A stretch of 64,000 nt of DNA, from the IMG/VR virus record IMGVR_UViG_3300020182_000012. One strand, written 5' to 3'. The notes under the pieces were generated by a model. That model saw nothing but the letters and a program-made list of their open reading frames with translations, was not told the DNA's origin and made no database searches. How positions within the stretch are numbered: the first letter of the stretch is position 1; the number at the start of each line of letters is the position of its first letter. Source of the DNA: a virus. Made by a program: the position numbers and the translations under genes. Below are positions 1 through 64,000 of this stretch, piece by piece.

Positions 1-55
1 CAAGAAAGTTGATCAACCATTCTTCGATGCTGGCTTTTACTTCATCGATTACCAA
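1..55 (-). CDS. Hypothetical protein, 5' part only (runs off the window)
   Basis: TTG start overlapping the stop of the 49..225 ORF; reads MVIDEVKASIEEWLINFL to the window edge. Confidence 0.4.
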   Translation of the reverse strand, partial: MVIDEVKASIEEWLINFL

Positions 56-225
56 AAGTCTCTTCCTGTTTTCTTTGCTGTTTCTAGGTTGCCCTTGATG
101 ATGCTTCCTAAGATGTCTCGTTCTGGACCACTCATCTGTGTGATTTCAGAATAGCTAATACCGCCACGCATGTACCAGCATATCTTCATCATATCCTCTT
201 TTAGGCCCTTAACTTCTTTTTCCAT
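49..225 (-). CDS. Small baseplate/tail assembly protein (T4 gp51-like by position); possible -1 frameshift extension of the upstream gene
   Basis: 58-aa ORF missing from the track (MEKEVKGLKEDMMKICWYMRGGISYSEITQMSGPERDILGSIIKGNLETAKKTGRDFW); frame stays open back to the slippery site at 279-285. Confidence 0.7.
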   Translation of the reverse strand: MEKEVKGLKEDMMKICWYMRGGISYSEITQMSGPERDILGSIIKGNLETAKKTGRDFW

Positions 226-263
226 CTTCTCGACGATTGCTTCAATCTCGTCCGGAGCTGATG

Positions 264-1109
264 TTAAGAGCCTGATTCGAAAAAATTTGCAACATTCATG
301 GTAAACGGCGTTTCATATTGGTGCTTGCAATCAGCACAAGTAATACTGAGAGGTTCAATCTCGCCTAGTTTTTTAATTTCTTCAATTTTTTTGCGTACTT
401 TTGAAAAAACTTTTGATTCACAGTTTTTAATGTATTCTGTGATGTGTTCCTTGTCTACTACAATATCATCGCCTGCTTGTATCATGCTAATACTGTCACT
501 GATTGCATTTACAGTAAGCTCGCTGAGACTTTGGAATGCTTCAGTTAGCAATCTAAGCTTTTCGGCTTCGTCAATTTCAGCATCAGGTAATGCTTCCAAC
601 ATTTTTTGATCTTGGAACTGCAACATGTTGTTACGGTTTTGCTCTGTGTACGTCAACGGTTTGAAATGTATTTCAATGTCTCCGTTGACAACTGGTTTTG
701 AAAAATCTGGAGTTTTGATTCGATCCATGATGCTTCTCAAATCAATACCAAACTCATTGGTTTCGCTGCACTCTGGGCACTTGCTGGTAAATTCCATTTC
801 GTGTCCGTAACTTGCAATCCTTATAGCAATCAACAACGTGTCTAAATCAAGTGTGCTGACCTTCCAAGGATCTACAAAAGCAGGGATGCAACTTTTTATT
901 ACATTGGCAATAGCAGCGCCATTGAACAATGCATCAGCAGTTCTGTATGCAATTTCGTCCAGTGCTGTCATTGGATAAATTGGAATTTCTTTATTCTCTG
1001 GCATTACTAGAATATTTTCGTCGTAGTACATTCCATTGCTTGGTAACGTGACATAAATTGCAGGTTGCCTGAAGTGTTTTGCAAGTGGGTTCGGGTTGTT
1101 GTGATCCAT
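264..1109 (-). CDS. gp26: Baseplate hub assembly protein / tail assembly chaperone (T4 gp26-like)
   Basis: NPL..FRQP..Y..LPS.G N-terminus, D.D..LIAIR.ASYG, two CxxC motifs, NFF end; AGGA before MDHNN. Confidence 0.7.
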   Translation of the reverse strand: MDHNNPNPLAKHFRQPAIYVTLPSNGMYYDENILVMPENKEIPIYPMTALDEIAYRTADALFNGAAIANVIKSCIPAFVDPWKVSTLDLDTLLIAIRIASYGHEMEFTSKCPECSETNEFGIDLRSIMDRIKTPDFSKPVVNGDIEIHFKPLTYTEQNRNNMLQFQDQKMLEALPDAEIDEAEKLRLLTEAFQSLSELTVNAISDSISMIQAGDDIVVDKEHITEYIKNCESKVFSKVRKKIEEIKKLGEIEPLSITCADCKHQYETPFTMNVANFFESGS

Positions 1110-1123
1110 GTTTTTTCCTACCA

Positions 1124-1145
1124 TAAATATATGATACTGTACTTA
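1124..1145. promoter_or_regulatory. Overlapping late promoter cores on both strands
   Basis: TAAATA (+, 1124-1129) and TAAGTA (-, 1140-1145) between divergent structural genes; T4 late consensus is TATAAATA. Confidence 0.6.
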
Positions 1146-1172
1146 TACAGCGTAAAAACGGGTAAGAATTTA

Positions 1173-3365
1173 ATGGCAGAGTTTGATGATCAAGACCTAC
1201 AGAGATTGAATGATGAAATCTCTCGTTTGCAACAATCTATGTTGCAACTGGCTAACAGCCAGCAAGTAGGTAGTACTCAATGGAATAAAATCAACACTCA
1301 GTTAAACGTTGTTCAAAACAAGTACAAAGCAATAATATCTTCCCAAGAGTCGTTTGCTAATTCAGTTGGTAAAGGAACTGCCGCAGTAGGCAAAATGGCA
1401 GTCGGCGCTGTTAAAGCCGGATCGTCTTTTGCAGAAGCAGCCAGTGCAGTTAGGCAAAGCAGGGAAGACTTTACCAGCTTAAACCCGTCAATAAACCTGG
1501 CAGGCTCGGCACTAAAGACAACGGGAAAAATAGCAGGAGTAGCCGGTGAAGCACTAGGCGGGCTTGCTGACGGTATTCCTGTTGTTGGCGGCGTTATTGG
1601 CGGCGCAATCAATGCAGTAGGCAAGTTTGCTGCTGCAATCACCGAAGCAGTTTCTGACATCCTTACCACAGTAGGTCCGCAACTAACAGCCGAAGTACAA
1701 CGTGCAAGTGAAGCATTTCGCACAATTGGGCAAGTTGGTGGATTAACTGCTGGCGGGTTAACCGAGATAATGAATCAGAGCATCGATGCTGGACTTAGTT
1801 TTACACAGTTTAGTACGGTAGCGTCCAAAAGTGCCGAAGGCCTTGCATTTGCGTTTGGCGATGCAAGCGAAGGTATTGAAAGATTTTCTCGAGTTTCTGC
1901 AGACATGGAACCATTCAGACAAGGCTTGATAGCTTTGGGTGTGGGCGCTGAAAAGCAAAATGAACTAACATCAAAATACTTGTTGTTGCAAGCAAGAACT
2001 GGTAGAGTGGAAGCAATGTCAGCTAGGGAACTTGCACAAGGCAGCGAAGAATACATCCGTAAACTGTCTACACTGTCAAGAATAACCGGTAGAAGCATTG
2101 ACGATCAACAAGCTATAATGGATGCACAAACACGCAACATACGTCTAATGGGTGCCGCAGCTGACATTCAAGAAAGATTGGGCGGTGAAGAAGGAAAACG
2201 AGCTGCACTAGCTATGCAAACCACATCAGCAGCTATTGAAACTGTTGCAAGTAAAGAAATTGCCGATGGTTTGCGTGATGCAATGGCAGGAAACTTAGGA
2301 ACCGAAGCTGCTCAAGGATTTGTTCTTGCAGCCGGACAAGAAGGTGTTGCTGCGGTTGCTGCACTACGTGCAGGTACTATGAGCGATCTCGATGCAACAG
2401 CATTAATCATGCAAGGCATTAACAATAGATTTGATTCTCTAGGAGGATCAGCGGGAATTGCTAGATTGGTTGGACTTGGTACACCAATGGATGCAGTTTT
2501 TGAAGGCATGTTTAATGTAGCCCAACGTGCTAATTTAACAGCAGACGACTTAGAAAAATTAAAAACATCGCAAGATGGGTTCACAACAGCAACTGATACT
2601 ACTACTGCTGATCTAATTGCTGCACAAGTCGCTTTACAACGGGCAGCAATTGAAGCTGACAAAATGGCTAAACTGCTTATGGGCCCAGCTGCATCGGCGA
2701 TTGAACAATTTGCAGTAATTGTGCAAACAACAAACAAAGAAATGTTTTTAATGCTCGAAGCATTTAGCACTGGTGGACTAGCCGGATTACAGTCAGCAGT
2801 TTCTGAAAAAATAATGCCAGAAATGGACATTGGTTCCGGGATTGTAGATTTTACAAATATGTCCCCTGATGAAAAAGCCGCTGCACAACAGCAAATTCAA
2901 GAACGACTTGATAAGTCAAGGAAACAAAACGAAGAAACCTGGGAAAACATCAAAAAGATGTTTGGATTTGGAAGATTTATTGATAATGCATCTGGAAATA
3001 ACGGAACAACAACTGGGGGTGCAGGTACTTTGCCATCAGGTGCAACACCAGATTATGGAAGCAATGGTGATTTATTAAAACTACTTGAGGAAAGTAGAAG
3101 AAAATATGCTCCGCCAGGAACACCAGATGCTACATCTTCAACAGCAGGCCCTACTGGCACGTTAAGAACCAGTGGAAGTCTATCAGATGTATTAAATGAA
3201 AATCTCACAGTAGCAAACAGTCAGTTGGCAAATTCTAAAGCAGACACTTTAGCAAGAAAAGAAGTGTCAGATCTAACCATTGAAAAGTTAACTGAAATTG
3301 TAACTGCAATGGATCGTGCTAATCGTACCAGTGAGCAGATACTACAGCGGGCCAGGCAAGGGTGA
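1173..3365 (+). CDS. Putative tape measure / baseplate hub protein
   Basis: About 730 aa, Ala/Gly-rich and helical, with a glycine-rich hydrophobic stretch; next to the gp26-like gene; likely start MAEFDDQ at 1173. Confidence 0.6.
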   Translation: MAEFDDQDLQRLNDEISRLQQSMLQLANSQQVGSTQWNKINTQLNVVQNKYKAIISSQESFANSVGKGTAAVGKMAVGAVKAGSSFAEAASAVRQSREDFTSLNPSINLAGSALKTTGKIAGVAGEALGGLADGIPVVGGVIGGAINAVGKFAAAITEAVSDILTTVGPQLTAEVQRASEAFRTIGQVGGLTAGGLTEIMNQSIDAGLSFTQFSTVASKSAEGLAFAFGDASEGIERFSRVSADMEPFRQGLIALGVGAEKQNELTSKYLLLQARTGRVEAMSARELAQGSEEYIRKLSTLSRITGRSIDDQQAIMDAQTRNIRLMGAAADIQERLGGEEGKRAALAMQTTSAAIETVASKEIADGLRDAMAGNLGTEAAQGFVLAAGQEGVAAVAALRAGTMSDLDATALIMQGINNRFDSLGGSAGIARLVGLGTPMDAVFEGMFNVAQRANLTADDLEKLKTSQDGFTTATDTTTADLIAAQVALQRAAIEADKMAKLLMGPAASAIEQFAVIVQTTNKEMFLMLEAFSTGGLAGLQSAVSEKIMPEMDIGSGIVDFTNMSPDEKAAAQQQIQERLDKSRKQNEETWENIKKMFGFGRFIDNASGNNGTTTGGAGTLPSGATPDYGSNGDLLKLLEESRRKYAPPGTPDATSSTAGPTGTLRTSGSLSDVLNENLTVANSQLANSKADTLARKEVSDLTIEKLTEIVTAMDRANRTSEQILQRARQG

Positions 3366-3406
3366 TAAATACTTGTGTCACAATGTGCATATTGGAAAAA
3401 TAATAC

Positions 3407-5128
3407 ATGGCCGGATGGAAAAAATACTTTAAAGTGGTGGGCAACGAAGGTGGGCAACTTTCGCCTATTAGCGGACGGTCTACTCAAGGATCAAATGGTC
3501 AAGGCGGCCAATTTGGTTTTAAGAATTACCAAAGTCACTTGCCTGAAGTGTATTCAGGTCACCCTAACAGAATTGAACGCTACAATCAGTATGAAAATAT
3601 GGATTGCGACAGTGAAATCAATGCATGTTTAGATATCATTGCTGAGTTTGCAACACAAACCAATGAAAGCAACAACACACCGTTTGAAGTTGAATACACT
3701 GATACTCCTACAAACAACGAAATTGAGATTATTAGAAAACAACTACAACAGTGGACTAAACTCAACAAGTTTGATCAACGTATATTCCGTCTTTTCCGTA
3801 ACACGTTGAAGTACGGCGATCAAGTTTTTGTTAGAGATCCAGAAACCTTTGAACTATACTGGGTTGACATGACCAAAGTAGTAAGAGTTATTGTCAATGA
3901 AAACGAAGGCAAGAAACCTGAACAATACGTTATTCGTGATATCAATCCCAACTTTCAAAATTTAAGCATTGCTCCTAAAAGCACCACAGACTATGGATCA
4001 AATCCTAATGCAGGGTCAATTGGCGGCAGCGGCGGATCAAATTCAAACTACACTATCCCAAATGCACCTCTTGCAGGTGGACAAAGTAGATTTGAACACA
4101 CTATAAACGAAACAGTAATTGATGCTAAAAATATAGTACACCTTGGACTTAGTGAAGGCTTGGATTTTTATTGGCCGTTTAGTCAAAGTATACTTGAAAT
4201 GATTTTCAAAGTATTCAAGCAAAAAGAGTTACTTGAAGACTCGATTCTAATTTATCGTGTGCAACGTGCGCCAGAACGTAGAGTATTTTATATTGATGTA
4301 GGCAACATGCCAAGTCACCTTGCTATGCAGTTTGTTGAACGTGTTAAAAATGAAGTGCACCAAAGACGTATTCCCAATCAACAAGGCGGGCAAGCTGGTA
4401 CTACAATGGATACTACATACAATCCATTGTCAATCAACGAAGATTACTTCTTTCCACAAACAGCAGAAGGTAGAGGATCAAAAGTTGAAACACTACCAGG
4501 AGGCGAAAACCTTGGACAAATCGACGATTTAAAATACTTTAACAACAAGATGTGCAGAGGACTTCGTGTTCCTAGCAGCTACCTTCCGACTGGCCCAGAC
4601 GACAGTGATCGACCAATGAACGACGGTCGTGTTGGTACTGCACTTATACAAGAATATAGATTTAATCAGTATTGCGAAAGACTGCAAAAGCAAATTTGTC
4701 AAAAACTTGATGATGAATTTAAAATGTTTTTGCGCTGGAGAGGCTTTAACATTGACAGCGGGTTGTTTAGCATCAAGTTTGCACCGCCACAGAATTTTGC
4801 TAGTTATCGTCAAGCCGAACTTGATACAACTCGTATGCAAGCGTTTAGCACATTAGAGCAAATTCCCTACATGAGCAAGCGTTTTCTTATGAAACGTTAC
4901 CTGGGTCTCACTGACGACGAGTTGCAAGAAAACTCGAAATTGTGGAGTGAAGAAACTGGGCAACCAAGTGAACTTGAACCAATGGGCAAAGATTTACGCA
5001 CAGTTGGTGTTAGTCCTGCTGATTTTGATGCAGATATCGAAACCGGCGGTGACATTGAAGCAGGCGGTGAGGAAATTGATGTGGACATTGATGCTGGTGC
5101 AGTTGCAGCAGAAACGCCTCCGGCATAA
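3407..5128 (+). CDS. gp20: Portal protein (T4 gp20-like)
   Basis: LLEDSILIYRVQRAPERRVFYIDVGNMP, EDYFFP, GRGSKVETLPGGENLG motifs. Confidence 0.95.
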   Translation: MAGWKKYFKVVGNEGGQLSPISGRSTQGSNGQGGQFGFKNYQSHLPEVYSGHPNRIERYNQYENMDCDSEINACLDIIAEFATQTNESNNTPFEVEYTDTPTNNEIEIIRKQLQQWTKLNKFDQRIFRLFRNTLKYGDQVFVRDPETFELYWVDMTKVVRVIVNENEGKKPEQYVIRDINPNFQNLSIAPKSTTDYGSNPNAGSIGGSGGSNSNYTIPNAPLAGGQSRFEHTINETVIDAKNIVHLGLSEGLDFYWPFSQSILEMIFKVFKQKELLEDSILIYRVQRAPERRVFYIDVGNMPSHLAMQFVERVKNEVHQRRIPNQQGGQAGTTMDTTYNPLSINEDYFFPQTAEGRGSKVETLPGGENLGQIDDLKYFNNKMCRGLRVPSSYLPTGPDDSDRPMNDGRVGTALIQEYRFNQYCERLQKQICQKLDDEFKMFLRWRGFNIDSGLFSIKFAPPQNFASYRQAELDTTRMQAFSTLEQIPYMSKRFLMKRYLGLTDDELQENSKLWSEETGQPSELEPMGKDLRTVGVSPADFDADIETGGDIEAGGEEIDVDIDAGAVAAETPPA

Positions 5129-5136
5129 ATATTATT

Positions 5137-5352
5137 ATGAAACTATTTGAATTTTTTGAAGCAGCGCCAGAAGGGTACCAAGATGTAGAGGATGACAATT
5201 CTACACCGCAACTCGGCGAACTGCGCAAAACTAAACTAACTCTTAAACAAATTTCAAAACTTCGAAAAATGTATGACATGCGAAATTATGAAAAAAAAGA
5301 AGAGCTGAAAAAGGTGCAAGCACAATATGCACCAGCGCCGCCACAAATGTGA
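5137..5352 (+). CDS. Small putative prohead core/internal protein
   Basis: Follows the portal; MKLFEFFE N-terminus resembles a T4 capsid-targeting sequence; RKTKLTLKQI..LRKM. Confidence 0.6.
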   Translation: MKLFEFFEAAPEGYQDVEDDNSTPQLGELRKTKLTLKQISKLRKMYDMRNYEKKEELKKVQAQYAPAPPQM

Positions 5353-5480
5353 TACTTTATTAGAATTTTTCTTTTAGTCTAATAAATTTATCGTTTTCTA
5401 CCCATTTTACTCCTATAACTGCATAGTTTTTAGTATCTATGTTAAATATTATACTGAGCCCATACTTTGGAGGAACCAAT

Positions 5481-6278
5481 ATGAACAAATTTGAACAACT
5501 TATCGAATTCGTTATTAACGACGAAGAAGATAAAGCAAAAGCTCTCTTTCATGAGATCGTTGTAGAGCAATCTAAAACAATCTATGAAGACATCATGTCT
5601 GAAGAATCAGACGCAGAAAAAGATGACCATGCTGAAAAAGCTGGTGATGAAGTTAAAAAAGACATCGAGTATGATGACAAAATGGACGAGTCCATCGAAG
5701 AGTCAGAACTTGGTGGATCACAAGTTGACGATCTTATTGACGAAATTGAAGCCGAAGAGCAAGGCGTCACTTTTGAAGATGAAGAAGAAATCGAAATGGT
5801 TGACGTCGACGTTGAAGATGATGACGACGATGAAGAACTCGAAGATCGTGTTGTTGGTCTAGAAGACAAACTAGACGAACTTATGTCTGAGTTTGAAGAA
5901 CTCATGGGTCAAGTTGATGACAACACTGACGACATCGACGATGTTGAAGATGACCATGAAGAAATGGACATGGACGACGAAACAGTCGAAGTTGACATGG
6001 AAATAGAAGGTCTAGAAGAAAATGTTGACCTAACTGCTGCTCCTAAAGCTGTTACCACTGAACCAGCTGGTACTCAAACGAGTAGTACTGTGGCTGCCAA
6101 CAGTGGCGCAAAAGGTGCTGTAGCAAAACCAGTTGACACAGACACTGCTCCAGAAAAAGGTCGCTCTGCTCCAAAAGCACAAGACCAAGGTAACACAACA
6201 AGACCAGACATGAAAGCTGCGCCAAAACCGCAACTAGCACAAGCGTCTGGTGTGAACACCAAAAGCGTTATTGACTAA
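5481..6278 (+). CDS. Acidic prohead core protein (gp67/gp68-like by position)
   Basis: GGAGG RBS; very Asp/Glu-rich; lies between portal and protease. Confidence 0.65.
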   Translation: MNKFEQLIEFVINDEEDKAKALFHEIVVEQSKTIYEDIMSEESDAEKDDHAEKAGDEVKKDIEYDDKMDESIEESELGGSQVDDLIDEIEAEEQGVTFEDEEEIEMVDVDVEDDDDDEELEDRVVGLEDKLDELMSEFEELMGQVDDNTDDIDDVEDDHEEMDMDDETVEVDMEIEGLEENVDLTAAPKAVTTEPAGTQTSSTVAANSGAKGAVAKPVDTDTAPEKGRSAPKAQDQGNTTRPDMKAAPKPQLAQASGVNTKSVID

Positions 6279-6292
6279 AAGGATAACCAAGT

Positions 6293-6919
6293 ATGGCTCT
6301 TTATCTTAGAGAAAACCTTACCTTCGAAACCGCACAAATTCAACTCGTTGAAGGGAAAGACGGTAAGGAACTCTTTATGGAAGGCATCTGCATACAAGGT
6401 GGTGTTAAGAACGCTAATGAGCGAATATACCCTGTGAGTGAGATTTCTAACGCAGTTAAAACTCTTAATGAACAGATCAAAGAAGGCAATAGCGTCCTTG
6501 GTGAAGTTGATCACCCGGATGACCTTAAGATTAATTTAGACCGTGTATGTCACATGATTACTAGTATGTGGATGGACGGTCCAAATGGATACGGAAAACT
6601 AAAAATACTTCCAACACCAATGGGCGAGCTAGTTAAAACTATGCTTCAGTCAGGTGTGCGATTGGGAGTATCTAGTCGTGGATCGGGTAATGTAGATCCA
6701 CACAACGGACACGTCAGTGACTTTGAAATTGTTACTGTCGATGTAGTCGCACAACCCAGTGCTCCAAATGCTTACCCTAAAGCTATTTACGAAGGACTTT
6801 TGAACATGAAACATGGTCATGCAGTTCTCGAAATGGCTAGGGAGTCAGGGTCAAACGACAGAGTACAGAAGTACCTAACAGACGAAGTATCTCGTCTGAT
6901 TAGGGACCTAAAGATTTAG
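6293..6919 (+). CDS. gp21: Prohead protease (T4 gp21-like)
   Basis: NANERIYP, GEVDHP, INLDRVCH, GVSSRGSG, DVVAQPSAPNAY motifs. Confidence 0.95.
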   Translation: MALYLRENLTFETAQIQLVEGKDGKELFMEGICIQGGVKNANERIYPVSEISNAVKTLNEQIKEGNSVLGEVDHPDDLKINLDRVCHMITSMWMDGPNGYGKLKILPTPMGELVKTMLQSGVRLGVSSRGSGNVDPHNGHVSDFEIVTVDVVAQPSAPNAYPKAIYEGLLNMKHGHAVLEMARESGSNDRVQKYLTDEVSRLIRDLKI

Positions 6920-6928
6920 GAGAATCGC

Positions 6929-8020
6929 ATGTTAGATGCTATTAAACCACTACTAGATAGCGACCTGGTTAATGAGGATACTCGTAATGCTATTGCTGAA
7001 CAATGGGCAGCAAAGTTGAATGAGACCAAAGAAACAGTTCGTGCAGAACTTCGCGAGGAGTTTGCACAACGCTATGATCATGATAAAACAGTGATGGTAG
7101 AAGCCCTAGATAAAATGGTAACAGAAGGCTTGCAAGAAGAAATTGCTCAACTTAACGAAGAGAAAAAGGCACTTGCAGAGGACCGTGTAAAAGCCGCAAA
7201 CGCAATGAAAGAAAATGCTAATAAATTTAATAACTTTATGGTATCAAAACTTTCAGAAGAGCTTCGCGAACTACGCACAGACCGCAAAGTACAAGCAGAA
7301 GGTTTTGGTAAGCTAGAATCATTTGTTGTAAGTGCTTTGGCCGAAGAAATCAAGGAATTCGCAGCAGACAAGAAAGACTTAGTTGAAACTAAAGTAAAGC
7401 TTGTTAGCGAAGCACGTGGACAACTTGATAGTCTAAAAAGTAAATTTGTAAAAGAATCTGCTAAAAAGATGTCAACAACTGTTGCTACTCATCTTACGCA
7501 AGAATTAAGTCAACTTAAAGAGGATATCAAAATTGCTCGTGAGAACAATTTTGGTCGCCGTATATTTGAAGCATATGCTACAGAGTTTGGTGCTACTCAT
7601 CTCAATGAGAATGCAGAAGTACGCAAACTATTAGCTACTATTGAAGATAAAGACATTAAGTTGGCAGAAGCCGTTAACGCTCAAAAACAAGCCGCAAAGC
7701 TTGTTGAGAGTAAAAATCATGAAATTAAAATCATTCGTGAAGCTAATGAGCGGGAAGCTACATTAGACGAACTACTTTCGCCTCTTAACGATGAAAAGAG
7801 AGAAGTAATGATTAATCTTCTTGAAAACGTTCAAACATCTCGTCTAAAGAACGCATTTGAGAAGTACTTGCCAGCAGTACTCAGTGAAGCTAAAGCAACT
7901 AAAAAAGCTGAAGCACTTGTTGAATCTACTGGTAACAAAACTGTTAAGGCCGAACAACAAAGATCCGAAACAAACAACGTTAATAACGTTATCGATCTTA
8001 AGCGCCTAGCAGGGCTTTAA
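6929..8020 (+). CDS. gp22: Major prohead scaffold protein (T4 gp22-like)
   Basis: Glu/Lys-rich coiled coil between protease and major capsid gene. Confidence 0.8.
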   Translation: MLDAIKPLLDSDLVNEDTRNAIAEQWAAKLNETKETVRAELREEFAQRYDHDKTVMVEALDKMVTEGLQEEIAQLNEEKKALAEDRVKAANAMKENANKFNNFMVSKLSEELRELRTDRKVQAEGFGKLESFVVSALAEEIKEFAADKKDLVETKVKLVSEARGQLDSLKSKFVKESAKKMSTTVATHLTQELSQLKEDIKIARENNFGRRIFEAYATEFGATHLNENAEVRKLLATIEDKDIKLAEAVNAQKQAAKLVESKNHEIKIIREANEREATLDELLSPLNDEKREVMINLLENVQTSRLKNAFEKYLPAVLSEAKATKKAEALVESTGNKTVKAEQQRSETNNVNNVIDLKRLAGL

Positions 8021-8040
8021 AAAAGAAAAAGGAGACAGAA

Positions 8041-9252
8041 ATGTCACAAGAACTACTAGAAAACAGATGGAGTGAGACCAAGGAAGCCCTCCTAGAAGGC
8101 CTTCAAGGTTCACGCCGTTCAACAATGGGTGTTATCCTAGAAAACACTCGTAAGCACTTGGCAGAGAATGCAACAGCAGGTTCAACTTCTTCCGGTAACG
8201 TAGCAACACTTAACCGTGTTATCCTACCAGTTATCAGACGTGTTATGCCAACTGTTATTGCTAACGAACTAGTCGGCGTTCAGCCAATGACTGGCCCAGT
8301 TGGCCAAATTCACACACTACGTGTTCGTTATGCAAACGCAATGACAGACAACTCGGCAGCAGCAACAAGTACAGCCGCTGGTGACGAAGCACTAAGTCCA
8401 TTCAAAATTGCACAAGCTTACTCCTCTGCGTCCACAGTGACAGCAGGCGTTGTACAAAATGCACAGAACACATACCAAGGTGCAAACACAGCAGTACTTG
8501 AAGGCTCCGGTGGTCGTCAGATTTCCGTACAAATCCTCAAGCAAGCTGTTGAAGCAAAAACACGTAAGCTACAAGCTCGCTGGACATTTGAAGCAGCACA
8601 AGACGCACAAGCCATGCACGGCATTGACGTTGAAGCTGAAATCATGGCAGCACTTGCTCAAGAAATTACTGCTGAAATCGACCAAGAGATCCTACTTTCT
8701 CTACGTTCACTAGCAGCAACTGAGTTTACATACAACCAAGCCACAGTATCAGGTACAGCAACATTTGTTGGTGACGAGCATGCAGCTCTTGCAGTTCTAA
8801 TCAACCGTACAGCTAACTTGATCGCTCAGCGTACACGCCGTGGCGCAGGCAACTATGCTGTTGTTTCCCCTGCTGCACTTACAGTGCTACAGAGTGCAAC
8901 AACAAGTGCATTTGCTCGCACAACAGAAGGCACATTCGAAGCACCAACAAATACTAAATTCGTCGGTACATTGAATGGCACAATGCGTGTATTCTGCGAC
9001 TCATATGCAGGCGACACAACTCCAGTACTAGTTGGCTACAAAGGCGCAAGTGAAACAGACGCACCAGCGTTCTATTGCCCATACGTACCGCTAATGAGTT
9101 CGGGCGTTGTTCTTGATCCGTCCAGCTTTGAGCCAGTAGTGTCCTTTATGACACGTTATGGCTATATTGAGCTAACAAACACAGCATCGTCCTTCGGCAA
9201 CGCCGGTGACTATGTTGGTGAAATTGCTGTACAGAACCTTTCGTTCTCATAA
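8041..9252 (+). CDS. gp23: Major capsid protein (T4 gp23-like)
   Basis: VGVQPMTGPVG, AKTRKLQARWTFEAAQD, FYCPYVPL, FMTRYG; strong AGGAG RBS. Confidence 0.97.
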   Translation: MSQELLENRWSETKEALLEGLQGSRRSTMGVILENTRKHLAENATAGSTSSGNVATLNRVILPVIRRVMPTVIANELVGVQPMTGPVGQIHTLRVRYANAMTDNSAAATSTAAGDEALSPFKIAQAYSSASTVTAGVVQNAQNTYQGANTAVLEGSGGRQISVQILKQAVEAKTRKLQARWTFEAAQDAQAMHGIDVEAEIMAALAQEITAEIDQEILLSLRSLAATEFTYNQATVSGTATFVGDEHAALAVLINRTANLIAQRTRRGAGNYAVVSPAALTVLQSATTSAFARTTEGTFEAPTNTKFVGTLNGTMRVFCDSYAGDTTPVLVGYKGASETDAPAFYCPYVPLMSSGVVLDPSSFEPVVSFMTRYGYIELTNTASSFGNAGDYVGEIAVQNLSFS

Positions 9253-9287
9253 GCTTTATCATTACAACCTGCACTATGCAGGGAGGA

Positions 9288-9318
9288 GAAAACAGCACCT
9301 TCGGGTGCTGTTTTTTTA
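9288..9318 (+). terminator. Rho-independent terminator
   Basis: AAAACAGCACC-TTCG-GGTGCTGTTTTTTT. Confidence 0.9.
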
Positions 9319-9348
9319 TGTTAAGTTACTTTATAATTAAATACTACT

Positions 9349-10398
9349 ATGAATGTACACTGGCGATTTAATCACGGATCTAACTCTTTTGATCAAGTTG
9401 ACGGAAATCCAATACAATATTATCAACAATTAATGGATCAAGTAAAAACTCCTACATTGATTATTGATATTAGTTTAGTTAAATTTAGAAATCTTGAACT
9501 ATACTTGAATTTTGTGTTAGATTCTGCATCCAAAGAGAATAGTTTGCCAGCTTTTAAACAATTAATATTTGATGCCACACTTGATCCTGTTTATGACTAT
9601 GATGAAAAAGTAAAAATTCTTAACAACTTTGTTAAAAACAAGGGCATTTTAGGATTTTTAAGTTTAAGCCATTTTACGTTAAATCAGCATAGTCATTTAA
9701 CAGAAATAATGTATCCAAGTTGGTTTTTTATTTTTAAAAAACAAAAACTGCCAGAATTAAATTTAGATCAAAAAAAGTGGAAGTACAGTTGTCTTAATAG
9801 AAATCCGAGCTGGCACCGATTGATGCTCTATACAATGGTTAAAGAAAAAAATTTACTTGATCAGTTTGTTTATACATTCTATAATAAATGTCCTTACAAT
9901 GGTACAAAAGTTGATATTGCGTTTTATCATAAGAATAAAAAGTTCTTTGGCAACTACTATACTAACTGTATGAAAAGTATAAAAGATTTACCTTTAACTT
10001 GGCCCGGTGATGTTCAAGGAGAGAACGATCATACGCTAAATCATAGTGCATATTTACACAGTGAGTGTAATATAGTAACTGAAACAAGTGCAACTGTGAG
10101 TTTTGTTAGTGAAAAAATTTGGAAACCTATTGCTGCTGGCCAGATATTCCATGTTGTTGGAAGTGCTTATACAAACAAATGGTTACAAGGTTTGGGGTTC
10201 CATGTATTTGATAAAAATGGCTATGACTCGATTATTGACAATACACAACGTATTAAAAAAGTCGTTGAACTGTTAAACGTAGAAACCATGTGGAACAAAG
10301 AAAACTTGTGTAGCATTGAACATAATTATCATTTGTTTCACAGCGGAGTAGTAGAAAAAAGTATTTTAGATCCATTAGTTGCTATACTTGACCAATAA
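9349..10398 (+). CDS. Hypothetical protein, possible glycosyltransferase (GT10-like C-terminal motif)
   Basis: SCLNR..HR and IVTET...SEKIWKPI...G.G motifs; AT-rich; paralog of 33825..34898. Confidence 0.5.
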   Translation: MNVHWRFNHGSNSFDQVDGNPIQYYQQLMDQVKTPTLIIDISLVKFRNLELYLNFVLDSASKENSLPAFKQLIFDATLDPVYDYDEKVKILNNFVKNKGILGFLSLSHFTLNQHSHLTEIMYPSWFFIFKKQKLPELNLDQKKWKYSCLNRNPSWHRLMLYTMVKEKNLLDQFVYTFYNKCPYNGTKVDIAFYHKNKKFFGNYYTNCMKSIKDLPLTWPGDVQGENDHTLNHSAYLHSECNIVTETSATVSFVSEKIWKPIAAGQIFHVVGSAYTNKWLQGLGFHVFDKNGYDSIIDNTQRIKKVVELLNVETMWNKENLCSIEHNYHLFHSGVVEKSILDPLVAILDQ

Positions 10399-10420
10399 AT
10401 TCTGCTAAATACTTTTCTAA

Positions 10421-10492
10421 CGTAATACTACGTTTTATGCGGAACACCATCCGCGTAGTAGGCTAGAACCTACATCGGACTTCTACAAGGAG
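10421..10492 (+). ncRNA. Structured 5' leader (hairpin plus putative H-type pseudoknot)
   Basis: TATGCGGA/TCCGCGTA stem; GTAGG/CCTAC stem whose loop TAGAA is complementary to TTCTA just before the SD. Confidence 0.55.
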
Positions 10493-10500
10493 AAAACAAC

Positions 10501-11151
10501 ATGGGACGTCCTCTCAAAATTAAAATTTCTGATACTAGAGACGCTGGATTTAACAACCCAGACGGAAACGGTACACCAGCAGGCGAGCTATACTTTGGTC
10601 AAGTTGGCGGTAATTCAAATCTATCAAGTGGAGAGTTTCCGACAACAACATGTCGTGTTAAAATTGGCACAGTAGCAGAAGCTGAGGGTTATATTATCCG
10701 CCAAAAAGGTTCAACAAAATACCTCGTTGGCGATTCGACTGGTGTTACAGCCGGTTCGTTTATTGTTAATAACCAGTATATTATTACAGCACTTGGCAAC
10801 ACTGACTGGCAAGCAATCGGTGCAGGCAAAGATGCAGGTGTTGGTTCTACATTTACAGCAAGTGGTGTAGGTTCGGGCACTGGTACTGCTGACACAATTG
10901 GTGTTTGTGTGCTATCTGACTTGGCTGACGCTGCACTAACTGCTGACACTATGACAGTAACTTATGCAGACGAAGGCTCGACACTAGTTCGCATCAAGCG
11001 CATGACCAACAAGTATGCAATCAACTTTGCTAACGCAAAAGTATTGGTTAACTACTTTAACGTTCTTGATGACACAATCGAAAAATCAGGCGCAGAAGGT
11101 TCAACAACAACTATTAATCTAGTACAGATTGAGAATCCAAACTACGGTTAA
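10501..11151 (+). CDS. Putative virion structural (head decoration-like) protein
   Basis: Late promoter, strong AAGGAG, structural-gene codon usage; MGRPLK and GYIIRQKG..KYLV motifs. Confidence 0.6.
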   Translation: MGRPLKIKISDTRDAGFNNPDGNGTPAGELYFGQVGGNSNLSSGEFPTTTCRVKIGTVAEAEGYIIRQKGSTKYLVGDSTGVTAGSFIVNNQYIITALGNTDWQAIGAGKDAGVGSTFTASGVGSGTGTADTIGVCVLSDLADAALTADTMTVTYADEGSTLVRIKRMTNKYAINFANAKVLVNYFNVLDDTIEKSGAEGSTTTINLVQIENPNYG

Positions 11152-11172
11152 GATTAATTTTTTAACTTACTA

Positions 11173-11206
11173 ACCCTCATTGTAATAACTACAATGGGGG
11201 TTTTTT
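11173..11206 (+). terminator. Putative terminator
   Basis: ACCCTCATTGTA-ATAAC-TACAATGGGGGT followed by a T run. Confidence 0.7.
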
Positions 11207-11794
11207 ATGAGTGCAGCATTTATATTAGGAAATGGCAGAAGTAGACTAGCAGTTAATCCTAATAAATTAATGGAAATCGGTACAGTATTTGGGTGCAATC
11301 GATTGTATCAAGAGTGCACACCTCATTGCTTGGTGGCCACTGACAGGCCAATCGCCGAGGAAATACAAAATTCTGGATATGCAAAAAAACATAGATTCCA
11401 CACCCGAAAACCTATTGTGGATTTAGGAGGACAGTTTCTTGCTAAAGACTACAAAGGATTTAGCAGTGGGCCAAATGCTGCCAGTTTGGCGTTAATTGAT
11501 GGACATAGTGACATATACTTGATTGGTATGGATTTTGGAACTACCAATGGTATGGTTAACAATATCTATGTTGATACAAAATTTTACAAAAAAGAGCTCG
11601 ACCCACCAACATACCCGGGTAATTGGATTAATCAAATCATCAAGCTCACTGAAGACTTTAGCACCAGACAATTTTGGAGAATAGAAGGCCCAGAATCAGC
11701 ATTTGTGCCTAGGTTTAATAAAATACAAAATATGAGGATAATGTCTATGGACAAGTTTCTAGAGAAGGTAAATACTGCTAGAGGTCCACTATGA
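11207..11794 (+). CDS. Putative CMP-sugar-dependent glycosyltransferase (Cst-II/GT42- or Maf/DUF115-like)
   Basis: ILGNGRS, VFGCNRLY, SSGPNA, IYLIGMDF parallel the Cst-II motifs IAGNGPS, VFRCNQFY, TSG, IYLSGIDF. Confidence 0.6.
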   Translation: MSAAFILGNGRSRLAVNPNKLMEIGTVFGCNRLYQECTPHCLVATDRPIAEEIQNSGYAKKHRFHTRKPIVDLGGQFLAKDYKGFSSGPNAASLALIDGHSDIYLIGMDFGTTNGMVNNIYVDTKFYKKELDPPTYPGNWINQIIKLTEDFSTRQFWRIEGPESAFVPRFNKIQNMRIMSMDKFLEKVNTARGPL

Positions 11795-12456
11795 ACACAA
11801 AAAAAAGAATTGACGGCGATTACTATATTGAAACAATAAATGCCGATGACAGAGTATACATTGATACAGATACTCTTGAAGTTGACGGTAACTTGGTGGT
11901 TAGCGGCAACTTAACGTATATTAATACTGAAGAACTTAATGTATCAGATCCGTTTATTGTTTTAAACAGTAGTAACACAGCAACTTATGCTGCCAATGCA
12001 GGTGTATTGACTCACAAAACTGCAAGCGACTATGCTGGTATTAGATACAGTGTTGATAACGGTCGTTGGGAATTGAGCACTGCTACTAGTGCAAGTGGAG
12101 AAACTGGCACTTGGGATGCAATCGGGACAGCATCGGCTGGTTCACCAGGTGGTCCTAACACAGCTATCCAGTTTAATAATGCAGGTACGTTCGGCGGCGA
12201 AGCAGAACTTACTTGGGACCAAGGCACCGACACACTTTCAATTACAGGAATTGTTAGCGCCACTGGCAATGTTGCTGTTGACGGCGCAATTCAACTTGCT
12301 GATCAGAGTAGTGCCCCTGCCTCAGTAGCAAACACCACAGTTTTGTATGCAAACACAGTAGGTAGTGGCGGAACTGGTGTTTATTTTGTTGATGGCTCTA
12401 CATCCGACGAACTAGTAAGCAAAAGCAAGGCCATCGTTTATGGCATTATATTTTAA
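11791..12456 (+). CDS. Virion structural/fibre-associated protein
   Basis: GNLVVSGNL..DPFIVLN, AIQFNNAGTFGG, ELVSKSKAIVYGIIF. Confidence 0.6.
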   Translation: MNTKKRIDGDYYIETINADDRVYIDTDTLEVDGNLVVSGNLTYINTEELNVSDPFIVLNSSNTATYAANAGVLTHKTASDYAGIRYSVDNGRWELSTATSASGETGTWDAIGTASAGSPGGPNTAIQFNNAGTFGGEAELTWDQGTDTLSITGIVSATGNVAVDGAIQLADQSSAPASVANTTVLYANTVGSGGTGVYFVDGSTSDELVSKSKAIVYGIIF

Positions 12457-12466
12457 GGATTAAAAA

Positions 12467-12781
12467 ATGGCAATTCAAACAACCGAAGTTGTAAACTCAG
12501 ATACCACAGTGTACACAAGCTCGGACAACAGTGCAATTACATATGCAGCGTTTACAAATTATACCGGTGCTACTATTAGTATAGATATACATATTGTTCC
12601 AAGTGGAGACAGTGTAGGAAATGTTAATTGTGTTGCAAAATCATTAGAAATCACATCAACTGACACATATCAACTATATGCAGGCGGCGAAAAACTATTG
12701 CTTAGTAACAATGATTTTATTAGTGCTGTTGCAAATGTCGCAACAGGTGTAAATTCAGTAATTTCGTATACTGGTATCTAA
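12467..12781 (+). CDS. Small virion structural protein
   Basis: Beta-rich 104 aa within the structural operon. Confidence 0.55.
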   Translation: MAIQTTEVVNSDTTVYTSSDNSAITYAAFTNYTGATISIDIHIVPSGDSVGNVNCVAKSLEITSTDTYQLYAGGEKLLLSNNDFISAVANVATGVNSVISYTGI

Positions 12782-12782
12782 T

Positions 12783-13217
12783 ATGGCTGCTAATCCAAGC
12801 TCGGGGCAATTTTTAAAAAATTACAGAATACCGTCGTCTAGTACGAGTGTGGTTATTCCAGGCGGCGCAACTGCTGACCGACCTACTGCTCCAACATTTG
12901 GTAGTTTTAGATTTAACACTAGCACTGGCGGCATGGAATATTTTGATGGAACTGTATTCAAGTCAGTGGGTGTTGCTGGAGAAGCAAACTTGGTAGTTGA
13001 TGCATTCACAGGTGATGGGTCTACACTTTCTTTTACACTTAGTACATCAGTGAGCGACGAAGATCAAGTTATTACCTTTGTTTCAAACATTTATCAGCAA
13101 CCTGTGGGAGTATATACCATCACCGGTGGCGGTAACGACATTACCTTTAGTGCAGCACCCCTTGATGCTGAGCCAATTCATGTGATTCACGGACTAGGAA
13201 CAGTACCTGCAACCTAG
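12783..13217 (+). CDS. Virion structural protein with shared fibre modules
   Basis: G.TADRP...FRFNT and FTGDG...FTL...TFSAAP modules also occur at 16651 and 18125. Confidence 0.6.
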   Translation: MAANPSSGQFLKNYRIPSSSTSVVIPGGATADRPTAPTFGSFRFNTSTGGMEYFDGTVFKSVGVAGEANLVVDAFTGDGSTLSFTLSTSVSDEDQVITFVSNIYQQPVGVYTITGGGNDITFSAAPLDAEPIHVIHGLGTVPAT

Positions 13218-13228
13218 ATTAAATCTAG

Positions 13229-13236
13229 TATAAATA
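13229..13236 (+). promoter_or_regulatory. Late promoter TATAAATA
   Basis: Exact T4 late consensus upstream of 13265. Confidence 0.75.
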
Positions 13237-13264
13237 CAATAAGATTTAGAGGATAGCATTATAA

Positions 13265-16200
13265 ATGGCAATTGCACGGGTTTCTGGTAATGCATTAGCA
13301 AACGATTTACAACGGAGCACTAATTTAGCAATTAGCACAGATGCGTTGTATATCGACGTGGCTAACAGCAGAATTGGTGTTAACACTACATCAACTACCC
13401 ATGCTATTACAACACCCGACGATGCCTCAATTGGCAATGTTGTAATTACTGGTAACAGTATCACATCTAATCTTGGAAATCTTGACTTGTCAGGGTCAGA
13501 GCTTAACTTAGGTGCAGTCGAAGATATAACAATCACAGGCGGCTCAAGCGGCACAGTGTTGAGCACCGACGGTGCTGGCGTTCTAAGTTTTATTCCAATT
13601 AGTAACGTTGGGGGGCTAACAGGTAATGTTATTAGCCTTGGGACACCAACTGACGGAGATCTAACAACTAATGTAGCTTATAATGATTGGACAACTAATA
13701 CATTTGTAACTGACGGTCTTGATGATCTCAATCAAGTTGCACTAAACATTGCTAATGGCACATATGTTGGCCAAGTTGAATTTACTGGTACGCCTGTTGC
13801 AGGACCGAGCCCGCAAACTGTAACATTTAGTGGAAGTTTAGTAGGTACTGCTGATAACTATCTTTGGGACTTTGGCGATGGTAATACATCAACAAGTGGC
13901 CTTAATGTTAGTCACACGTATAACGATGATGGCGGCGGACAATTTACTGTGTCACTGACAGCATTTAACTCTGATGGCACTTACCAAGGAAATGTTTCTC
14001 TTGGCGCAAAAGGTTCAGTTGACACCAGAACTAGAACAAACTATATTACACTTTACACCCCGAATCCTGTACCGGCATTTACTATAACAGACAACAGCAT
14101 CGACAGTGGTGCATTAGCTGAGATTAATAATACATCAACAAATGTAACATCAAGCTACGAACTTGATTGGGGAGATGGTGTTGCAAATACAAACCCGGCA
14201 TTGGGCTGGACAACACTTACAAATACCTACACCAACTCAGGCGGCGACGAGCAGTACACAATTGTACTAGCTGGTACGTCAAGCACAGCCGGGCCAACTC
14301 CGGTTACAGTATACAGTGCGCCAGGAACAGTGAGTGTGTACAGTGATCACACTAGTCAGTTTACTGCTAGTGCAACTACATTAGTTAACGAAGAAGCAAC
14401 TTCCGGTGGTGTGGTAACATTTACAAACACTGTTGCCACTGACCCAGGAACTACTGCGGTGTTTGGTAGTCAGCAAAAATATCTTTGGACATGGGATGAT
14501 GGGTCAGTTGCTAATGTTAATATACAAAGTGGAGTTGCCGGTAACCCAGGATCTACTATTGATCATACGTTTGCCCTCAGTTCAGGTAATCAAGCAAGCG
14601 GCACGAGCCAAACATTTGATGTTACTTTACAGGTAAGAAACGGCAGCACCAATTCACCTTTTGTGAGTGGTACTACTACAATTACAATTGAACCAGATGT
14701 GAGATCAATCTACACCGGGTCCGCAGTCACACTCAGTGACAGAACAGGCGATAATGCACAAGATGGTTATGTATTTACAGACTATCGTGACGGTGCAGAC
14801 AGAGCATTATTTACATTTGACAATATCAGTCAGAATGCAACAATATTTGATTGGGCGTTCGGCGACGGCAACACAACTGGTAACATTACTAGTGGTGCTG
14901 GTACACCTGGTAATGGTAATATTACCAACACTTATTCAAGCACAGGCAACTATACAGTTGAGCTAGATGTTTACGGAACTCCTGCTACTATAGCACAATC
15001 TGACAGCGAAGTCAAGAGCAACTATATTCAAATTAATGCAAATCCTGCACAACCAGGTGCATTAAGTACTAAGACATTGAGTTTACAAGATTCAAGTCAA
15101 GGGACGTCTCCATTGTTGGCAGCTAATGCTACAGATAATAGTGGAGGTAACATTGTTGCAGCAGGATCGAGTGTTACACGCTATACAACTACTACAACTA
15201 TTAATACAAACAATGTTACAAATGCAAATACTGCTATATCAGGAACACTGTCAGCACAGTTTAACGGATCAGCAGCAGGCAATGTTACATTTACTAGCAG
15301 CGGTGATGCATCGGGTACATACACAGATTTGATTGTTGTTGCAGATGGCGATGCACACGATGAAATTAGTGCAAGCACTTACCCAAGTGGATTTGCTAAA
15401 GTATTTGATGCACGGTGGCAACGTGCCCTTAGTGGAATTAGTGTAGGTTACAACGATGCAAAATTAAGTCATACCACTACCGGCGACACTAATCTTGTTG
15501 ATTTTGTTAAAGATGACATGACTGATGTACCGACGGTAGTGCAAGGTAACGCAGTTATTGTAGAACAAACTGCCGGCACTTACAGATATATTTCGGGTGT
15601 ACCATATTACAATACAGGCAGTCCTGCTATTCAAATTCAGGGTTTAGAAGTATCCAACTTGACAGGGCAGACATACAGAAATACCAGTCAGCCTATACAG
15701 TTTACCACAGGCACATTAGCTGAGGGCACAAGCGGCAGTATTATTAACACACAAACAAAAACCTACAGTGATATCAACGGAACTCCAAGTTTTGTTACTG
15801 CTGGAATTGTTAATGCAGACGTTGGTGTTGCAAGCCCGCAACCAATGGGTAATATTACACTGAGTGTAAACGGTAGCGCAAGAGCAGTTGGGTATGTTGA
15901 TAGTCAGATGTTCAATGTTAACGGATCTAGTGGTGTAGTAAACATAACTAATCAATATATTCAAATCTACAGTGCAAGTTTATCAGGATTTGATGAACAA
16001 AATATTCCTGTTGCAGATGCACTAGGAAGTGTTTTTGACGATGATGGGTTGCGAATCACTGGATTAGGAAGTGCAGCAGACAACCCTGCATTTAACAGTG
16101 CAACAAACTATTATACTTCCAATGCCTGGAGTGGTGCAGAGACAATTGCCGGAACACAAGAAGCAGTTGTGCGCTGGGGCACATTGGATCACTTTACTAC

Positions 16201-16651
16201 AGACTTTAGCAGTGGCTATTTGCCATCTGGGCCTGACCTAAACACAGGACGAAGTGGCACACAATATTTTACATTTGCATTCCGTAGAGCAACAATGGCC
16301 AACTTTGACATTAGTTTAAACAGTGCAACAGGTATTACTGGACTTTGGATTGCTGCACCTGGTACTACTATTGACGATGCAAGCACTGCAAACGGCTGGG
16401 TTAATGGTACTGTACAGTATGCAGGTTCGGGTGTACCTGGGGACGACACCGGTAACGGTGGTAATGGATCTTTGGGTTGTGCACTCACTGGTGCTGATGT
16501 AATACCAACAGGTAGTACAATTAATGCTGCCTATACTATGACATTAGGTAGTGAAAACAGTTCAAATTCAACTGGTAACAACGTATTAGTTCGCATTGCA
16601 TTAGCAAGCGGAGAATCACTTACCAGCGTTAGTGTAGGAGTAGCAAGCTAA
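13265..16651 (+). CDS. Large PKD-domain virion/fibre protein
   Basis: Repeated PKD signatures (WDFGDG...HTY, WGDG, WTWDDG, WAFGDG...NTYSSTGNYTV); Thr/Ser/Gly-rich. Confidence 0.75.
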   Translation: MAIARVSGNALANDLQRSTNLAISTDALYIDVANSRIGVNTTSTTHAITTPDDASIGNVVITGNSITSNLGNLDLSGSELNLGAVEDITITGGSSGTVLSTDGAGVLSFIPISNVGGLTGNVISLGTPTDGDLTTNVAYNDWTTNTFVTDGLDDLNQVALNIANGTYVGQVEFTGTPVAGPSPQTVTFSGSLVGTADNYLWDFGDGNTSTSGLNVSHTYNDDGGGQFTVSLTAFNSDGTYQGNVSLGAKGSVDTRTRTNYITLYTPNPVPAFTITDNSIDSGALAEINNTSTNVTSSYELDWGDGVANTNPALGWTTLTNTYTNSGGDEQYTIVLAGTSSTAGPTPVTVYSAPGTVSVYSDHTSQFTASATTLVNEEATSGGVVTFTNTVATDPGTTAVFGSQQKYLWTWDDGSVANVNIQSGVAGNPGSTIDHTFALSSGNQASGTSQTFDVTLQVRNGSTNSPFVSGTTTITIEPDVRSIYTGSAVTLSDRTGDNAQDGYVFTDYRDGADRALFTFDNISQNATIFDWAFGDGNTTGNITSGAGTPGNGNITNTYSSTGNYTVELDVYGTPATIAQSDSEVKSNYIQINANPAQPGALSTKTLSLQDSSQGTSPLLAANATDNSGGNIVAAGSSVTRYTTTTTINTNNVTNANTAISGTLSAQFNGSAAGNVTFTSSGDASGTYTDLIVVADGDAHDEISASTYPSGFAKVFDARWQRALSGISVGYNDAKLSHTTTGDTNLVDFVKDDMTDVPTVVQGNAVIVEQTAGTYRYISGVPYYNTGSPAIQIQGLEVSNLTGQTYRNTSQPIQFTTGTLAEGTSGSIINTQTKTYSDINGTPSFVTAGIVNADVGVASPQPMGNITLSVNGSARAVGYVDSQMFNVNGSSGVVNITNQYIQIYSASLSGFDEQNIPVADALGSVFDDDGLRITGLGSAADNPAFNSATNYYTSNAWSGAETIAGTQEAVVRWGTLDHFTTDFSSGYLPSGPDLNTGRSGTQYFTFAFRRATMANFDISLNSATGITGLWIAAPGTTIDDASTANGWVNGTVQYAGSGVPGDDTGNGGNGSLGCALTGADVIPTGSTINAAYTMTLGSENSSNSTGNNVLVRIALASGESLTSVSVGVAS

Positions 16652-17928
16652 TGGCACTCGCAGATAGCACTAAAGTTGATTTTCTTTGGAAGAAGCTAGG
16701 GTTTGGCGTTGCTAAAACTGCTCCTCCCTCAAATAAAGAAGCGTTCAATGAAAGTATACCATCGCCGCTATTAATGCGTGGTGATAGAGTTTGGCAGCAA
16801 TCTGGAACTATTCCTAGTGTTAAACCGAGTTCATCTAGTAGTATTGTGGAAGTCTATCAGGATGCAGCAGGCGGCCAGTCAACTGTTGAAACCACTGAAG
16901 ATTTAACAGCGCCAGACAACCAAACCTGGAAAACTAATTTAACAGATTGGATCCCAACTGAATTTGGATCAACTTATCTTGTTAAAGTTTATGTCGACAA
17001 CGAAGGCGCAGCAAATCCACAAAGCACAGGAACACAATTATTCCAAAGCGGTAGTGGCAACGAAGACGGCTGGTTCTTTGATTATCAAGCAGGTGTACTT
17101 AACTTTAACGGCGAAAATATTCCAAGTCAAATAGATACAGGTGTTACAGGAAAATCAATTTATATTGTTGGTGCTAGATATGTTGGCACGTTTGGAGTTG
17201 GATCAAGTAGCCAGCTTGGTAACTTAACAGTTGCCGACACTACACTCGGCACAGTAAATGCAGGAGATAATATTATCCTTGAAGTTACTGGCAGCGGCAC
17301 AGTGCAAATTGATACAACAACTGCTCTCGGCATTGCTGTCGGAAACACAGCCCAGCGCCCCGGCTCACCAGAGACTGGGGATTTAAGATTTAATACAACA
17401 ACCGGATTTGTTGAAGTATATGATGGCACTAGCTGGGACAATGTAGGCGGCAGCGAATTTGGTTCAATTACTAGCCAAACACTAACTGGTGATGATAGTA
17501 CAACTGCATTTACACTAAATCAAGCAGCAAGCACTGCTGGTATTATTGTTAGTATTAACGGTACCATCCAAGAACCAACGAGCTCCTACAGCGTTAGCGG
17601 TACCACAATAACATTTACCGAAGCTCCAGCTACTGGGGACACAATCGAAGTAAGATTTATTAGTGCTGTTACTACGGTGTCTAGTATTACAAATCTTAGC
17701 GGTAATGCAACAGTTGAGGTGTTAACAAACGGTGTTGTTGAAATGAGCACTGTACAGAGTTTACAATTGCCGACCTATACTGTAGCCACTGCGGCTAACA
17801 TTGCTAATGTTGCAGACGGGCAAATAATCTACGTCAGTGATGGTGACGGCGGCAGTCCAAGCCTAGCAGTATACAGTGTTAACAATTGGAAAAAAGTTTT
17901 ATTATCTGGAAATATTAGTGCCGTATAA
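16651..17928 (+). CDS. Virion structural/fibre protein
   Basis: WFFDYQAGVLNF domain plus the shared GNTAQRP and TGDDSTTAFTL modules. Confidence 0.65.
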   Translation: MALADSTKVDFLWKKLGFGVAKTAPPSNKEAFNESIPSPLLMRGDRVWQQSGTIPSVKPSSSSSIVEVYQDAAGGQSTVETTEDLTAPDNQTWKTNLTDWIPTEFGSTYLVKVYVDNEGAANPQSTGTQLFQSGSGNEDGWFFDYQAGVLNFNGENIPSQIDTGVTGKSIYIVGARYVGTFGVGSSSQLGNLTVADTTLGTVNAGDNIILEVTGSGTVQIDTTTALGIAVGNTAQRPGSPETGDLRFNTTTGFVEVYDGTSWDNVGGSEFGSITSQTLTGDDSTTAFTLNQAASTAGIIVSINGTIQEPTSSYSVSGTTITFTEAPATGDTIEVRFISAVTTVSSITNLSGNATVEVLTNGVVEMSTVQSLQLPTYTVATAANIANVADGQIIYVSDGDGGSPSLAVYSVNNWKKVLLSGNISAV

Positions 17929-17983
17929 CGCCGTGTGAACAGATTATAAAAAAAAATAGCAGAATTTATTTTTCTTAATTATT

Positions 17984-17991
17984 TATAAATA
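17984..17991 (+). promoter_or_regulatory. Late promoter TATAAATA
   Basis: Exact consensus, about 130 nt upstream of the long fibre gene. Confidence 0.75.
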
Positions 17992-18124
17992 ACAGTAATA
18001 GAATACGTAATATTCTGTTAACGTAATTAATAAGCGTGACTGGCGATGTGAGAGCCCGTGGGTGAGTAGCATAGCTGAAGATACCTTATATTAAAACCGG
18101 TTTAATATTTGGAGATAATAAAAC

Positions 18125-21100
18125 ATGGCTATAACCAGAATTAAGAATAACCAGATTACCGACAGTACTATTGTCGCTAGTTCTAAACTAGTTGACAACA
18201 GTATTAGTGCAGGTAAGCTGGCAGACGATCTGGTATACGGTAGTAACCTTACCGTAACAGGAAATCTAACAGTACAAGGTACAAGTACAACACTTGATAC
18301 TGTAAACACACTAATCGAAGATCCAATCTTGCTATTGGCTAAAGATCAAACCGGCTCGCCCGTTTTTGACATTGGCTTTGTCGGCGAACGTGGGGATTCA
18401 ACTAATATCGCATGGATTTGGGACGAAAGTGCAAGTGAATTTGCAGCAGGGTTCACATCAGCAGATGCAAGTGGCAACGTGGTTGCGCTATCAAGTTATG
18501 CTGATGCACAAGTTGCAGACCTTACATTGGTCAACATGGCACCAAGTGGTAACGTAACAACAGCACTAAATGTTGATGCTACAATCGAAGCTGGTACTTC
18601 TATCGAAGCGCCAACACTAACAGACGGTACAATGAGTATCAATGCTGGTAGTATCACAGGTGGCGTAGCTGCTACATTCAGTGGTAACGTAAGTGCTGGT
18701 AACTTGATTACTGCTGGTGCTCTTGAAGCAGCAGCACTAACTGCAACCGGTAATGTAACTGGTGGCAATATTGTATCACAAGCAGACGTAACAACTGTTA
18801 GCGTAACTGCAAGTGGCACCGTCGAAGGTGGCACATTAACTGATGGTACTGCAAGTCTTAACGCAGGCAGTATCACAGGTGGTGTTGCTGCTACGTTTAG
18901 TGGTAATGTTGATAGTGGTAATGTTAACACAACATTGGTTGATGCAACTACACTAACAGCAAGTGGTACTGTAACAGGCGGTACACTAACTGATGGTACA
19001 CTATCTAGTACAGCTGGTACTGTAACAGGTGGCGTAGCTGCTACATTTAGTGGCAATGTTGATTCAGGCAATGTTAACACAACATTGGTTGATGCAACTA
19101 CACTAACAGCAAGTGGTACTGTAACAGGTGGCACATTAACTGATGGTACAGCAAGTATTACTGCTGGTACACTAACAGGCGGCGTAGCTGCTACGTTTAG
19201 TGGCAATGTAACTGCTGGTAACTTGATTACAGGCGGTGCACTTGAAGCACAAGCACTAACAGCCATTGGTAATGTAACTGGTGGCAATATTGTATCACTA
19301 GCAGACGTAACAACTGTCTCTGTAACAGCATCAGGTACTGTTGAAGGTGGTACACTAACTGATGGCACTGCTACACTAACTGGTGGTAGTATCACAGGTG
19401 GCGTTGCTGCTACGTTCAGTGGTAATGTTGACAGTGGTAATGTTAACACAACACTAGTTGATGCAACTACATTGACTGCAAGTGGCACTGTAACAGGTGG
19501 CACATTAACTGATGGCACATTGAGTTCAACTGGTGGTACTGTAACAGGTGGCGTAGCTGCTACATTCAGTGGTCAAGTAAGTGCTGGTACACTAACTGAT
19601 GGCACATTGAGTATCAACTCAGGTGCAATCACAGGCGGAACTAATGCTACATTTACTGGTACAGTACAGGGCCTAGACGTAACCGCAACTGGCAACGTAA
19701 ATGCTAGTGTGGTTAACACAACTGACGTTAAAGGTACTTCGGTAACTCTTACTGCAACTGGCACAAATGAAGACATTGTTCTTCTTCCAAGTGGCACAGG
19801 CGTTATTGATGCGAGTAGTGCAAAAATTGTTTCTCTTGCAGATCCAGTACAAGATAGTGACGCAGCCAATAAAGGCTATGTTGACAGTGTTGCAGAAGGT
19901 CTTGACGTTAAAGGTTCAACTAGAGCCGCAACTGCTACTGCTCTACCAGCCAACACATACAACAACGGTTCATCTGGTGTAGGTGCTACACTAACAGGTA
20001 ATGCCAACGGTGCATTGGCTAATCAAGATGATGTTGTAATGGCACAAGGCGATAGACTACTTGTTAAAGACGAATCTACTGCCGCAAACAATGGTATCTA
20101 TGTTGTAACTACACTTGGTGACGCAGGCACTGCCTACGTTCTAACTCGTGCAGAAGACATGGATGGTTCACCTACTAGTGAAATTCCAGGTGCGTTTACT
20201 TTTGTTGAAGAAGGCACAGTATACCTTGATAGTGGTTGGGTTTGTACAACAAACGCTCCGGTTACTATGGGTACAACTGCTATTAACTGGAGTCAGTTCT
20301 CCGGTGCTGGTTCAATTGTAGCAGGCGACGGTCTATCTAAATCAGGTAATGAGCTATCTGTAAATGTTGACGAAACTACAACTACAATCACTGCTGATGC
20401 AGTTGTTGTTAAAGCAGGCGCACAGTTTGTAACACCAGATATTGGTGCTGCTACCGGTACAAGTCTAACTGCAACAGGCACCGTTGAAGGTGCTACACTA
20501 ACTGATGGTACTGCAAGTATTAATGCTGGTACACTAACAGGCGGCGTAGCCGCTACATTCAGTGGTAACGTTGACAGTGGTAATGTTAACACAACACTAG
20601 TTGATGCAACTACTGTAACAGCAAGTGGCACTGTAACAGGTGGTACACTAACAGACGGCACGTTGAGTTCAACTGGTGGTACTGTAACTGGCGGCGTAGC
20701 TGCTACATTCAGTGGCAATGTCGACAGTGGTAATGTTAACACAACACTAGTTGATGCAACTACATTGACTGCAAGTGGCACTGTAACAGGTGGTACACTA
20801 ACTGATGGTACTGCAAGTATTACTGCTGGTACACTAACAGGTGGTGTTGCTGCTACATTCAGTGGTAACGTAACTGCCGGTAACTTGATTACAGGTGGTG
20901 CACTTGAAGCACAAGCACTAACTGCAACCGGTAATGTAACTGGTGGCAATATTGTATCACTAGCAGACGTCACAACAGTATCTGTAACTGCAAGTGGCAC
21001 TGTTGAAGGCGGTACACTAACTGATGGTACTGCAAGTATTAATGCCGGTACATTAACAGGTGGTGTTGCTGCTACATTCAGTGGTAACGTTGACAGTGGT

Positions 21101-23560
21101 AATGTTAACACAACACTAGTTGATGCAACTACTGTAACAGCAAGTGGTACTGTAACTGGTGGCACATTAACTGATGGCACATTGAGTTCAACATCTGGTA
21201 CAATCACAGGTGGCGTAGCTGCTACATTCAGTGGCACTGTCGAAGGTGGCACATTAACTGATGGCACTGCTACACTAACTGGTGGTACACTAACAGGTGG
21301 TGTTGCTGCTACATTCAGTGGTAACGTTGATTCAGGTAATGTTAACACAACATTGGTTGATGCAACTACATTGACTGCAAGTGGTACTGTAACTGGTGGT
21401 ACACTAACTGATGGTACACTATCTAGTACAGCTGGTACAATCACAGGCGGTGTTGCTGCTACGTTTAGTGGCAATGTTGACAGTGGTAATGTTAACACTA
21501 CTGGTGTATTTGCAGATGCAGGCACTTTTGGTAACATTACTGTTAATACTGATAGTATTGATAGTGTTGGTGAAACTATTACACTAAACACTGACAGTCA
21601 AGATGTTGATGTTCACATTGAGAACGCAGCAGGTAATGTATATGTAAAAGCAGATGCAGGTTCCTCAAGTGTTGCTATTGGTGAGAACGCTACTCAAACC
21701 ACAGGTGCTACGCTTAAAGTAGGAAGTACCGACAGTATGATGATTCCGGTTGGGACCACAGGCGAACGCCCTGGTACTCCAGCAACTGGTATGATTCGTT
21801 TCAATACTTCGTTGGATCAGTTTGAATTCTATGACAATGACAGTTGGACAACAGCTGGTGTTGAATTCACAGTTATTGCTAGTGAAACATTCTCAGGCGA
21901 TGATAGTACAGTAGCATTTACACTATCAACTACTCAAACTACTGCTAGTTGTATTGTTAGTATCAACGGTGTGGTACAGCTACCAACAACAGCATACGGT
22001 GTTAGCGGAACAACATTGACATTTACTGAAGCTCCAGCAACAGGCGATGACATTGAAGTTCGCGAAATCACAACCACAACAACTATTGCTAGTCTGTCAA
22101 ACGGTGATGCCACTGCTGTAGTTGAAACACTAACTGGTGTACCGACTGTGCAAGTTACAGGTAACATGTTGCCAGTAGCTAACGTATCACAAAACCTTGG
22201 TAGTACAGATAAACGCTGGAACGAATTGTTCCTAGCAGGCAGTACAATTACACTTGGTAACGTTGTTATTAAAAACACAGGCGGTAATGCTGTTGGCTTC
22301 TTTGGCCCAGACGGAACTACACCAGGCACAATTGATGCAAACGTTGAGATTGCTGGTGACAGTATCCAGAGCGGTACTTCATTGGTTGACTTTGCAGGTG
22401 TAAACGGTAACGTTAACATTACTTCTGGTGGCGTAGCATCTATGATTGCTACAACAGACGGTGCTAACGTAACTGGTAACTTAACTGCTAGTGGTAACAT
22501 TGCAGCATCCAGCTTCATTGGTGACGGTAGTCAGCTAACTGGCATTGACGCTACACAGATCCAAAATGGCACAACTAGTGTTGCTACTGCGTTAAATGGT
22601 GATGTTACAGTTACAAGAGGCGGCACATTAAGTGCAACCTTTACTGCGGCTGGTATGACTGGTGACGTAATAGGTGATGTAACTGGTAGTGCTGACACAC
22701 TTTCAACTGCTAGGGCAATTGCACTAAGTGGTGCTGTAACTGGTACTGCTAACTTTGATGGTAGTTCGGGTATTACTATTGCAACAACTGCAACAAGTGA
22801 TCCAACTATTACACTATCAGGTGCAGTAACTGGATCAGGTACATTAACCAATCTAGGTGATGTTACTATTGCAACAACTGCAACAGCAGATCCAACAATC
22901 ACACTTGCTGGTGATCTAACTGGTAGTGCAACACTTACTAACCTAGGTGACGCAACACTAACAGCAACTATTGCAGCCAATTCGGTTGCACTTGGTACTG
23001 ATACAACTGGAAACTATGTTGGTGCAGGTGCTACAAGTGGTAGTGGTATTAGTGGTAGTGTAAGCAATGAAGGTGGAACATTTACTGTTACATCAAACGC
23101 TACAAGTGCTAACACAGCAAACACTATTGTATTCCGCGATGGCAGTGGCAACTTTAGTGCCGGTACAATCACAGCAACATCAACGTCAGCTCAGTATGCT
23201 GACTTGGCAGAGATGTATGCAGCAGATGCAGACATTGAAGCAGGTACTGTTGTAATGTTTGGCGGAGAAGGCAAAGTTGCAGCATGTGACAGTGAAAACT
23301 GTCGTGCAGTAGCGGGTATTATCTCAACTGATCCAGCTCACTTGATGAACAGCACTCAAGAAGGTGTTGCTCTTGCACTAGCAGGTCGTGTTCCTTGTAA
23401 GGTAACAGGCCCTGTAGCAGCAGGTGACTTGATGGTATCAGCTGGTAATGGTCGTGCAATGGCTAACAACGATGCAGCAATGGGTACAGTAATTGGTAAA
23501 GCAATCGAAGCTCACGAAGGCGGCGAAGGCGTTATCGAAGTACTAGCACTAATGATGTAA
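18125..23560 (+). CDS. Long tail fibre/appendage protein with internal repeats
   Basis: 1811 aa; 13 GGVAATFSG repeats, DAANKGYVD, GDRLLVKD..NGIYVV domain, C-terminal YADLAE...GRVPCKV domain. Confidence 0.8.
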   Translation: MAITRIKNNQITDSTIVASSKLVDNSISAGKLADDLVYGSNLTVTGNLTVQGTSTTLDTVNTLIEDPILLLAKDQTGSPVFDIGFVGERGDSTNIAWIWDESASEFAAGFTSADASGNVVALSSYADAQVADLTLVNMAPSGNVTTALNVDATIEAGTSIEAPTLTDGTMSINAGSITGGVAATFSGNVSAGNLITAGALEAAALTATGNVTGGNIVSQADVTTVSVTASGTVEGGTLTDGTASLNAGSITGGVAATFSGNVDSGNVNTTLVDATTLTASGTVTGGTLTDGTLSSTAGTVTGGVAATFSGNVDSGNVNTTLVDATTLTASGTVTGGTLTDGTASITAGTLTGGVAATFSGNVTAGNLITGGALEAQALTAIGNVTGGNIVSLADVTTVSVTASGTVEGGTLTDGTATLTGGSITGGVAATFSGNVDSGNVNTTLVDATTLTASGTVTGGTLTDGTLSSTGGTVTGGVAATFSGQVSAGTLTDGTLSINSGAITGGTNATFTGTVQGLDVTATGNVNASVVNTTDVKGTSVTLTATGTNEDIVLLPSGTGVIDASSAKIVSLADPVQDSDAANKGYVDSVAEGLDVKGSTRAATATALPANTYNNGSSGVGATLTGNANGALANQDDVVMAQGDRLLVKDESTAANNGIYVVTTLGDAGTAYVLTRAEDMDGSPTSEIPGAFTFVEEGTVYLDSGWVCTTNAPVTMGTTAINWSQFSGAGSIVAGDGLSKSGNELSVNVDETTTTITADAVVVKAGAQFVTPDIGAATGTSLTATGTVEGATLTDGTASINAGTLTGGVAATFSGNVDSGNVNTTLVDATTVTASGTVTGGTLTDGTLSSTGGTVTGGVAATFSGNVDSGNVNTTLVDATTLTASGTVTGGTLTDGTASITAGTLTGGVAATFSGNVTAGNLITGGALEAQALTATGNVTGGNIVSLADVTTVSVTASGTVEGGTLTDGTASINAGTLTGGVAATFSGNVDSGNVNTTLVDATTVTASGTVTGGTLTDGTLSSTSGTITGGVAATFSGTVEGGTLTDGTATLTGGTLTGGVAATFSGNVDSGNVNTTLVDATTLTASGTVTGGTLTDGTLSSTAGTITGGVAATFSGNVDSGNVNTTGVFADAGTFGNITVNTDSIDSVGETITLNTDSQDVDVHIENAAGNVYVKADAGSSSVAIGENATQTTGATLKVGSTDSMMIPVGTTGERPGTPATGMIRFNTSLDQFEFYDNDSWTTAGVEFTVIASETFSGDDSTVAFTLSTTQTTASCIVSINGVVQLPTTAYGVSGTTLTFTEAPATGDDIEVREITTTTTIASLSNGDATAVVETLTGVPTVQVTGNMLPVANVSQNLGSTDKRWNELFLAGSTITLGNVVIKNTGGNAVGFFGPDGTTPGTIDANVEIAGDSIQSGTSLVDFAGVNGNVNITSGGVASMIATTDGANVTGNLTASGNIAASSFIGDGSQLTGIDATQIQNGTTSVATALNGDVTVTRGGTLSATFTAAGMTGDVIGDVTGSADTLSTARAIALSGAVTGTANFDGSSGITIATTATSDPTITLSGAVTGSGTLTNLGDVTIATTATADPTITLAGDLTGSATLTNLGDATLTATIAANSVALGTDTTGNYVGAGATSGSGISGSVSNEGGTFTVTSNATSANTANTIVFRDGSGNFSAGTITATSTSAQYADLAEMYAADADIEAGTVVMFGGEGKVAACDSENCRAVAGIISTDPAHLMNSTQEGVALALAGRVPCKVTGPVAAGDLMVSAGNGRAMANNDAAMGTVIGKAIEAHEGGEGVIEVLALMM
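18610..19660 (+). repeat. Fibre repeat block 1
   Basis: Six TLTDGT...GGVAATFSG units with variable linkers; boundaries approximate. Confidence 0.85.
20480..21500 (+). repeat. Fibre repeat block 2
   Basis: Seven units of the same repeat; boundaries approximate. Confidence 0.85.
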
Positions 23561-23580
23561 TCATTACTTAAAATATTAAG

Positions 23581-23609
23581 AATAGCAGGGTTCGCCCTGC
23601 TATTTTTTT
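23581..23609 (+). terminator. Rho-independent terminator
   Basis: AATAGCAGGG-TTCG-CCCTGCTATT followed by a T run. Confidence 0.9.
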
Positions 23610-23678
23610 GGCCAAAAACCTATAACGCATTTGTATTGTCAACAACGATAAATATACAAAAGCAAGGATTGCAACAAC

Positions 23679-25037
23679 ATGGGATTAACTAGGCCAAGAG
23701 CCCACCAATTACAGGATATTGACTATAAACAAACAGCTCGTGCTGTTACGTCGAGCAACATCACACTAAGTGGCGGTACACCAGCAACTGTTGACGGTGT
23801 TAGTCTTCTTGTTGATGATAGAGTACTGGTTAATGGACAAACAGATCAAACCGAAAATGGAATTTACTATGTAACCACACTGGGATCTGGGTCTAACGGA
23901 ACATGGGCAAGAACCGGTGATGCGAATGCCACAGGCGAAATGAATTCAGGTATGATCATTATGGTCACCGAAGGCACTGGGTTTGCTGACACACAATGGA
24001 TGCTTACCACTGACGGCACAATTACAATCGGAACAACAAACATTGTGTTTGCACAAACTAGTTCAAACGCATTTGGTATCGTTGCTGTTGCAGGACAAGA
24101 CAATCTTTTTGCCGACAGTGTTGGTGACACACTTACAATATCTGCTGGTACAAATCTTGCACTAACAACCAATGCATCAACAGATACACTTACAATTACA
24201 CCAAGTTTAACACCATCACTTACCAGTGTGACTGCCACAACGTTTAGTGGCAGTGGTGCAAGTTTAACTGCGTTAAATGGAAGTAACATAAGTACAGGCA
24301 CTGTTGCGGCAGCAAGGGTAGCAACACTTAACCAAAATACAACAGGGACAGCCGGTGGTCTAAGTAGTGCAGTAACAGTGTCGTTGACTGGTGATGTTAC
24401 AGGTAGTGCCACATTTACTAATGCAGGTGATACAGCAAGTATTAGTACAACAATTGCAGCTAACTCAGTTGCACTAGGAACTGATACAACTGGTAACTAT
24501 GTTGCAACAGGTGCAGTAAGTGGTGTTGGTCTAAGTGGTAGTTCAAGTAGTGAAGGTGGAACATTTACTGTTACATCAAATGCTACAGATGCTAACACTG
24601 CTAGTACCATAGTTGCACGTGATGGCAGTGGTAACTTTAGTGCTGGCACAATCACGGCAACATCAACATCAGCACAGTATGCTGACTTGGCAGAAAAATA
24701 CACAACTGATCAAGAATATCCAATTGGTACAGTTATGAAAGTAAGTACACATGACAATTATGAAACTGATGCAGCTATGTTAAACAGTATTGCAATAGGT
24801 GTTATATCTGCAGAACCAGCATACCTAATGAATAGTGACAGTGAAGGACAAGCAATTGGACTTAAAGGGCGTGTTCCGGTTAGGGTAGTTGGTGCAGTTA
24901 AAAAAGGTGATGCAGTTTATTGCAGCGACAATGGTACTGCAAGTGCAGAATTTACTGGTTGTTGTTTGGTTGGTATTGCTCTAGAATCAAACAGCAACGA
25001 ATCAGAGAAATTAGTTGAATGTGTATTAAAAACATAA
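23679..25037 (+). CDS. Second fibre protein
   Basis: DRVLV..Q..ENGIY domain and C-terminal YADLAE...GRVPVRV domain, both shared with 18125. Confidence 0.75.
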   Translation: MGLTRPRAHQLQDIDYKQTARAVTSSNITLSGGTPATVDGVSLLVDDRVLVNGQTDQTENGIYYVTTLGSGSNGTWARTGDANATGEMNSGMIIMVTEGTGFADTQWMLTTDGTITIGTTNIVFAQTSSNAFGIVAVAGQDNLFADSVGDTLTISAGTNLALTTNASTDTLTITPSLTPSLTSVTATTFSGSGASLTALNGSNISTGTVAAARVATLNQNTTGTAGGLSSAVTVSLTGDVTGSATFTNAGDTASISTTIAANSVALGTDTTGNYVATGAVSGVGLSGSSSSEGGTFTVTSNATDANTASTIVARDGSGNFSAGTITATSTSAQYADLAEKYTTDQEYPIGTVMKVSTHDNYETDAAMLNSIAIGVISAEPAYLMNSDSEGQAIGLKGRVPVRVVGAVKKGDAVYCSDNGTASAEFTGCCLVGIALESNSNESEKLVECVLKT

Positions 25038-25052
25038 GGGTAGTATAAAATA

Positions 25053-25742
25053 ATGTCTGAAAGATATCGTAATGAATATGATGGCGAGTTTGTTATAATC
25101 AGTAATACTATCAAAGATGGAAAAAAACATCAAGAAAGAGAATGGATTGCAAATCCGATTGAGAACCAACATATTTCAGGCCGGGCTGCAATTATTGGAC
25201 ATGGCGAAAGTCGTTTTCACACATCTGCTGGCGGAAAATTTAATTTAAAAAATCACATACAGAAACATGCCGGGGGGCACTTGTCACGTAAACGCCTGCA
25301 AAGTTATGGTTGCCAGGGCTCTTGGAAAGATTTAGTGTGTGATTTTTATGTTGACTTTGAAATTCCTGTACTAGACGAACTAGTTGCAACAGAATATACT
25401 GAGAAAACCAGTGTTTACAGTAATGCACGAAATTGTATTACAACGCCTGGAGAATTTTATCTTGTTCCTTACGGATACAGAGGGAGATCGGTTGCGGTTG
25501 CAACATGGCTAGCATGCTTTGACGGACACAAAGAAATATTTCTAATTGGTGTCGACGGCACACATGCTGATTTTCAAAAAGATGAAACTGCAATAGCACA
25601 AATAAACAACGTCATGGCAACATACCCGTCAGTAAAATTTGTGCATGTAAGCGACACTGTTGCAACCCCTGATGTGTGGCGCAATAATCAGAATGTGGAA
25701 AGATGGGATTATGCTAAGTTTGTTTCACTTTGTGATATATGA
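25053..25742 (+). CDS. Putative glycosyltransferase-like protein (paralog of 11207)
   Basis: AAIIGHGESR, SYGC, LACFDGHKEIFLIGVD. Confidence 0.5.
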   Translation: MSERYRNEYDGEFVIISNTIKDGKKHQEREWIANPIENQHISGRAAIIGHGESRFHTSAGGKFNLKNHIQKHAGGHLSRKRLQSYGCQGSWKDLVCDFYVDFEIPVLDELVATEYTEKTSVYSNARNCITTPGEFYLVPYGYRGRSVAVATWLACFDGHKEIFLIGVDGTHADFQKDETAIAQINNVMATYPSVKFVHVSDTVATPDVWRNNQNVERWDYAKFVSLCDI

Positions 25743-26167
25743 AACTTCTTCACAGTATTAATTTTTTCTAATACTTCTTCAAATTTAATAGTAGTCCACA
25801 ATCCAGGGTGCAAAGGTCTCGGTTTAACACCAGAATCAATCCAGGCGTAACCGTGGTGCTCGTTATTAAGAACAGGCACAAACTCGGTGTCAATTAAACA
25901 AAAAAATGTATGATAACTAAAATTCTCGTCAGCACTTGTAAATTTTTCAATTGGCACAAGTTTAACTATCTCTGGCCACATGCCAATTTCTTCTTGGCAT
26001 TCTCGTTGTATAGCGTTACTTAAACTTTCGCCAACTTCGACTTTACCACCTGGCAATCCCCAGCACCCAGGATTTTTAGGATCGTTGCGTAGTAAGTAAA
26101 GATATCGATTGGTTTGTATGCTGTAAAACCAAACACCAACGGCGCTAATCAAAGTACCAGGCTCCAT
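25709..26167 (-). CDS. NUDIX hydrolase
   Basis: Nudix box GGKVEVGESLSNAIQRECQEEIG. Confidence 0.9.
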   Translation of the reverse strand: MEPGTLISAVGVWFYSIQTNRYLYLLRNDPKNPGCWGLPGGKVEVGESLSNAIQRECQEEIGMWPEIVKLVPIEKFTSADENFSYHTFFCLIDTEFVPVLNNEHHGYAWIDSGVKPRPLHPGLWTTIKFEEVLEKINTVKKFHISQSETNLA

Positions 26168-27537
26168 TCACCTTCTGGGTACAATCCCTCGTAACTCTTG
26201 AGCCATTCGTTGTTAGCCCATCGATATTGTATACCAGTGGTTAGGTTTGTTGTGTATTGCACTCCACTTGGGTTTGAACTATCAAACACAACATTCCATC
26301 GTGTGCCATCGTATTCGACGATATCATTTGCAACAGCTAACAATGGGGAACCATCAGTTCCTCTCCATGCTGCGGCGTTGCCGTTGGTACTACCAGTTGC
26401 GTTGTTAATAAACAAGTATCTTTGCCCAACGGCAGCGGCATCGAGTCCTGCACCTGGTCCGTTTCTTTGAGGATCAACTATAGAAGAAACTGCGTCTAAT
26501 GTGTTTTGCGGAACAGTGTCAGTATCTACGGTAAACAACAAAAATCTATCGTCAGATGGATGATATGCTACCGTGCCAACAATAACAGTATTGTCGTATG
26601 GGTTGTCAATGCGTACCTGACTAATGCCGTTGCGCAAAGAACCGTACAAGTCGACTACAGTGTGCCACATGAGATTACTTGGCGGCGAAGCTGGAACTTC
26701 TGTTCCGTTGTTGTTGGTTACAACTGCCTTAGATTCAAGAACTTGTAACTGGTTCCCTAACAACAACACTTGATAATTGTAAGGAGTAAACTTTTGTCTT
26801 GTTCCTAATAGTAAGTCGTTGTTATGTATTGCTTCTGCATAATCGCCATTAGCATCAAACACACTAGCAATAATTTTCTGAACAACTCCAAGTTTTTTAA
26901 CTTTAGCCGGCGGATTAATCCAGATTGGCATCTTAAATCTAAGAGTTGCTATATCAATTGGGTTGTCTGTGCCCTGCGGGACTGATCGAGAGCTCCACGA
27001 AACTTGCTCAAGATACATTACGCTAAGGCTCGTCCAATCAATAAAATTATCTGTGCCTTGAATTTCCAAACTTGGATTAAACAGTGTTAGTATTTGTTCT
27101 AGTAACTGCAATTTTTGATTGGTATTAGACGTCCATATATCTACATTAATTTCGAGGTCATACGGCACAGGCATGAGTTTTTCAACAGTAAAAGCTGTGC
27201 CCTGGGTTGTTTCGTATGATTCAGTGTCTGTATCCCAATAGCGTTGCCTTACATTTTGCTTTTCAACAAAATAAGGTTCTTGCATGCGATCACGAGCATA
27301 GTTTAAGTTGGTAACATGAAATGTAATTAAAGGAGTGCTTGGTAAAGAATTGGCACTGTTTTGCTGCATAATAGTTGCTGCATTTCGACTTGCATCGCCA
27401 TAGCGCACGGGTACTCGATACAAGCTGGCTGCATTTGTTGACTCGTCACGCCCGTATTCAACTTGGAAGTTACTGAAAACTCTTGTAACTTGAAGTAAAA
27501 ATCTTCGTATTTGCTCGTCATAAAAAAACTGTTGCAT
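26149..27537 (-). CDS. gp15: Tail terminator / sheath stabilizer (T4 gp15-like) with C-terminal extension
   Basis: FFYD.QIRR, VPVRYG, MPVPYDL, QKLQLLEQIL.LFNP. Confidence 0.8.
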   Translation of the reverse strand: MQQFFYDEQIRRFLLQVTRVFSNFQVEYGRDESTNAASLYRVPVRYGDASRNAATIMQQNSANSLPSTPLITFHVTNLNYARDRMQEPYFVEKQNVRQRYWDTDTESYETTQGTAFTVEKLMPVPYDLEINVDIWTSNTNQKLQLLEQILTLFNPSLEIQGTDNFIDWTSLSVMYLEQVSWSSRSVPQGTDNPIDIATLRFKMPIWINPPAKVKKLGVVQKIIASVFDANGDYAEAIHNNDLLLGTRQKFTPYNYQVLLLGNQLQVLESKAVVTNNNGTEVPASPPSNLMWHTVVDLYGSLRNGISQVRIDNPYDNTVIVGTVAYHPSDDRFLLFTVDTDTVPQNTLDAVSSIVDPQRNGPGAGLDAAAVGQRYLFINNATGSTNGNAAAWRGTDGSPLLAVANDIVEYDGTRWNVVFDSSNPSGVQYTTNLTTGIQYRWANNEWLKSYEGLYPEGEWSLVL

Positions 27538-28862
27538 TAATTATCAGCCTGTGGTTTTAGTAAGTGGTTAAGACCCTGGCGCTCTGGTATTTCTCCGCGA
27601 TCCAATGTTTGCGTTTCGTTTGTATTGTTAACAAAACTACTACGAAGTGTCTGGTTTGACGCACCTGGAGTAAGATCAGTTCTTACATTGTCTTCGTACT
27701 TAACCCAGCGTGTGCCGTTGTAGCGAAAAAGTCTATTAGGAAAGTAATCAAGTCTCAAAGCAAAGTCTCCTTCTTGTGGCCCAGGAGGAAAGCTGATACC
27801 GGGTGTAACTGGTAATCCGTTTGGTGCAATACCGTCACCGGTTAGATATCCTAGCGTGTATCCATTGGCTCTCGGGGACTGGGGTTGCCCGTCAACATCA
27901 ACATCTGTTGTGTCGACTGTGATACCAGTTTCGTCAACTGTGTAGCTATCAGGGTCAGCAGGTGTACCATCTTCATTTGTAGGTACAATATAAAACTCTA
28001 CAGTATCGTATCCACTTAGTGGAACTTCGTACTCTGCTTGTGTGAGAATAGCATCATTAATTTCGAGATCTTTAGTAACTGTGCCAAACGTTGTTAGTTC
28101 GCTCTTAGGCTCGATTTCTTTCCAGTGTGTAGTGTTGGTAATTTCGGTACCCACTGGTGTGTCAATTTTTGCTTGGTAATACTGATTGCCAAATAATACA
28201 ATACTACCGCTTGGGTAATAATTTCCATTGTCCCAGATGTTGTCAACTTCGAACGGTTTTTTGAGAATATCGTTGTATTCCTGTGCGCCGACTAGAGGAG
28301 TTGCTTTAACACGCCACAAGTGAGGTAGCCAAGTTTGACTAAATCCTTCACTAGCAAATGAGGCATCTTGTATTACATAATACTTGGGTATTGCCTTGGC
28401 AATGCCGCTGTCTAGGGGATGAAAATCTTTAAGATTGGGCAACTCGAGAACATCACCGTTCATTAGTTTGCGTCCCAGTGTGTCGATCATAAAGTTATAA
28501 TGGAATGTGATAAACAGAGTATCGTTGTTTAAGAACAATCCAAACTGACTCAAGTCAAAATCAACATCCTGTGAATTGTACACGCCTCGCATTTGATAAA
28601 CATCATCGTCGTATTTGCGATCTCTGTTTTCAAGTAAGAACAAATCTTCGATAAACAGCGGCGATTCGGTGCTGTATGCTGGTTGTGTAGCATCTTGTGT
28701 ACCGCCGCTAACACTTGAACTATCATCGCCGTGCGGTTGTGGCCCAAGGTATTTGTGGACAAACATGTCAACTCCACCAACCTGATACATTTCAGATATA
28801 GTACGGTCAATAAATTTGTAATCGTTTTGGCGATTTGGTCGATATAAACTCAAGCGTGGCAT
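27537..28862 (-). CDS. gp14: Neck protein (T4 gp14-like)
   Basis: DLSQFGLFL..D..FITFH...GDVLELP; adjacent to the gp15-like gene; late core at 28881-28886. Confidence 0.65.
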   Translation of the reverse strand: MPRLSLYRPNRQNDYKFIDRTISEMYQVGGVDMFVHKYLGPQPHGDDSSSVSGGTQDATQPAYSTESPLFIEDLFLLENRDRKYDDDVYQMRGVYNSQDVDFDLSQFGLFLNNDTLFITFHYNFMIDTLGRKLMNGDVLELPNLKDFHPLDSGIAKAIPKYYVIQDASFASEGFSQTWLPHLWRVKATPLVGAQEYNDILKKPFEVDNIWDNGNYYPSGSIVLFGNQYYQAKIDTPVGTEITNTTHWKEIEPKSELTTFGTVTKDLEINDAILTQAEYEVPLSGYDTVEFYIVPTNEDGTPADPDSYTVDETGITVDTTDVDVDGQPQSPRANGYTLGYLTGDGIAPNGLPVTPGISFPPGPQEGDFALRLDYFPNRLFRYNGTRWVKYEDNVRTDLTPGASNQTLRSSFVNNTNETQTLDRGEIPERQGLNHLLKPQADN

Positions 28863-28904
28863 ACAGTATTCCTCTGCATGTATTTATCGCTTGCATGCTA
28901 TTGA

Positions 28905-29216
28905 TTAAAACGAATTGTGATGACACATCCAAAGTGTGAGACCACCATTGTCAGTATAATATACCACAAATCCTTCATTGTATGTGCGATAATTATAAGT
29001 GTATTCGATTTGAAAATTTTCGAAATCTTTATTTAATTTTTCGAGTACATCACCGCATGTACTATACTCATCGGTGTATCCAGTAGACCACCTGAATCCT
29101 TTATCATCAACGCCACTACCGATAACTATTGCTTCAACACCACTACCGATAACTATTGCTTCTCTTGCATCAGCTGCTGATCCTAACATTCCTATTAATA
29201 ATAACTGCTTGATCAT
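28905..29216 (-). CDS. Hypothetical exported protein
   Basis: Signal-peptide-like MIKQLLLIGMLGSAADA; 27-nt tandem duplication. Confidence 0.55.
   Translation of the reverse strand: MIKQLLLIGMLGSAADAREAIVIGSGVEAIVIGSGVDDKGFRWSTGYTDEYSTCGDVLEKLNKDFENFQIEYTYNYRTYNEGFVVYYTDNGGLTLWMCHHNSF
29107..29160. repeat. 27-nt tandem duplication (EAIVIGSGV x2)
   Basis: TCAAC(G/A)CCACTACCGATAACTATTGCT twice. Confidence 0.9.
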
Positions 29217-29401
29217 TTGCCTGCCTTTGCATCCTTTTCGGCTTTGGTCAGTTTGTTATTCCATGTGTTGTTGCTGATGCCAAGTTCACTTGCCATAGCT
29301 TTGGTTTTTCCTTTGGTAACTTCGCCGCCTTTAGCAAGAAACTCGGCCTTCATACGTTCTAGTTCTTCGTCTATAGGCTTTGCATCGTGATTCATGCTCA
29401 T
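29213..29401 (-). CDS. Small hypothetical early protein
   Basis: EFLAKGGEVT motif; GGAG RBS; tightly packed with neighbours. Confidence 0.6.
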   Translation of the reverse strand: MSMNHDAKPIDEELERMKAEFLAKGGEVTKGKTKAMASELGISNNTWNNKLTKAEKDAKAGK

Positions 29402-29803
29402 TTATGCACACTCCTTATATTCAACAACTAGTAAAAGATCTTTTACTAATTGCTTACCATACTTAGTAAATAAAATACCTTGCTCCCAAACAAAATGCTC
29501 TACATCTTGTCCGTGATAAAAAGTTTCAGAACCAGTAATCCAGCGAAGAGCCTCAACACGGTTACTAGCACCAAGACTAATTGTATCTTGAATACGATTT
29601 TCAAAACGAGCTACTGCCTTAACTTCTTGTTCTTTTTTAAACTTGTTATTTTCTTCAAGCTCTTTGCAAAGTTGATCCCAACGAACTTGTTTTTCAGCAG
29701 GCGGTAGAATGTTCCAGTTGTCAAGAATAACGCCACGTGGACGAAATCCGTAAACATCTTTATGTAAGTCCGAGAAACAATCGTCGCTGTAAGTATAAGT
29801 CAT
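29402..29803 (-). CDS. Hypothetical early protein
   Basis: SDLHKDVYGFRPR motif; AAGGA before MTYTYS. Confidence 0.7.
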   Translation of the reverse strand: MTYTYSDDCFSDLHKDVYGFRPRGVILDNWNILPPAEKQVRWDQLCKELEENNKFKKEQEVKAVARFENRIQDTISLGASNRVEALRWITGSETFYHGQDVEHFVWEQGILFTKYGKQLVKDLLLVVEYKECA

Positions 29804-29813
29804 ATTATTTCCT

Positions 29814-30065
29814 TTACGCAAAAAGTGGTTGCATTGTTTCGAAAACTTTGTTGTAAGCATTTACTTCTGCTTCGTAGAATTCGTAAAAATCTGAATCATC
29901 ATCAAACCGAGCATTGTCACTCATGTAACTAGCGCAATGTTCGTCCCACACACGATTCATTGCTTGCATTCCTTCGAGTAAATCACCACGTCCGTAACGG
30001 GAGATTGTTGTTTTAGCATCTTCAAAGGAAGTATCAAACTTATAAAAATTAGGAATTCTAAACAT
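29814..30065 (-). CDS. Hypothetical early protein
   Basis: GGAG RBS before MFRIPNF; first gene after the leftward sigma70 promoter. Confidence 0.65.
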   Translation of the reverse strand: MFRIPNFYKFDTSFEDAKTTISRYGRGDLLEGMQAMNRVWDEHCASYMSDNARFDDDSDFYEFYEAEVNAYNKVFETMQPLFA

Positions 30066-30095
30066 TGTATGCTCCATGTTTGCTAACTTATATAT

Positions 30096-30124
30096 AATAT
30101 AGCACTAACATATCACAATGTCAA
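30096..30124 (-). promoter_or_regulatory. Sigma70-type early promoter
   Basis: TTGACA-17 nt-TATATT with extended -10 TG. Confidence 0.75.
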
Positions 30125-30158
30125 CCGTTTTCTTGTATTAGAACAAAAAAAGATTAGG

Positions 30159-30186
30159 TTGACACGCAGGCTAGTTGTGCTATAAT
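30159..30186 (+). promoter_or_regulatory. Sigma70-type early promoter
   Basis: TTGACA-16 nt-TATAAT with TG extension. Confidence 0.8.
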
Positions 30187-30210
30187 ACAATTGTTCATAG
30201 GAGACAAACA

Positions 30211-31467
30211 ATGGCAAAAGTAGCAGGTATTAAACTTCCCCCAAAAAAAGCACCAGTGGCTCGTAGAAAGCGCAGCAAAGTAGATGCAGCCTGGGATGAT
30301 GCACTACAGATGAGCGGTGCAGCATATCACAAATACCGCCGTCGTGTGTTTGATGCCTACTATGCAGATAAAAAATCAGCAGATGTTTTTCCTGACCTAA
30401 TTGAATGGATGAAAGATGCTGGCTATAGCAGCACCGATGTTAAGCGTATGCGCAAGCATGGGTCTGTAGGGCTTGTGCTAATTGGAATCTACACAAGATG
30501 TCTCCGCAACAATATGCCTGATTTACACCCTGAACACAATGCATATTGGCAAACGTTGCCTGGGTCCACTGGAGACCTGCAACCAATCTCAATTTTTATA
30601 CGCAAAAAGATTGACGAAGCACTTTCCAAAGTTGATGCAGCAGACATGGACGAAGAGGATGAAGTTGTTAAACCAGAAACTGCTCGTCGTACGGTACAAG
30701 AAAACATGCGAGATAAAACCATGGAAATTGGTGGGGAAATTGATGAACTTTTTGATGAATTTGCTGCTAGTGAATACAAAAATCCCGAAAAGTTCTCAGT
30801 TATGAATTTGCTGAGAAGTAAAAGTTGCCCACCGCAGACAATTGATATAATTGCTGGGCCACTTAAAAATCAACTATCTGAGTTAACAGAGTTGATGAAT
30901 CCACCTACGCCTGCAAAACTAAAGAAAATGAGCGAACACGAAAAAGACATGCACGAACAGCTCAAAGAAGGGTATGCACATTTAGGAAAACTACAAATTC
31001 GTGCAATACACAAGTTTCTTGAAAAAGCAATTGCTGACTGTGCAAGTTATGTACAAGTTAAGAAAGTAGAACGCAAGCCACGTGCAGTCAAGCAAAAGAC
31101 ACCAGCGCAAATTGTACGCAAGTTCAAGTATCTTAAAGAGTTTGCAGATTTAAAGTTAACCAGTGTTAGTGCAGAAAAACTAGTAAATGGCAGCGAAGCT
31201 TGGTTGTACAATACATCAACACGAAAATTGATACATCTTGTTGCAGATGATATGACTCAAACGTATACTATTAAGAGCAACACAGTTATCGGGTACGATC
31301 CTAGTAAGAGCGTGAGTAAAACATTGCGCAAGCCAGCAGAGCAACTTAAAGCATTCTTAAAAGGCGGTAAACCTGCTTGTCGGAAGGTTTTTCAAGACAT
31401 CAAAGCCACTGAGGTAAAGTACAACGGTCGTGGAAATGATCATGTAGTAATACTCAAGGCTTGGTGA
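30211..31467 (+). CDS. Hypothetical phage protein
   Basis: AGGAG RBS; basic C-terminal domain (WLYNT..RKL, SKTLRKP..QL, NGRGN..VILK). Confidence 0.75.
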   Translation: MAKVAGIKLPPKKAPVARRKRSKVDAAWDDALQMSGAAYHKYRRRVFDAYYADKKSADVFPDLIEWMKDAGYSSTDVKRMRKHGSVGLVLIGIYTRCLRNNMPDLHPEHNAYWQTLPGSTGDLQPISIFIRKKIDEALSKVDAADMDEEDEVVKPETARRTVQENMRDKTMEIGGEIDELFDEFAASEYKNPEKFSVMNLLRSKSCPPQTIDIIAGPLKNQLSELTELMNPPTPAKLKKMSEHEKDMHEQLKEGYAHLGKLQIRAIHKFLEKAIADCASYVQVKKVERKPRAVKQKTPAQIVRKFKYLKEFADLKLTSVSAEKLVNGSEAWLYNTSTRKLIHLVADDMTQTYTIKSNTVIGYDPSKSVSKTLRKPAEQLKAFLKGGKPACRKVFQDIKATEVKYNGRGNDHVVILKAW

Positions 31468-31501
31468 TAATGCTAAATACTGTATAAGGACGGCAGTATA
31501 A

Positions 31502-32275
31502 ATGGCAACAGTAACACTTGATCAAACACTTGATACTCTCAAGCAACAAACAATCGATTATGTAAAGCTTCAGCTCGGAGACGGAATGATTGATTTGGAA
31601 CTTGATGCAGAGCACTACGAAGCATCGTATCAACGAGCCCTTGGCACATACCGCCAACGAGCAGAAAATGCGTTTGAGGAAAGTTATAACTTTCTAAAAT
31701 TGCAAGATGGTGTAAATGTTTACACACTGCCCAGTGAAATACAAACTGTTAGGCAAGTGTTCAGAAGAACCATTGGGTGGGACAACGGCGGAGAAGGTAG
31801 TGCGTTTGAACCGTTTAGTTCAGCTGCACTTAACACATACTTGTTGAATGGTAACACCATGGGCGGACTTGCTACATATGATTTTTATAGCCAGTATGTT
31901 GAGCTTACTGCTAAGATGTTTGGTGGATTTTTGAATTACACTTACAATAGTGCATCTAAGGAGATAACACTAATGCGTGATATCAAGGGCAGCGGTGAAG
32001 TTGTATTGCTTTGGTGTTACAATCTGCGACCCGAAGCACAACTACTCAGCGATTTTTCTATCTCGCAATGGATAAAGGATTATATGATTGGCAATTGTAA
32101 ACTAATGATCGGCGAAGCCAGAGAAAAGTTTGCTACTATTGCTGGACCCCAAGGCGGTACTGCACTAAACGGTGCACAAATGAAAGCCGAAGGATCTGCT
32201 ATCATGGCTGAAAAAATCGAAGAGCTTAAAAACTATGTTGACGGCTCACAGCCTCTTACTTGGGTAATTGGATAA
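31502..32275 (+). CDS. gp13: Neck protein (T4 gp13-like)
   Basis: LG...IDLELD..HY, WIKDY....K..IG..R.KF..I.GPQGG..LNG. Confidence 0.85.
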   Translation: MATVTLDQTLDTLKQQTIDYVKLQLGDGMIDLELDAEHYEASYQRALGTYRQRAENAFEESYNFLKLQDGVNVYTLPSEIQTVRQVFRRTIGWDNGGEGSAFEPFSSAALNTYLLNGNTMGGLATYDFYSQYVELTAKMFGGFLNYTYNSASKEITLMRDIKGSGEVVLLWCYNLRPEAQLLSDFSISQWIKDYMIGNCKLMIGEAREKFATIAGPQGGTALNGAQMKAEGSAIMAEKIEELKNYVDGSQPLTWVIG

Positions 32276-32652
32276 TGAGAGCAGAAGAATTCATCACTGA
32301 ACACGAAATGGTTTTTAGTCGTACAGGTAACAAACTAAAAACCAAATGGCGTTGTACTAGCGGCCCACGAAACGGTCGTGTTGTTAGCAACGCAAAAGAT
32401 TGCGATGCTCCAATTGATCAGGCCAAGCGAGCTCAAATGAAGAAGACTCGCAAGACCAAGAGTGCTCAAGCAGCTCGCAAAGCTAAGAAGACCAAACGTG
32501 TAAATCCAGCTAGTAAGTTGTTAAGCATGCTCAACAAGATGCGCAAGTCTAGTGTTACCAGCGGCGGCAAAGTACAAAAAGCGTACAAGCCACCAAAGAG
32601 TAGCCTTAAAGGCACAACTGGAACTAAAAAAACAGTCAAGCCAAGAAAATAG
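32275..32652 (+). CDS. Basic putative capsid internal protein
   Basis: MRAEEFITE leader followed by a Lys/Arg-rich body. Confidence 0.65.
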   Translation: MRAEEFITEHEMVFSRTGNKLKTKWRCTSGPRNGRVVSNAKDCDAPIDQAKRAQMKKTRKTKSAQAARKAKKTKRVNPASKLLSMLNKMRKSSVTSGGKVQKAYKPPKSSLKGTTGTKKTVKPRK

Positions 32653-32680
32653 TTGACAACAGTGTTAAATCTGTTATACT
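32653..32680 (+). promoter_or_regulatory. Sigma70-type promoter, likely giving a leaderless mRNA
   Basis: TTGACA-16 nt-TATACT, ATG 6 nt later. Confidence 0.7.
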
Positions 32681-32686
32681 AAAATT

Positions 32687-33211
32687 ATGACAGATATAAT
32701 GATTGATATTGAAACTGTAGGTACAGGTCCTAACGCCTGTGTACTTACAATCGCAGCCCAGACATTTGATCCAGCTGGGTCCGGGTATCTCCCACAAGAT
32801 TATTATGCAAGGATCGATGTTGACAGTCAACCCGACAGAGATGTTGATGATGCTACAGTTGCTTGGTGGGCAACTCAGCCGGCTGAAGCACAAGCAGAAG
32901 CATTTAGTGACGAAGGACGTATTCCGCTCAAACAATCACTGGAAGAACTAAGTAAACTGTGTTTTCACTGCAATCTTATTTGGGCCAATGGTACAACATT
33001 TGATATGGTTATACTTGAAAATGCATACAAACAACAAGGGTTGCCTATTCCGTGGCAGTTTTGGCGTGTTCGTGATGCAAGAACAGTATATAGTTTGTAC
33101 CCAGACTTGCCTAAACCTAAAGCAAGTCATCACGCACTAGAAGATTGCAAACGGCAGATTGATTTGCTACAGCAGACACTAGCATACCTTGGAGTAAAAA
33201 AACTACGATGA
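32687..33211 (+). CDS. DEDDh 3'-5' exonuclease (RNase AS / ExoVIII N-terminal-like)
   Basis: MIDIET, WANG..FD, RDART, HHALED motifs. Confidence 0.85.
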   Translation: MTDIMIDIETVGTGPNACVLTIAAQTFDPAGSGYLPQDYYARIDVDSQPDRDVDDATVAWWATQPAEAQAEAFSDEGRIPLKQSLEELSKLCFHCNLIWANGTTFDMVILENAYKQQGLPIPWQFWRVRDARTVYSLYPDLPKPKASHHALEDCKRQIDLLQQTLAYLGVKKLR

Positions 33212-33813
33212 CACAGATACCAATTGTAAATGGAACCAATGGGCAAACCTGGATGGAACTCTGGGAAACCGAAGAATACAACAGTAGCAAGAAATTGCAA
33301 TGGGAGGCAGTTGACCAGTATCTCAATCAATCCGTTAGCATTAGTTGCGAAATCGGGTGCGGGCAAGCATACGACAGTCTTTGGTTTCAGCAAGCATATG
33401 GAACTGAGGTTTATCTGATTGAAGGTGTTAGTGAGAAGAACAATAAAGAACAAGCTCGACAAGGAAAGTTTGGACAAGCTGATAATTTTGTTTACTATCA
33501 TAGCAAAGCCGAACTAAATGCCGAATGGGATAGATTAGAGTTACAAAGAACGCATCTTACTCCCGAGGACTGCGACAAACTAAAAAAATCTACAACGTTT
33601 GATCTAATCTTTAGTTTTAAAAGTTGTGGCGCACACTATCCAATGAGCACCTACACTGACTTTATTCGCAAGCACATCAACAAAAACACAAGATTGATTT
33701 TTGACTTGCGAAACGGACAAGATACGTTTAACAGCATTGGTATAGATTATGAAATTGTTAACGTGATCGCAACCAGCAAAAAACACAAAACTGTAGAATT
33801 AAAACTTATATAA
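33208..33813 (+). CDS. SAM-dependent methyltransferase-like protein
   Basis: EIGCG motif I, FDLIFS..S.G.HYP. Confidence 0.6.
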   Translation: MTQIPIVNGTNGQTWMELWETEEYNSSKKLQWEAVDQYLNQSVSISCEIGCGQAYDSLWFQQAYGTEVYLIEGVSEKNNKEQARQGKFGQADNFVYYHSKAELNAEWDRLELQRTHLTPEDCDKLKKSTTFDLIFSFKSCGAHYPMSTYTDFIRKHINKNTRLIFDLRNGQDTFNSIGIDYEIVNVIATSKKHKTVELKLI

Positions 33814-33824
33814 CCAAAGCTAAG

Positions 33825-34898
33825 ATGGCACAAATGGAATTAATTTCAACGTTAGAATACGGCAAACGTTTAGATAATATCAAAGAACTAACCAATAACC
33901 ATGTTCTGCATATATTTGATTTTTTTGACCAACAATACCTTGATCAAATATTAAAAAAAGGAACTCCTGGTGCAATTGTAAGTGATGCATATTTAATGAA
34001 ACCTCCTTACTCTAACACAATTCCCTTTTATGGGTTACCAATTTGGATAGCTGAGGACACACTAAAAATCATTGACGGTTACAAATTTGACAGTAATATG
34101 TCCACAACAAACTGTTTTAATTTTATGATCAATATGAAACGTATCAACAGATTTTTATGCATCAAACTTGTTGAAAATTTTAAATTATCTAATTTTGATT
34201 ACACATGGCCTGCTATTGATCAAAATTTTGATATGAGTTATATTCTAGATGAGATAACATCGTTAGGTGATCAAAATCCATTGGATCAAGCAACACAAGC
34301 TTTTATGTTATCGCCAATAAAATTACAAAAAAGATTTATAGAATTTAAAGGAGAGGTCAAATTTGATAGAACTTCAATGGCCCAGGGCGCTGGTGTGGCA
34401 AATTATGGGGGTAATAGCTGGGCGTGGAGAAATGGGTTAGATAAAATGTTTTCAAGTTCGGCTATTTCGTTAATAACTGAATCAGGGGAGACCTCAAAAG
34501 CTGCTGGCTTTACAGAAAAAACAATATTTTCGGTATTAGGGTTAACTTTTCCAATTTGGGTTGGCGGATATAATCAAGCAACCGAATGGAAAGATATTGG
34601 GTTTGACGTGTTTGATGATATAATTGATCATAGTTATCAGTCATATGATACGTTAATAGAAAGATGTTATTATGCATTTGCTAATAATTTAGATCTACTT
34701 TCAAATAAAGATAAATCTGCTAAATTAAGATTATCATGTCATGACCGTTTACTTAAAAATCGAGAATTATTGTTAAACAATCACTTAACGACCATTGTAA
34801 ACAATAAAACAAGCGCCTGGCCACAAGAATTGCAGTCGTGTGTGCCCGAGTTATTGAAATTAACAACCGAAGCCTGGAGAGAGAAAGAAATAATATGA
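33825..34898 (+). CDS. Hypothetical, possible glycosyltransferase (paralog of 9349)
   Basis: LITES...FTEKT...P...G, GFDVFDDIIDHSY. Confidence 0.5.
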   Translation: MAQMELISTLEYGKRLDNIKELTNNHVLHIFDFFDQQYLDQILKKGTPGAIVSDAYLMKPPYSNTIPFYGLPIWIAEDTLKIIDGYKFDSNMSTTNCFNFMINMKRINRFLCIKLVENFKLSNFDYTWPAIDQNFDMSYILDEITSLGDQNPLDQATQAFMLSPIKLQKRFIEFKGEVKFDRTSMAQGAGVANYGGNSWAWRNGLDKMFSSSAISLITESGETSKAAGFTEKTIFSVLGLTFPIWVGGYNQATEWKDIGFDVFDDIIDHSYQSYDTLIERCYYAFANNLDLLSNKDKSAKLRLSCHDRLLKNRELLLNNHLTTIVNNKTSAWPQELQSCVPELLKLTTEAWREKEII

Positions 34899-35392
34899 GC
34901 AAATTTAAATTATTAGTAATCGGGCATGGCCGCCATGGCAAAGATACTGTTTGTGAATTGCTCAGAGACAACTATGGATATACATTTGAGAGCAGTAGTA
35001 AATTTTGTAGTAAACAATTTATATACAATGATCTAAGGGAAAAATATGGATATGCTAATGAAGAAGAGTGTTATGCTGACAGGCACAATCACAGAGCAGA
35101 ATGGTATGATTCTATCTGCAATTATAATGTCACTGATGCAGCAACTTTAGGTAGAGAAATGTTTGCTGCGTATGATATCTATTGTGGGCTACGCAACAAG
35201 CGTGAATTTTTTGCAATGCAAAATACTGGCGTATTTGACTATTGTATTTGGGTAGATCGCAGTATGCATCTAGAAGAAGAGTCAAAAGACTCGATGAGTT
35301 TAGAGCAATGGATGGCTGATTATACCATTGACAACAACGGTACACTAGAAGATTTGAAGTTTAATTTAGATCAGTTAATGTTGCACTTATGA
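34895..35392 (+). CDS. P-loop kinase (dNMP kinase-like)
   Basis: GHGRHGKDT Walker A, R..REF, DYTIDNNGTLEDL. Confidence 0.7.
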   Translation: MSKFKLLVIGHGRHGKDTVCELLRDNYGYTFESSSKFCSKQFIYNDLREKYGYANEEECYADRHNHRAEWYDSICNYNVTDAATLGREMFAAYDIYCGLRNKREFFAMQNTGVFDYCIWVDRSMHLEEESKDSMSLEQWMADYTIDNNGTLEDLKFNLDQLMLHL

Positions 35393-35393
35393 G

Positions 35394-35738
35394 TTAGTCC
35401 TCTATTAGATCTCCAACCTTCCATGGTAGATCTAATCTATTAACTTCGACTGTGCAGTTTAAGCAAACACATCTCAAATTAGCAAGATTGTTATTATTGA
35501 GATTACCATCTATGTGATAGACTAGAATCTGTGCTCCGCTAACCGCATTAAATCCACAACGATCACATGTTGTACTTTTTTTAAATCCGTTCTGTTGCCA
35601 CCTAGGCACAGGCGTTTTTTTGCGACGATTTCTTCTTGTGCAATTATCGCATCTTGTGCGATAATGTGTTTTGCCTTCTTTTTTATAGTTAACAGCAACT
35701 AATCGACGGTTGCATGCGGTACATATGGGTCTATTCAT
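35394..35738 (-). CDS. Zn-binding HNH-like protein
   Basis: Four CxxC motifs; HIDGNLNNNNLANLRCVCLNC. Confidence 0.7.
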   Translation of the reverse strand: MNRPICTACNRRLVAVNYKKEGKTHYRTRCDNCTRRNRRKKTPVPRWQQNGFKKSTTCDRCGFNAVSGAQILVYHIDGNLNNNNLANLRCVCLNCTVEVNRLDLPWKVGDLIED

Positions 35739-35800
35739 GCATTTATTTATATTAAAACCTTTGCAAAGGGCACTCTAAGGGGCTGGAATTCGTATATTTT

Positions 35801-35808
35801 TATAAATA
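35801..35808 (+). promoter_or_regulatory. Late promoter TATAAATA for the sheath gene
   Basis: Exact consensus; a divergent copy lies at 35744-35751 (-). Confidence 0.75.
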
Positions 35809-35844
35809 TCATTAGCGAATACTTTTACAAAGGAAGCAATTAAC

Positions 35845-38800
35845 ATGGCACTAACATCCCCAGGCGTAGAAGTTACAATCATCGACGAAAGTAACTATCT
35901 TCCAGCCCCAACTAATTCAGTTCCGTTTATTCTTGTTGCAACAGCACAGAATAAAGTAAGCGGAGCAGGTGTTGGCGTAGCAGCCGGCACTACAGCAGCA
36001 AATGCAAACAAACCTTACTTGATCACTTCACAAAGAGATCTAGCAGCAACATTCGGTACACCGTTTTTCTACAGCACAAGTGCTGGTACAAGTATTAATG
36101 GATACGAACTCAATGAATATGGGTTACTTGCTGCATACTCAGTTTTGGGTATTAGTAATAGAGCGTATGTACAAAGAGCAGACATTGATCTGGCTGCATT
36201 AACTGCAACAACGACTCGCCCAACAGGTGACCCATCAGACGGTGCATATTGGTTAGACACTGGCACAACAGTCTGGGGTGCATTCCAGTGGAGCGATTCA
36301 ACAGAAACATTCACTGCCAAGACTCCGATTGTTATCACTAACACAAGCGATCTTGCAGCCGGTATACCTCTTGATTCAATTGGTAGCATCGGGGATTACG
36401 CAATTGTAACAACTAACAAAAACAATCCAATGTATTACAAAACTGCCGGTAACGCAGACAGTAGTCCAGCAGTGTCAGCTAATACATGGGTACTAGTCGG
36501 TAGTGATGATTGGAAAAACAGTTGGCCTTCGATTACAAGCTCAACAACTAATCCAACACTAACAACGGCTCAGAGTATCTATATAAATGACGTTGAAGTT
36601 ACACTAAGCGGCACAACAGTTGCTGAATTAGCAGTAGATATTAACAACGCAGCCATTGCAGGTATTAGTGCCAACGTATCCAATGGTAAGTTAAACATCT
36701 ATATCGATAGCAATGGTTCCAACGACGGGTCTACAGACGACGGCAATGGCATTGCTATGGTAGAAAACGGTAACAGTACAACTTTGCTTACAGAGCTAGG
36801 TATTACAGCACGACAGTATTATGCTCCTGTACTGCAAATGTCACCACACTACCAAAACCCAAGCTGGGCTGCAACAGGCACAGAACCGCATCCAACAGGA
36901 AGTGTTTGGGCAAAAACAACAAATGTTAATGCAGGTGCTAATATCGTTGTTAGAAAATATGACATTGCAACTGATACATTTATTACACAAAACACTCCAG
37001 TATATGCAAGTGACCAAGCAGCACAAAAAGCTCTTGATCCATCAGGTGGCGGTAAAAATATTGTAATTGGTGCGCTATATGTAAGAAATAATGTACAAGA
37101 AAATGATACATTTACTTACAAGGTGTTTGAACGTTATTCTACTGGTGCAACATTAATTACCGGTGATAATACGGCTCCAACGTTTACTAGTGCAAATCAG
37201 TTTACTATTCAAGCTAGTGCTGCTAACAGTACAACAATGACTACCGCAGTAACAGCAACACTAGCTGGCACTACTGCAACAGATTTTGTAACAGCATTCC
37301 TTGCAGCCAATGTTGCAAATACAACTGCAAGAGTACTATCAACTGGTGCTGTTCAAATTGAGCACACTTTAGGCGGAAACATTACACTTAAAGATACAAC
37401 TGGCACTCCTGTAAGCGATGCTGGAATTAATTCAACTGTGCAAGGTGTAGACACTGGCAACAACAGTGATCTTTTACTAAGCGGATGGGAAGCACTTGGC
37501 GGCACTGACAGTTACACTAATAGTGCAACACCACCAAGCACTGACCCAGCAGACGGTACAAACTGGTATTACAGTGCAACTGACCAAGTTGACATCCTAG
37601 TTAACAGCGGCGGCGCTTGGAAAGGTTATCAAAATGTTTCAAGCGATCAACGTGGTTACAACCTAAGTACATGTTCGCCGAACGGTCCAATTGTTTCTGC
37701 AACTGCACCAACAAAGCAAAGTGACGACAGTGCACTAGTATATGGTGACTTGTGGGTGTCAACAGCAGACCTAGATAACTATCCAACAATATATCGTTGG
37801 CAGTCGGTTAACAGTGTGGATCAATGGGTACTACTCGATAACACTGATCAAACAACACAAAATGGTATTGCATTCCTAGATGCACGTTGGGCCACTAATG
37901 GTACAACTGATCCAATCACAGGAGACATTCCGACAATCAAGAGCTTGCTAACAAGCGATTATCTTGACATTGACGCACCGGATGCTACACTATATCCGGA
38001 AGGCATGTTGCTTTGGAATACTAGACGCAGTGGCTTTAATGTTAAGAGCTACGAAGTTAACTACTTCAATGCTGCTGATTTCCCAAATGATGTGTTGCCA
38101 ACTGAAAAAGCCGCTTGGGTAACAGCTAGTGGCAATCAAACTGATGGCTCTATGTATGCTGGCCGCAAGGCAGTAAGAGCAATGGTTGTTGCTGCACTGA
38201 AAGCTAGTATCGATGGTGCACAAGAACTTCGTGAAGAGCAAAGACAGTATAATTTGATTGCATGCCCAAACTACGAAGAGCTTGCAAGCAATATGATTGC
38301 ACTAAACAACGAGCGTAACAACACAGCATTTGTTATCGGCGACACACCAATGCGTCTAGCAGATAACGCCACAGATATTGTCAATTGGGCAACCAACGCA
38401 AACGGCAACGGTCTGTCAGTAGCTGATCCATATTATGGTGTGTTCTATCCAAGTTGTCAAACAACTGACCTAAGTGGTCAAATAGTAGTTGCTCCTTCAT
38501 CGCATATGATGTTGAGAACAGTTGTTCGCAGCGATGATGTTGCTTATCCTTGGTTAGCACCAGCTGGTACTCGCAGAGGCACAGTTGATAATGCTAATGC
38601 ACTTGGTTATGTAAACGCACAAACAGGCGCATTTACACAAACAGCAATTCGTCAGGGCCTACGTGATACATTGTACGAAAACAGTATTAACCCGATTACA
38701 TTTATTCCGGGCAGTGGTATACTTAACTATGGCAACAAGACAACATCTTCTGCAACTGCACTAGATAGAATTAATGTTGCAAGACTAGTAGCGTTTATCC

Positions 38801-39105
38801 GTGGTAGACTTGAAGTTATTGCTAAGGGCTTTGTATTTGAACCAAATGATAAACTCACAAGAGACGAAATTAAAAACTCAATCGAAAGTTTGATGATCGA
38901 CTTGGTTGCAAAACGTGGTCTTTACGATTACTTGGTAGTATGTGATGAATCAAACAACACACCGGCTAGAATTGACAGAAACGAACTATATGTTGATGTT
39001 GCAATTGAGCCAGTTAAAGCTGTTGAATTCATCTTTATTCCGGTTAGAATTAAGAACACAGGCGAGATTGCTGCTGGTAACGTAGCATCCTCATCGGCTG
39101 TTTAA
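35845..39105 (+). CDS. gp18: Tail sheath protein (T4 gp18-like) with large insertion domains
   Basis: LTSPGVEV..IDES N-terminus, PWLAPAG.RRG, RINVARL, FEPND, IDRNEL. Confidence 0.95.
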   Translation: MALTSPGVEVTIIDESNYLPAPTNSVPFILVATAQNKVSGAGVGVAAGTTAANANKPYLITSQRDLAATFGTPFFYSTSAGTSINGYELNEYGLLAAYSVLGISNRAYVQRADIDLAALTATTTRPTGDPSDGAYWLDTGTTVWGAFQWSDSTETFTAKTPIVITNTSDLAAGIPLDSIGSIGDYAIVTTNKNNPMYYKTAGNADSSPAVSANTWVLVGSDDWKNSWPSITSSTTNPTLTTAQSIYINDVEVTLSGTTVAELAVDINNAAIAGISANVSNGKLNIYIDSNGSNDGSTDDGNGIAMVENGNSTTLLTELGITARQYYAPVLQMSPHYQNPSWAATGTEPHPTGSVWAKTTNVNAGANIVVRKYDIATDTFITQNTPVYASDQAAQKALDPSGGGKNIVIGALYVRNNVQENDTFTYKVFERYSTGATLITGDNTAPTFTSANQFTIQASAANSTTMTTAVTATLAGTTATDFVTAFLAANVANTTARVLSTGAVQIEHTLGGNITLKDTTGTPVSDAGINSTVQGVDTGNNSDLLLSGWEALGGTDSYTNSATPPSTDPADGTNWYYSATDQVDILVNSGGAWKGYQNVSSDQRGYNLSTCSPNGPIVSATAPTKQSDDSALVYGDLWVSTADLDNYPTIYRWQSVNSVDQWVLLDNTDQTTQNGIAFLDARWATNGTTDPITGDIPTIKSLLTSDYLDIDAPDATLYPEGMLLWNTRRSGFNVKSYEVNYFNAADFPNDVLPTEKAAWVTASGNQTDGSMYAGRKAVRAMVVAALKASIDGAQELREEQRQYNLIACPNYEELASNMIALNNERNNTAFVIGDTPMRLADNATDIVNWATNANGNGLSVADPYYGVFYPSCQTTDLSGQIVVAPSSHMMLRTVVRSDDVAYPWLAPAGTRRGTVDNANALGYVNAQTGAFTQTAIRQGLRDTLYENSINPITFIPGSGILNYGNKTTSSATALDRINVARLVAFIRGRLEVIAKGFVFEPNDKLTRDEIKNSIESLMIDLVAKRGLYDYLVVCDESNNTPARIDRNELYVDVAIEPVKAVEFIFIPVRIKNTGEIAAGNVASSSAV

Positions 39106-39121
39106 TACTATTAAAATACAT

Positions 39122-39147
39122 GAAAATGGAGCCTCGGTTCCATTTTC
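39122..39147 (+). terminator. Putative terminator between sheath and tube
   Basis: GAAAATGGAGC-CTCG-GTTCCATTTTC; a new late core follows at 39165-39170. Confidence 0.6.
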
Positions 39148-39193
39148 TTGTGACATAATTAAGATAAATAAGTACGTAATAGGAGAATAAAGA

Positions 39194-39811
39194 ATGGCCG
39201 TATCATCGCTATCAAGAATGACAGTGCCTTTGGCTAGTGACCAGAGTAGTCCAACACAGGGACTGTTAATGCCTAAGCTAAAATACCGATTTAGAGTGGT
39301 ATTTGAAAACTTAGGTGTGTCAACCCCAAGAACAGAGCTAACCAAACAGGTAATGGATTTCAACCGCCCTAGTGTGTCTTTTGAAGAAATCCCAATTGAA
39401 ATTTACAACAGTAGAATGTACCTAGCTGGCAAGCATACTTGGGCCACAACAACTGCTAACTTCCGTGACGATGCTGGCGGTAACGTAAGCAAACTAATTG
39501 GCGAACAGCTACAGAAACAACTAGACTTCATGGAACAAGCTTCTGCAAGTTCTGGCATTGATTATAAATTCACTACACGTTGTGAAATTCTTGATGGCGG
39601 AAACGGCACAAGTGAGCCAGTTGTACTAGAAACATGGGAAATGTATGGTTGCTTTATTACTGAAGCAAACTACGGTGATCTAAATTATGGTTCAAATGAA
39701 CCAGTAACTATTGGTATGACAATGCGTTTTGATAATGCTATACAAACACCAATTGGATCCGGTGTAGGTGCAGCCGTGGGTAGAACACTAGGTGATGTAG
39801 TTTCCGGCTAA
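39194..39811 (+). CDS. gp19: Tail tube protein (gp19-like)
   Basis: Follows the sheath; YLAGKHTW, W...GCF, YG.L.Y, FDNA. Confidence 0.85.
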   Translation: MAVSSLSRMTVPLASDQSSPTQGLLMPKLKYRFRVVFENLGVSTPRTELTKQVMDFNRPSVSFEEIPIEIYNSRMYLAGKHTWATTTANFRDDAGGNVSKLIGEQLQKQLDFMEQASASSGIDYKFTTRCEILDGGNGTSEPVVLETWEMYGCFITEANYGDLNYGSNEPVTIGMTMRFDNAIQTPIGSGVGAAVGRTLGDVVSG

Positions 39812-39824
39812 TAAGGAGTAACTT

Positions 39825-41039
39825 ATGGCCTTTGGTGAAGATTTCTTAAAAGGATTTTTCGGTAACGATTTCCTTAAGGATTATACACACGCAAGCAAGA
39901 CATTTCGTAGCGATGGTTATGCTCTTGCACCGCGGCGTAAGTTCCTATATCATGTTGTATTCAATTTGAATGTGCAGCAAATACCTCAACTACGAAATGT
40001 TTTCCAAACACAAGATTTAAACAACCTAAGTTTGCTAGTTAAAGAAGTTAAGCTTCCTAGTTATAAATTTAGTGTTGATACCATGAATCAATACAATAGA
40101 AAACGTAAAGTTCAAACTCAAATTGAATATGATCCTATTGTTTGTACAATGCACGATGATGCTAGCGATCTATCTCGTGCATTGTGGTACAACTATTATG
40201 CATACTATTACAAAGATGCTAGTCAGAAATATTTTGATGCCGCTGTTACCAATGGTAGTTTAGGACAAAATGCACAAGGAGTCGATCCTGGTGCAGCATA
40301 TCCTTACAACTATCGAGATATTTACACGCAAGACAGAGAAATTAACGACTGGGGATATATAGGCGAAAGTTACACAGATGGTACCAGAGGCGGCAAACCA
40401 CCGTTTTTTCGTGACATCACCGTGTTTGGTTTTGATCAGCACAAATGGGCAGCCTACACCCTTATTAATCCAATTATTACTTCGTTTGATCATGACACGT
40501 ACAGTTATGCCGACGATGCTGGTATTATGCAAAATACTTTTACTTTTGAGTATGAAACAGTTAAATATTACAACGGAGCACTAACAGGCAGTAAACCAGA
40601 TGGCGGCATACCATCATTTGCAAATCCAGGAAATTACGATGCAGTTACAAGCCCGTTAGCTCGTACAGGTAGTACGTCAAATATACTAGGCAACGGTGGG
40701 CTTATTGATGCAGCATCGGGTATTATAACTGATCTAAGTGCAGGCAATCTTGCCGGTGTTGTTGGCGCAATACAAGGAGCCGGCACTGCGTACCAAACAT
40801 TTAAAGGCAAAGACTTGGCGAGTATACTCAAAACAGAATCAACTGCTATGCTAACAAGCACTATCAAATCTCAACTGCCGGGCATGACACGTGGCGTGTT
40901 ATTTCCCAATCAGGCTAATCAACCGAGTGCAGTAAACAGTCAAAATACTCCTGCAACATTGAAATCGGCTGACCCGATAAACATAAACGGCCCGTCAACT
41001 ATTCCAACACAAACTAATCCTACTGGAGGAATATACTAG
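39825..41039 (+). CDS. Tube-like baseplate protein (gp48/gp54-like)
   Basis: LP.Y.F....NQYNRKR, INP.ITSF.HD..Y, F.YETV tube-fold motifs. Confidence 0.6.
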   Translation: MAFGEDFLKGFFGNDFLKDYTHASKTFRSDGYALAPRRKFLYHVVFNLNVQQIPQLRNVFQTQDLNNLSLLVKEVKLPSYKFSVDTMNQYNRKRKVQTQIEYDPIVCTMHDDASDLSRALWYNYYAYYYKDASQKYFDAAVTNGSLGQNAQGVDPGAAYPYNYRDIYTQDREINDWGYIGESYTDGTRGGKPPFFRDITVFGFDQHKWAAYTLINPIITSFDHDTYSYADDAGIMQNTFTFEYETVKYYNGALTGSKPDGGIPSFANPGNYDAVTSPLARTGSTSNILGNGGLIDAASGIITDLSAGNLAGVVGAIQGAGTAYQTFKGKDLASILKTESTAMLTSTIKSQLPGMTRGVLFPNQANQPSAVNSQNTPATLKSADPININGPSTIPTQTNPTGGIY

Positions 41040-41040
41040 A

Positions 41041-41400
41041 ATGGCAACTGTAAACTATGTTAACCCAAACACAGATACAACCGTTAGAGTGTTTAATGAT
41101 TTCTATGGACGTGAGCTTAACATTAACAGCAACGATTACGATGTTGTGTTTAGTTTTTTTACTTCTATATTTGCCGACGAAATGGCTGCTAGAAACTTTA
41201 CATTAAATGTTTTTCAAATTGCACGTGACAGCAACACACCAGTTGAAACTATTCTCAATGACCTAAGCAACCAAAATCAAGTACAGATTACTGCTACATT
41301 AGCATATTATCTTAACAACTTACGTAGTAATTCAACATTGTTGGGTATTTCAACTACTGCTACACCAAATCAATACGCTGCCCGCAATATAGTTATATAG
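41041..41400 (+). CDS. Hypothetical protein
   Basis: 119-aa ORF in the tail operon. Confidence 0.6.
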   Translation: MATVNYVNPNTDTTVRVFNDFYGRELNINSNDYDVVFSFFTSIFADEMAARNFTLNVFQIARDSNTPVETILNDLSNQNQVQITATLAYYLNNLRSNSTLLGISTTATPNQYAARNIVI

Positions 41401-41407
41401 GTGACTA

Positions 41408-41848
41408 ATGGCCAATAACTATCAACAAGGCTATTACACAGTAATAAATCAATCTAAATATTCAGGCAAAGGCGTGCCTAAATATCGCAGCGGTTGGGAA
41501 TTGGCTTTCATGCGTTTTTGTGACTCTAACGACAGTATTGTAAGTTGGGCAAGCGAGAGTCTTGCTATTCCTTATAGAAATCCACTTACTGGAAAGCAAT
41601 CACGCTATATTCCGGACTTTCTTATACAATACAAAAACAGGCACAATAAAGTCATAACTGAGTTAATTGAAATCAAGCCCAAGAAACAAAGTATAATTGA
41701 AAGCAAAGCATCAAACAAAGAAAAAGCTGTTGTTGCTGTTAACTATGCCAAGTGGGCAGCGGCACAAGCATGGTGCAAACGAAGTGGTATTACTTTTAGA
41801 GTTATCACAGAGGATGATATTTTCCATCAAGGTAAAAAACGCCGGTAA
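41408..41848 (+). CDS. gp4: Head completion nuclease (T4 gp4-like, TnsA-like fold)
   Basis: YRSGWE..F...CD, WASE...IPY, Y.PDF, EIKP..Q, N.AKW.AA, F.VITE. Confidence 0.9.
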   Translation: MANNYQQGYYTVINQSKYSGKGVPKYRSGWELAFMRFCDSNDSIVSWASESLAIPYRNPLTGKQSRYIPDFLIQYKNRHNKVITELIEIKPKKQSIIESKASNKEKAVVAVNYAKWAAAQAWCKRSGITFRVITEDDIFHQGKKRR

Positions 41849-41856
41849 GTATTTAC

Positions 41857-42720
41857 ATGGATAAAATTGACTTTTTTGGCGGATGCCAGGGCAACTTTTT
41901 AGAAGTTGTTATTGACATGTTTATATGTGGCAATAACACAATGGTTGGAAAACCATTGTTCAATGATAACGGTGCCTGCCATCAACAACATAATATAGCA
42001 GATTACAAACCTGAGGTTAGGCAAGGGCATTATTCTTGCCATAACATACCGTTTGACGCAAATGACAATGTAATTGAAATACATGTTAGTGATACAGATA
42101 TGCTGGCTGCATTAACTAATTCATTGGTTAGAGCAGCTGATGAAATAATAGATATAAAAAACTTGCATATAAACACAGTAAAAAAATTAACAGAGTTGCC
42201 CAAAGCTCAAACATTTCTTAATGATTTAATCAAAGAACACGGTGTGCATGACATCTATCCAAAGCAAGTTATTAGAAATTATTTTTATAGTAAGTTTGAT
42301 GACCCAGACCATGGATTGTACTTGTTTAATAACTTTAATCATACAGGAAATAAACACATCTTTCCATTTTCAGCATTTTTTGATTTAGAAGAGTTTTACT
42401 ACCATTTAAACAAGTGTGCACATTTTTTAAATTTAAATTTTTACCCTACTGAGCAGTGTGCTATAATATGGAAAGACTTTATTAATCGTAATCAAGGTTA
42501 TCAGTCACAACAAAAATGTAATATCATTATCAAAAATATTTTAAACGGAAATAACATACCTATAGATAATTTAACACTTGTTGAGGAAGCTTGGATAGTA
42601 CATAGAATTTCTCAGATATTTAGATGTTATGATCATCCATTGCTAGTATCCGACGATTTCCCAACAAACACACTTGATATTTCTGTTGCACTTTATAAAT
42701 GGAAAAGCAACGATTATTGA
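41857..42720 (+). CDS. Hypothetical protein (AT-rich insert)
   Basis: IDFFGGCQGNFL N-terminus; own late core. Confidence 0.65.
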   Translation: MDKIDFFGGCQGNFLEVVIDMFICGNNTMVGKPLFNDNGACHQQHNIADYKPEVRQGHYSCHNIPFDANDNVIEIHVSDTDMLAALTNSLVRAADEIIDIKNLHINTVKKLTELPKAQTFLNDLIKEHGVHDIYPKQVIRNYFYSKFDDPDHGLYLFNNFNHTGNKHIFPFSAFFDLEEFYYHLNKCAHFLNLNFYPTEQCAIIWKDFINRNQGYQSQQKCNIIIKNILNGNNIPIDNLTLVEEAWIVHRISQIFRCYDHPLLVSDDFPTNTLDISVALYKWKSNDY

Positions 42721-42777
42721 GTAGAATTGTAAGCATGAATACTGCACTGCCTGGTTTGCAATCTAATAAATATGCGT

Positions 42778-43299
42778 ATGACACGAAAACTAGAAGAATT
42801 ATTTGAATTGCCAGAATCGTCAGACGACGATGGGCTTGCCAACGAAGTAGTGCCTGATAATGTTCCAGATCCAACGCCTGATAACATGCCGGCAATGCAA
42901 AATGCTCTCAGTGAGCTTGATAAAGTACAAGCTGCTCTGCCTCAAGTAAGGGGGCTTGATGCTAGTGATCAAGAAATGGATGAGTTAGCAGATAAAGCAA
43001 CCAAAAGCTTTGACGACCTAATGGACCTTGGTATGAATATAGACAGTCGATGGGCAAGCGATGTATTCAGCGTAGCAAGTACTATGCTTGGGCATGCTAT
43101 TACTGCAAAAACAGCAAAGTTAAACAAAAAACTTAAAATGGTTGATTTACAGCTAAAGAAAGCTGCATTGGATGCCAAAGCGGCCCAGGCGGCCGCTAAC
43201 AGCAACGACGAAAACGATACTACTACAGGCACAGGAATGATACTAGATCGCAATGCGCTGTTAGATCGTTTATTGAACACAGACAAAGACGAAAAGTAA
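42778..43299 (+). CDS. Putative terminase small subunit
   Basis: MTRKLEELF, helical core DLMDLGMN...A..ML..AI.AK; start inferred from TAAATA-N5-ATG. Confidence 0.6.
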   Translation: MTRKLEELFELPESSDDDGLANEVVPDNVPDPTPDNMPAMQNALSELDKVQAALPQVRGLDASDQEMDELADKATKSFDDLMDLGMNIDSRWASDVFSVASTMLGHAITAKTAKLNKKLKMVDLQLKKAALDAKAAQAAANSNDENDTTTGTGMILDRNALLDRLLNTDKDEK

Positions 43300-43336
43300 C
43301 ATATTTGGCTAAATACTGTCATAGGGGATTAACAAG

Positions 43337-43945
43337 ATGAAATCATTCGCAAGCTATCTGACTGAGTCTAAAAAGACTTTTGATTATAGAATCAAAATAC
43401 TCGGTGACACGGATGCAAAGTTTATTAACGCACTAGAAGAAAAACTTCAACAGTTTGACGTTATTACTATGTCCGATGTAAAAAGATTACCAATTCAAAA
43501 AACACTTCAAGATTTTCCAGGTGTTGAAAACGAAGGCATGTCGTTCTTCGACGTATCGTTTAATTATCCAGCAACTCCGCCACAGATTATGCAGATTGCT
43601 AGGTTAATGGGCATGGATCCAAACCATATGATTATTCAACAAGCTGGGTATGCTGACAGCGTCGACAACGAGCGTGATGGATATGACGATCAAACAAATC
43701 CGCTACTTGGTACTGAATACGGACCAAATAGTGCTGAATCTAAAGAAGCTAGTGAATACTACAGTGCTGACCCCTATCAGCGTGAAGTAGTAGGCAACGA
43801 GTATGCAAGTGATTACACAATTGCAGGCGGTAAAACTGCGCCAGCAGTTTACAACACCGATACTCCAGCTGGTAAAGACAGCCCGATTATGGGTAAAAAC
43901 AAAATTCCAACGGTGAAAAGTTCCGCTGGTAAAGCAGATAGTTAA
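43337..43945 (+). CDS. Putative capsid internal/core protein
   Basis: MKSFASYLTE-S leader resembling the T4 capsid-targeting sequence. Confidence 0.6.
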   Translation: MKSFASYLTESKKTFDYRIKILGDTDAKFINALEEKLQQFDVITMSDVKRLPIQKTLQDFPGVENEGMSFFDVSFNYPATPPQIMQIARLMGMDPNHMIIQQAGYADSVDNERDGYDDQTNPLLGTEYGPNSAESKEASEYYSADPYQREVVGNEYASDYTIAGGKTAPAVYNTDTPAGKDSPIMGKNKIPTVKSSAGKADS

Positions 43946-43956
43946 GGAACAAACAC

Positions 43957-45381
43957 ATGGACAACATTTACACAACACTCGCAAAATTACAAGACGTTAC
44001 TAACAGAACTCCTATCATGGAAAGTGACACAGCTGGTAATATTGAAAACCTCAAAAAAGAATCAACTAAAGCTGTATCCGAAGATGACAGTATTTTTGCA
44101 GACACTGCACTAAGCATGGACAACCTTGCTAAACTCAAAGAAGTTGAAGAAACTGCTGGGACTATTAAAGCCGAGCTTAAAGATGCTATGATGTCACGTT
44201 TAGCTGAACTAGCAGGTGTGCCACTAAGTGAAATTGAAGAAGCAGCCGGCGAAAGTGAAACTGCTGAATCTGCTGCTAGTAGAATTGCAAGCGAAGTAGT
44301 GTTAGATGATGAGGATATTGCGGAAGCAAAAGACACACATTGTTCAGATAAGTGCTGCGGCAGTGATGTTAAAGCAGAAGACTGCAACTGTCCACCAGAT
44401 TGCAAGCATTGCAATTGCAACGCAGTAAGTGAATCATCTGCTGAGGATGAACGTGCACACATGCAAGCATTAGCAAAAGCATCCGAACCAGAGCGTGGCG
44501 AAGAGAGAAAAAAAGTATCTCTAAAGAAAGCACCATGGGAAGAGTCAGTTGAAGAAGCAGTAGGCGATAGTGCCGAGGCTATTTGGGAGTTATGCGACGA
44601 ATTAGACTGTGCAGCTCACCCGGTTTTCAGCGAATTAGTGCGCTACCTAGACGGCGATACACTACAAGACTTTGTGGCAGACTTCCGCAGACACAATGAC
44701 ATGAACGAAGGTGCAGTTAACGAAGATGACATTGACGAAAATGCATTTAATCAAGCTGCCGCAGCCGCAGCACGTGCAGGTAAAAAAGATTTCGAGTTTG
44801 GCGGCAAGACACACAAAACTACAATGAGTAAAGACACAGCACACAAATTAGATGATGATGTACAAGTCGACGAGGAAGAAAAAGTCGAAGAAACTACAAC
44901 AGCCGGCGCAGTTGCAACAGACGCAAGCGGCAACGGTAAATCACTGTACAAACATGCAAGTGTGTACGAAGGCAACGATATTGCTCAAAATGCAATGAGA
45001 CTAATGGAAGGTATGAATATCAACGTTAGTATGAATGATCAAAGTGGCCCAAGCCTAACTGTTACAGCAACAGACGAGGATGCAGCCAAACTTGGTTCAT
45101 TGCTACAGCTAGCAGGACTCGGTTCACTTGGTATGCAGCACGAAGCTGTTGCTGAAGATCAAGATTTTGCTAATGCTGCTGACGATACTGCAACGGCTGA
45201 TACTGAAACACTTGTTAATACAATTAGTGGTGGTCTTAACAGACAGAAGCAGCAAGTTAATCCTAACAATCCTGGCGACAATGCATTGGCAATGCAAGGT
45301 ATGGGCAACAACACAGTCAATCTTGAAGATATCACCGAAAGTCACTTAATGTCTCTTTACCAGGAGTTTAAAACAAAATGA
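43957..45381 (+). CDS. Acidic modular putative core polyprotein with a Cys-rich segment
   Basis: Many hydrophobic-X-E sites; 8-Cys segment; LLQLAGL motif like the scaffold C-terminus LKRLAGL. Confidence 0.65.
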   Translation: MDNIYTTLAKLQDVTNRTPIMESDTAGNIENLKKESTKAVSEDDSIFADTALSMDNLAKLKEVEETAGTIKAELKDAMMSRLAELAGVPLSEIEEAAGESETAESAASRIASEVVLDDEDIAEAKDTHCSDKCCGSDVKAEDCNCPPDCKHCNCNAVSESSAEDERAHMQALAKASEPERGEERKKVSLKKAPWEESVEEAVGDSAEAIWELCDELDCAAHPVFSELVRYLDGDTLQDFVADFRRHNDMNEGAVNEDDIDENAFNQAAAAAARAGKKDFEFGGKTHKTTMSKDTAHKLDDDVQVDEEEKVEETTTAGAVATDASGNGKSLYKHASVYEGNDIAQNAMRLMEGMNINVSMNDQSGPSLTVTATDEDAAKLGSLLQLAGLGSLGMQHEAVAEDQDFANAADDTATADTETLVNTISGGLNRQKQQVNPNNPGDNALAMQGMGNNTVNLEDITESHLMSLYQEFKTK

Positions 45382-46301
45382 GCTTAACAAAATACATCTC
45401 CGAGAGCGAAAGAGCACAGTCTTTTATGATTGAAGGCGATGTATTTGTCGCAGTTGTCAACGAAGAACTAGCACTAGAGTTTGATGTTGCAAGTCACAAC
45501 GATGATAGTGTGGTTATCGAATCAGATGAATATGGACTATCGGTGCTCGAAGGCTGCGGTTGCACAATAAGTGACGACGACGAAGTATCCGAAGGCAAGA
45601 TGAAAGATTCTCAACTTGACGATGCTGAAAACATGAGTAAAGCAGAGTTCATTAAAAAGCACGGTAGAGAAGCAGCAATAAATTATTTTGAATCAGCTGA
45701 GGTTACAACTAACTATTCTGATCAAGCAAAATTTCACGAACGCATGGGTAACAAAGATACCGCTGCATTCTATATGAAAAAACATCACACTGCACTTGCT
45801 GAAAGTTTTGAACTTGTTGAAGATTCAGACGATGTAGCAGACATTATTAAGCGTAGACTCATGACCATGGGAGGATTTAGCGATCTCGTTAGACAGTACG
45901 GTGTTGACCGTATGATTGACGCAATTGAACAAGAAGCTGAACTTCACGCAGACGATGAAGAAATGGGCTCAAGTGATGTTAGCGCAATGGTTAACAATGT
46001 GATGCAAACTTTAGAGTATGGCAAAACCAATGAAGCCAAATATCAAGGACGTGAAGTTAAGCTCGGCAAGCCATCAAGGGGCGATGTTAAAAAGTTTAAG
46101 GTGTATGTAAAAGATCCTAAAACAGGAAATGTTAAAAAAGTAAACTTTGGAGATCCTAACATGGAAATCCGTAGAGACAACCCGGATGCTCGTAAAAACT
46201 TCCGTGCTAGACACAATTGCTCGGACAAAAAAGATAGAACAAAAGCAGGCTACTGGAGTTGCCGTATGTGGAGTAAAAAACCAGTAAGTAAGATTACATA
46301 A
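45378..46301 (+). CDS. Modular putative internal protein with a basic C-terminal domain
   Basis: MSLTKYISE leader; C-terminal KFKVYVKDPKTGNVKKVNFGD...FRARHNC...AGYWSC domain. Confidence 0.65.
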   Translation: MSLTKYISESERAQSFMIEGDVFVAVVNEELALEFDVASHNDDSVVIESDEYGLSVLEGCGCTISDDDEVSEGKMKDSQLDDAENMSKAEFIKKHGREAAINYFESAEVTTNYSDQAKFHERMGNKDTAAFYMKKHHTALAESFELVEDSDDVADIIKRRLMTMGGFSDLVRQYGVDRMIDAIEQEAELHADDEEMGSSDVSAMVNNVMQTLEYGKTNEAKYQGREVKLGKPSRGDVKKFKVYVKDPKTGNVKKVNFGDPNMEIRRDNPDARKNFRARHNCSDKKDRTKAGYWSCRMWSKKPVSKIT

Positions 46302-46310
46302 GGAAAATAA

Positions 46311-46601
46311 ATGGCTAGTCAATCAACAGTATACGCAGGTGCAATTTCGGCACAAGCCTGGGCTACAGATAAAGCAATGATCTCAACCGGCAGTAATAGT
46401 GTAACAGCACAAGTTATTCTTGCAGGTAAGCCAACTGAAAATACAGACACTATCTATAGTGCGCCAATAGTTATTCCTGCAAACAACACAAGATACATGT
46501 ATATAGGTGTCGGCAATCAGCTTACTATTGTTGGTAGTAATTCTACAGCTGCCGAAGTAGGCACTGCTTCAAGTGCAAACAGCGGAGTTTATAATATCTA
46601 A
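46311..46601 (+). CDS. Small hypothetical virion protein
   Basis: AAGGA RBS; beta-rich 96 aa. Confidence 0.55.
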   Translation: MASQSTVYAGAISAQAWATDKAMISTGSNSVTAQVILAGKPTENTDTIYSAPIVIPANNTRYMYIGVGNQLTIVGSNSTAAEVGTASSANSGVYNI

Positions 46602-46978
46602 TGAGAGCTATTGAATTCTTACAGGAAGAAAGAGGCTTGCGTTTAAAGCACATGAAAGGCAAAGCGCCCCATGTGCATCAAGCGGCAAGTCCTGGCCATG
46701 TGAGAAGCAAAGGCTACTACGACATGTATCGTGCTACTATCGCTATGGCTGGCATGGACGCCGACGGACACAACGAAAACATGCCAGATCCAGAAAGCTG
46801 GATTGGCGGCGATGGTCTTATTAGTCCGTTCTCTGATGTAGAGAGAGATATGGCAAAGATGGCGTTTGCTGCACTCGGTATGGTTAGTAAAGAAGATGGA
46901 TCTCACACAGGCAGTCGCGAACCTGATGGTGTAAACACAGAAAGTCCTGTAATAGGGTTTAAAGGTTATCCAAGGTAA
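46601..46978 (+). CDS. Putative capsid internal protein
   Basis: MRAIEFLQE leader. Confidence 0.6.
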   Translation: MRAIEFLQEERGLRLKHMKGKAPHVHQAASPGHVRSKGYYDMYRATIAMAGMDADGHNENMPDPESWIGGDGLISPFSDVERDMAKMAFAALGMVSKEDGSHTGSREPDGVNTESPVIGFKGYPR

Positions 46979-47841
46979 TGGCTATCGTTGGACCAACCTC
47001 ATACCAACATCAGTTTCCAAACTATCAATTAAATGATGTTCACCAAGCAATGGATTACAATGCTGCTGGTCAACCCATTCTGAGAACAGCAGGAGATACG
47101 TTTAGCTGGTCAATTAATATAAGTGCTGGCAATGTTGACGGTGTAAGCTACATTGAAAAGTTTGGTATGAACACAGATGTTGATGCTAACAAAGAAACTA
47201 TTTGGGACGGCGGCGATATTTATACTTATATTTCTACAGCGGAAACAGTAACAGTTACAAGTTCAAGTGGAAGCGATAGTGCTGCTGGTACAGGTGCTAG
47301 AACAGTTGAAATACAAGGTCTAAATAGTTCTTATGAAGTTGTAACAGAAACTCTGACAGTTGGCGGCGCGGCTGGATCAACTGGGTTTTTAAGAGTGTTT
47401 CGTGCTGTTGTAATTACTGCCGGCTCCGATGGAGTAAATGCTGGAACTATCAGTGTTACCAGTGATAGCACTAGTACAGTGTTAGCACAAATAGGAATTG
47501 ATGGCACAGGTTCAAATGCTGCCGGACGTGGACAAACATTTATGGCATTGTACACTATACCTGCAGGTAAAACTGGATACCTAACACAATGGACAGTTGG
47601 GTCTGGAAAACAAAATACAGATGCAGTTGCATTTATTTTATCGCGTGATGCAACTGTCACTGATGCTGCATTTAATTCTAAAGATATTATCACCGTTAGT
47701 GCGACAACATACAGCAAAAATTATACTATTCCTTTGCAGTTTACCGAAAAAACTGACATTGAGGTTCGTGCATATTCGGGAACCAATAACAGTTTGGTTA
47801 GCAGCACGTTTAACCTCATCTTATACGATAACCTAAGTTAA
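46978..47841 (+). CDS. Hypothetical virion protein
   Basis: KFG.N.DVD...ETIW, GTGARTV.IQGL, YTIPAGKTGYL, EKTDI. Confidence 0.65.
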   Translation: MAIVGPTSYQHQFPNYQLNDVHQAMDYNAAGQPILRTAGDTFSWSINISAGNVDGVSYIEKFGMNTDVDANKETIWDGGDIYTYISTAETVTVTSSSGSDSAAGTGARTVEIQGLNSSYEVVTETLTVGGAAGSTGFLRVFRAVVITAGSDGVNAGTISVTSDSTSTVLAQIGIDGTGSNAAGRGQTFMALYTIPAGKTGYLTQWTVGSGKQNTDAVAFILSRDATVTDAAFNSKDIITVSATTYSKNYTIPLQFTEKTDIEVRAYSGTNNSLVSSTFNLILYDNLS

Positions 47842-47865
47842 GTATAAATACGTTGAGGAACAAAA

Positions 47866-48165
47866 ATGGCATCAGCACTTACATTTAGAAAAGGCGCATA
47901 CTATCCAGCTACCACGCAAGGATTTACATCCAGTGGAGTCAGCCAACAAAGTGGTGCATTGCAATCCACAACAAACATTATACGCATTGCAGTCAATCAA
48001 GATACCTATATTGAAATTGGCACATCGCCAACTGCTACATCAAACAGCCTAATGATGACCGCAGGCAGTGTGGAGTTTTTGGTTGTTGAGCCAACATATC
48101 TTGTAGCATTTTTACAAGTCACTTCCGCAGGCAGAGTAAGCATCACAGAACTTGGAGCAATCTAA
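47866..48165 (+). CDS. Small virion protein
   Basis: TATAAATA at 47843 and GAGG RBS. Confidence 0.6.
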   Translation: MASALTFRKGAYYPATTQGFTSSGVSQQSGALQSTTNIIRIAVNQDTYIEIGTSPTATSNSLMMTAGSVEFLVVEPTYLVAFLQVTSAGRVSITELGAI

Positions 48166-48995
48166 TGGTTAATCGGGTCTTTAAGTCCCGGGGCCTAGGA
48201 GTGCTTAACAACTCATACTCACCTGGAGCACCAGCTGAACCAAATCCAAGCGATATTGTTCCTGATGCTCCATTGGTGCTTGAAATTTGGTATGATGCTG
48301 CAACCAATGAATACTTCCAACCTACCAATCCCAGTGATGGCGACGGCATAACACAGTGGAACGATCTTTCTGCGTATGCACACAACTTGAATCCTGTTGT
48401 GGGCGGCCCAGGGGGTAGACCAAACTACAGAACCAATCAACTTAACAGCCTTGGTGCATTGGAATTTGATGGCACAGATGCGTGTAGCAGCAATCCAGCA
48501 ACATGGTTACAAAATCTCACTGGTGCCAGTATGTTTATTGTTAGTAGATTCAGCAACGGTAGTAGCGGAGTTATTGAAACACAAGCACAAACTGACTGTG
48601 GTGATATGGGCTACGGTAAAAATGCAGCCAATGAATATGAATTGTACATGATGACTGGCCAAGTGGGTGCAATGAGTGCTACACCAACTACACCTGTTGG
48701 TACAGACAGTAGCTATCATATACAATCAATTATTTTTGATGGCACAGGCGCAACTGATGCTGATCGATTGAAATTTAGACTAGACGAAAGCGATGTTCCA
48801 CTTACCTATACTGATCCAGTACCTTCTGCATTTGGCAGCATCTGCAACAGTTTTATTATTGGCAGTGATTATCAAGAAGAACTTGGCAATCAGTTTACAG
48901 GGTTTGTTGCTGAACTGGTTTTTTACAGTAGAACTCTTACTGCAAGCGAAATATCTGGACTTGAAACATACTTTGCCACTAAGTGGGCTTTATAA
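48165..48995 (+). CDS. Concanavalin A/LamG-like lectin-domain protein
   Basis: WYDA...W.DLS, FDG, F.G.VAEL.FYSR.LT..E...E.YF..KW. Confidence 0.7.
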   Translation: MVNRVFKSRGLGVLNNSYSPGAPAEPNPSDIVPDAPLVLEIWYDAATNEYFQPTNPSDGDGITQWNDLSAYAHNLNPVVGGPGGRPNYRTNQLNSLGALEFDGTDACSSNPATWLQNLTGASMFIVSRFSNGSSGVIETQAQTDCGDMGYGKNAANEYELYMMTGQVGAMSATPTTPVGTDSSYHIQSIIFDGTGATDADRLKFRLDESDVPLTYTDPVPSAFGSICNSFIIGSDYQEELGNQFTGFVAELVFYSRTLTASEISGLETYFATKWAL

Positions 48996-49042
48996 TATTT
49001 TGTAATACTTAATAATAAATACTCCTATAACAGGAGCACAAC

Positions 49043-49489
49043 ATGTATGAGTATAGAGCCAAATTGGTAAATGTCGTCGACGGCGACACAGTTGATGTCG
49101 ACATTGACTTGGGTTTTGGTATTTGGATGAGAGATGAGCGTGTGAGAATCATGGGCATCGACACTCCAGAAAGCCGCACAAGAGATTTAGTAGAAAAAAA
49201 GTTTGGACTTGCTGCAAAACAGCGTATAACAGAACTACTGTCTGGCCCAAATCTTGTGCTTAAAACACAGATAGCACGAGACGGCGAAGACATGAAAGGC
49301 AAGTTTGGACGTATCCTAGGCGATTTTAGTGTATATTATGCACCACAGGATAGAACAATGCCTGTTACTGATATTATGATGCTAGAAGGGCATGCAGTTC
49401 CTTACATGGGCGGCAGCAAAGAAGAATTGCTAGAACAGCACATGGCCAATAGAGCTAAACTTATTGCTGAGGGCGTAGTTGAAGTTTAG
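49043..49489 (+). CDS. Thermonuclease (SNase-like)
   Basis: VVDGDTVD, RIMGIDTPESRT, GKFGRILG. Confidence 0.9.
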   Translation: MYEYRAKLVNVVDGDTVDVDIDLGFGIWMRDERVRIMGIDTPESRTRDLVEKKFGLAAKQRITELLSGPNLVLKTQIARDGEDMKGKFGRILGDFSVYYAPQDRTMPVTDIMMLEGHAVPYMGGSKEELLEQHMANRAKLIAEGVVEV

Positions 49490-49497
49490 GACAATGT

Positions 49498-49656
49498 ATG
49501 CAATTATCAAATGTGCCAACACCTGCTCTTAAAGCAAAGTTGCAAAAACTTGATCTAGTATACCATATAACTCAGGATGTGCAACAGCGTTATAATATAC
49601 TCCGAGCAGAAGATGATATTAAAATAGAGCTTGTAAAAAGGAAGATAGATGATTAA
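49498..49656 (+). CDS. Small hypothetical protein (52 aa)
   Basis: Below the track cutoff; AGGA upstream; fills the gap. Confidence 0.45.
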   Translation: MQLSNVPTPALKAKLQKLDLVYHITQDVQQRYNILRAEDDIKIELVKRKIDD

Positions 49657-49789
49657 TAGTATTAAAATTGGCGGGCTCGGAAAGCCTGACTCCAAGCCTG
49701 CTCCTAAGGTTGCGCCAACTCCAGTTGAGTACACAGTTAGTGAAGAGCAGTTTGTAAGAAACGTTCAACCTAAGCAGATAAACGAGTAA
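49649..49789 (+). CDS. Small hypothetical protein (46 aa)
   Basis: AGGAAG upstream; overlaps the previous stop. Confidence 0.4.
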   Translation: MINSIKIGGLGKPDSKPAPKVAPTPVEYTVSEEQFVRNVQPKQINE

Positions 49790-50315
49790 CAGTTACATCT
49801 GTTGCACCAATGTATTTTTGCCAACTTTCGTGGCGTATTTTCATTGGGATATTTCTAATACGATTTGCAATATCCCAATAATCTGGTGCAACTGGTTGCT
49901 TGATTGGTTTCCACAGAGCACTGCCCTTTCTCGAGTTGCACGATCCACATGCAGTTACACTGTTTTCCCATGTTGTTTTGCCACCTCTACTGATTGGTAT
50001 AACATGATCCAACGTTAAATCTTTTTTTCCAACAACTTCTTCGCAATATTGGCAAGTGTATACATCTCTTAGATATAATCCTTGCCTGGTAAAACGTGGT
50101 TTTTTTCTAGAACGTTTAAATCCTCGATTGGACACAACAACTGCTGGTACTCGTATGTCCAACTTTGTACTGTGTACCACCCAGTCATCGTGCCATTCCA
50201 GTACAGTTACTCTGTCGAGGAAAAACAACTTAATTGCTGTCTGCCAACTAATTGTTGATAGTGGCAAGAAACTTACTGGTTGATAATCGGGTGCTAGTAT
50301 TAATGTACTTTCCAT
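49770..50315 (-). CDS. HNH endonuclease (McrA-like)
   Basis: RD.YTCQYC, LTLDHVIP.SRGG.TTWEN.V.AC..CN..KG. Confidence 0.9.
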   Translation of the reverse strand: MESTLILAPDYQPVSFLPLSTISWQTAIKLFFLDRVTVLEWHDDWVVHSTKLDIRVPAVVVSNRGFKRSRKKPRFTRQGLYLRDVYTCQYCEEVVGKKDLTLDHVIPISRGGKTTWENSVTACGSCNSRKGSALWKPIKQPVAPDYWDIANRIRNIPMKIRHESWQKYIGATDVTVTRLSA

Positions 50316-50365
50316 GCTAACAGTATTTAACTACGTAGGGTCACACACAGTACATAAGTATTAAC

Positions 50366-51514
50366 ATGATTAAAGAACAAAAATATTGTGCTGCTCCATG
50401 GCGCAGTCTGCATTTAAATTTTGAAGGGCAAATTAAAACTTGTTGCGCAGGCGATCTTAAAATGTTAGGCAAAAATCACAACGGAACTATCGAATCTATA
50501 TTGCAAAGCCCATTACTCACTGAGATTAAGCAAAGCATTCAAAACGGTATACTACATCCAACATATTGCCGAGGGTGCATTGATAGAGAAGATGCTGGCG
50601 GTCAAAGTGAGCGAGACTGGCACAATAATATTAGCAAACCTTTTAATGTAAAAACTGCTAACCTTGATAATCACGCCCCAAATCTCATTGATGTTCGATG
50701 GAACAACACCTGTAATCTTGCCTGCACTTATTGTGATTCTTATTTTAGTACTAAATGGGCAAGTATAAAAGGAGATATAACAAACAATGAGCAGAATCAC
50801 ACCATTAAGCATCAATACCAACAGTTAATAGATTATATAGAGAAACATAATACACATGTTAAAGAAGTAGCAATGGTCGGCGGCGAACCACTTATGATGA
50901 AAGAAAACAATCTGCTACTTGATGTCCTACCCGACGATGTATTAATAACTGTTATATCTAACATGACACCTGATTTTGACAAATTTCCTGTGCCTAACAA
51001 GTTACTAAGTAGGAAACGTGTAGGATGGAGCATGAGTTTTGATAACATTGGTAAAAGATTTGAATATGTAAGATGGGGTAGTACTTGGGAACAACTCGAC
51101 AAGAATGTTACAACTGTTGCTAATAAAATTAATAATTCTCAACAACACGGCGGAATACATGCTGTATACAACATATATAACTGCACACAATTATGCGAAC
51201 TTAAACAGTATGCACTTGGTAAAGGTATAAACATACTATGGCAACAAGTCAGCGGAGATCATTTTGATCCAATATTGCATAATGCTAAAGTGCGCAAGTT
51301 AGCAATCAACGAAATACAAAAATATAGAAATATGTTTGAAATCTCAGAATCTGATAAAAATTTTTTAGACAGCACAGAAAACAATCTTCAACACGGGACT
51401 ACAGACAAAAGCAAAGAATTCTTAGAGTTTACAGAAAAACTTGAAAATTATTGGCATCCAGATCAACAAGGCAAGTTCTTAGAATTGTGGCCTGATATAG
51501 CTGAGGCACTATAA
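50366..51514 (+). CDS. Radical SAM protein with N-terminal SPASM/twitch-like domain
   Basis: CNLACTYC, GGEP; N-terminal CAAPW...TCC...C..C. Confidence 0.85.
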   Translation: MIKEQKYCAAPWRSLHLNFEGQIKTCCAGDLKMLGKNHNGTIESILQSPLLTEIKQSIQNGILHPTYCRGCIDREDAGGQSERDWHNNISKPFNVKTANLDNHAPNLIDVRWNNTCNLACTYCDSYFSTKWASIKGDITNNEQNHTIKHQYQQLIDYIEKHNTHVKEVAMVGGEPLMMKENNLLLDVLPDDVLITVISNMTPDFDKFPVPNKLLSRKRVGWSMSFDNIGKRFEYVRWGSTWEQLDKNVTTVANKINNSQQHGGIHAVYNIYNCTQLCELKQYALGKGINILWQQVSGDHFDPILHNAKVRKLAINEIQKYRNMFEISESDKNFLDSTENNLQHGTTDKSKEFLEFTEKLENYWHPDQQGKFLELWPDIAEAL

Positions 51515-51522
51515 GTACTAAT

Positions 51523-53094
51523 ATGAGCAAATCACTTGACGGGGTGCTGATTAAAAGTCCCCATAAAAAAGAAGAATACACTGAACAGCAAATTCAAGAA
51601 TTTGTGCTGTGCGCTGATCCTGTGAAGGGTGCCGAATACTTTATGAAGAACTTTTTCTTCATACAACACCCTGTGCAAGGAAAAATGCAGTATGATCCTT
51701 GGGAATTTCAAGAACGCTTGATTCAAACTTACCACGAAAACAGATTTTCAATATCAATGATGCCAAGGCAAACTGGTAAAAGCACAAGTGCTGCTGGATA
51801 TCTTCTTTGGTTTGGTATGTTCAAACCCGACAGTACAATTCTTGTTGCAGCACACAAGTATGCAGGTGCTCAAGAAATTATGCAACGTGTGAGGTATGCA
51901 TACGAAGCATGCCCAAATCACATACGAGCCGGCGTAGTAAGTTACAATAAAGGCAGTATTGAATTTGACAATGGAAGTCGTATTGTAGCACAGACGACAA
52001 CTGAAAATACCGGACGTGGTATGAGTATTACACTTTTATATTGTGACGAGTTTGCATTTGTTCGACCTACTATTGCTAAAGAATTTTGGACTAGTATATC
52101 ACCTACACTGAGCACCGGTGGTGGGGCTATTATTACTAGTACCCCAAACAGTGACGAGGATCAGTTTGCATACATATGGAAAGGCGCAAACAAAACCGAA
52201 GACGAGTTTGGAAATACCAAAGACTTGGGCATTAATGGATTTAAAGCGTATCGAGCATATTGGGCCGAGCATCCCGATAGGGACGAAGAATGGGCAGATG
52301 AGCAACGTGCTATATTAGGAATTGAACGATTCCGTCGAGAAATGGATTGTGAATTCATTATCAACGATGAAACACTTATTGCTCCAACCAAACTGATTGA
52401 TCTCGAAGGCATAGAACCTTTATATAAAACTGGACAAGTTCGTTGGTATAAAAAGCCACAGAAAAATAGAATCTATGTAGTGGCATTGGACCCAAGCCTG
52501 GGCACTGGCGGCGATCCAAGTGCTATCCAAGTGTTTGAAGCTAACACAACAGAACAAGTGGCAGAGTGGCGACACAATAAAACTCCTATTCCGGACCAAA
52601 TTCGAATATTAGTTGACATCATTAAACACATCAATGACGAAGTTCAAGATCCGCAGAGTGTTTACTATTCAGTTGAAAACAATACACTAGGAGAAGCTGC
52701 GTTGATTACAATTGATCAATATGGGGAACAAAATATACCTGGTTATTTTCTAAGTGACAACAGTGTTGTTAGTGGTAGTGGCAGGCGGTATCGCAAAGGA
52801 TTTAATACCACAAACAAAAGTAAAGTTTCAGCATGTGCAAAATTAAAAACACTTGTTGAAACAGACAAAATGACAGTTCGTAGTAGAAGTCTAATAGGCG
52901 AATTTAAAAACTTTGTAGCACATGGCACTAGCTATGCAGCTAAACCCGGAGAAACAGATGATTTGGTTATGTCTACTATATTAGCTATTCGTATGTTGCA
53001 AATTTTAACAGGGTATCACAAGGAACTGGATACACACATGACTGATTTTGGAGAGGATCAAATTGAACCTTTGCCGTTTGTGGCAATGTTTTAA
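51523..53094 (+). CDS. gp17: Terminase large subunit (T4 gp17-like)
   Basis: PRQTGKS Walker A, LLYCDEFAF, ITSTPN, ALDPS, DDLVM. Confidence 0.95.
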   Translation: MSKSLDGVLIKSPHKKEEYTEQQIQEFVLCADPVKGAEYFMKNFFFIQHPVQGKMQYDPWEFQERLIQTYHENRFSISMMPRQTGKSTSAAGYLLWFGMFKPDSTILVAAHKYAGAQEIMQRVRYAYEACPNHIRAGVVSYNKGSIEFDNGSRIVAQTTTENTGRGMSITLLYCDEFAFVRPTIAKEFWTSISPTLSTGGGAIITSTPNSDEDQFAYIWKGANKTEDEFGNTKDLGINGFKAYRAYWAEHPDRDEEWADEQRAILGIERFRREMDCEFIINDETLIAPTKLIDLEGIEPLYKTGQVRWYKKPQKNRIYVVALDPSLGTGGDPSAIQVFEANTTEQVAEWRHNKTPIPDQIRILVDIIKHINDEVQDPQSVYYSVENNTLGEAALITIDQYGEQNIPGYFLSDNSVVSGSGRRYRKGFNTTNKSKVSACAKLKTLVETDKMTVRSRSLIGEFKNFVAHGTSYAAKPGETDDLVMSTILAIRMLQILTGYHKELDTHMTDFGEDQIEPLPFVAMF

Positions 53095-53105
53095 TAAATA
53101 GTATT

Positions 53106-55079
53106 ATGGCACAAGATAACAACGCAGCACAACAAATTTTCGATACTATAGTAACACGAGACCTTGACCCTAAATCACTCGATGCTATGGGCAAGCCGAC
53201 TGTGAATGCAGCCGATGCAGATCTAATTTCGTTTAATTTTAAAACCGAAAACAAAGATTATGGAACAGTGGTTGTCTTAATAGACGGCGAAGAGAAAATT
53301 GAATTATATTACGGTGACAGCATTGGGCGCACAATGGAACGTGATGACCGCAGTGATTGGTATGATTTCCTTGCGGTTATTAGAAATATAGCAAAGCGTA
53401 ACTTGTACACATTTGGCCTTAATAATATGAATAGGTTAAAGTATTCAATGAAAAGCATGGCAAAATTAGCCGAAGGTTGGAACGGAACAAATAAAACCAG
53501 CTATAACAAGCAAGGTCCAGCAAAGCTTATTATCAAACATTCACGAAAGCTAGGCGAAGGTGAAGCACGTTTTAGAAACATTGAAAGTTTGTTTGTTGAA
53601 AATAGCCAAGGCGAAAGATTTAAAATGCCATTCCGTAGTATAAGTGGCGGTAAAGCAATGGCAAGACATGTGTCCGAAGGCGGTAACCCATACGACACAA
53701 TTGGGCAACATATCAGTGACACAATTAGTGAAATAGCAACACTGGGAAGATTTATTAGAGCCAGTAAAAGCAAATCATTTGGGCAAAATGCAGATGCGCT
53801 AAACATTGCCGAAGATGCAGTTAGGCACTACAAAGACCTTAAACGCAAAGCAAAGAAAATGATCAGTCGTCGGGGCTATAAAGATATCTTTGCATCATGG
53901 GATCCGATGGAAATTACCGAGCTTGACGAAACCATTGAGCAAGTAAGAGAAGTATTTTCAAAAAATACAATTGATAGCCGTATCGAAGAAGCTCTACCAA
54001 TATTAGCAAAGATAAAGGAAACTAGCATGAAAGAAGCTGACGTATTTGAGCAGTGGGCAGACAGTATCACTGAAGGTACATGGGCATTGCCCGATACGCC
54101 AGAACAAATGGCAGAATTAGCTGAACTTATGAAAGAACCATTGCATTGTGGTCCAGCTGGCGAATTTGCAACTGAGCAACTGTATGGACTAATTGGCGAC
54201 GATGAACTGTTTGATGACATTTATGAAATGGGATTGGAAAATCCCGATGCTGATTGTAGACCACTAGTACTAGCTAGACTCAAAGAATTCAACATCGAGC
54301 TTGGCGAAAATGCACCAATGACTAGCATACGCCCACAGTCTAGAACACTTAGCAACCTTGGCGGCACACGAGAAATTGCACCAAACGGAGAACCAACTGG
54401 TAGTACCAGAGGCTTTAAGCCACTAGGAGAAGATGAGCAGTTAAATGAAATTGCACCTGCTGCGGTTGCAGCGGCTGTTTGGGTTATCAAATGGTGTATC
54501 AGATTTGGTGCTTGGCCAGTAATTAAGTGGTTGTTGAAAAAACACGGTGGTAAACTGTTTGGTGGCGCAGCTATAGCTTATTATATTGACGAAGGATGGG
54601 ATTGGGTTAAACGTGCAATTGGTGAAGAATATGCACAAATGTTGATTGACAATAAATTTGAAATTGGCATGGCAGTTGCATTTATAGTAGGTGCTGTTGC
54701 ACTTAAAAAACTCGTCGAGAAACAAGGTGAGAAACTTGTTAGTGCAAACGACAAGATGGACACAATGAATGAAGATCAGGCATATAGAACTGATCGTTTA
54801 AATACTATTCAAAAAGATAGAACTGATCGTCTAAACGCTATTCAAAAAGGCAGAGATGATCGAAAAGCAGAACTTCAAAAGTCTAGAGATGACAGACGTG
54901 GAGTAGTAGAAGATCCAACGCAAGAAGAGCCTCTTACTAAAGCAAATCAACAAGACCTCGACGATGAAGATATGACAGAAGTAACAGACATTGACACAGG
55001 AAAACCTGCACTAAAAGCAGAGCGTGACCCAATGATCGAATCAGAGCTAGATAGACTATTAACACTAGCTCGAGGGTAG
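53106..55079 (+). CDS. Modular virion-associated protein with a hydrophobic insert
   Basis: AMARHVSEGG.PYD core; several X-E cleavage-like sites; amphipathic segment 54450-54773. Confidence 0.7.
   Translation: MAQDNNAAQQIFDTIVTRDLDPKSLDAMGKPTVNAADADLISFNFKTENKDYGTVVVLIDGEEKIELYYGDSIGRTMERDDRSDWYDFLAVIRNIAKRNLYTFGLNNMNRLKYSMKSMAKLAEGWNGTNKTSYNKQGPAKLIIKHSRKLGEGEARFRNIESLFVENSQGERFKMPFRSISGGKAMARHVSEGGNPYDTIGQHISDTISEIATLGRFIRASKSKSFGQNADALNIAEDAVRHYKDLKRKAKKMISRRGYKDIFASWDPMEITELDETIEQVREVFSKNTIDSRIEEALPILAKIKETSMKEADVFEQWADSITEGTWALPDTPEQMAELAELMKEPLHCGPAGEFATEQLYGLIGDDELFDDIYEMGLENPDADCRPLVLARLKEFNIELGENAPMTSIRPQSRTLSNLGGTREIAPNGEPTGSTRGFKPLGEDEQLNEIAPAAVAAAVWVIKWCIRFGAWPVIKWLLKKHGGKLFGGAAIAYYIDEGWDWVKRAIGEEYAQMLIDNKFEIGMAVAFIVGAVALKKLVEKQGEKLVSANDKMDTMNEDQAYRTDRLNTIQKDRTDRLNAIQKGRDDRKAELQKSRDDRRGVVEDPTQEEPLTKANQQDLDDEDMTEVTDIDTGKPALKAERDPMIESELDRLLTLARG
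54784..54849 (+). repeat. 33-nt tandem repeat (RTDRLNxIQKx), degenerate copies follow
   Basis: ATAGAACTGATCGT(T/C)TAAA...CTATTCAAAAAG twice. Confidence 0.85.
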
Positions 55080-55080
55080 C

Positions 55081-55644
55081 ATGTCCATAGAAACAATAAT
55101 CCCTGCTCAGTTGTGGTTGATCAGGGATTTCTTTCCTCAAGAACAATATGTATTTGTTCGCGACTTATATAGAAAAGCAGAAAATAATAAATTGCAAATG
55201 GTTTATGATAATCGTTTGCTTACCAATTGGGCCGAAACCAAAGAACCCAATGACATATGTGCTTCATGGGCACCGTACTTTAGTGACCTATGTGGTGTTA
55301 ATCTAAAGCCACAAGTTGGATATGTTGACATCACATTGTCACATGCAAAAATTATGATGCATCGTATACACCGCGACATCAAGTTTCAAGTACAGATTCC
55401 TCTATGCACAATGGCTGCCGACACAAATCGATATGCATTTTGTACATCAGACGAAGTTAATACAGCAATAGGCGAAAACGATCATTCTCCTAGTCGCAAT
55501 ATTGCTGCCAATGAATGTGTTTATGTTCCACATGAACCCAGGAGTGCAATTGCATATCTTAATAATCCACGCATTTTTAATGGTATGATGAATAGCATAC
55601 CCGAAAACAGCATACGTGAAACACTATGGCTTAACTATCAGTAG
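55081..55644 (+). CDS. 2OG-Fe(II) oxygenase-like protein
   Basis: HRD motif, QVQI.L, C-terminal RETL. Confidence 0.55.
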   Translation: MSIETIIPAQLWLIRDFFPQEQYVFVRDLYRKAENNKLQMVYDNRLLTNWAETKEPNDICASWAPYFSDLCGVNLKPQVGYVDITLSHAKIMMHRIHRDIKFQVQIPLCTMAADTNRYAFCTSDEVNTAIGENDHSPSRNIAANECVYVPHEPRSAIAYLNNPRIFNGMMNSIPENSIRETLWLNYQ

Positions 55645-56206
55645 CTAGGTTATACTGGAATGCTATGCTCTGGCGTGTGCCGTAACCCTGTATAACTTGG
55701 TGCACTTTTTGATCGGTGTTTAAGTTAAGGTACCCGCAATTAGCTACTATCGGGGCCTCAACTGATGGATCAACATGCATAAATTCTGCACCATATAACC
55801 GATGTTCGTGATCTTGAATGTGTTTAACATCAACGTATATTTGTAATGTGACAATAATTTCAGCACTATCACCATGCGGCTGGCAATCAAACAGTGGCAA
55901 ATCAAGCCAAAATTTACCAACCATTAAGTTTAGTTTTTTATTTAGAATTTTTTCAAGTTGTGGTATTAAGCTAACTCCAACTTTTTGAAGTTTTTTCTGA
56001 TCTACACCGTTTGCTAATAATAAGCGGTTATGCGGCCGGCTAACTTCAAATTTATTATCGGTATTTACATAGATACCTTGCATCCACTCAAGTGTATCGT
56101 TATTGAAGGTGTTATGTACCCACCACAAATTTGGAGCTGCAAGTTCAAATTCTACATCTTGTCCAAAATAGTTGACTTCTTCTGTGTTTATGTTATTATG
56201 TGTCAT
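55631..56206 (-). CDS. 2OG-Fe(II) oxygenase-like protein
   Basis: HGD, LQIY, G.EF, N.GY, distal H, RQS. Confidence 0.7.
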   Translation of the reverse strand: MTHNNINTEEVNYFGQDVEFELAAPNLWWVHNTFNNDTLEWMQGIYVNTDNKFEVSRPHNRLLLANGVDQKKLQKVGVSLIPQLEKILNKKLNLMVGKFWLDLPLFDCQPHGDSAEIIVTLQIYVDVKHIQDHEHRLYGAEFMHVDPSVEAPIVANCGYLNLNTDQKVHQVIQGYGTRQSIAFQYNLATDS

Positions 56207-56274
56207 GTGTATATTTAATCCAAGCCAGGTCAATCAGCAAAGTTTATTCTTTAGACAATTGTTAACCTTTCTGC

Positions 56275-56303
56275 TTGACGGACTAAATAAAAGCGTATAT
56301 ACT
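56275..56303 (+). promoter_or_regulatory. Sigma70 promoter with a nested late core
   Basis: TTGACG-17 nt-TATACT; TAAATA at 56284-56289 within the spacer. Confidence 0.7.
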
Positions 56304-56394
56304 AGTACAGTGTATATAGGCATACACAGATACGTAGTTGCGTATCGTAGGCAAATGAAAAGAGTAGTAGTTGCTACTCGTAGGCATATAGGAG
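56296..56394 (+). ncRNA. Structured gene 32 leader (three hairpin-TAGGCA units)
   Basis: GATACG-TAGTTG-CGTATC-GTAGGCA and GAGTAG-TAGTTG-CTACTC-GTAGGCA, plus one degenerate unit. Confidence 0.7.
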
Positions 56395-56401
56395 AATACA
56401 A

Positions 56402-57385
56402 ATGGCTTCATTAGCAGAAATCCGCGCCCGTCTTGCAGCGGCAGACAACAAGCAAGGCAACAATCAGTCATCCGGCGGTGATGGCGCAATTTACCCACAT
56501 TGGAATATGAACGAAGGTGACAGCGCAGTGCTTCGCTTTCTTCCGGATGCAGATAACGGCAATACGTTCTTTTGGATGGAACGTGCAATGATCAAACTTC
56601 CATTCAATGGCATCAAAGGTCAAATGGATAGTAAAAATGTCGTAGTGCAAGTACCGTGTGTTGAGATGTGGGGCGAAACTTGTCCAATTCTCACAGAAGT
56701 ACGTCAATGGTTTAAAGACAAAAGCCTTGAAGACATGGGACGTAAGTATTGGAAAAAACGTTCATACATCATGCAAGGTTTTGTGCGTGAGAATCCAATC
56801 TCTGATGACAACAGTGACAAAGCAATCCGTCGCTTTATCATTGGTCCCCAAATCTTCCAGACTATTAAATCAGCGTTGATGGATCCAGAACTAGAAGAAC
56901 TTCCAACTGACTATGAGCGTGGATTGGACTTCCGTATTAGCAAAACAGCTAAAGGTGGATATGCTGACTATTCAACTAGCAAGTGGGCTCGCAAAGAAAC
57001 ACCACTTACTGCAACAGAAGCTGAAGCAATTGAATCGCAAGGTTTGTATAACTTGGCTGACTTCTTACCAAAACGCCCGGATGAAACGGCTATTAAAGTA
57101 ATGAAGGAAATGTTCGAAGCTAGCGTTGATGGTCAATCATACGATGCAGAACGTTGGGGGCAATACTTCCGCCCAGCGGGCATGCAAGCACCAGCAGGAA
57201 GTGCAGCACCAGCAGCAACTCCTGTAGCAGCGCCTGTAGCAGAATCAGCATCAACTGACACTGGTTGGACAGATGTTGCACCAGCAGCTGAAACTCCGGT
57301 AGCCCCAGCTCCAGAAGCCGAAGCAGCGCCTAGTAGTAAAGCAGATGATATTCTGGCTATGATTCGCAGCCGTCAAGCTTCGTAA
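56402..57385 (+). CDS. gp32: Single-stranded DNA-binding protein (T4 gp32-like)
   Basis: LRFLPD, CP, YWKKRSY, D...G.DF...K..KGGYADY..S.W. Confidence 0.9.
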   Translation: MASLAEIRARLAAADNKQGNNQSSGGDGAIYPHWNMNEGDSAVLRFLPDADNGNTFFWMERAMIKLPFNGIKGQMDSKNVVVQVPCVEMWGETCPILTEVRQWFKDKSLEDMGRKYWKKRSYIMQGFVRENPISDDNSDKAIRRFIIGPQIFQTIKSALMDPELEELPTDYERGLDFRISKTAKGGYADYSTSKWARKETPLTATEAEAIESQGLYNLADFLPKRPDETAIKVMKEMFEASVDGQSYDAERWGQYFRPAGMQAPAGSAAPAATPVAAPVAESASTDTGWTDVAPAAETPVAPAPEAEAAPSSKADDILAMIRSRQAS

Positions 57386-57397
57386 TCTAACTGCATA

Positions 57398-57444
57398 GTC
57401 GAGGACAGGTTTTATTCCTTTTTTCCTGTTCTCGGCACTTTCTT
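57398..57444 (+). terminator. Hairpin after gene 32 (terminator or attenuator)
   Basis: GTCGAGGACAGG / CCTGTTCTCGGC 12-bp stem, pyrimidine-rich loop, weak T tail. Confidence 0.5.
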
Positions 57445-57495
57445 AAATGAAAAAAGTATGCGTAAGTAGTTATAGATTTTTTTGAGGGAAATACA

Positions 57496-58593
57496 GTGGC
57501 AAAACCATTTGATATAAGCAAGTTCCGTAAGGACATCACAAAAAGCATTGACGGATTGTCAATTGGCTTTAATGATCCAACTGACTGGATCAGCACAGGT
57601 AACTATGCACTAAACTATCTTATCTCGGGAGACTTCCATAAAGGTTGTCCACTAGGTAAAGTTACAGTGTTCGCTGGGGAATCTGGTGCAGGCAAAAGTT
57701 ATTTTGCTGCTGGCAATATTGTAAAACATGCACAGCAACAAGGCATCTTTGTTGTTCTTGTTGACACTGAAAACGCACTAGACGAAGCATGGCTGCAAGC
57801 ACTAGGCGTCGACACAGATGAGAGCAAATTGCTTAAACTAGCAATGAGCATGATCGACGATGTTGCAAAAACAATTTCAACATTCATGAAAGATTACAAA
57901 GCAATGCCAGACGGTGAGCGTCCTAAAGTGTTGTTTGTTATTGACTCGTTGGGCATGATGCTAACACCCACTGACGTTAACCAGTTTGAAGCTGGTGATA
58001 TGAAAGGTGACTTGGGGCGTAAACCTAAGGCACTTACTGCACTTGTTCGTAATACTGTTAACATGTTTGGTAGCTACAACGTTGGCATGGTGTGTACTAA
58101 TCACACATATGCATCACAAGACATGTTTGATCCAGATGATAAGATCTCAGGCGGTCAAGGCTTTATCTATGCAAGTTCAATTGTTGTTGCTATGCGCAAA
58201 CTCAAGCTAAAAGAAGATGAAGATGGCAACAAGATCTCTCAAGTAAAAGGTATTCGTGCAGCATGTAAAGTTATGAAAACACGTTATGCTAAACCTTTTG
58301 AAAGTGTGCAAGTTAAAATTCCTTATGAAACAGGCATGAATCCATACAGTGGACTTGTTGACTTAGCAGAATCAACTGGCTTGCTAACCAAACAAGGCAA
58401 CAGACTGCGTTTTGAAACAAGCACCGGCGAGGAAATCCTACAGTTCCGCAAGGCATGGGAACGCAACGAAGACGGGTGTTTAGATAAAGTTATGTTGGAC
58501 TTTAACAAAGTAGAAGAACTAGCCGAAGTAATCGAAGATGATGAGCTAGTGGACGAAGAATTAACACAAGCAATCGAAGAGGCACAGGTATAA
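57496..58593 (+). CDS. uvsX: RecA-like recombinase UvsX
   Basis: GESGAGKS, DTENA, VIDSLG, TNHTY, SGG.G..YASS. Confidence 0.92.
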   Translation: MAKPFDISKFRKDITKSIDGLSIGFNDPTDWISTGNYALNYLISGDFHKGCPLGKVTVFAGESGAGKSYFAAGNIVKHAQQQGIFVVLVDTENALDEAWLQALGVDTDESKLLKLAMSMIDDVAKTISTFMKDYKAMPDGERPKVLFVIDSLGMMLTPTDVNQFEAGDMKGDLGRKPKALTALVRNTVNMFGSYNVGMVCTNHTYASQDMFDPDDKISGGQGFIYASSIVVAMRKLKLKEDEDGNKISQVKGIRAACKVMKTRYAKPFESVQVKIPYETGMNPYSGLVDLAESTGLLTKQGNRLRFETSTGEEILQFRKAWERNEDGCLDKVMLDFNKVEELAEVIEDDELVDEELTQAIEEAQV

Positions 58594-58595
58594 AA

Positions 58596-58886
58596 ATGGC
58601 AATGTCACCACTGGAGTTAGCTGCAATCGTTTGGAGAGATTGCAGAAGTCATTTGTTGCAAAATGCTGATATTCGCGAAGCTGCTGAAACAGTTGTAGCA
58701 ACATTAATGGAAACATACGACGAATATGAAATTCGAGAAGCGTTTAAATTTGATGGTGCTATTAAAATGGCAGTAGGAGAGTACACAGGGTCACACGACG
58801 AATCAGACATCGAAGATGACATTGATGACGATGTTATGGTTGATTTAATCAACGACGATGGTGAATTTGACTACGATGAGTATTAA
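58596..58886 (+). CDS. Hypothetical acidic protein
   Basis: 96 aa with an Asp-rich tail. Confidence 0.65.
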   Translation: MAMSPLELAAIVWRDCRSHLLQNADIREAAETVVATLMETYDEYEIREAFKFDGAIKMAVGEYTGSHDESDIEDDIDDDVMVDLINDDGEFDYDEY

Positions 58887-58894
58887 TAACTCGC

Positions 58895-59347
58895 ATGTGG
58901 TATAGTCGTGTTACCCAAAATCTTGCAAATATTCCAGGGTTTATTACACACTTTGAGCAAGAAATACTTGCTGCAAAACGTGAATGCCAAGTTAGTGGTA
59001 TAGTTGAAAAGAATATCAGTGCCTTGCCGGGCATCACCGAGCATCGCTTTAACCAGCTTCAAGAGATTGAAGCGGTGCTTAACTTTCTCAACATACAACT
59101 GCGCAAGATTCGACGTAAGCACTTTCAAAAATATTTAGAAAACTATGGCCGTGCATTGAGCAGTAGAGATGCTGAAAAATATGTTGATGGCGAAGATGAA
59201 GTAATCGACTTCGAAACGTTGATCAATGAAGTTGCACTAATGCGTAATAGGTATCTGGGAATCATGAAAGGTTTAGATACCAAGCAATGGCAAATGGGAC
59301 ACATTGTGCGACTTCGCACAGCCGGAATGGAAGATATTGAAATTTAA
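58895..59347 (+). CDS. uvsY: Recombination mediator UvsY-like
   Basis: Helical protein near uvsX; AEKYVDGE, K.WQ...IV.LR.AG C-terminus. Confidence 0.7.
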   Translation: MWYSRVTQNLANIPGFITHFEQEILAAKRECQVSGIVEKNISALPGITEHRFNQLQEIEAVLNFLNIQLRKIRRKHFQKYLENYGRALSSRDAEKYVDGEDEVIDFETLINEVALMRNRYLGIMKGLDTKQWQMGHIVRLRTAGMEDIEI

Positions 59348-59396
59348 TCCTGCTTAGTTATTAAGATACATACAGTATGTACACAAGGATTAAAAA

Positions 59397-60155
59397 ATGA
59401 GCTCGTTTAGCAGCATTGAGTTAAAACACAATCATTTAATCGACAATATTCTGTCTTACATGACAGAGTATGATGATTTTATGGAAAGTGTAAGTAGAGT
59501 TCTTGACATTGGTTGTGATGTTGATGGAAAAACTATGACCTGGTGGGCAGATCGAGTTACCCGTGACAATCAGCAACCATTGAACATCAAATGTGTTGGT
59601 GTTAACACACATGATAAATTGATGGCCCGCCACGAGAACGTTTCGTATCAACGTGTAGACGATATTGAAAAATTTAATAGCAGTAAAAAAACATTTGATA
59701 TATTGCTATGCCACGACCAACTACAAAATCTAATAAACCCATACGAAGCATTATCTAATTGGTGGCATGTTGCTGAACAAGATGCTATGTTGATTGTAGC
59801 AGTACCGCAAACAACCAATGTGCAATTCAATGTACTTGAATATAATGTTCATTTAGAGCAAAAATATCATTATACTATGCCACAGTTGATATACATGCTA
59901 GCAGTTAGCGGATGGGATTGTCGTAGTGGTTTTTTCAAAAAAGATATAAATGATCCCTGGTTGTATGCACTAGTGTATCGCAGCAACATTGAACCAATGG
60001 ATCCCAAGACTACAAACTTGTACAAACTTGCTAGCGACACGGATTTGCTACCGGCAAGTGCAGAGGCCAGCATATCTAAGTACGGATATCTGCGTCAGCG
60101 AGATTTAATATTAGCTTGGTTAGACAAGAACAATATGTGGATGGAGCAACAGTAA
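59397..60155 (+). CDS. Class I SAM-dependent methyltransferase-like protein
   Basis: VLDIGC, FDILLCHD..Q...NP, LIVAVP. Confidence 0.7.
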   Translation: MSSFSSIELKHNHLIDNILSYMTEYDDFMESVSRVLDIGCDVDGKTMTWWADRVTRDNQQPLNIKCVGVNTHDKLMARHENVSYQRVDDIEKFNSSKKTFDILLCHDQLQNLINPYEALSNWWHVAEQDAMLIVAVPQTTNVQFNVLEYNVHLEQKYHYTMPQLIYMLAVSGWDCRSGFFKKDINDPWLYALVYRSNIEPMDPKTTNLYKLASDTDLLPASAEASISKYGYLRQRDLILAWLDKNNMWMEQQ

Positions 60156-60167
60156 GGAGAAAAAATA

Positions 60168-60521
60168 ATGGGAGTTCGAGCCGGTAAAATCTGGGGTAAC
60201 ACAGAACTGATTCATGCAAACGGTGCATTGGAGTTTCACCGTATTGAATACAAAGCAGGATACAAATGTTCAGAGCACGAGCATCAGTTTAAATGGAATG
60301 GCTTTTTTGTAGAGTCAGGCAAGATGCTGGTGCGTGTATGGCAAGATGATCAAGGACTAGTTGATGAAACTATTCTCGAAGCAGGAGACTTCACACAAGT
60401 CAAACCTGGCAAGATTCATCAGTTCGAAGGACTTGAAGACGGTGTAGCATTTGAACTATACTGGGCAGAGTTTAATCACGATGACATTGTTCGTCGTACA
60501 AGTGGAACATCAGTTGGGTAA
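60168..60521 (+). CDS. Cupin-fold protein
   Basis: CSEHEH..K...F.VESG, PG..HQF. Confidence 0.8.
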   Translation: MGVRAGKIWGNTELIHANGALEFHRIEYKAGYKCSEHEHQFKWNGFFVESGKMLVRVWQDDQGLVDETILEAGDFTQVKPGKIHQFEGLEDGVAFELYWAEFNHDDIVRRTSGTSVG

Positions 60522-60777
60522 ACTAAAACCAAACGAAGCGTTGATATACGAGCGTGCCGACGGTGTTGTGTACGCTCGTTATCGTGACCCACCACACAAC
60601 ACAATACCAAGATGGATTATAGGTGGCGATCCTGCAGGTGTAGCAAGAGCACAAGGTACGTTATTTGGATACGATGAATGGCGAGATATGCAACTAATAG
60701 CAGATCAAAATCCTGCATTAAAGAAACAACTTGACAGACTATTAATAATGTATATGTTAACAAAAGAAGACACATGA
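60514..60777 (+). CDS. Hypothetical protein
   Basis: TTG start overlapping the cupin stop; MGKLKP...IYERADGVVYAR. Confidence 0.6.
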   Translation: MGKLKPNEALIYERADGVVYARYRDPPHNTIPRWIIGGDPAGVARAQGTLFGYDEWRDMQLIADQNPALKKQLDRLLIMYMLTKEDT

Positions 60778-61547
60778 GAATTATAGCAGGACCATGTCAG
60801 CACGAATCACTTGCACAAAGTGTAGCAATTGCCGAAACTTGTGCAAGAGTTTGCAGCAAGTACGACATTGAATATTACTTCAAAGCCAGTTATGACAAAG
60901 CAAACCGTACTAGTGTAAACGGAAAACGCGGTCTTGGTCTTGCAAGAACTATGCAAGACTTTGAAATCATGAAGCAAGAAATTCCTAGTTTGAAAACACT
61001 CACTGATGTACATACTTCATCACAAATCAATGCAATGGGTGCATATCCAGATGCTGTTGATGTACTACAGATTCCTGCGTTCCTTTGTCGACAAACTGAT
61101 CTTATTCAAGCAGCATGTGCTACAGGTAAAATTGTAAACATTAAAAAAGGACAGTTCCTTGCTCCGTGGGACATTGCAGGTATACTAAGTAAGTGCAAAG
61201 ACGCTAAAGAAGTTTGGATTACAGAGAGAGGTACTAGCTTTGGATATAATACTTTGGTTGTTGATTTCACCGGCCTTAACTATATGCTTGATAACTTTGA
61301 TTGTCCTATTGTATTGGACGCCACGCACAGTGTACAAAAACCAGGTGGCAACGGAAGTAGCAGCGGTGGCAATAGGGATTATATTCCTGGCTTGGCTCGT
61401 GCAGCAAGTGCTTTGGGTATTACAAATTTCTTTTTAGAAGTACACGCTGATCCAGACAACGCACCCAGCGACGGGCCCAACATGTTACGCTTAGAAGATT
61501 TTGAGGAGGTAGTCGATGACATCCACCGCTATTCTTATACCCGCTAG
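60774..61547 (+). CDS. kdsA: Kdo-8-phosphate synthase
   Basis: IAGPC, KASYDKANRTS, QIPAFLCRQTD, KKGQFL, ERG.SFGY, DATHSVQ, SDG. Confidence 0.96.
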   Translation: MRIIAGPCQHESLAQSVAIAETCARVCSKYDIEYYFKASYDKANRTSVNGKRGLGLARTMQDFEIMKQEIPSLKTLTDVHTSSQINAMGAYPDAVDVLQIPAFLCRQTDLIQAACATGKIVNIKKGQFLAPWDIAGILSKCKDAKEVWITERGTSFGYNTLVVDFTGLNYMLDNFDCPIVLDATHSVQKPGGNGSSSGGNRDYIPGLARAASALGITNFFLEVHADPDNAPSDGPNMLRLEDFEEVVDDIHRYSYTR

Positions 61548-62211
61548 ATACGGCAGCACACGTTTTCCTGGTAAGCCATTATGTGAACTAGATGGCAAAA
61601 CTATGATTGAGAGGGTGTATAACACCTGCAAGGCAACAGGGTTACCAACATATGTGCTTACTGATGATGTACGCATTGCTAGTGTGTTTCAAAATACAAG
61701 TGTTATTATAGACGACACAGACTACGCAAACGGTACTGAAAGATGCGCAGGTGCTATTAATTTAGACTATATGAAAAAGTACGATCAATTTATAAACGTA
61801 CAAGGTGACATGCCTGATGTAACATTAGAAATGATTGAAAAAACTAAATGGCACTTACAGCATTATTCTGTAACAACAATGTTCACTAAAATGAAATCTG
61901 AACTACAAGCTGATCCTAATTCTGTTAAGATGGTACGTGCAGGAGACAAATCATTATGGTTTGGTAGAGGCATGACAGGATACGGCGATCATCATCTTGG
62001 TATATATGGTTATAAACGTAACTCGTTGGAACATTATCTAACATTAAGTGTAACCACAGAAGAAGAGACTGAACAGTTAGAACAACTGCGATGGCTTAAA
62101 GCTGGATACGACATTGGCTGCTTGAGTACAATGTTTGATGGTATAGAAATCAACACACCAGAAGATGCAAAACGTTGGTGCACAAAAAGGCATACTAACT
62201 ATGAAAACTAA
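61516..62211 (+). CDS. kdsB: CMP-Kdo synthetase
   Basis: IPARYGSTRFPGKPL, GTER, INVQGD, H.GIYGY, EQLEQLRWL. Confidence 0.93.
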   Translation: MTSTAILIPARYGSTRFPGKPLCELDGKTMIERVYNTCKATGLPTYVLTDDVRIASVFQNTSVIIDDTDYANGTERCAGAINLDYMKKYDQFINVQGDMPDVTLEMIEKTKWHLQHYSVTTMFTKMKSELQADPNSVKMVRAGDKSLWFGRGMTGYGDHHLGIYGYKRNSLEHYLTLSVTTEEETEQLEQLRWLKAGYDIGCLSTMFDGIEINTPEDAKRWCTKRHTNYEN

Positions 62212-62926
62212 TGTGTTTTTAAAAATCGATAGAATGGATATGCATGCGGTGCATTGTCTGCGTTTTTGGTTGGAAACGTTTAAAGATTACCCAACGTGGA
62301 TATTGTGTGACAGAACCGAAGAAGATGGAAGTCGTCCCAAAATATTAGACACTTGTTTTATTGATTATCCGCAAACAAAATTTGTTGCCAGTGATAGAAG
62401 TTTAGTAAGTTATCTCAATGAGCTTAAACCCCGTAAGCGCAACATGGCAACCGCCAACTTAACAGGGTTTGAATTAAGCAAAGACAACAGTGACAACTTC
62501 TGGATGATTGATGCAGACGATACACAGTTTTTAACGCACAGGTGGGATGCACTCAATGATAAAATTCACAGTGCCGAAAACTATCTAGTAGAGCACAAGT
62601 TAGACGGATTTAGTTTAGATTTTTACAGTACACATAATGCAGGCTGGACCTTTGGTGTAGCATTGTTTCGTAGTGCCCTAGATTGGACACAGTTAACGCA
62701 AATTCCGGGCGACGAAATGCGCAACTTTATGTTTCCACGCAATATCGATGCTGCATTTCATTGTATGCGAGAAAGAAAACTGTGGAAGTTGGAAAGTTTT
62801 GTGTTTAGTGGCATGAGTTTTCAGCATGTGTACAACAATTATCCAGACATGGTCAACGGGGTTTACTACTGGAACAAAGGTAAACTGTGGGACATTCCTT
62901 TGCCTGAAAGAATTATTAGCATATGA
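62201..62926 (+). CDS. Hypothetical, possible GT-A glycosyltransferase
   Basis: WMIDADD DxD motif inside the sugar cluster. Confidence 0.5.
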   Translation: MKTNVFLKIDRMDMHAVHCLRFWLETFKDYPTWILCDRTEEDGSRPKILDTCFIDYPQTKFVASDRSLVSYLNELKPRKRNMATANLTGFELSKDNSDNFWMIDADDTQFLTHRWDALNDKIHSAENYLVEHKLDGFSLDFYSTHNAGWTFGVALFRSALDWTQLTQIPGDEMRNFMFPRNIDAAFHCMRERKLWKLESFVFSGMSFQHVYNNYPDMVNGVYYWNKGKLWDIPLPERIISI

Positions 62927-64000
62927 CATTGAATATAATAGTACAAGCAGGAGGCCGCGGAAGTAGACTGCGCCACCACACATGGAACAAGCCCAAGTGC
63001 TTGGTTAGTGTGCATGGAAAGCCTTTACTGTATCATTTGTTTGACAAGTTCTCGGATGCACGTTTTATTATTATCGGTGATTACTTGTATGAACAATTAG
63101 AAAACTATTTACAAGTTGATAGCCCTAATGTTGAATACAAACTAATTCGTGCAAATGAAAAAGGTACTTGTGCTGGCATTGCTCAAGCACTAGATGCAGT
63201 ACCCAAAGATGAACCAGTGTTGTTAACTTGGAGTGATTTGATCATCAATCATATTGCACCTTTTCCGGATAACACCGATCGTCCTATTGTGTGCTTAACT
63301 GATGCATTTACTTGTCGTTGGAGTATGCAACCAGATGGGCTTGTAGAGTCACCCGGTGAAACAAACGGTGTGCCGGGTATATTTTATTTTCCTACACGAG
63401 AGCATTTTCCAAAACCACCACTAAGTGGCGAGTTTGTTAAGTGGTTTAGTAATAATGTTGCTGATTTTGATACAGTTACAGAGCACCAGCTGGAAGAACT
63501 TGGTGACTTTGGGACAATAGAAGCAAACAACAGCAAACTAGGTTTTTGTAGATTCTTTAACAATGTCGATGTACAAGACGATGTTGTTGTAAAGCAAGCA
63601 ATTGATTCTGATTATGCACACTTGATAACACAAGAGCATGCGTGGTACAGTGCAATCAACGATTTGGGTTTTAAAAGAATACCAAGCGTAGGAGTAGACT
63701 CGCAACATCTTACAATGTCCAGAGTTAGAGGACAGCATGTGTGGGAAATACAGGATCTCACTGCAAGAGAACAGCGCAGTATGTTAGCAGACATTATTTA
63801 CACACTGCAAGACCTGCACAGCAAAGGGCAACAGCCTGCTAACAATGATCAAATAAAACATGTTTACATTGAAAAAACACAAAATAGAGTAAACAGTGTT
63901 AGTAAGATTATACCTGGATTTGATAAAGCAAGTTTCACAGTCAATGGCGTAAAATGTATTAATATATTTCATAGTACACATTCGCACTTGTGGAATCAAA
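62923..64000 (+). CDS. Sugar nucleotidyltransferase, probably fused to a kinase-like domain (3' truncated)
   Basis: MTLNIIVQAGGRGSRL...NKPKCL..V.GKP, LLTWSD; open to the window end so absent from the track. Confidence 0.85.
   Translation, partial: MTLNIIVQAGGRGSRLRHHTWNKPKCLVSVHGKPLLYHLFDKFSDARFIIIGDYLYEQLENYLQVDSPNVEYKLIRANEKGTCAGIAQALDAVPKDEPVLLTWSDLIINHIAPFPDNTDRPIVCLTDAFTCRWSMQPDGLVESPGETNGVPGIFYFPTREHFPKPPLSGEFVKWFSNNVADFDTVTEHQLEELGDFGTIEANNSKLGFCRFFNNVDVQDDVVVKQAIDSDYAHLITQEHAWYSAINDLGFKRIPSVGVDSQHLTMSRVRGQHVWEIQDLTAREQRSMLADIIYTLQDLHSKGQQPANNDQIKHVYIEKTQNRVNSVSKIIPGFDKASFTVNGVKCINIFHSTHSHLWNQ

Follow-up and report, generated by a model that had tools for sequence, protein, structure and literature searches.

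In a 64,000-nt stretch of DNA (the window) from an uncultured giant T4-like aquatic phage with a 60% A+T genome (IMGVR_UViG_3300020182_000012), nine gene starts have the hexamer TAARTA exactly 5 nt before the ATG and lack a Shine-Dalgarno (SD) sequence. We refer to this 14-nt box-plus-ATG unit as the cassette. Taken as a whole, the explanation that we consider likely is that TAARTA is the core of a T4-type late promoter, which would be read by host RNA polymerase together with a phage gp55-like sigma factor. Late transcription would then start with the A of the ATG, both at the nine window genes and at about 17 to 19 genes of a close relative, yielding leaderless mRNAs whose translation needs no SD. 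Because the unit would suffice for late expression, it may also act as a junction at which accessory genes are inserted or lost. From the sequence we infer promoter activity, the precise point of initiation and how, and how efficiently, the messages are translated; the motif, its spacing, the missing SD, its conservation, the gp55 homologue and the association with gene gains and losses are direct observations.

Results

The window was compared with G001 (99% identical to it, 25 kb) and G002 (~91% identical, 300 kb). TAARTA-N5-ATG occurred nine times in the window, against 2.13 ± 1.59 times in 100 dinucleotide shuffles, none of which reached nine matches (the largest count was 6). A scan of box-to-ATG spacings from 0 to 40 nt gave a single sharp spike in the window at N = 5, with 0 to 5 matches at the remaining spacings; when only ATGs of ORFs of at least 60 aa were counted, N5 again had nine matches and each other short spacing had 0 to 1. 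The pattern was present 25 times in G002 versus 3 times for a reversed control pattern, and with ORF-opening ATGs only, N5 had 17 matches and other spacings roughly 0 to 6. A sequence-only reading of this DNA had listed the nine boxes and had expected a peak at 5 nt and an excess over shuffled sequence; all nine boxes were found where it had placed them, the only spike in the window and the highest value in G002 are at N5, and the excess is present. A spacing of 7 nt was not supported as a second genome-wide class, being enriched only in G007 (15 vs 5) and not in G002, G006, G008 or G009; in more distant relatives it is site-specific, at the portal gene and a few others.

All nine cassette ATGs open ORFs, of 71 to 657 aa, and seven of these have no in-frame start upstream. 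The nine genes had been claimed to lack an SD, and indeed none has GGAG, GAGG or AGGA between -17 and -5, or another start with an SD within 40 codons. In neither the window nor G002 does a GTG or TTG start lie at N5, a comparison of low power given the rarity of such starts in the genome. The core TAARTA is common to all nine cassettes (Table 1), with the TAAGTA variant at three, an A at -12 in six and the full TATAAATA in one (35744-35751). At 5126, 41846 and 51512 the TAA of the box doubles as the stop codon of the preceding gene, and at 53095 it directly follows a stop codon; the sequence-only reading has to be corrected for this overlap or abutment at four of nine sites. As the other five boxes are clear of stop codons and the spike lies at one spacing, an artefact of stop codons was rejected. 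SD-like pairing of UAAG with CUUA at the 3' end of 16S rRNA was rejected as well, since the G is present in only three of nine boxes, the pairing would comprise at most 4 bp and the same box is used far upstream of true SDs.

Table 1. Late boxes and cassettes in the window, with the genes that they precede.
Position	Strand	Sequence	Gene	Context
5126..5139	+	TAAATAttattATG	71-aa small head-module gene, 5137-5352, phrog_13986	TAA is stop codon of portal gene (3407-5128)
9338..9351	+	TAAATActactATG	accessory 349-aa gene, 9349-10398	terminator hairpin with T-run (9293-9317) ends 21 nt before cassette
35736..35749	-	TAAATAaatgcATG	114-aa gene, 35394-35738, weak HNH_3 match	preceded by TA, giving full T4 box TATAAATA; gene divergent from tail sheath gene; cassette at head of transcription unit; kept in G002
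35801..35808	+	TATAAATA	tail sheath gene	canonical late box 36 nt before ATG (35845), then SD AAGGAAG
41846..41859	+	TAAGTAtttacATG	accessory 287-aa gene, 41857-42720	TAA is stop codon of gene 41408-41848
42767..42780	+	TAAATAtgcgtATG	173-aa gene, 42778-43299, phrog_16202	
50313..50329	-	TAAATActgttagcATG	HNH endonuclease gene, 49770-50315	N8, no SD; A at offset +6 (predicted 3-nt leader); back to back with 50355 cassette
50355..50368	+	TAAGTAttaacATG	radical-SAM/SPASM (rSAM) gene, 50366-51514	heads unit; divergent intergenic gap of 50 nt
51512..51525	+	TAAGTActaatATG	large terminase (TerL) gene, 51523-53094	TAA is rSAM stop codon
53095..53108	+	TAAATAgtattATG	657-aa virion structural protein gene, 53106-55079, phrog_13484	directly 3' of TerL stop codon and terminator-like hairpin (53071-53086)
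56204..56217	-	TAAATAtacacATG	191-aa gene, 55631-56206	divergent from gp32-like SSB gene; identical in G002, G004 and G005

The box precedes late (virion and packaging) genes, namely those for sheath, terminase, the small head protein, the virion protein and many that are SD-led. In the SD-led virion genes the same hexamer lies 17 to 36 nt upstream. As had been claimed for the abundant structural genes, the major capsid gene at 8041 and the tail tube gene at 39825 (both with AAGGAG), the sheath gene and the genes at 10501 and 18125 all have an SD. The proposed division into two tiers agrees with this distribution: terminase, the radical-SAM enzyme and small or accessory proteins are box-fused, and capsid, sheath and tube are SD-led; the portal gene is box-fused in relatives. 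Leaderless messages would probably yield less protein than the SD-led ones for capsid, sheath and tube. The further suggestion of a host that translates leaderless mRNA especially well found no support, about half of the phage genes having a canonical SD. A C directly after the box (TAAATAC) is found in 29 of 50 SD-led boxes but in two of nine cassettes; hence the two sets are not identical.

A candidate for the late sigma factor was found in G002, the ~91%-identical relative, rather than inside the window. A tblastn search placed a gp55-like protein at 261800-262030(-) (E 2.3e-6 to T4 gp55), and the 304-aa ORF there matches phrog_12791 (E 9.8e-75), which is annotated as "sigma factor for late transcription", as well as phrog_234 (E 1.6e-24).

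T4-type late promoters consist of an 8-bp box resembling TATAAATA, have no conserved -35 element, start transcription about 6 nt past the last A of the box and are active late in infection in dependence on gp55 and the clamp. The T4 box occupies -13 to -6 and is served by the gp55 sigma factor, the gp33 co-activator and the gp45 clamp (Geiduschek and Kassavetis 2010, PMC2988020); the predicted +1 in TAARTA-N5-ATG is therefore the A of the ATG. Counted from (A)TAAAT, the hexamer equivalent to that of sigma-70, the distance to the ATG is 6 nt, which equals the 6 to 8 nt between -10 box and start codon reported by GeneMarkS-2 for leaderless genes (PMC6028130). The base at -1 is a pyrimidine in all nine window cassettes (8/8 in the test set) and in 12 of 12 in G002, against 46% in other genes, the SD-led class having mostly A (Fisher p = 0.005 and 1e-4). 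We read this pyrimidine as a Y-1/R+1 start-site signature. In SD-led promoters the base at offset +6, the position held by the A of the ATG in cassettes, is A in 27 of 50 boxes, and in 32 of 50 the base before it is a pyrimidine. The minimum free energy of nt 1 to 30 has a median of 0.0 kcal/mol for cassette ORFs versus -1.3 for SD-led genes (p = 0.013 in G002 and 0.026 in the window), a modest effect that partly reflects lower GC. Four cassettes head transcription units, one past a terminator and the other three between divergent genes, and no other late box is available at any of these four.

Together, the -1 pyrimidine, the offset of A in SD-led promoters and the weak 5' structure favour a start at or adjoining the AUG, as do the unit-heading cassettes and the orthologue spacings described below. 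Messages of cassette genes thus probably begin on the AUG itself. The sequence-only reading had proposed just this; the geometry and these indirect tests speak for it, while N4 and N7 spacings at the same genes in relatives indicate that "exactly leaderless" may in practice mean a leader of 0 to 3 nt. At N7 spacings an A is conserved at offset +5, and it may be that the start floats by 1 nt and that some messages have leaders of 2 to 3 nt.

Among more than 100 uncultured relatives, orthologues either keep the box 4 to 7 nt from the ATG or shift it to 17 to 36 nt and acquire an SD; a box at 8 to 16 nt was never seen among them. The small head gene has it 4 to 7 nt upstream in 58 of 58 relatives (N5 in 43), and the portal gene at N5 to N7 in 54 and at 17 to 36 nt in 16, most of the latter with an SD-like GGA and none at 8 to 16 nt. 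TerL keeps TAAGTA-N5-ATG in relatives down to 79% aa identity, with TAAATA in L005, and most of 11 relatives with rSAM orthologues (61 to 70% aa identity) keep TAAGTA-N5-ATG. Genes matching 53106 have N5 or N7 boxes in relatives, with orthology taken from position and N-terminus only, and so do genes matching 55631-56206 in 70%-identity relatives, with orthology taken from position only.

Most cassettes lie at junctions of gene gain or loss, a feature that the sequence-only reading had missed. Six of nine are within 21 nt of a breakpoint relative to G001 or G002. Exactly at the 5126 junction, G002 has a 1.46-kb insert of two genes (a 148-aa ORF and a radical-SAM gene). The block 9318-10403, box and ORF together, is entirely missing from G002 and hence is a self-contained insert; its 349-aa product has no family match, family and atlas searches giving only a weak GT10-like lead. 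The 287-aa gene at 41857-42720, whose product likewise has no family match and only a weak sulfotransferase-like lead, is missing from both G001 and G002. In these two genomes, where the upstream insert is absent, the different sequence preceding the ATG at 42778 still gives TATAAATA, at N4. The 50355 and 51512 cassettes form a 16-nt direct repeat, ATAAGTAYTAAYATGA, that flanks the rSAM gene; G002, L003, L004 and L006 have one cassette and no rSAM gene. A recent internal duplication as the source of this gene was rejected, as its identity to the other rSAM genes in G002 is only 23 to 26%. A hairpin adjoins only two of nine cassettes (9293-9317 and 53071-53086).

Discussion

Our results suggest that a subset of late genes in this phage is transcribed from the start codon onward, and three other accounts of the cassettes have to be weighed against this explanation. 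Cassette genes might be translated from longer read-through late transcripts, either SD-independently (through S1 and AU-rich sequence) or by reinitiation, in which case the box would be an inactive promoter or only an AU-rich translational enhancer or stop-start junction. Gene packing is tight, four of nine boxes include the stop codon of a co-directional gene upstream or lie directly next to it, TAAGTA is not a documented T4 late box and orthologous genes show N7 and N4 variants, all of which would fit such a scheme. However, the four unit-heading cassettes have no upstream co-directional ORF, and an S1-type enhancer would need no exact hexamer, exact distance or -1 pyrimidine. The hexamer is also found 17 to 36 nt before SD-led genes, and orthologues alternate between those two states only. 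We regard read-through as rather unlikely to be the general account, and tight packing or translational coupling could still be at work at the four boxes that overlap or abut an upstream stop. The 6-nt core is a putative promoter, and its TAAGTA variant especially so.

The cassettes might instead be primarily recombination junctions, similar to the promoter/stem-loop (PeSL) repeats, with the proximity of the ATG a by-product rather than an expression signal. This account draws on the six cassettes near G002 or G001 breakpoints and on the 16-nt repeat around rSAM, of which relatives without rSAM retain exactly one copy. Against it, core genes with neither gain nor loss (TerL, the small head gene and the 657-aa virion protein) keep the cassette in relatives of 66 to 85% identity despite diverging flanks, and the motif is the same as the late-promoter box elsewhere in the genome. 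As a primary explanation it is distinctly improbable; as a complement to an expression signal it is compatible, and it does not exclude expression. Chance, in the form of AT-rich intergenic DNA combined with TAA stop codons, would find some footing in the base composition of the genome and in the stops that contribute to four sites, but it is refuted by the spacing statistics and has a negligible probability: the shuffles never reached the observed count, the spike is at N5 alone, the reversed control in G002 falls far below the pattern and T4, PA5oct and Phosso have no excess of the layout.

The late-promoter explanation rests in part on likeness to T4, whose -10-only late promoters have the same AT-rich box core (TAAATA; an A precedes the box in six of nine cassettes here), stand before virion genes on both strands with an AT-rich segment downstream and depend on a gp55 factor, of which the near-identical relative G002 has a homologue. 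T4, in contrast, shows no phasing of the box relative to start codons (15 vs 12 in the control), and its late genes have SD-bearing leaders. This phage differs in having a subset of boxes fixed 5 nt from the ATG without an SD, in the conserved TAAGTA variant at the terminase and rSAM genes and in that a tblastn search of G002 with T4 gp45 gave no homologue. In the literature searched, we did not find a late box fixed 5 nt before the ATG reported for T4-type phages. The nearest cultured relatives by TerL, PA5oct, Phosso and Atu_ph07, are only ~51% identical, and the terminase region had no megablast match among GenBank phages. The PA5oct transcriptome paper describes sigma-70-like promoters only, late or leaderless data being absent from it.

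A formal parallel exists in Actinobacteria and Deinococcus, the GeneMarkS-2 "group C", in which leaderless genes have a -10 box 6 to 8 nt from the start codon (PMC6028130, PMC4633059, PMC4007540). In both, a -10-type box stands at a short, constant distance from an AUG that has no SD, and SD-led genes are found alongside. In the phage the box would be that of a phage late sigma factor, not a host sigma-70/SigA -10 element, so that the class would be on only late in infection; phage cassettes also occur inside operons, overlapping stop codons. PeSLs, through which modules are shuffled among T4-type phages (Arbiol et al. 2010, PMC2839356; Comeau et al. 2014, PMC4122927), are similar in being short repeated regulatory sequences beside genes that are gained, lost or replaced between close phages. 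They differ in combining an early promoter with a terminator stem-loop in hyperplastic early regions, whereas the cassettes have a late box and an ATG, no stem-loop, and lie within virion and packaging modules.

A more speculative extension, which we put forward only tentatively, is that the late box-N5-ATG (14 to 16 nt) is a portable module for both expressing and recombining genes. Any ORF joined to the unit would be expressed late, with no need for a ribosome-binding site, and since copies of it lie at numerous gene junctions, in many cases over the previous stop, they would recombine. Recombination between copies could insert or precisely excise radical-SAM and other tailoring enzymes and nucleases in conserved virion and packaging operons. 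In a large clade of 300- to 350-kb aquatic phages, the module would then play, for late genes and without leaders, the part that PeSL cassettes play in the shuffling of early ones.

Confirmation of the late-promoter explanation would mean that giant aquatic T4-like phages of a widespread clade bypass SD-dependent initiation for an entire class of their late genes, and would extend the T4 late-transcription paradigm, such phasing being absent in T4. Promoter architecture would set protein dosage, separating low-copy enzymes, terminase and portal from bulk virion proteins, and accessory genes would have a simple route of gain and loss inside essential operons with expression undisturbed. Gene callers that use ribosome-binding-site models may then misplace the start codons of cassette genes. 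The Pelagibacter (SAR11) myophage HTVC008M (NC_020484) would bypass SD-dependent initiation too, leaderless mRNA there being likewise a prediction. It is not a close relative (147 kb; a different family, Kyanoviridae) but has TAAATA-N5-ATG 18 times versus 6 for the control, and within a 15-kb stretch each of the seven matches coincides with the annotated start of a late-gene CDS.

Late boxes at a fixed distance from start codons

The core of the T4-type late box, TAARTA (R, A or G), lies exactly 5 nt before an ATG nine times in the window, against 2.1 occurrences expected, and a count of nine was reached in 0 of 100 shuffles. The sequence-only reading had proposed nine such TAARTA-N5-ATG cassettes, with genes starting at 5137, 9349, 35738(-), 41857, 42778, 50366, 51523, 53106 and 56206(-), and all were found exactly there. 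Over box-to-ATG distances of 0 to 40 nt (N, nucleotides between box and ATG), N5 was the sole spike. When only ORF-opening ATGs were counted, nine boxes fell at N5 and 0 to 1 at the adjacent spacings, with a wide, low hump at 15 to 28 nt representing genes led by a Shine-Dalgarno (SD) sequence. It is plausible that all nine cassette ATGs are true gene starts. An in-frame stop precedes each by 4 to 15 codons, no SD-associated alternative start was found for any of the nine genes, and the N-termini of their products are conserved in relatives. Elsewhere, a 766-aa virion-protein ORF (1065-3365) has TAAATA only 1 nt before its first ATG (window positions ~1118-1133).

The window comes from an uncultured T4-like jumbo myovirus (GC, ~40%) and covers its virion and packaging region. 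The nearest cultured phages, PA5oct, Phosso and Atu_ph07, show only ~51% identity in the large terminase (TerL). Closer IMG/VR relatives are a 25-kb fragment, G001 (99% nucleotide identity), and a 299,910-bp contig, G002 (~91% identity), which was retrieved and analysed entire; hundreds of further, more distant related contigs reach up to ~350 kb. The IMG/VR contigs come from lake and marine samples. Comparison with G002 by blastn gave dozens of overlapping matches of 75-95% identity at 18600-23200, within ORF 18125-23560; the 1,811-aa product therefore contains diverged domain repeats in tandem, and the two phages differ in how many of these there are and in how they are ordered.

Principal annotated features of the window
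Feature	Position	Strand	Match
Portal	3407-5128		
Prohead protease	6293-6919		
Major capsid protein	8041-9252		
Tail sheath	35845-39105		
Tail tube	39825-41039		
HNH endonuclease	49770-50315	(-)	phrog_16726, E 1e-28
Radical-SAM/SPASM enzyme	50366-51514		
Large terminase (TerL)	51523-53094		
gp32-like SSB	56402-57385		
UvsX	57496-58593		

The pattern extends beyond the window. G002 holds 25 TAARTA-N5-ATG matches versus 3 for a reversed control pattern. Of the 25, 17 open ORFs of 60 aa or more; these lie between 13 and 247 kb on the contig. Counts elsewhere, with the reversed control in parentheses, were 15 (12) in T4, 20 (17) in PA5oct, 4 (4) in Phosso and 18 (6) in HTVC008M, and, in four other relative genomes, 24 (9) in G008, 14 (3) in G009, 20 (12) in G007 and 11 (13) in G006. 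All seven matches examined in HTVC008M, a phage grown on Pelagibacter HTCC1062, coincide with annotated CDS starts. Leaderless phage messages in general are considered common (PMC5312081); in the literature searched, we did not find late boxes joined to start codons described for T4-type phages.

Predicted start of the cassette messages

The T4 late box spans positions -13 to -6 (PMC2988020). This register places the last A of TAARTA at -6, so that an N5 spacing would make the first base of the ATG position +1, and we predict that cassette mRNAs begin at the AUG. G002 encodes a gp55-type late sigma factor, in an ORF at ~261.1-262.0 kb. By inspection, all nine window cassettes have a pyrimidine immediately before the ATG. 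In the sets used for Fisher tests, 8/8 window cassettes and 12/12 G002 cassettes have one, versus 46% of other genes, SD-led genes having mostly A (p = 0.005 and 1e-4). Bacterial transcription starts prefer a pyrimidine at -1 and a purine at +1. Cassette ORFs also have less structure in their first 30 nt than other genes do (median MFE, 0.0 vs -1.3 kcal/mol; p ~0.01-0.03 in each of the window and G002). An unstructured 5' end is reportedly required of leaderless messages. Features of leaderless initiation are the topic of a preprint abstract (bioRxiv 10.1101/2020.05.06.081141).

The four cassette genes whose boxes overlap or abut stop codons may instead be translated by coupling on read-through transcripts. 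Four cassettes, at 9349, 35738(-), 50366 and 56206(-), stand at the heads of transcription units, and no other late box was found at these four. The first lies downstream of a terminator hairpin with a T-run (9293-9317), and each of the other three sits in a short gap between divergent genes. TerL ends in a terminator-like hairpin, after which the 53106 cassette follows. The gp32-like SSB gene has a sigma-70-like promoter (TTGACG-17-TATACT, 56275-56303, + strand) ~100 nt upstream, so the divergent late cassette at 56204-56217 has an early or middle promoter as its neighbour.

Initiation at the AUG would set the cassette genes apart from an SD-led tier. No SD sequence was found in any of the nine cassettes; a strong SD is present at 31 of the 68 genes in the window. 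As had been claimed, an SD leads the genes for capsid, sheath and tube and those at 10501 and 18125. At SD-led virion genes the hexamer, mostly as TAAATAC, lies 17 to 36 nt upstream, and a perfect TATAAATA stands 36 nt before the sheath gene. At 50 such genes with a box, offset +6, the position where a cassette ATG begins, is A in 27 and is preceded by a pyrimidine in 32. The two classes of box differ slightly: in cassettes, C after the box is rarer and the fourth position is G in 3 of 9. The sequence evidence supports the motif, geometry and two-tier layout of the earlier reading. Its further suggestion, a host that translates leaderless mRNA well, is without support, because about half of the phage genes use a canonical SD.

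Spacing at orthologous starts

For each orthologous start, we recorded the distance to the closest upstream TAARTA box. For the 71- to 75-aa gene after the portal, all 58 relatives have the box at 4 to 7 nt (N4, 6; N5, 43; N6, 1; N7, 8), with none at 8 to 16 or 17 to 36 nt and none without a box in the searched range. For the portal gene, 54 of 73 relatives have it at 4 to 7 nt (N5, 6; N6, 2; N7, 46), none at 8 to 16 nt and 16 at 17 to 36 nt, most of these with an SD-like GGA; 3 have no box in the searched range. The window's own lineage has the long form at this gene. A vacant zone at 8 to 16 nt is the outcome expected of two initiation modes that exclude each other. A leader in that range would be too long for recognition of a 5' AUG and would lack room for an SD plus spacer.

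Before TerL, TAAGTA-N5-ATG is kept down to 79% amino acid identity, with TAAATA at one relative's locus (L005) and a one-base variant at another (L007). The 42778 gene has wholly different upstream DNA in G001 and G002, yet TATAAATA is present there at N4. The occurrence of N4 and N7 at orthologous genes implies that the start may float by one base. An A is conserved at offset +5 of N7 sites, so some messages would carry 2- to 3-nt leaders; this suggests that N7 messages start one base nearer the box, with a 3-nt leader. More distant relatives (portal starts of L046-L114; L121-L179) have N7 at the portal and a few other genes, with the spacer consensus nnnnAYY. Genome-wide enrichment of N7 was not found, except in G007.

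Gene gain and loss at cassettes

Breakpoints relative to G002 or G001 occur at six of the nine cassettes. One insert, complete in itself, consists of the 9349 gene and its box and is set between a terminator and the late promoter that follows. The 41857 gene has a cassette on either side and is missing from both G001 and G002. A 16-nt direct repeat, ATAAGTAYTAAYATGA, lies on both sides of the radical-SAM/SPASM (rSAM) gene. In G002 and three other relatives (L003, L004 and L006), a single cassette is joined straight to TerL, with no rSAM gene there. The rSAM-TerL order is retained in 11 more distant relatives (TerL, 83-86% identical), at least 10 of which keep TAAGTA-N5-ATG before TerL; repeated precise loss between two repeats would accordingly be the simplest rSAM history. 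At the junction of the portal and small genes, G002 carries a different two-gene insert with the downstream cassette intact. This insert (L036:4226-5685), absent from the window, comprises another radical-SAM gene and a 148-aa ORF, and such genes act like movable accessory genes of late modules at both sites. Promoter/stem-loop (PeSL) cassettes of T4-type phages (PMC2839356, PMC4122927) have a similar role at sites of gene gain and loss; unlike them, the unit here joins a late box to an ATG and lies within core modules.

The HNH endonuclease gene diverges from the rSAM/TerL unit and is present in L199 and L204, other sequence standing in its place in L197, L200-203 and L206. Its product may be a homing endonuclease that contributes to variability of the terminase locus. 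The C-terminal half of the 349-aa protein (9349-10398) has four to five distant paralogues in G002 (25-35% identity), scattered near 5-6, 15, 131 and 260 kb; the protein belongs to a phage gene family present in multiple copies and has a weak GT10-like lead. The window has a 357-aa gene (33804-34890), with no family match, that G002 lacks; this gene has no late-box cassette, so the cassette is not used by all accessory genes.

Follow-up and report, generated by a model that had tools for sequence, protein, structure and literature searches.

The stretch of DNA analysed here (the window, 64,000 nucleotides at full length) comes from an uncultured marine jumbo phage, a relative of T4 of about 300 kb, whose terminase is about 51% identical to that of its nearest isolates, the PA5oct group. 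A near-identical 300-kb contig was used as sister genome for comparison, together with the further relatives G003 and G005. Features of the locus are collected in Table 1; in motifs, a slash follows the glutamate of a site. The gene order of the head module (portal, small protein, acidic protein, protease, scaffold, major capsid protein) is the T4 order 20-67-68-21-22-23. This order, together with matches to Peptidase_S77 and phrog_207, bears out the gp21 homologue proposed in an earlier note on this DNA. The protease shares 34% identity with T4 gp21 and conserves the GE.(D/N)HP and GVSSRG motifs, which we take to contain the catalytic histidine and serine of T4. In the open reading frame at 5439-6278, the true start is Met15 (5481), because the orthologues begin with MNKFEQLIE and MTSKFEQLIE. 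The major capsid protein has a conserved L-x-E/NA at about residue 43 (HLAE/NAT, HLNE/NAT and YLKE/NAS in orthologues; FLTE/A in T4 gp23).

Table 1. Genes and features of the head module and of the leader- or site-bearing proteins in the window
Feature	Coordinates	Strand	Basis
Portal, T4 gp20 family	3407..5128	+	Pfam Portal_T4 3e-107
71-aa protein, gp67 position, leader MKLFEFFE	5137..5352	+	phrog_13986
Very acidic core protein, gp68 position, start MNKFEQLIE	5481..6278	+	orthologue starts
Prohead protease, T4 gp21 family	6293..6919	+	Pfam Peptidase_S77 (PF03420) 5.5e-26; phrog_207 2.5e-57
Scaffold, gp22 position, densest [LIVM]-x-E substrate	6929..8020	+	27 sites
Major capsid protein, gp23 family, N-terminal propeptide	8041..9252	+	Pfam Gp23 match from residue 54
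125-aa protein, leader MRAEEFITE, body net +31, no site	32275..32652	+	most T4-IP-like gene
202-aa protein B, leader MKSFASYLTE (43337-43366)	43337..43945	+	leader conserved in homologues
474-aa acidic protein C, net -56, 20 [LIVM]-x-E sites	43957..45381	+	z +3.7
Cys-rich cassette CCG..C.C..C.HCNC in C, between IAE/A and VSE/S	44326..44433	+	bounding sites conserved
307-aa protein D, leader MSLTKYISE	45378..46301	+	leader and junction conservation
Predicted mature basic domain of D, 88 aa, no [LIVM]-x-E site	46035..46298	+	phrog_7595 1e-11
125-aa protein F, leader MRAIEFLQE	46601..46978	+	leader conservation
657-aa virion protein	53106..55079	+	z +5.2; PA5oct gp206 orthologue

The five N-terminal leaders listed in the earlier note (MKSFASYLTE at 43337, MSLTKYISE at 45378, MRAIEFLQE at 46601, MRAEEFITE at 32275 and MKLFEFFE at 5137) are in place, and one more, MNKFEQLIE, is found at 5481. 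Their asserted likeness to the T4 capsid-targeting sequence (CTS) also holds: the window leaders are close to those of T4 ipII and ipIII, both of which read MKTYQEFIAE/A in NC_000866. Other T4 sequences are MLKEQLIAE/A in gp22, MAKINELLRE/S in gp24 and FLTE/A in gp23, and one relative of the phage carries the leader MKNFQEYLAE/S. A pattern derived from the T4 CTS, ^M.{3,6}[FY][LIVF].E, is matched by 4 of the 72 open reading frames of the window against 0.30 expected (P ~3e-4). Among the 374 open reading frames of the sister contig, only the same four orthologues match, where about 1.5 are expected; the genome-wide count is therefore suggestive at most. The weight of the case lies in conservation and in the sharing of leaders between unrelated bodies, not in the raw count. 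Leader residues are conserved down to 33-47% identity by means of mixed synonymous codons, and the leader MRA.EF[ILV].E is common to four bodies that BLAST does not relate to one another at 1e-4, two of which are single open reading frames. One leader heading unrelated bodies is a hallmark of T4 internal proteins (IPs; PMC3012670). From these alignments, a T4-type leader, M-K/R-x-x-E-F/Y-I/L-x-E, is shown to be under selection at the protein level. The weakest leader is MKLFEFFE, because its terminal Glu is Asp in the G003 orthologue.

Proteins with such leaders are otherwise diverse. In the family of protein F, which has several paralogues per genome in relatives, M-R-.-.-E-F-.-.-E is at least 80% conserved in 30 sequences (leader 0.74 versus body 0.43), and the invariant leader residues use mixed codons. 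The only part that protein F has in common with the 125-aa protein encoded at 32275 is the nine-residue leader; the gene of the latter directly follows that of the head-tail adaptor. The 202-aa protein is composed of a leader, a ferredoxin-like core (approximately residues 14-118) and a disordered Pro/Gly-rich tail; its AF2 model (pLDDT 62.6) resembles S6/ACT-like folds in Foldseek (E 1e-4 to 1e-3). Net charges of the mature products are +31 (32275), -10 (202-aa protein) and -2 (protein F). The 32275 product and the C-terminal domain of the 307-aa protein are thus basic like T4 IPs, and the products of the 202-aa protein and protein F are not.

It may be objected that the leaders are no more than conserved N-terminal helices of an ordinary kind, without a role in head targeting, and that any excess of x-E sites stems from amphipathic helices or composition. 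The motif is indeed short. In the 202-aa family, where M1, K2, Y7, L8 and E10 are invariant among 19 homologues down to 36% identity, conservation just behind the leader matches that within it (0.85 versus 0.82). Moreover, PA5oct gp202, 26% identical to the 202-aa protein and annotated as 'structural protein, ESI-MS/MS' (PMC7318152), begins with MKSFRDYYDAS, without the leader Glu. Against this explanation stands the occurrence of one leader on unrelated bodies, and the distribution of the sites argues the same way.

Counts of [LIVM]-x-E were compared with 300-500 shuffles that keep composition. Density is far above the shuffles only in the scaffold (27 sites, 11.9 expected, z +5.4), the 657-aa protein (28, 12.9 expected, z +5.2) and the 474-aa protein (20, 9.9 expected, z +3.7). 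Composition is thus kept in the comparison, and control motifs with other spacings or residues (h-x-D, h-x-K, h-x-Q, E-x-h, hE, h-xx-E, h-xxx-E) have no comparable excess, both of which speak against the helix explanation. Among 290 proteins of the sister genome, the orthologues of the scaffold, 657-aa and 474-aa proteins take the top three places (z 5.7, 4.8 and 4.0; the next 2.8). The ranking agrees in G003, with the scaffold orthologue on top and the 474-aa orthologue at z +3.6, and in G005 for the scaffold and 657-aa orthologues. T4 controls behave alike: gp22 reaches z +3.7, gp21 +4.0 and inh +3.1, while gp18, gp19 and hoc stay near 0. Glutamates in sites are better conserved than other glutamates, both in the 474-aa family (0.71 versus 0.37, p=0.0015) and in the 657-aa family (0.70 versus 0.54, p=0.009).

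The earlier note had described the long proteins as chains of segments separated by hydrophobic-X-E sites, and this description stands in part. Of the nine named sites, eight were scored, and most of these are conserved in homologues: IAE/A 1.0, VSE/S 0.86, VEE/A 0.78, LME/G 1.0, VSE/G 0.92, TNE/A 1.0, ITE/G 0.83 and LNE/I 0.5. The 474-aa and 657-aa proteins are enriched, and the data support selection for the predicted protease motif in both. The 307-aa protein has no overall [LIVM]-x-E enrichment (z +1.0; carrier alone +0.9); the broader site pattern of the note gives z +4.6, the pattern being post hoc.

In the 474-aa family (385-892 aa), a conserved N-terminus, MDNIY..L.KL, is followed by a hypervariable modular middle and a conserved C-terminal part of about 170 aa. 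Orthologues of the 657-aa protein (649-1326 aa) have a conserved N-terminal part of about 400 aa with some 18 conserved sites, a variable module region and about 50 conserved C-terminal residues. Central regions of both are of low complexity and variable length, and both genes lie outside the head module, adjoining the terminase. The PA5oct orthologue of the 657-aa protein, gp206, is itself enriched in sites (z +3.2). Between the 474-aa protein and its positional analogue, PA5oct gp203, similarity is undetectable; gp203 is weakly enriched (z +1.5).

High site density suits a disposable core protein as well as a polyprotein. The 474-aa and 657-aa proteins might accordingly be extra scaffold or core of a jumbo head, degraded and expelled without any cargo, which would leave the small leader proteins as the only internal ones. 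Their site density and acidity resemble those of the phage's own scaffold and of T4 gp22, and their low-complexity, length-variable central regions also fit. We nevertheless hold this explanation to be rather unlikely: gp206 was detected in mature PA5oct virions ('structural, ESI-MS/MS'; PMC7318152), and two regions, the N-terminal 400 aa of the 657-aa protein and the C-terminal 170 or so of the 474-aa protein, have the look of folded domains under selection.

The best-defined processing site is found in the 307-aa protein. Its acidic carrier (residues 1-219, net -31) ends in the junction TNE/A, behind which lies the basic C-terminal domain, net +16 when the 89 residues from Glu219 on are counted. 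In the family, the leader keeps the form M[ST]LKKYI.ESE or MKTLKEYI.E, and the junction x-x-E/A is invariant in 16 of 16 members; the Thr at P3 falls outside the L/I rule. With 5059 homologues at E<=1e-5, the viral family of the basic domain is very large, and a match of the domain's fold in PDB was not found. At the junction of 120 homologues, P3 is L in 88, I in 26, M in 4 and V in 2, P1 is E in 119 and P1' is A in 116, while fifteen different residues occur at P2. The A/S/G-x-E motif of the phiKZ/SPN3US type was thereby rejected for this junction. Propeptides of the homologues have an average net charge of -7.7 and 65% of their glutamates in site context, compared with net +20 and 1.8% in the mature part.

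Occurrence of the propeptide follows that of the protease. In phages with an S77 protease, the basic domain is preceded by an acidic propeptide ending in (L/I)-x-E/A; in small viruses without it, the protein is leaderless and starts at the post-E residue, 4 of 5 leaderless proteins beginning with MA.Y.G, which corresponds to the residue after the site. Peptidase_S77 is encoded by 4/4 isolates with the propeptide and 0/5 leaderless ones (Fisher p=0.008), or by 8/9 versus 0/5 when viral contigs are added (p=0.003). Roseophage CRP-6 has the basic domain in one protein with a phage protease domain of the Peptidase_S78_2 (XkdF-type) family; we take this to be the prohead protease, and hence the fusion would be located in the procapsid. 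The basic domain of the 307-aa protein thus looks to be released at the x-E/A junction. Ordinary helices would explain neither why the propeptide is confined to genomes with an S77 protease nor a free P2 beside fixed P3, P1 and P1', and we disfavour them as highly improbable.

The 474-, 307- and 657-aa proteins might also be true polyproteins, in which each segment between sites is a peptide or domain with a function of its own, released in the head and injected as part of a modular set of effectors. Shuffling of modules is real. The Cys-rich cassette resides in the 474-aa protein here and in the 307-aa family of relatives (L008, L010, L014 and others), where h-x-E sites flank it as well. In the sister phage, the orthologue of the 657-aa protein has an 87-aa insert with a Pfam Sigma70_r4 match (4.3e-8), located between the conserved sites PLGE/ and FMSE/A; such domain-level inserts are hard to square with a disposable scaffold. 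The defined modules, namely the basic domain (16/16 and 119/120 sequences), the Cys cassette and the Sigma70_r4 insert, are bounded by sites. Mature modules are free of [LIVM]-x-E, and the basic domain exists elsewhere as a free-standing gene.

Other results count against the polyprotein explanation. Contrary to the expectation of the earlier note that indels begin and end at x-E sites, alignments of homologues place 21 of 78 starts (27%) and 17 of 78 ends (22%) there against 25% expected, the power of this comparison being limited by alignment of acidic low-complexity regions; indels that disregard the sites favour the extra-scaffold explanation. Mean site spacing, about 23 residues, equals that of the scaffold and leaves most segments too little length for a folded module. 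Pfam gave no match to the variable modules above curated cut-offs, with two weak sub-threshold hits. We therefore consider polyproteins in this full sense rather doubtful. Of the system of prohead-packaged, gp21-cut polyproteins originally suggested, the CTS leaders, the protease, the selected motif, module shuffling and at least one module that looks released are supported by sequence and comparison, whereas the indel rule and the enrichment of the 307-aa protein are not.

Considered as a whole, the leader-bearing and site-rich proteins are in our opinion likely to be T4-type prohead-core (internal head) proteins: late proteins with the tag or the cutting motif probably enter the capsid and undergo trimming inside it. 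Indirect evidence for a place in the head comes from the ESI-MS/MS annotation of PA5oct gp202 and gp206, homologues of the 202-aa and 657-aa proteins, and from the CRP-6 fusion. By analogy with T4, the leader would dock the new protein on the scaffolding core, around which the shell then closes, and the gp21-family serine protease (6293-6919) would cut after Glu in (L/I/V/M)-x-E. Simple cargoes (32275, 46601 and probably 43337) would lose the leader alone. Composite carriers (43957, 45378 and 53106) would receive many cuts, their acidic linkers and propeptides being shredded like the scaffold, and site-free folded modules would survive, the clearest being the basic domain (net +16) at the C-terminus of the 307-aa protein. 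Until cleavage, this domain is probably masked by the acidic carrier (net -31). Afterwards, the domain and the net +31 protein probably remain on packaged DNA and leave the head with it.

A bolder reading of the long carriers, which we put forward tentatively and think unlikely on balance, is that they act as head-loaded payload racks, whose domain-sized cassettes are swapped by recombination, freed by the protease and delivered to the host with DNA. Cassettes seen to date are the net +16 DNA-binding-like domain, the Cys-rich metal-binding module and a hydrophobic Trp/Lys module, with a sigma-70 region-4 helix-turn-helix in the sister phage. If this were true, the carriers would present a programmable set of virion-borne takeover factors, and the basic domain would be among the commonest internal virion proteins of marine phages that still lack annotation. 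Module swapping, if it serves this end, would make the carriers a natural means of protein delivery by virions.

To our knowledge, CTS-dependent targeting with gp21 processing is experimentally established in T4 so far and has been studied mainly in T-even phages. Our results would extend the principle to an uncultured clade of marine jumbo phages, distant from any isolate. Leaders combined with a spacing-specific site excess offer a way to list likely head-internal proteins from sequence alone, validated on T4. The family phrog_7595 (>5000 clusters, unannotated) gains a proposed role as protease-activated basic internal head protein, and an exact prediction follows for already cultured T4-like marine phages, a mature N-terminus A-(E/K)-Y-x-G.

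Several known systems invite comparison. Adenovirus pVII and pre-mu, which condense DNA in the core, are basic proteins that a protease cuts from their precursors. The likeness, a highly basic mature protein whose propeptide is removed by a virion protease inside the capsid, would be a functional analogy only; the viruses, proteases and folds are unrelated, and DNA binding by the phage domain is putative.

Inner-body or ejection proteins of the jumbo phages phiKZ, 201phi2-1 and SPN3US have long multi-site propeptides, which a related prohead protease cleaves behind Glu and which are thought to direct the protein to the prohead (PMC5694885, PMC10052503). The motif there is A/S/G-x-E, whereas P3 is L/I/V/M here (L/I in 114/120 at the best-defined junction), and short T4-type leaders, largely missing in SPN3US, are kept. 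Prohead core proteins gp22, gp67 and gp68 of T4 are cut by gp21 to short fragments (PMC5694885). Acidity, the strong (L/I/V/M)-x-E excess, the gene order around the protease and CTS-like leaders (gp22 MLKEQLIAE; here MNKFEQLIE) are common to them and the proteins described here. Unlike them, the 474-aa and 657-aa proteins are encoded outside the head module, by the terminase, are folded and conserved at their ends and exchange inserts the size of domains.

The closest counterparts are IPI, IPII, IPIII and Alt of T4, which combine a CTS with gp21 processing (Mullaney & Black 1996; PMC3012670, PMC5694885). In both systems, a leader of about ten residues, almost the same in sequence, closes with (L/I)-x-E and recurs on unrelated bodies; the head module includes a gp21-family protease, and some products (here that of 32275 and the basic domain of the 307-aa protein) are small and very basic. 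They differ in that several cargoes here are not basic, and that the three long, modular carriers have many sites and bear their cargo at the C-terminus, not directly behind the leader; the host of the system, read from DNA only, is a marine jumbo phage. What we describe is T4-type head targeting and processing with composite carriers: the known principle of T4 in a more modular form.

The mechanism of phage T4 is the best-supported one for the proteins considered here: leaders resembling the T4 capsid-targeting sequence (CTS) would dock proteins onto the scaffolding core, the S77 protease would then cut off the leaders and shred acidic stretches rich in [LIVM]-x-E sites, and site-free modules, chiefly two very basic products, would stay with the DNA. 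The sequences show that the motif is present and under selection, that one leader is shared and that the protease co-occurs; targeting, cleavage, retention and ejection are what we infer for these proteins. The window is a piece of an uncultured jumbo myophage genome, with near-identical genes on a 299,910-bp IMG/VR contig and a terminase about 51% identical to that of the Pseudomonas PA5oct group, its nearest isolates; a nucleotide search with 43337-46978 matched no isolate phage. The head module is of T4 type and keeps the T4 order (20-67-68-21-22-23 in the T4 record). Hardly any spacers separate the gene at 43337 and genes 43957-47841 behind it, an arrangement suggestive of a single late transcript. 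There is no enrichment of the T4 late promoter TATAAATA (7 observed, 4.2 expected), and only looser TAAATA-type elements (GCTAAATACT, GATAAATACT and TAATAAATAG, in 43300-43336, 3370-3406 and 53080-53105) lie 10-40 nt upstream of the genes for the 202-aa protein, portal and 657-aa protein, so that no promoter is claimed.

Features of the head module and of the putative cargo genes in the window (single numbers are starts; a slash, here and in the text, marks a predicted cut, but in (D/N) it separates alternative residues)
Feature	Position	Remarks
Portal	3407-5128	Portal_T4
71-aa ORF	5137	head module, after portal
Acidic ORF	5481-6278	head module, before protease; gp68 position
Protease	6293-6919	Peptidase_S77; 34% identity to gp21, GE.(D/N)HP and GVSSRG motifs included
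Scaffold	6929-8020	between protease and capsid protein
Capsid protein	8041-9252	Gp23
202-aa protein	43337	
474-aa protein	43957	
Cys-rich cassette	44326-44433	in the 474-aa protein, between conserved IAE/A and VSE/S
307-aa protein	45378	
125-aa protein	46601	
657-aa protein	53106-55079	

All five leaders named in the earlier note are present in the sequence. A sixth belongs to the 5439-6278 ORF, whose true start, judged from orthologue starts, is Met 5481 (MNKFEQLIE); the 5439 start of the longest ORF is probably wrong, and the acidic protein at the gp68 position would thereby gain a CTS-like leader. In the T4 record, the CTS of ipII and ipIII reads MKTYQEFIAE/A, and the corresponding sequences are MLKEQLIAE/A in gp22, MAKINELLRE/S in gp24 and FLTE/A in gp23. 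A CTS-derived pattern matches 4 of 72 window ORFs (0.30 expected) and, among 374 ORFs of the sister genome (a near-identical contig of about 300 kb), only the orthologues of the same four genes. Taken raw, this genome-wide count has modest weight; the evolutionary evidence is stronger. Across 77 related viral contigs the leader residues are fixed down to 33-47% identity, being kept as MK.F..YL.E in the 202-aa family, as M[ST]LKKYI.ESE or MKTLKEYI.E in the 307-aa family and as MR..EF..E in the 125-aa family. The invariant residues are encoded by mixed synonymous codons, which indicates selection on the peptide and not on an RNA element. The leader MRA.EF[ILV].E begins four bodies mutually unrelated by BLAST, and the proteins at 46601 and 32275 have only its nine residues in common. 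According to T4 reviews (PMC3012670), T4 internal proteins carry the same leader on unrelated bodies.

Upstream of 43337, the 173-aa protein at 42778-43299 (phrog_16202) has a conserved N-terminus, MT[KR]KLEELF[ED]LP, in which neither Glu is invariant, and its counterpart gp201 is absent from the proteins detected in PA5oct virions; the 173-aa protein probably lies outside the cargo set. The 96-aa ORF at 46311, without a leader, is outside the system. No cargo body could be assigned a function from Pfam, NCBIfam or PHROGs, and matches in the ESM Atlas were confined to unnamed viral clusters and a weak DUF5754 lead. The 202-aa protein consists of leader, ferredoxin-like core and disordered tail, its AF2 model showing a generic ferredoxin-like fold and nothing more specific; its PA5oct homologue, in which the leader Glu is missing, was identified in virions by mass spectrometry. 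Between the 474-aa protein and PA5oct gp203 no similarity is detectable (E 0.3), so that positional analogy alone can be claimed. With 12 clusters, the 125-aa family is too small to offer a remote-homology lead.

Counts of [LIVM]-x-E were scored against shuffles of each protein. Three window proteins stand out, the scaffold (z +5.4), the 657-aa protein (+5.2) and the 474-aa protein (+3.7), and none of seven control motifs, in which residues or spacing differ, is similarly overrepresented, evidence against an effect of composition and helical periodicity. Applied to T4, the method picks out gp22 (+3.7), gp21 (+4.0) and Inh (+3.1), all known to be cut at several sites, and passes over sheath, tube and Hoc. 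In the sister genome (290 proteins scored), orthologues of the three window proteins occupy ranks 1-3 (5.7, 4.8 and 4.0; next 2.8); the ranking is the same in a 328-kb relative, and a 340-kb relative repeats it for scaffold and 657-aa orthologue. Conservation of site Glu exceeds that of other Glu in both the 474-aa family (0.71 vs 0.37, p=0.0015) and the 657-aa family (0.70 vs 0.54, p=0.009). In the 340-kb relative (G005:C1:65051-70778), a 65-aa gene starting with MRAAEFVKE is followed, about 1.1 kb downstream, by a 1466-aa protein with the top [LIVM]-x-E excess of that genome (z +4.5), which looks like a further carrier family, absent from the window.

The 474-aa and 657-aa carriers share their site excess with the scaffold and may be mere extra scaffold, a less probable reading than the main one. 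In the 474-aa family the N-terminus and last ~170 residues are conserved and the middle between them is variable (385 to 892 aa in total); the Cys-rich cassette of this family sits, in relatives, in the 307-aa family, there too between hydrophobic-x-E sites. In the 657-aa family (orthologues of 649-1326 aa), ~400 N-terminal residues with ~18 conserved sites are kept and the region behind them varies. Its 744-aa orthologue on sister contig IMGVR_UViG_3300035070_002626 (L102:3001-5232) bears an insert of 87 aa, which the window lacks, exactly between conserved PLGE/ and FMSE/A; the insert matches Pfam Sigma70_r4 above cut-off (residues 522-567, 4.3e-8) and may be a head-packaged mimic of sigma region 4. 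Pfam had no match above cut-off for ten longer members of the 474-aa and 307-aa families. The earlier note had predicted that indels in general begin and end at x-E sites. As a general rule this did not hold: over 78 insertion blocks in three families, in alignments whose acidic low-complexity stretches limit the power of the test, a site stood at the boundary no oftener than by chance, and the sites are respected by defined, folded modules only. Such modules would suit a full "effector polyprotein", chance-level boundaries would not; for the long carriers this account may hold, but, like that of extra scaffold, it is less probable than the main reading.

The 307-aa protein shows no site enrichment (z +1.0). 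Its last 88 residues form a site-free basic domain (net +16 counted from Glu219) that matches phrog_7595 and also small ORFs in marine phages, and x-x-E/A directly precedes it in 16 of 16 family members. A database search yielded homologues of the domain in 5059 clusters. In the best 120 of these, an acidic propeptide of ~42 residues (mean net -7.7, mean 4.8 sites) precedes the domain, and the junction has L (88), I (26), M (4) or V (2) at P3, any of 15 residues at P2, E at P1 in 119 and A at P1' in 116. Glu stands in site context in 65% of cases in propeptides vs 1.8% in the mature part (net +20). Several homologues join a minimal T4-like leader straight onto the domain, for example MLRFKQFSE/AEY and MKKFKQYIDE/G. 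In small viruses (pelagiphages HTVC111P and Aegir, roseophage CRP-901 and a Nitrosopumilaceae spindle virus) the protein starts, as MAKYQGR, MAKYKGR, MAIYRGR or MATYKGK, at the residue right after the predicted cut; CRP-235 also has no propeptide, but starts with MAIDKARM. All 4 isolates with the propeptide encode Peptidase_S77, as against 0 of 5 leaderless genomes; among large contigs with the propeptide 4 of 5 do, the fifth being 32% complete (Fisher p 0.008 for isolates, 0.003 with contigs included).

In gp55 of Roseobacter phage CRP-6 (L145:335-1021), the basic domain is fused N-terminally to Peptidase_S78_2 (XkdF-type, 7e-18); should this be the prohead protease, the domain would have to lie within the procapsid. 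A subset of homologues on viral contigs (L183, L193, L206, L207, L209, L213 and L224) has Asp for Glu at the junction (..ELFD/AEY), which may reflect a protease of different specificity or an uncut form. In Methylophilales phage Melnitz-3 (L140:1-1788) the domain is the C-terminus of a ~650-aa protein with DUF5824, joined at PMME/SEY, and in HTVC008M (L139) the domain has a gene of its own, next to that of a related large protein. The AF2 model of the domain reached pLDDT 81.7, but just one of five models was good, and it had no match in PDB (Foldseek best E 0.9, VIA-align best Z 2.2). DNA binding is therefore suggested by charge only. An OB-like fold, based on weak structural matches only, was dropped.

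Processing is not a subject of the PA5oct paper. In the literature covered (PMC5694885, PMC3012670, PMC10052503), neither known kind of processing is described for this clade or the family of the basic domain: that by CTS and gp21 is described for T4, and that at A/S/G-x-E (here the slashes separate alternative residues) for phiKZ-type phages.

What the first reader, a model, noticed from the sequence alone, without database searches (positions are those of the whole stretch)
54450..54773. Bacteriocin-like membrane-active module between LNE and MNE sites
Seen: a 108-aa segment (IAPAAVAAAVWVIKWCIRFGAWPVIKWLLKKHGGKLFGGAAIAYYIDEGWDWVKRAIG...IGMAVAFIVGAVALKK) that is Trp/Lys-rich, amphipathic and hydrophobic within an otherwise soluble protein. 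Its composition recalls leaderless four-helix bacteriocins (aureocin A53, lacticin Q). Inference: released in the capsid and ejected to act on the host membrane, for DNA passage or exclusion.
Basis: inference. Interest (0 to 1): 0.7.

Follow-up and report, generated by a model that had tools for sequence, protein, structure and literature searches.

The report
Protease-flanked hydrophobic cargo module in phage
A 108-residue hydrophobic, Trp/Lys-rich domain inside a jumbo-phage virion protein is a conserved, unannotated cassette that moves between capsid-targeted proteins. It always sits just after a T4-type prohead-protease site, so it is probably cut out in the head, and possibly ejected to act on the host membrane.

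Summary
Window 54450-54773 encodes residues 449-556 of the 657-aa protein at 53106-55079, just downstream of TerL. It is the only hydrophobic stretch in that protein.

The phage has a T4-type head module, including a gp21-like S77 protease. The segment is an autonomous domain family with about 119 clusters, all metagenomic. It has no match in Pfam, PHROGs, PDB sequences or GenBank phages.

Only the six nearest homologues of this protein carry it. Elsewhere it sits in unrelated carriers, most of which start with T4 CTS-like leaders such as MKINEITE or MLLRELFE. In 60 of 62 distinct carriers, [LIV]-x-E lies directly before the module. dN/dS is 0.07-0.28, and each genome record searched has one copy.

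Excision by the prohead protease and capsid targeting are therefore well supported by comparison. Neither has been shown experimentally.

The bacteriocin (saposin-fold) analogy found no support: there is no sequence hit, and fold searches gave only noise. Membrane activity remains an inference. Hydrophobicity is marginal, as in T7 gp16 or SPN3US gp47.

The scan noted a similar injected-protein gene block in another genome (e1-5392672).

Verdict: a new variant of a known kind, of moderate interest.

The parts
53106..55079 (+). Carrier gene: 657-aa virion-protein homologue directly downstream of TerL
   Evidence: ORF. phrog_13484 'virion structural protein', E 9.6e-14. The PA5oct homologue gp278 was detected in virions by ESI-MS/MS according to its annotation. 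More than 1751 metagenomic homologues.
53106..54305 (+). Conserved N-terminal alpha/beta domain (aa 1-400), function unknown, no N-terminal CTS-like leader
   Evidence: 55-66% identity to more distant family members (79-95% to the six nearest). AF2 pLDDT about 70-84 in parts. No PDB fold match. BFVD matches only to uncharacterised phage proteins, one of them named a large polyvalent-protein-associated domain.
54306..54449 (+). Disordered Pro/Arg/Ser linker (aa 401-448) ending in the upstream site Q-L-N-E448
   Evidence: pLDDT 25-31. E448 and P451 are invariant across 49 family members, where the site reads ESI(N/T)E|(N/D)PT. PA5oct gp278 keeps ESINE.
54450..54773 (+). The finding: 108-aa hydrophobic Trp/Lys-rich module (aa 449-556), an autonomous helical domain
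   Evidence: AF2 gives 5-6 helices, pLDDT 68, pTM 0.52. 25 representative hits among 1.84 billion proteins. 62 IMG/VR loci. dN/dS 0.07-0.28.
54450..54506 (+). First hydrophobic helix (aa 449-467), Ala-rich, followed by the conserved GAWP turn and an amphipathic Trp/Lys helix
   Evidence: KD peak 1.60. Helices at module residues 3-18 and 22-36. A8, W11 invariant; W22, P23, W27 nearly invariant (>=90%).
54657..54704 (+). Second hydrophobic helix (aa 518-533), Gly/Ala-rich small-xxx-small pattern
   Evidence: KD peak 1.75. Helix at module residues 72-107. Strongly conserved columns.
54765..54773 (+). Downstream site T-M-N-E556
   Evidence: A hydrophobic-N-E site is present at this place in all six module-bearing homologues of this protein (MNE or INE).
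54774..54911 (+). Charged 11-residue tandem-repeat helix (aa 557-602) ending in V-V-E602; a separate, optional cassette
   Evidence: Absent in P0009 and P0011, longer in P0007. Helix 555-598 with pLDDT 81-88.
54912..55079 (+). Conserved C-terminal tail (aa 603-657, begins DPTQEEP), shared by the whole family
   Evidence: Invariant E625, D628, D630, T631, G632, K637, R640, P642, E645, R650, L652.
6293..6919 (+). T4 gp21-type prohead serine protease, the presumed processing enzyme
   Evidence: PF03420 Peptidase_S77, 91.7 bits (cut-off 27). phrog_207, E 2.5e-57. It is flanked by the gp20 portal (3407-5128) and the gp23 major capsid protein (8041-9252).
51523..53094 (+). Large terminase subunit, the upstream neighbour (context)
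   Evidence: Terminase_6N E 6.7e-17; phrog_36964 E 1.8e-109.

Best explanation
The segment is an autonomous helical domain of about 100 residues, and a new, unannotated family. It behaves as a cargo cassette of T4-type head-internal proteins. It is translated as part of a larger carrier, here a conserved virion protein. It is built into the prohead and cut out by the gp21-like S77 protease at the L-N-E448 and M-N-E556 junctions. This step is inferred from comparison.

The free piece of about 12 kDa stays packed as a soluble helical bundle with the DNA. It leaves the head with the DNA at infection. It then unfolds so that its two Ala/Gly-rich hydrophobic helices and its Trp/Lys interfacial helix insert into the host inner membrane. 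There it would help DNA passage, or seal or modify the membrane. This last step is inference only.
For: Shown directly:
- The phage has a T4-type head module with a Peptidase_S77 protease.
- The module is the only hydrophobic part of the protein. Within the P0002 family it occurs only in the six nearest homologues, as an insertion placed exactly after the family's invariant E-x-x-P site.
- The same module occurs in at least four unrelated carrier types: stand-alone 150-215-aa proteins, cytidylyltransferase polyproteins, phrog_7595-domain proteins, and this virion protein.
- Most carriers start with leaders such as MKINEITE, MKIKEITE or MLLRELFE. These resemble the T4 CTS MKTYQEFIAE (the string occurs in PMC8442874; that it is the T4 CTS is from my own knowledge).
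- 60 of 62 distinct carriers have [LIV]-x-E immediately before the module (L 41, I 11, V 8). This matches the published gp21 motif L/I-X-E (PMC9026906).
- Whole cassettes come and go exactly between such sites.
- The module genes lie in clusters of small genes that all carry such leaders.
- There is one module copy per genome record, and S77 proteases occur in both lineages tested.
- Purifying selection is strong, with dN/dS 0.07-0.28.

For a membrane role:
- Two KD peaks reach 1.60 and 1.75.
- There are conserved Trp residues, a +6 basic flank and small-xxx-small helices.
- There are precedents for packaged proteins whose membrane segments are held soluble before ejection: T7 gp16 (PMC8954989) and SPN3US gp47, whose predicted TM helix follows the protease site (PMC5694885).
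Against: - No cleavage, packaging or membrane activity has been observed for any member, and no cultured phage carries the module.
- The carrier in this window has no N-terminal CTS-like leader, so its route into the head is unknown. Virion location rests on the annotation of a PA5oct homologue that shares only the N-terminal domain.
- L/I-x-E is a short motif: there are 29 hydrophobic-x-E sites in this protein. Two motif-conforming sites lie inside the module, IGE in 71% of members and hydrophobic-x-E-K in 60%. The final product size is therefore uncertain.
- Both hydrophobic helices are only 16-17 residues long. They give positive insertion energies on a translocon scale recalled from memory (+3 to +6).
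- Polar and apolar columns are equally conserved, which fits a soluble packed bundle as well as a membrane protein.
- The AF2 model has only moderate confidence.
Confidence: 0.45

Rival explanations
1. The module is a soluble helical-bundle or oligomerisation domain of the prohead core or inner head, for example a core-assembly or DNA-organising piece. Its hydrophobic helices form the protein interior, and it never touches a membrane.
For: - Hydrophobicity is marginal: 16-17-residue helices with positive insertion energies.
- AF2 folds it as a compact 5-6-helix bundle.
- Conservation is high at polar motifs (DQGWDWV, IGEEYAQMLIDNKFE) as well as apolar ones.
- Carriers must be soluble in the cytoplasm. 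They include enzymes.
- T4 core proteins are also cut at several L/I-x-E sites (PMC9026906).
Against: - Six Trp residues, with basic residues flanking the hydrophobic stretches, are typical of membrane-interface segments.
- No other carrier module is hydrophobic.
- Most phages of this clade lack the module, which is odd for a core-assembly part.
Confidence: 0.25
2. The module is a transient membrane tether used while proheads assemble on the inner membrane. The protease clips it at maturation so that the prohead is released.
For: T4 and SPN3US proheads assemble on the inner membrane and detach after proteolysis (PMC9026906). The module is bounded on both sides by protease-type sites.
Against: - CTS-type proteins are enclosed inside the core and shell, out of reach of the membrane.
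- In T4 the tether is the portal with YidC.
- The module is absent from most relatives, which presumably assemble in the same way.
Confidence: 0.1
3. The module is an ordinary phage-made membrane protein that is not packaged: a holin or antiholin, or an Imm-like exclusion protein. The stand-alone forms would be the true functional genes.
For: Stand-alone forms are small (150-215 aa), with two hydrophobic helices and a very basic C-terminal tail. This is superficially like a class II holin.
Against: - There is no holin, Pfam or PHROG match.
- The same module is embedded at the end of, or inside, large soluble polyproteins.
- The genes sit among CTS-leader gene clusters, not lysis cassettes.
- The conserved cleavage site lies directly before the module.
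Confidence: 0.07
4. The module is a homologue of leaderless saposin-fold bacteriocins (aureocin A53, lacticin Q) that the phage has recruited.
For: Composition only: Trp/Lys-rich, cationic N-terminal half, helical.
Against: - No Pfam hit at E<=0.1.
- No PDB sequence hit at E<=10.
- Best Foldseek PDB hit E=3.
- Best VIA-align Z 5.7, with no bacteriocin among the top 50.
- The module is twice the length of those peptides.
- All hits among 1.84 billion representative proteins look phage-borne.
Confidence: 0.03

Closest known systems
T4 internal proteins (IPI, IPII, IPIII, Alt) with capsid targeting sequences, processed by gp21
   Same: The head gene set is the same (gp20, gp21-type S77 protease, gp23). 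Most carriers have N-terminal leaders of about 8-13 residues ending in hydrophobic-x-E. L/I-x-E junctions are present. The gene clusters are hypervariable and the cargo is diverse (PMC9026906, PMC3012670).
   Different: T4 internal proteins are single soluble, mostly basic proteins. Here the cargo is a chain of cassettes, and this cassette is hydrophobic. The carrier in this window has no N-terminal leader. No T4 internal protein is homologous, and there is no PHROG hit.
SPN3US gp47 and other giant-phage (phiKZ-like) ejection proteins
   Same: These are head-packaged proteins cut by a gp21-related prohead protease. In gp47 a predicted transmembrane helix lies directly after the cleavage site, and the authors speculate that it interacts with the host membrane (PMC5694885).
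   Different: The protease family differs (S80, motif S/A-x-E). No sequence relation was found. gp47 is a large essential protein, not a mobile 100-residue cassette.
Podovirus ejection proteins T7 gp14/gp16 and P22 gp7/gp16/gp20
   Same: These are packed inside the head in a soluble, globular form. They refold after ejection to insert into host membranes and form the DNA conduit (PMC8954989). This is the working model proposed here.
   Different: There is no homology. They are not made as protease-cut polyproteins. The present phage has a T4-type head module and its relatives (PA5oct, RaK2 group) are myoviruses; no tail genes were identified here. A role in DNA passage is unproven.
Polyvalent proteins of phages and conjugative elements
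   Same: These are multi-domain carriers delivered with the DNA. One BFVD match of the N-terminal domain bears the name 'large polyvalent protein-associated domain'.
   Different: That match is a predicted-structure hit to an uncharacterised protein. There is no Pfam LPD hit. Polyvalent proteins are not defined by prohead-protease junctions.
Leaderless class IId bacteriocins (aureocin A53, lacticin Q)
   Same: Trp/Lys-rich cationic helical composition.
   Different: No sequence or fold match. The length is double. The module is embedded in a phage polyprotein, and the host context is a phage that carries Kdo-synthesis genes, not a Firmicute.

Membership tests
T4-type capsid-targeted, gp21-processed internal head proteins | The phage encodes a gp21-type (Peptidase_S77) prohead protease with a T4-type portal and major capsid protein | tested here: met
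   PF03420 91.7 bits; PF07230 portal; PF07068 Gp23. S77 was also found in relatives G002 and G003.
T4-type capsid-targeted, gp21-processed internal head proteins | N-terminal capsid targeting sequence of about 10 residues ending in L/I-x-E | tested here: not met
   The window's carrier starts MAQDNNAAQQIF, and its first hydrophobic-x-E is at residue 123. Most other carriers of the same module do have such leaders: MKINEITE, MKIKEITE, MLLRELFE, MKMQEILE.
T4-type capsid-targeted, gp21-processed internal head proteins | L/I-x-E site at the boundary of the mature piece | tested here: met
   LNE448 lies upstream and MNE556 downstream. 60 of 62 distinct carriers have [LIV]-x-E directly before the module.
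T4-type capsid-targeted, gp21-processed internal head proteins | Protein found in the head and shown to be cleaved and ejected | not testable with these tools
   The only evidence is the annotation of PA5oct gp278, which shares the N-terminal domain and is marked as virion-associated by ESI-MS/MS. No cultured phage has the module.
Leaderless saposin-fold bacteriocins (aureocin A53 / lacticin Q) | Sequence membership of the family | tested here: not met
   No Pfam family at E<=0.1. No PDB chain at E<=10 with the module profile.
Leaderless saposin-fold bacteriocins (aureocin A53 / lacticin Q) | Compact saposin-like four-helix fold | tested here: inconclusive
   AF2 gives a 5-6-helix bundle at pLDDT 68. 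Best Foldseek PDB hit E=3. Best VIA-align wide Z 5.7, with no bacteriocin in the list.
Leaderless saposin-fold bacteriocins (aureocin A53 / lacticin Q) | Peptide of about 50 residues, translated as such and secreted without processing | tested here: not met
   The module is about 100 residues and is always part of a larger phage protein, preceded by a protease-type site.
Podovirus ejection proteins (T7 gp14/15/16, P22 gp7/16/20) | Sequence homology to those families | tested here: not met
   No PHROG, Pfam or PDB sequence match for the module or for stand-alone carriers.
Holins | Match to a holin family, and a place in a lysis cassette | tested here: not met
   No PHROG or Pfam holin hit. Neighbouring genes carry CTS-type leaders; the other neighbours are a Lon-like protease, a DNA polymerase and a cytidylyltransferase.

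The most novel reading that the evidence does not exclude
The module is a mobile membrane-insertion cassette. It is released inside the head by the prohead protease and injected with the genome. It then forms the inner-membrane conduit for the DNA, or seals or remodels the membrane around it. This would be the first head-borne, membrane-inserting ejection protein delivered by the T4-type CTS route. It would also show that L/I-x-E junctions act as plug-in points that let cargo domains hop between carrier proteins.
Probability: 0.3. Interest if true: 0.75.

Novelty: new variant of a known kind. Interest (0 to 1): 0.55.

Why it matters
How DNA crosses the inner membrane is poorly understood for contractile-tailed phages with T4-type heads. 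Their known head cargo consists of soluble proteins.

This module is conserved, single-copy and protease-flanked, and it rides on interchangeable capsid-targeted carriers. It would be a concrete candidate for a membrane-acting ejected protein.

It also shows plainly how cargo domains are shuffled at protease junctions. That bears on how phages evolve injected effectors, and on engineering T4-type packaging and delivery vectors.

If it is only a soluble core piece, the finding is a new domain family of modest interest.

Tried and rejected
- Bacteriocin or saposin fold: Foldseek against PDB gave nothing better than E=3. VIA-align over 48,161 chains gave a best Z of 5.7, which is noise for helical bundles. 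Pfam, PHROGs and PDB sequence searches found nothing.
- ESM Atlas gave no usable hit for the module or for a stand-alone carrier.
- GenBank phages: tblastn with the module and with a stand-alone form found no match.
- Fold of the N-terminal domain: no PDB match below E=0.1, only weak GNAT-like rows. BFVD returned only uncharacterised phage proteins.
- GC content across the gene shows no foreign-DNA signal at the module. The skews follow amino-acid composition.
- The window's own assembly is not held. The nearest record, G001 (25 kb), has no module.
- The PA5oct proteome paper says nothing about processing of the homologue.
- Reverse-strand ORFs over the module (54441-54725 and 54581-54763) were dismissed, because the + frame is conserved under purifying selection.

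Full report
**1. Observation**

They are residues 449-556 of the 657-aa product of ORF 53106-55079. This ORF starts 12 nt after the large terminase gene, 51523-53094.

L-N-E is residues 446-448 and M-N-E is residues 554-556.

The segment holds 6 Trp in 108 residues, against 5 in the other 549 (Fisher p 0.004). Lys is 11.1% against 6.9%. Net charge is +6 in its first 40 residues and -4 in the middle.

It contains the only two Kyte-Doolittle peaks of 1.0 or more in the protein, 1.60 at residue 449 and 1.75 at residue 519. The description is therefore correct.

**2. Setting**

The window belongs to a phage with a T4-type head module:
- gp20-type portal, 3407-5128;
- Peptidase_S77 (gp21-type) prohead protease, 6293-6919;
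- a scaffold-like gene, 6929-8020;
- gp23-type major capsid protein, 8041-9252.

It also has gp32-like and UvsX-like genes.

The nearest cultured relatives are distant jumbo phages of the PA5oct and RaK2 group. A 299,910-bp IMG/VR contig (L018 = G002) is nearly identical and syntenic.

The window's own assembly is not held.

**3. The carrier protein**

The protein has more than 1751 metagenomic homologues.

Residues 1-400 are 55-66% identical to more distant family members, 79-95% to the six nearest. The last 55 residues or so are also conserved. The middle is variable.

The N-terminal part matches phrog_13484, 'virion structural protein'. It also matches PA5oct gp278, which is annotated as virion-associated by ESI-MS/MS.

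Fold searches of the whole-protein model gave no PDB match. In BFVD they gave only uncharacterised phage proteins, one of them named for a large polyvalent-protein-associated domain.

The Glu of L-N-E448 and the Pro three residues later are invariant in a 49-member alignment. In most members the site reads ESI(N/T)E followed by (N/D)PT. PA5oct gp278 keeps ESINE. The site in front of the module is therefore an old feature of the family.

**4. The module is a lineage-specific insertion**

Among the 120 best homologues, only the six nearest (P0006-P0011) have any hydrophobic peak in this region. Alignment shows that they alone carry the module.

The module sits directly after the ancestral E-x-x-P site. 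The family's usual DPTQEEP continuation reappears after the insertion, behind a second or third hydrophobic-x-E site.

Other pieces come and go exactly between such sites:
- the charged 11-residue repeat (aa 557-602) is absent in P0009 and P0011 and longer in P0007;
- P0009 has an extra sigma-70 region-4-like piece in front of the module.

**5. The module is a family of its own and rides on unrelated carriers**

A full HMMER scan of 1.84 billion representative proteins found 25 hits. A profile search found 119 clusters at 90% identity, all unnamed and metagenomic. IMG/VR holds 62 loci.

There is no Pfam, PHROG, PDB-sequence, ESM-Atlas or GenBank-phage match.

The carriers fall into four types:
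- this virion protein;
- stand-alone proteins of 150-215 aa;
- polyproteins that begin with a cytidylyltransferase domain and end with the module;
- proteins that combine it with a phrog_7595 domain, which is also the C-terminal domain of the window's 45378-46301 protein.

Most carriers begin with MKINEITE, MKIKEITE, MKVSQVTE, MLLRELFE, MKMQEILE or similar. These are close in form to the T4 capsid targeting sequence MKTYQEFIAE (the string occurs in PMC8442874; its identity as the T4 CTS is from my own knowledge; the role of the CTS is described in PMC9026906 and PMC3012670).

The module genes lie in runs of small genes that nearly all start with such leaders. These runs sit near a Lon-like protease and a family-B DNA polymerase.

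The window itself has such leaders on four other genes, at 32275, 43337, 45378 and 46601. In total 6 of 70 ORFs match the leader pattern (two of these are the major capsid protein and the 42772 ORF), against 1.5 expected from shuffles.

**6. Junctions**

In 60 of 62 distinct module-bearing proteins, [LIV]-x-E lies immediately before the module. P3 is L 41, I 11, V 8. P2 is D 38, N 18. The next three residues are usually [AIVM]-[AV]-P. This is the published gp21 specificity, L/I-X-E (PMC9026906).

A second site follows 10-20 residues after the last helix unless the protein ends there.

Two motif-conforming sites also lie inside the module, IGE in 71% of members and hydrophobic-x-E-K in 60%. The exact final product is therefore uncertain.

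Each genome record searched has one module copy. S77 proteases are present both in the lineage with the virion-protein carrier and in one with a stand-alone carrier.

dN/dS against the window copy is 0.07-0.28.

**7. Structure and the bacteriocin idea**

AlphaFold2 with 24 sequences gives a bundle of 5-6 helices, with pLDDT 68 and pTM 0.52. In the whole-protein model, the module and the linker before it have low confidence and make no confident contact with the N-terminal domain.

Foldseek against PDB found nothing better than E=3. VIA-align over 48,161 chains gave a best Z of 5.7, below the level expected by chance for helical bundles, and no bacteriocin was listed. The likeness to aureocin A53 or lacticin Q is therefore one of composition only.

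**8. Mechanism**

The third step, action on the host membrane after ejection, is inference. In favour:
- the two hydrophobic, Ala/Gly-rich helices;
- the conserved Trp residues and basic flank;
- the precedents of T7 gp16, whose membrane segments are folded as a soluble globule before ejection (PMC8954989);
- SPN3US gp47, whose predicted transmembrane helix directly follows the protease site (PMC5694885).

Against:
- the helices are short, and a translocon scale recalled from memory gives positive insertion energies;
- polar and apolar positions are equally conserved;
- the carrier here lacks a CTS leader;
- most phages of the clade lack the module.

I put about 0.8 on 'mobile, protease-delimited head cargo cassette' and about 0.45 on the full statement that includes membrane action.

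The main rival is a soluble core or oligomerisation domain (0.25). The others are a transient assembly tether (0.1), an unpackaged holin-like or Imm-like protein (0.07), and a true bacteriocin homologue (0.03).

**9. Novelty**

Packaged, protease-processed, ejected head proteins are known. A conserved hydrophobic cargo domain that hops between CTS-type carriers is, as far as these searches show, not described. No library holds it. I rate it a new variant of a known kind, with interest 0.55.

Two earlier scan notes describe the same cargo system: e1-5826009 for this window, and e1-5392672 for a gene block in another genome that includes an 'MI-ISE' leader like that of the stand-alone module proteins. 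I checked the leaders and junctions myself.

Noticed in passing
window 54774-54911: A charged 11-residue tandem repeat (pattern R-T/D-D-R-L-N-x-I-Q-K-x) forms a confident long helix between MNE556 and VVE602. It is absent in P0009 and P0011 and longer in P0007, so it is an optional cassette with variable copy number.
   Followed up: partly
L016 / L018 8234-10468 (P0009): In a near-identical relative, the same gene carries an extra cassette of about 130 residues with a sigma-70 region-4-like HTH (PF04545), placed just upstream of the hydrophobic module. The same cassette occurs in cytidylyltransferase polyproteins (P0129). A packaged sigma-like fragment may be injected.
   Followed up: partly
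P0128, P0131, P0134, P0137, P0142, P0148, P0149 (stand-alone carriers): A basic cassette (pattern K-x-x-M-P-K-A-K-x-G-R-x-x-H-P-L-x-G-K-L-V-G-E/D) travels with the module, sometimes before it and sometimes after it. It ends in V-G-E/D, another junction-like site.
   Followed up: no
window 43957-45381; L053 10436-11317; L057 10639-11517; L021 9112-9801: The Cys-rich piece of the window's 43957 protein (…THCSDKCCG…) forms the N-terminus of a separate protein encoded right next to the module gene in other phages. The pieces joined in this window's polyproteins are therefore separate or differently joined elsewhere.
   Followed up: partly
window 45378-46301; P0130, L012, L017, L019, L020: The phrog_7595 C-terminal domain of the window's 45378 protein is fused downstream of the hydrophobic module in another carrier type.
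   Followed up: partly
window 54306-54449; P0007, P0010: The linker before the module holds Pro/Arg/Ser-rich units (S-M-R-P-M-A-R-P-S). These are repeated two to four times in relatives but occur once here. AF2 predicts the linker to be disordered.
   Followed up: no
window 53106-54305: Weak Foldseek rows (E 0.1-0.5, probability up to about 0.5) link part of the N-terminal domain to GNAT acetyltransferases. They are too weak to use, but could be tested with a domain-only model.
   Followed up: no
L031 6969-8999; P0127, P0129, P0135, P0230, P0231: Cytidylyltransferase / NMN-adenylyltransferase-like enzymes carry CTS-like leaders (MLLRELFE, MKFKDIKE). In one case a ParB-like nuclease domain is also present. 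This suggests that enzymes are packaged and injected.
   Followed up: no
window 5137-5350 (approx.): A small ORF between the portal and the acidic 5439 gene starts MKLFEFFE. This is another CTS-like leader inside the head-gene block.
   Followed up: no
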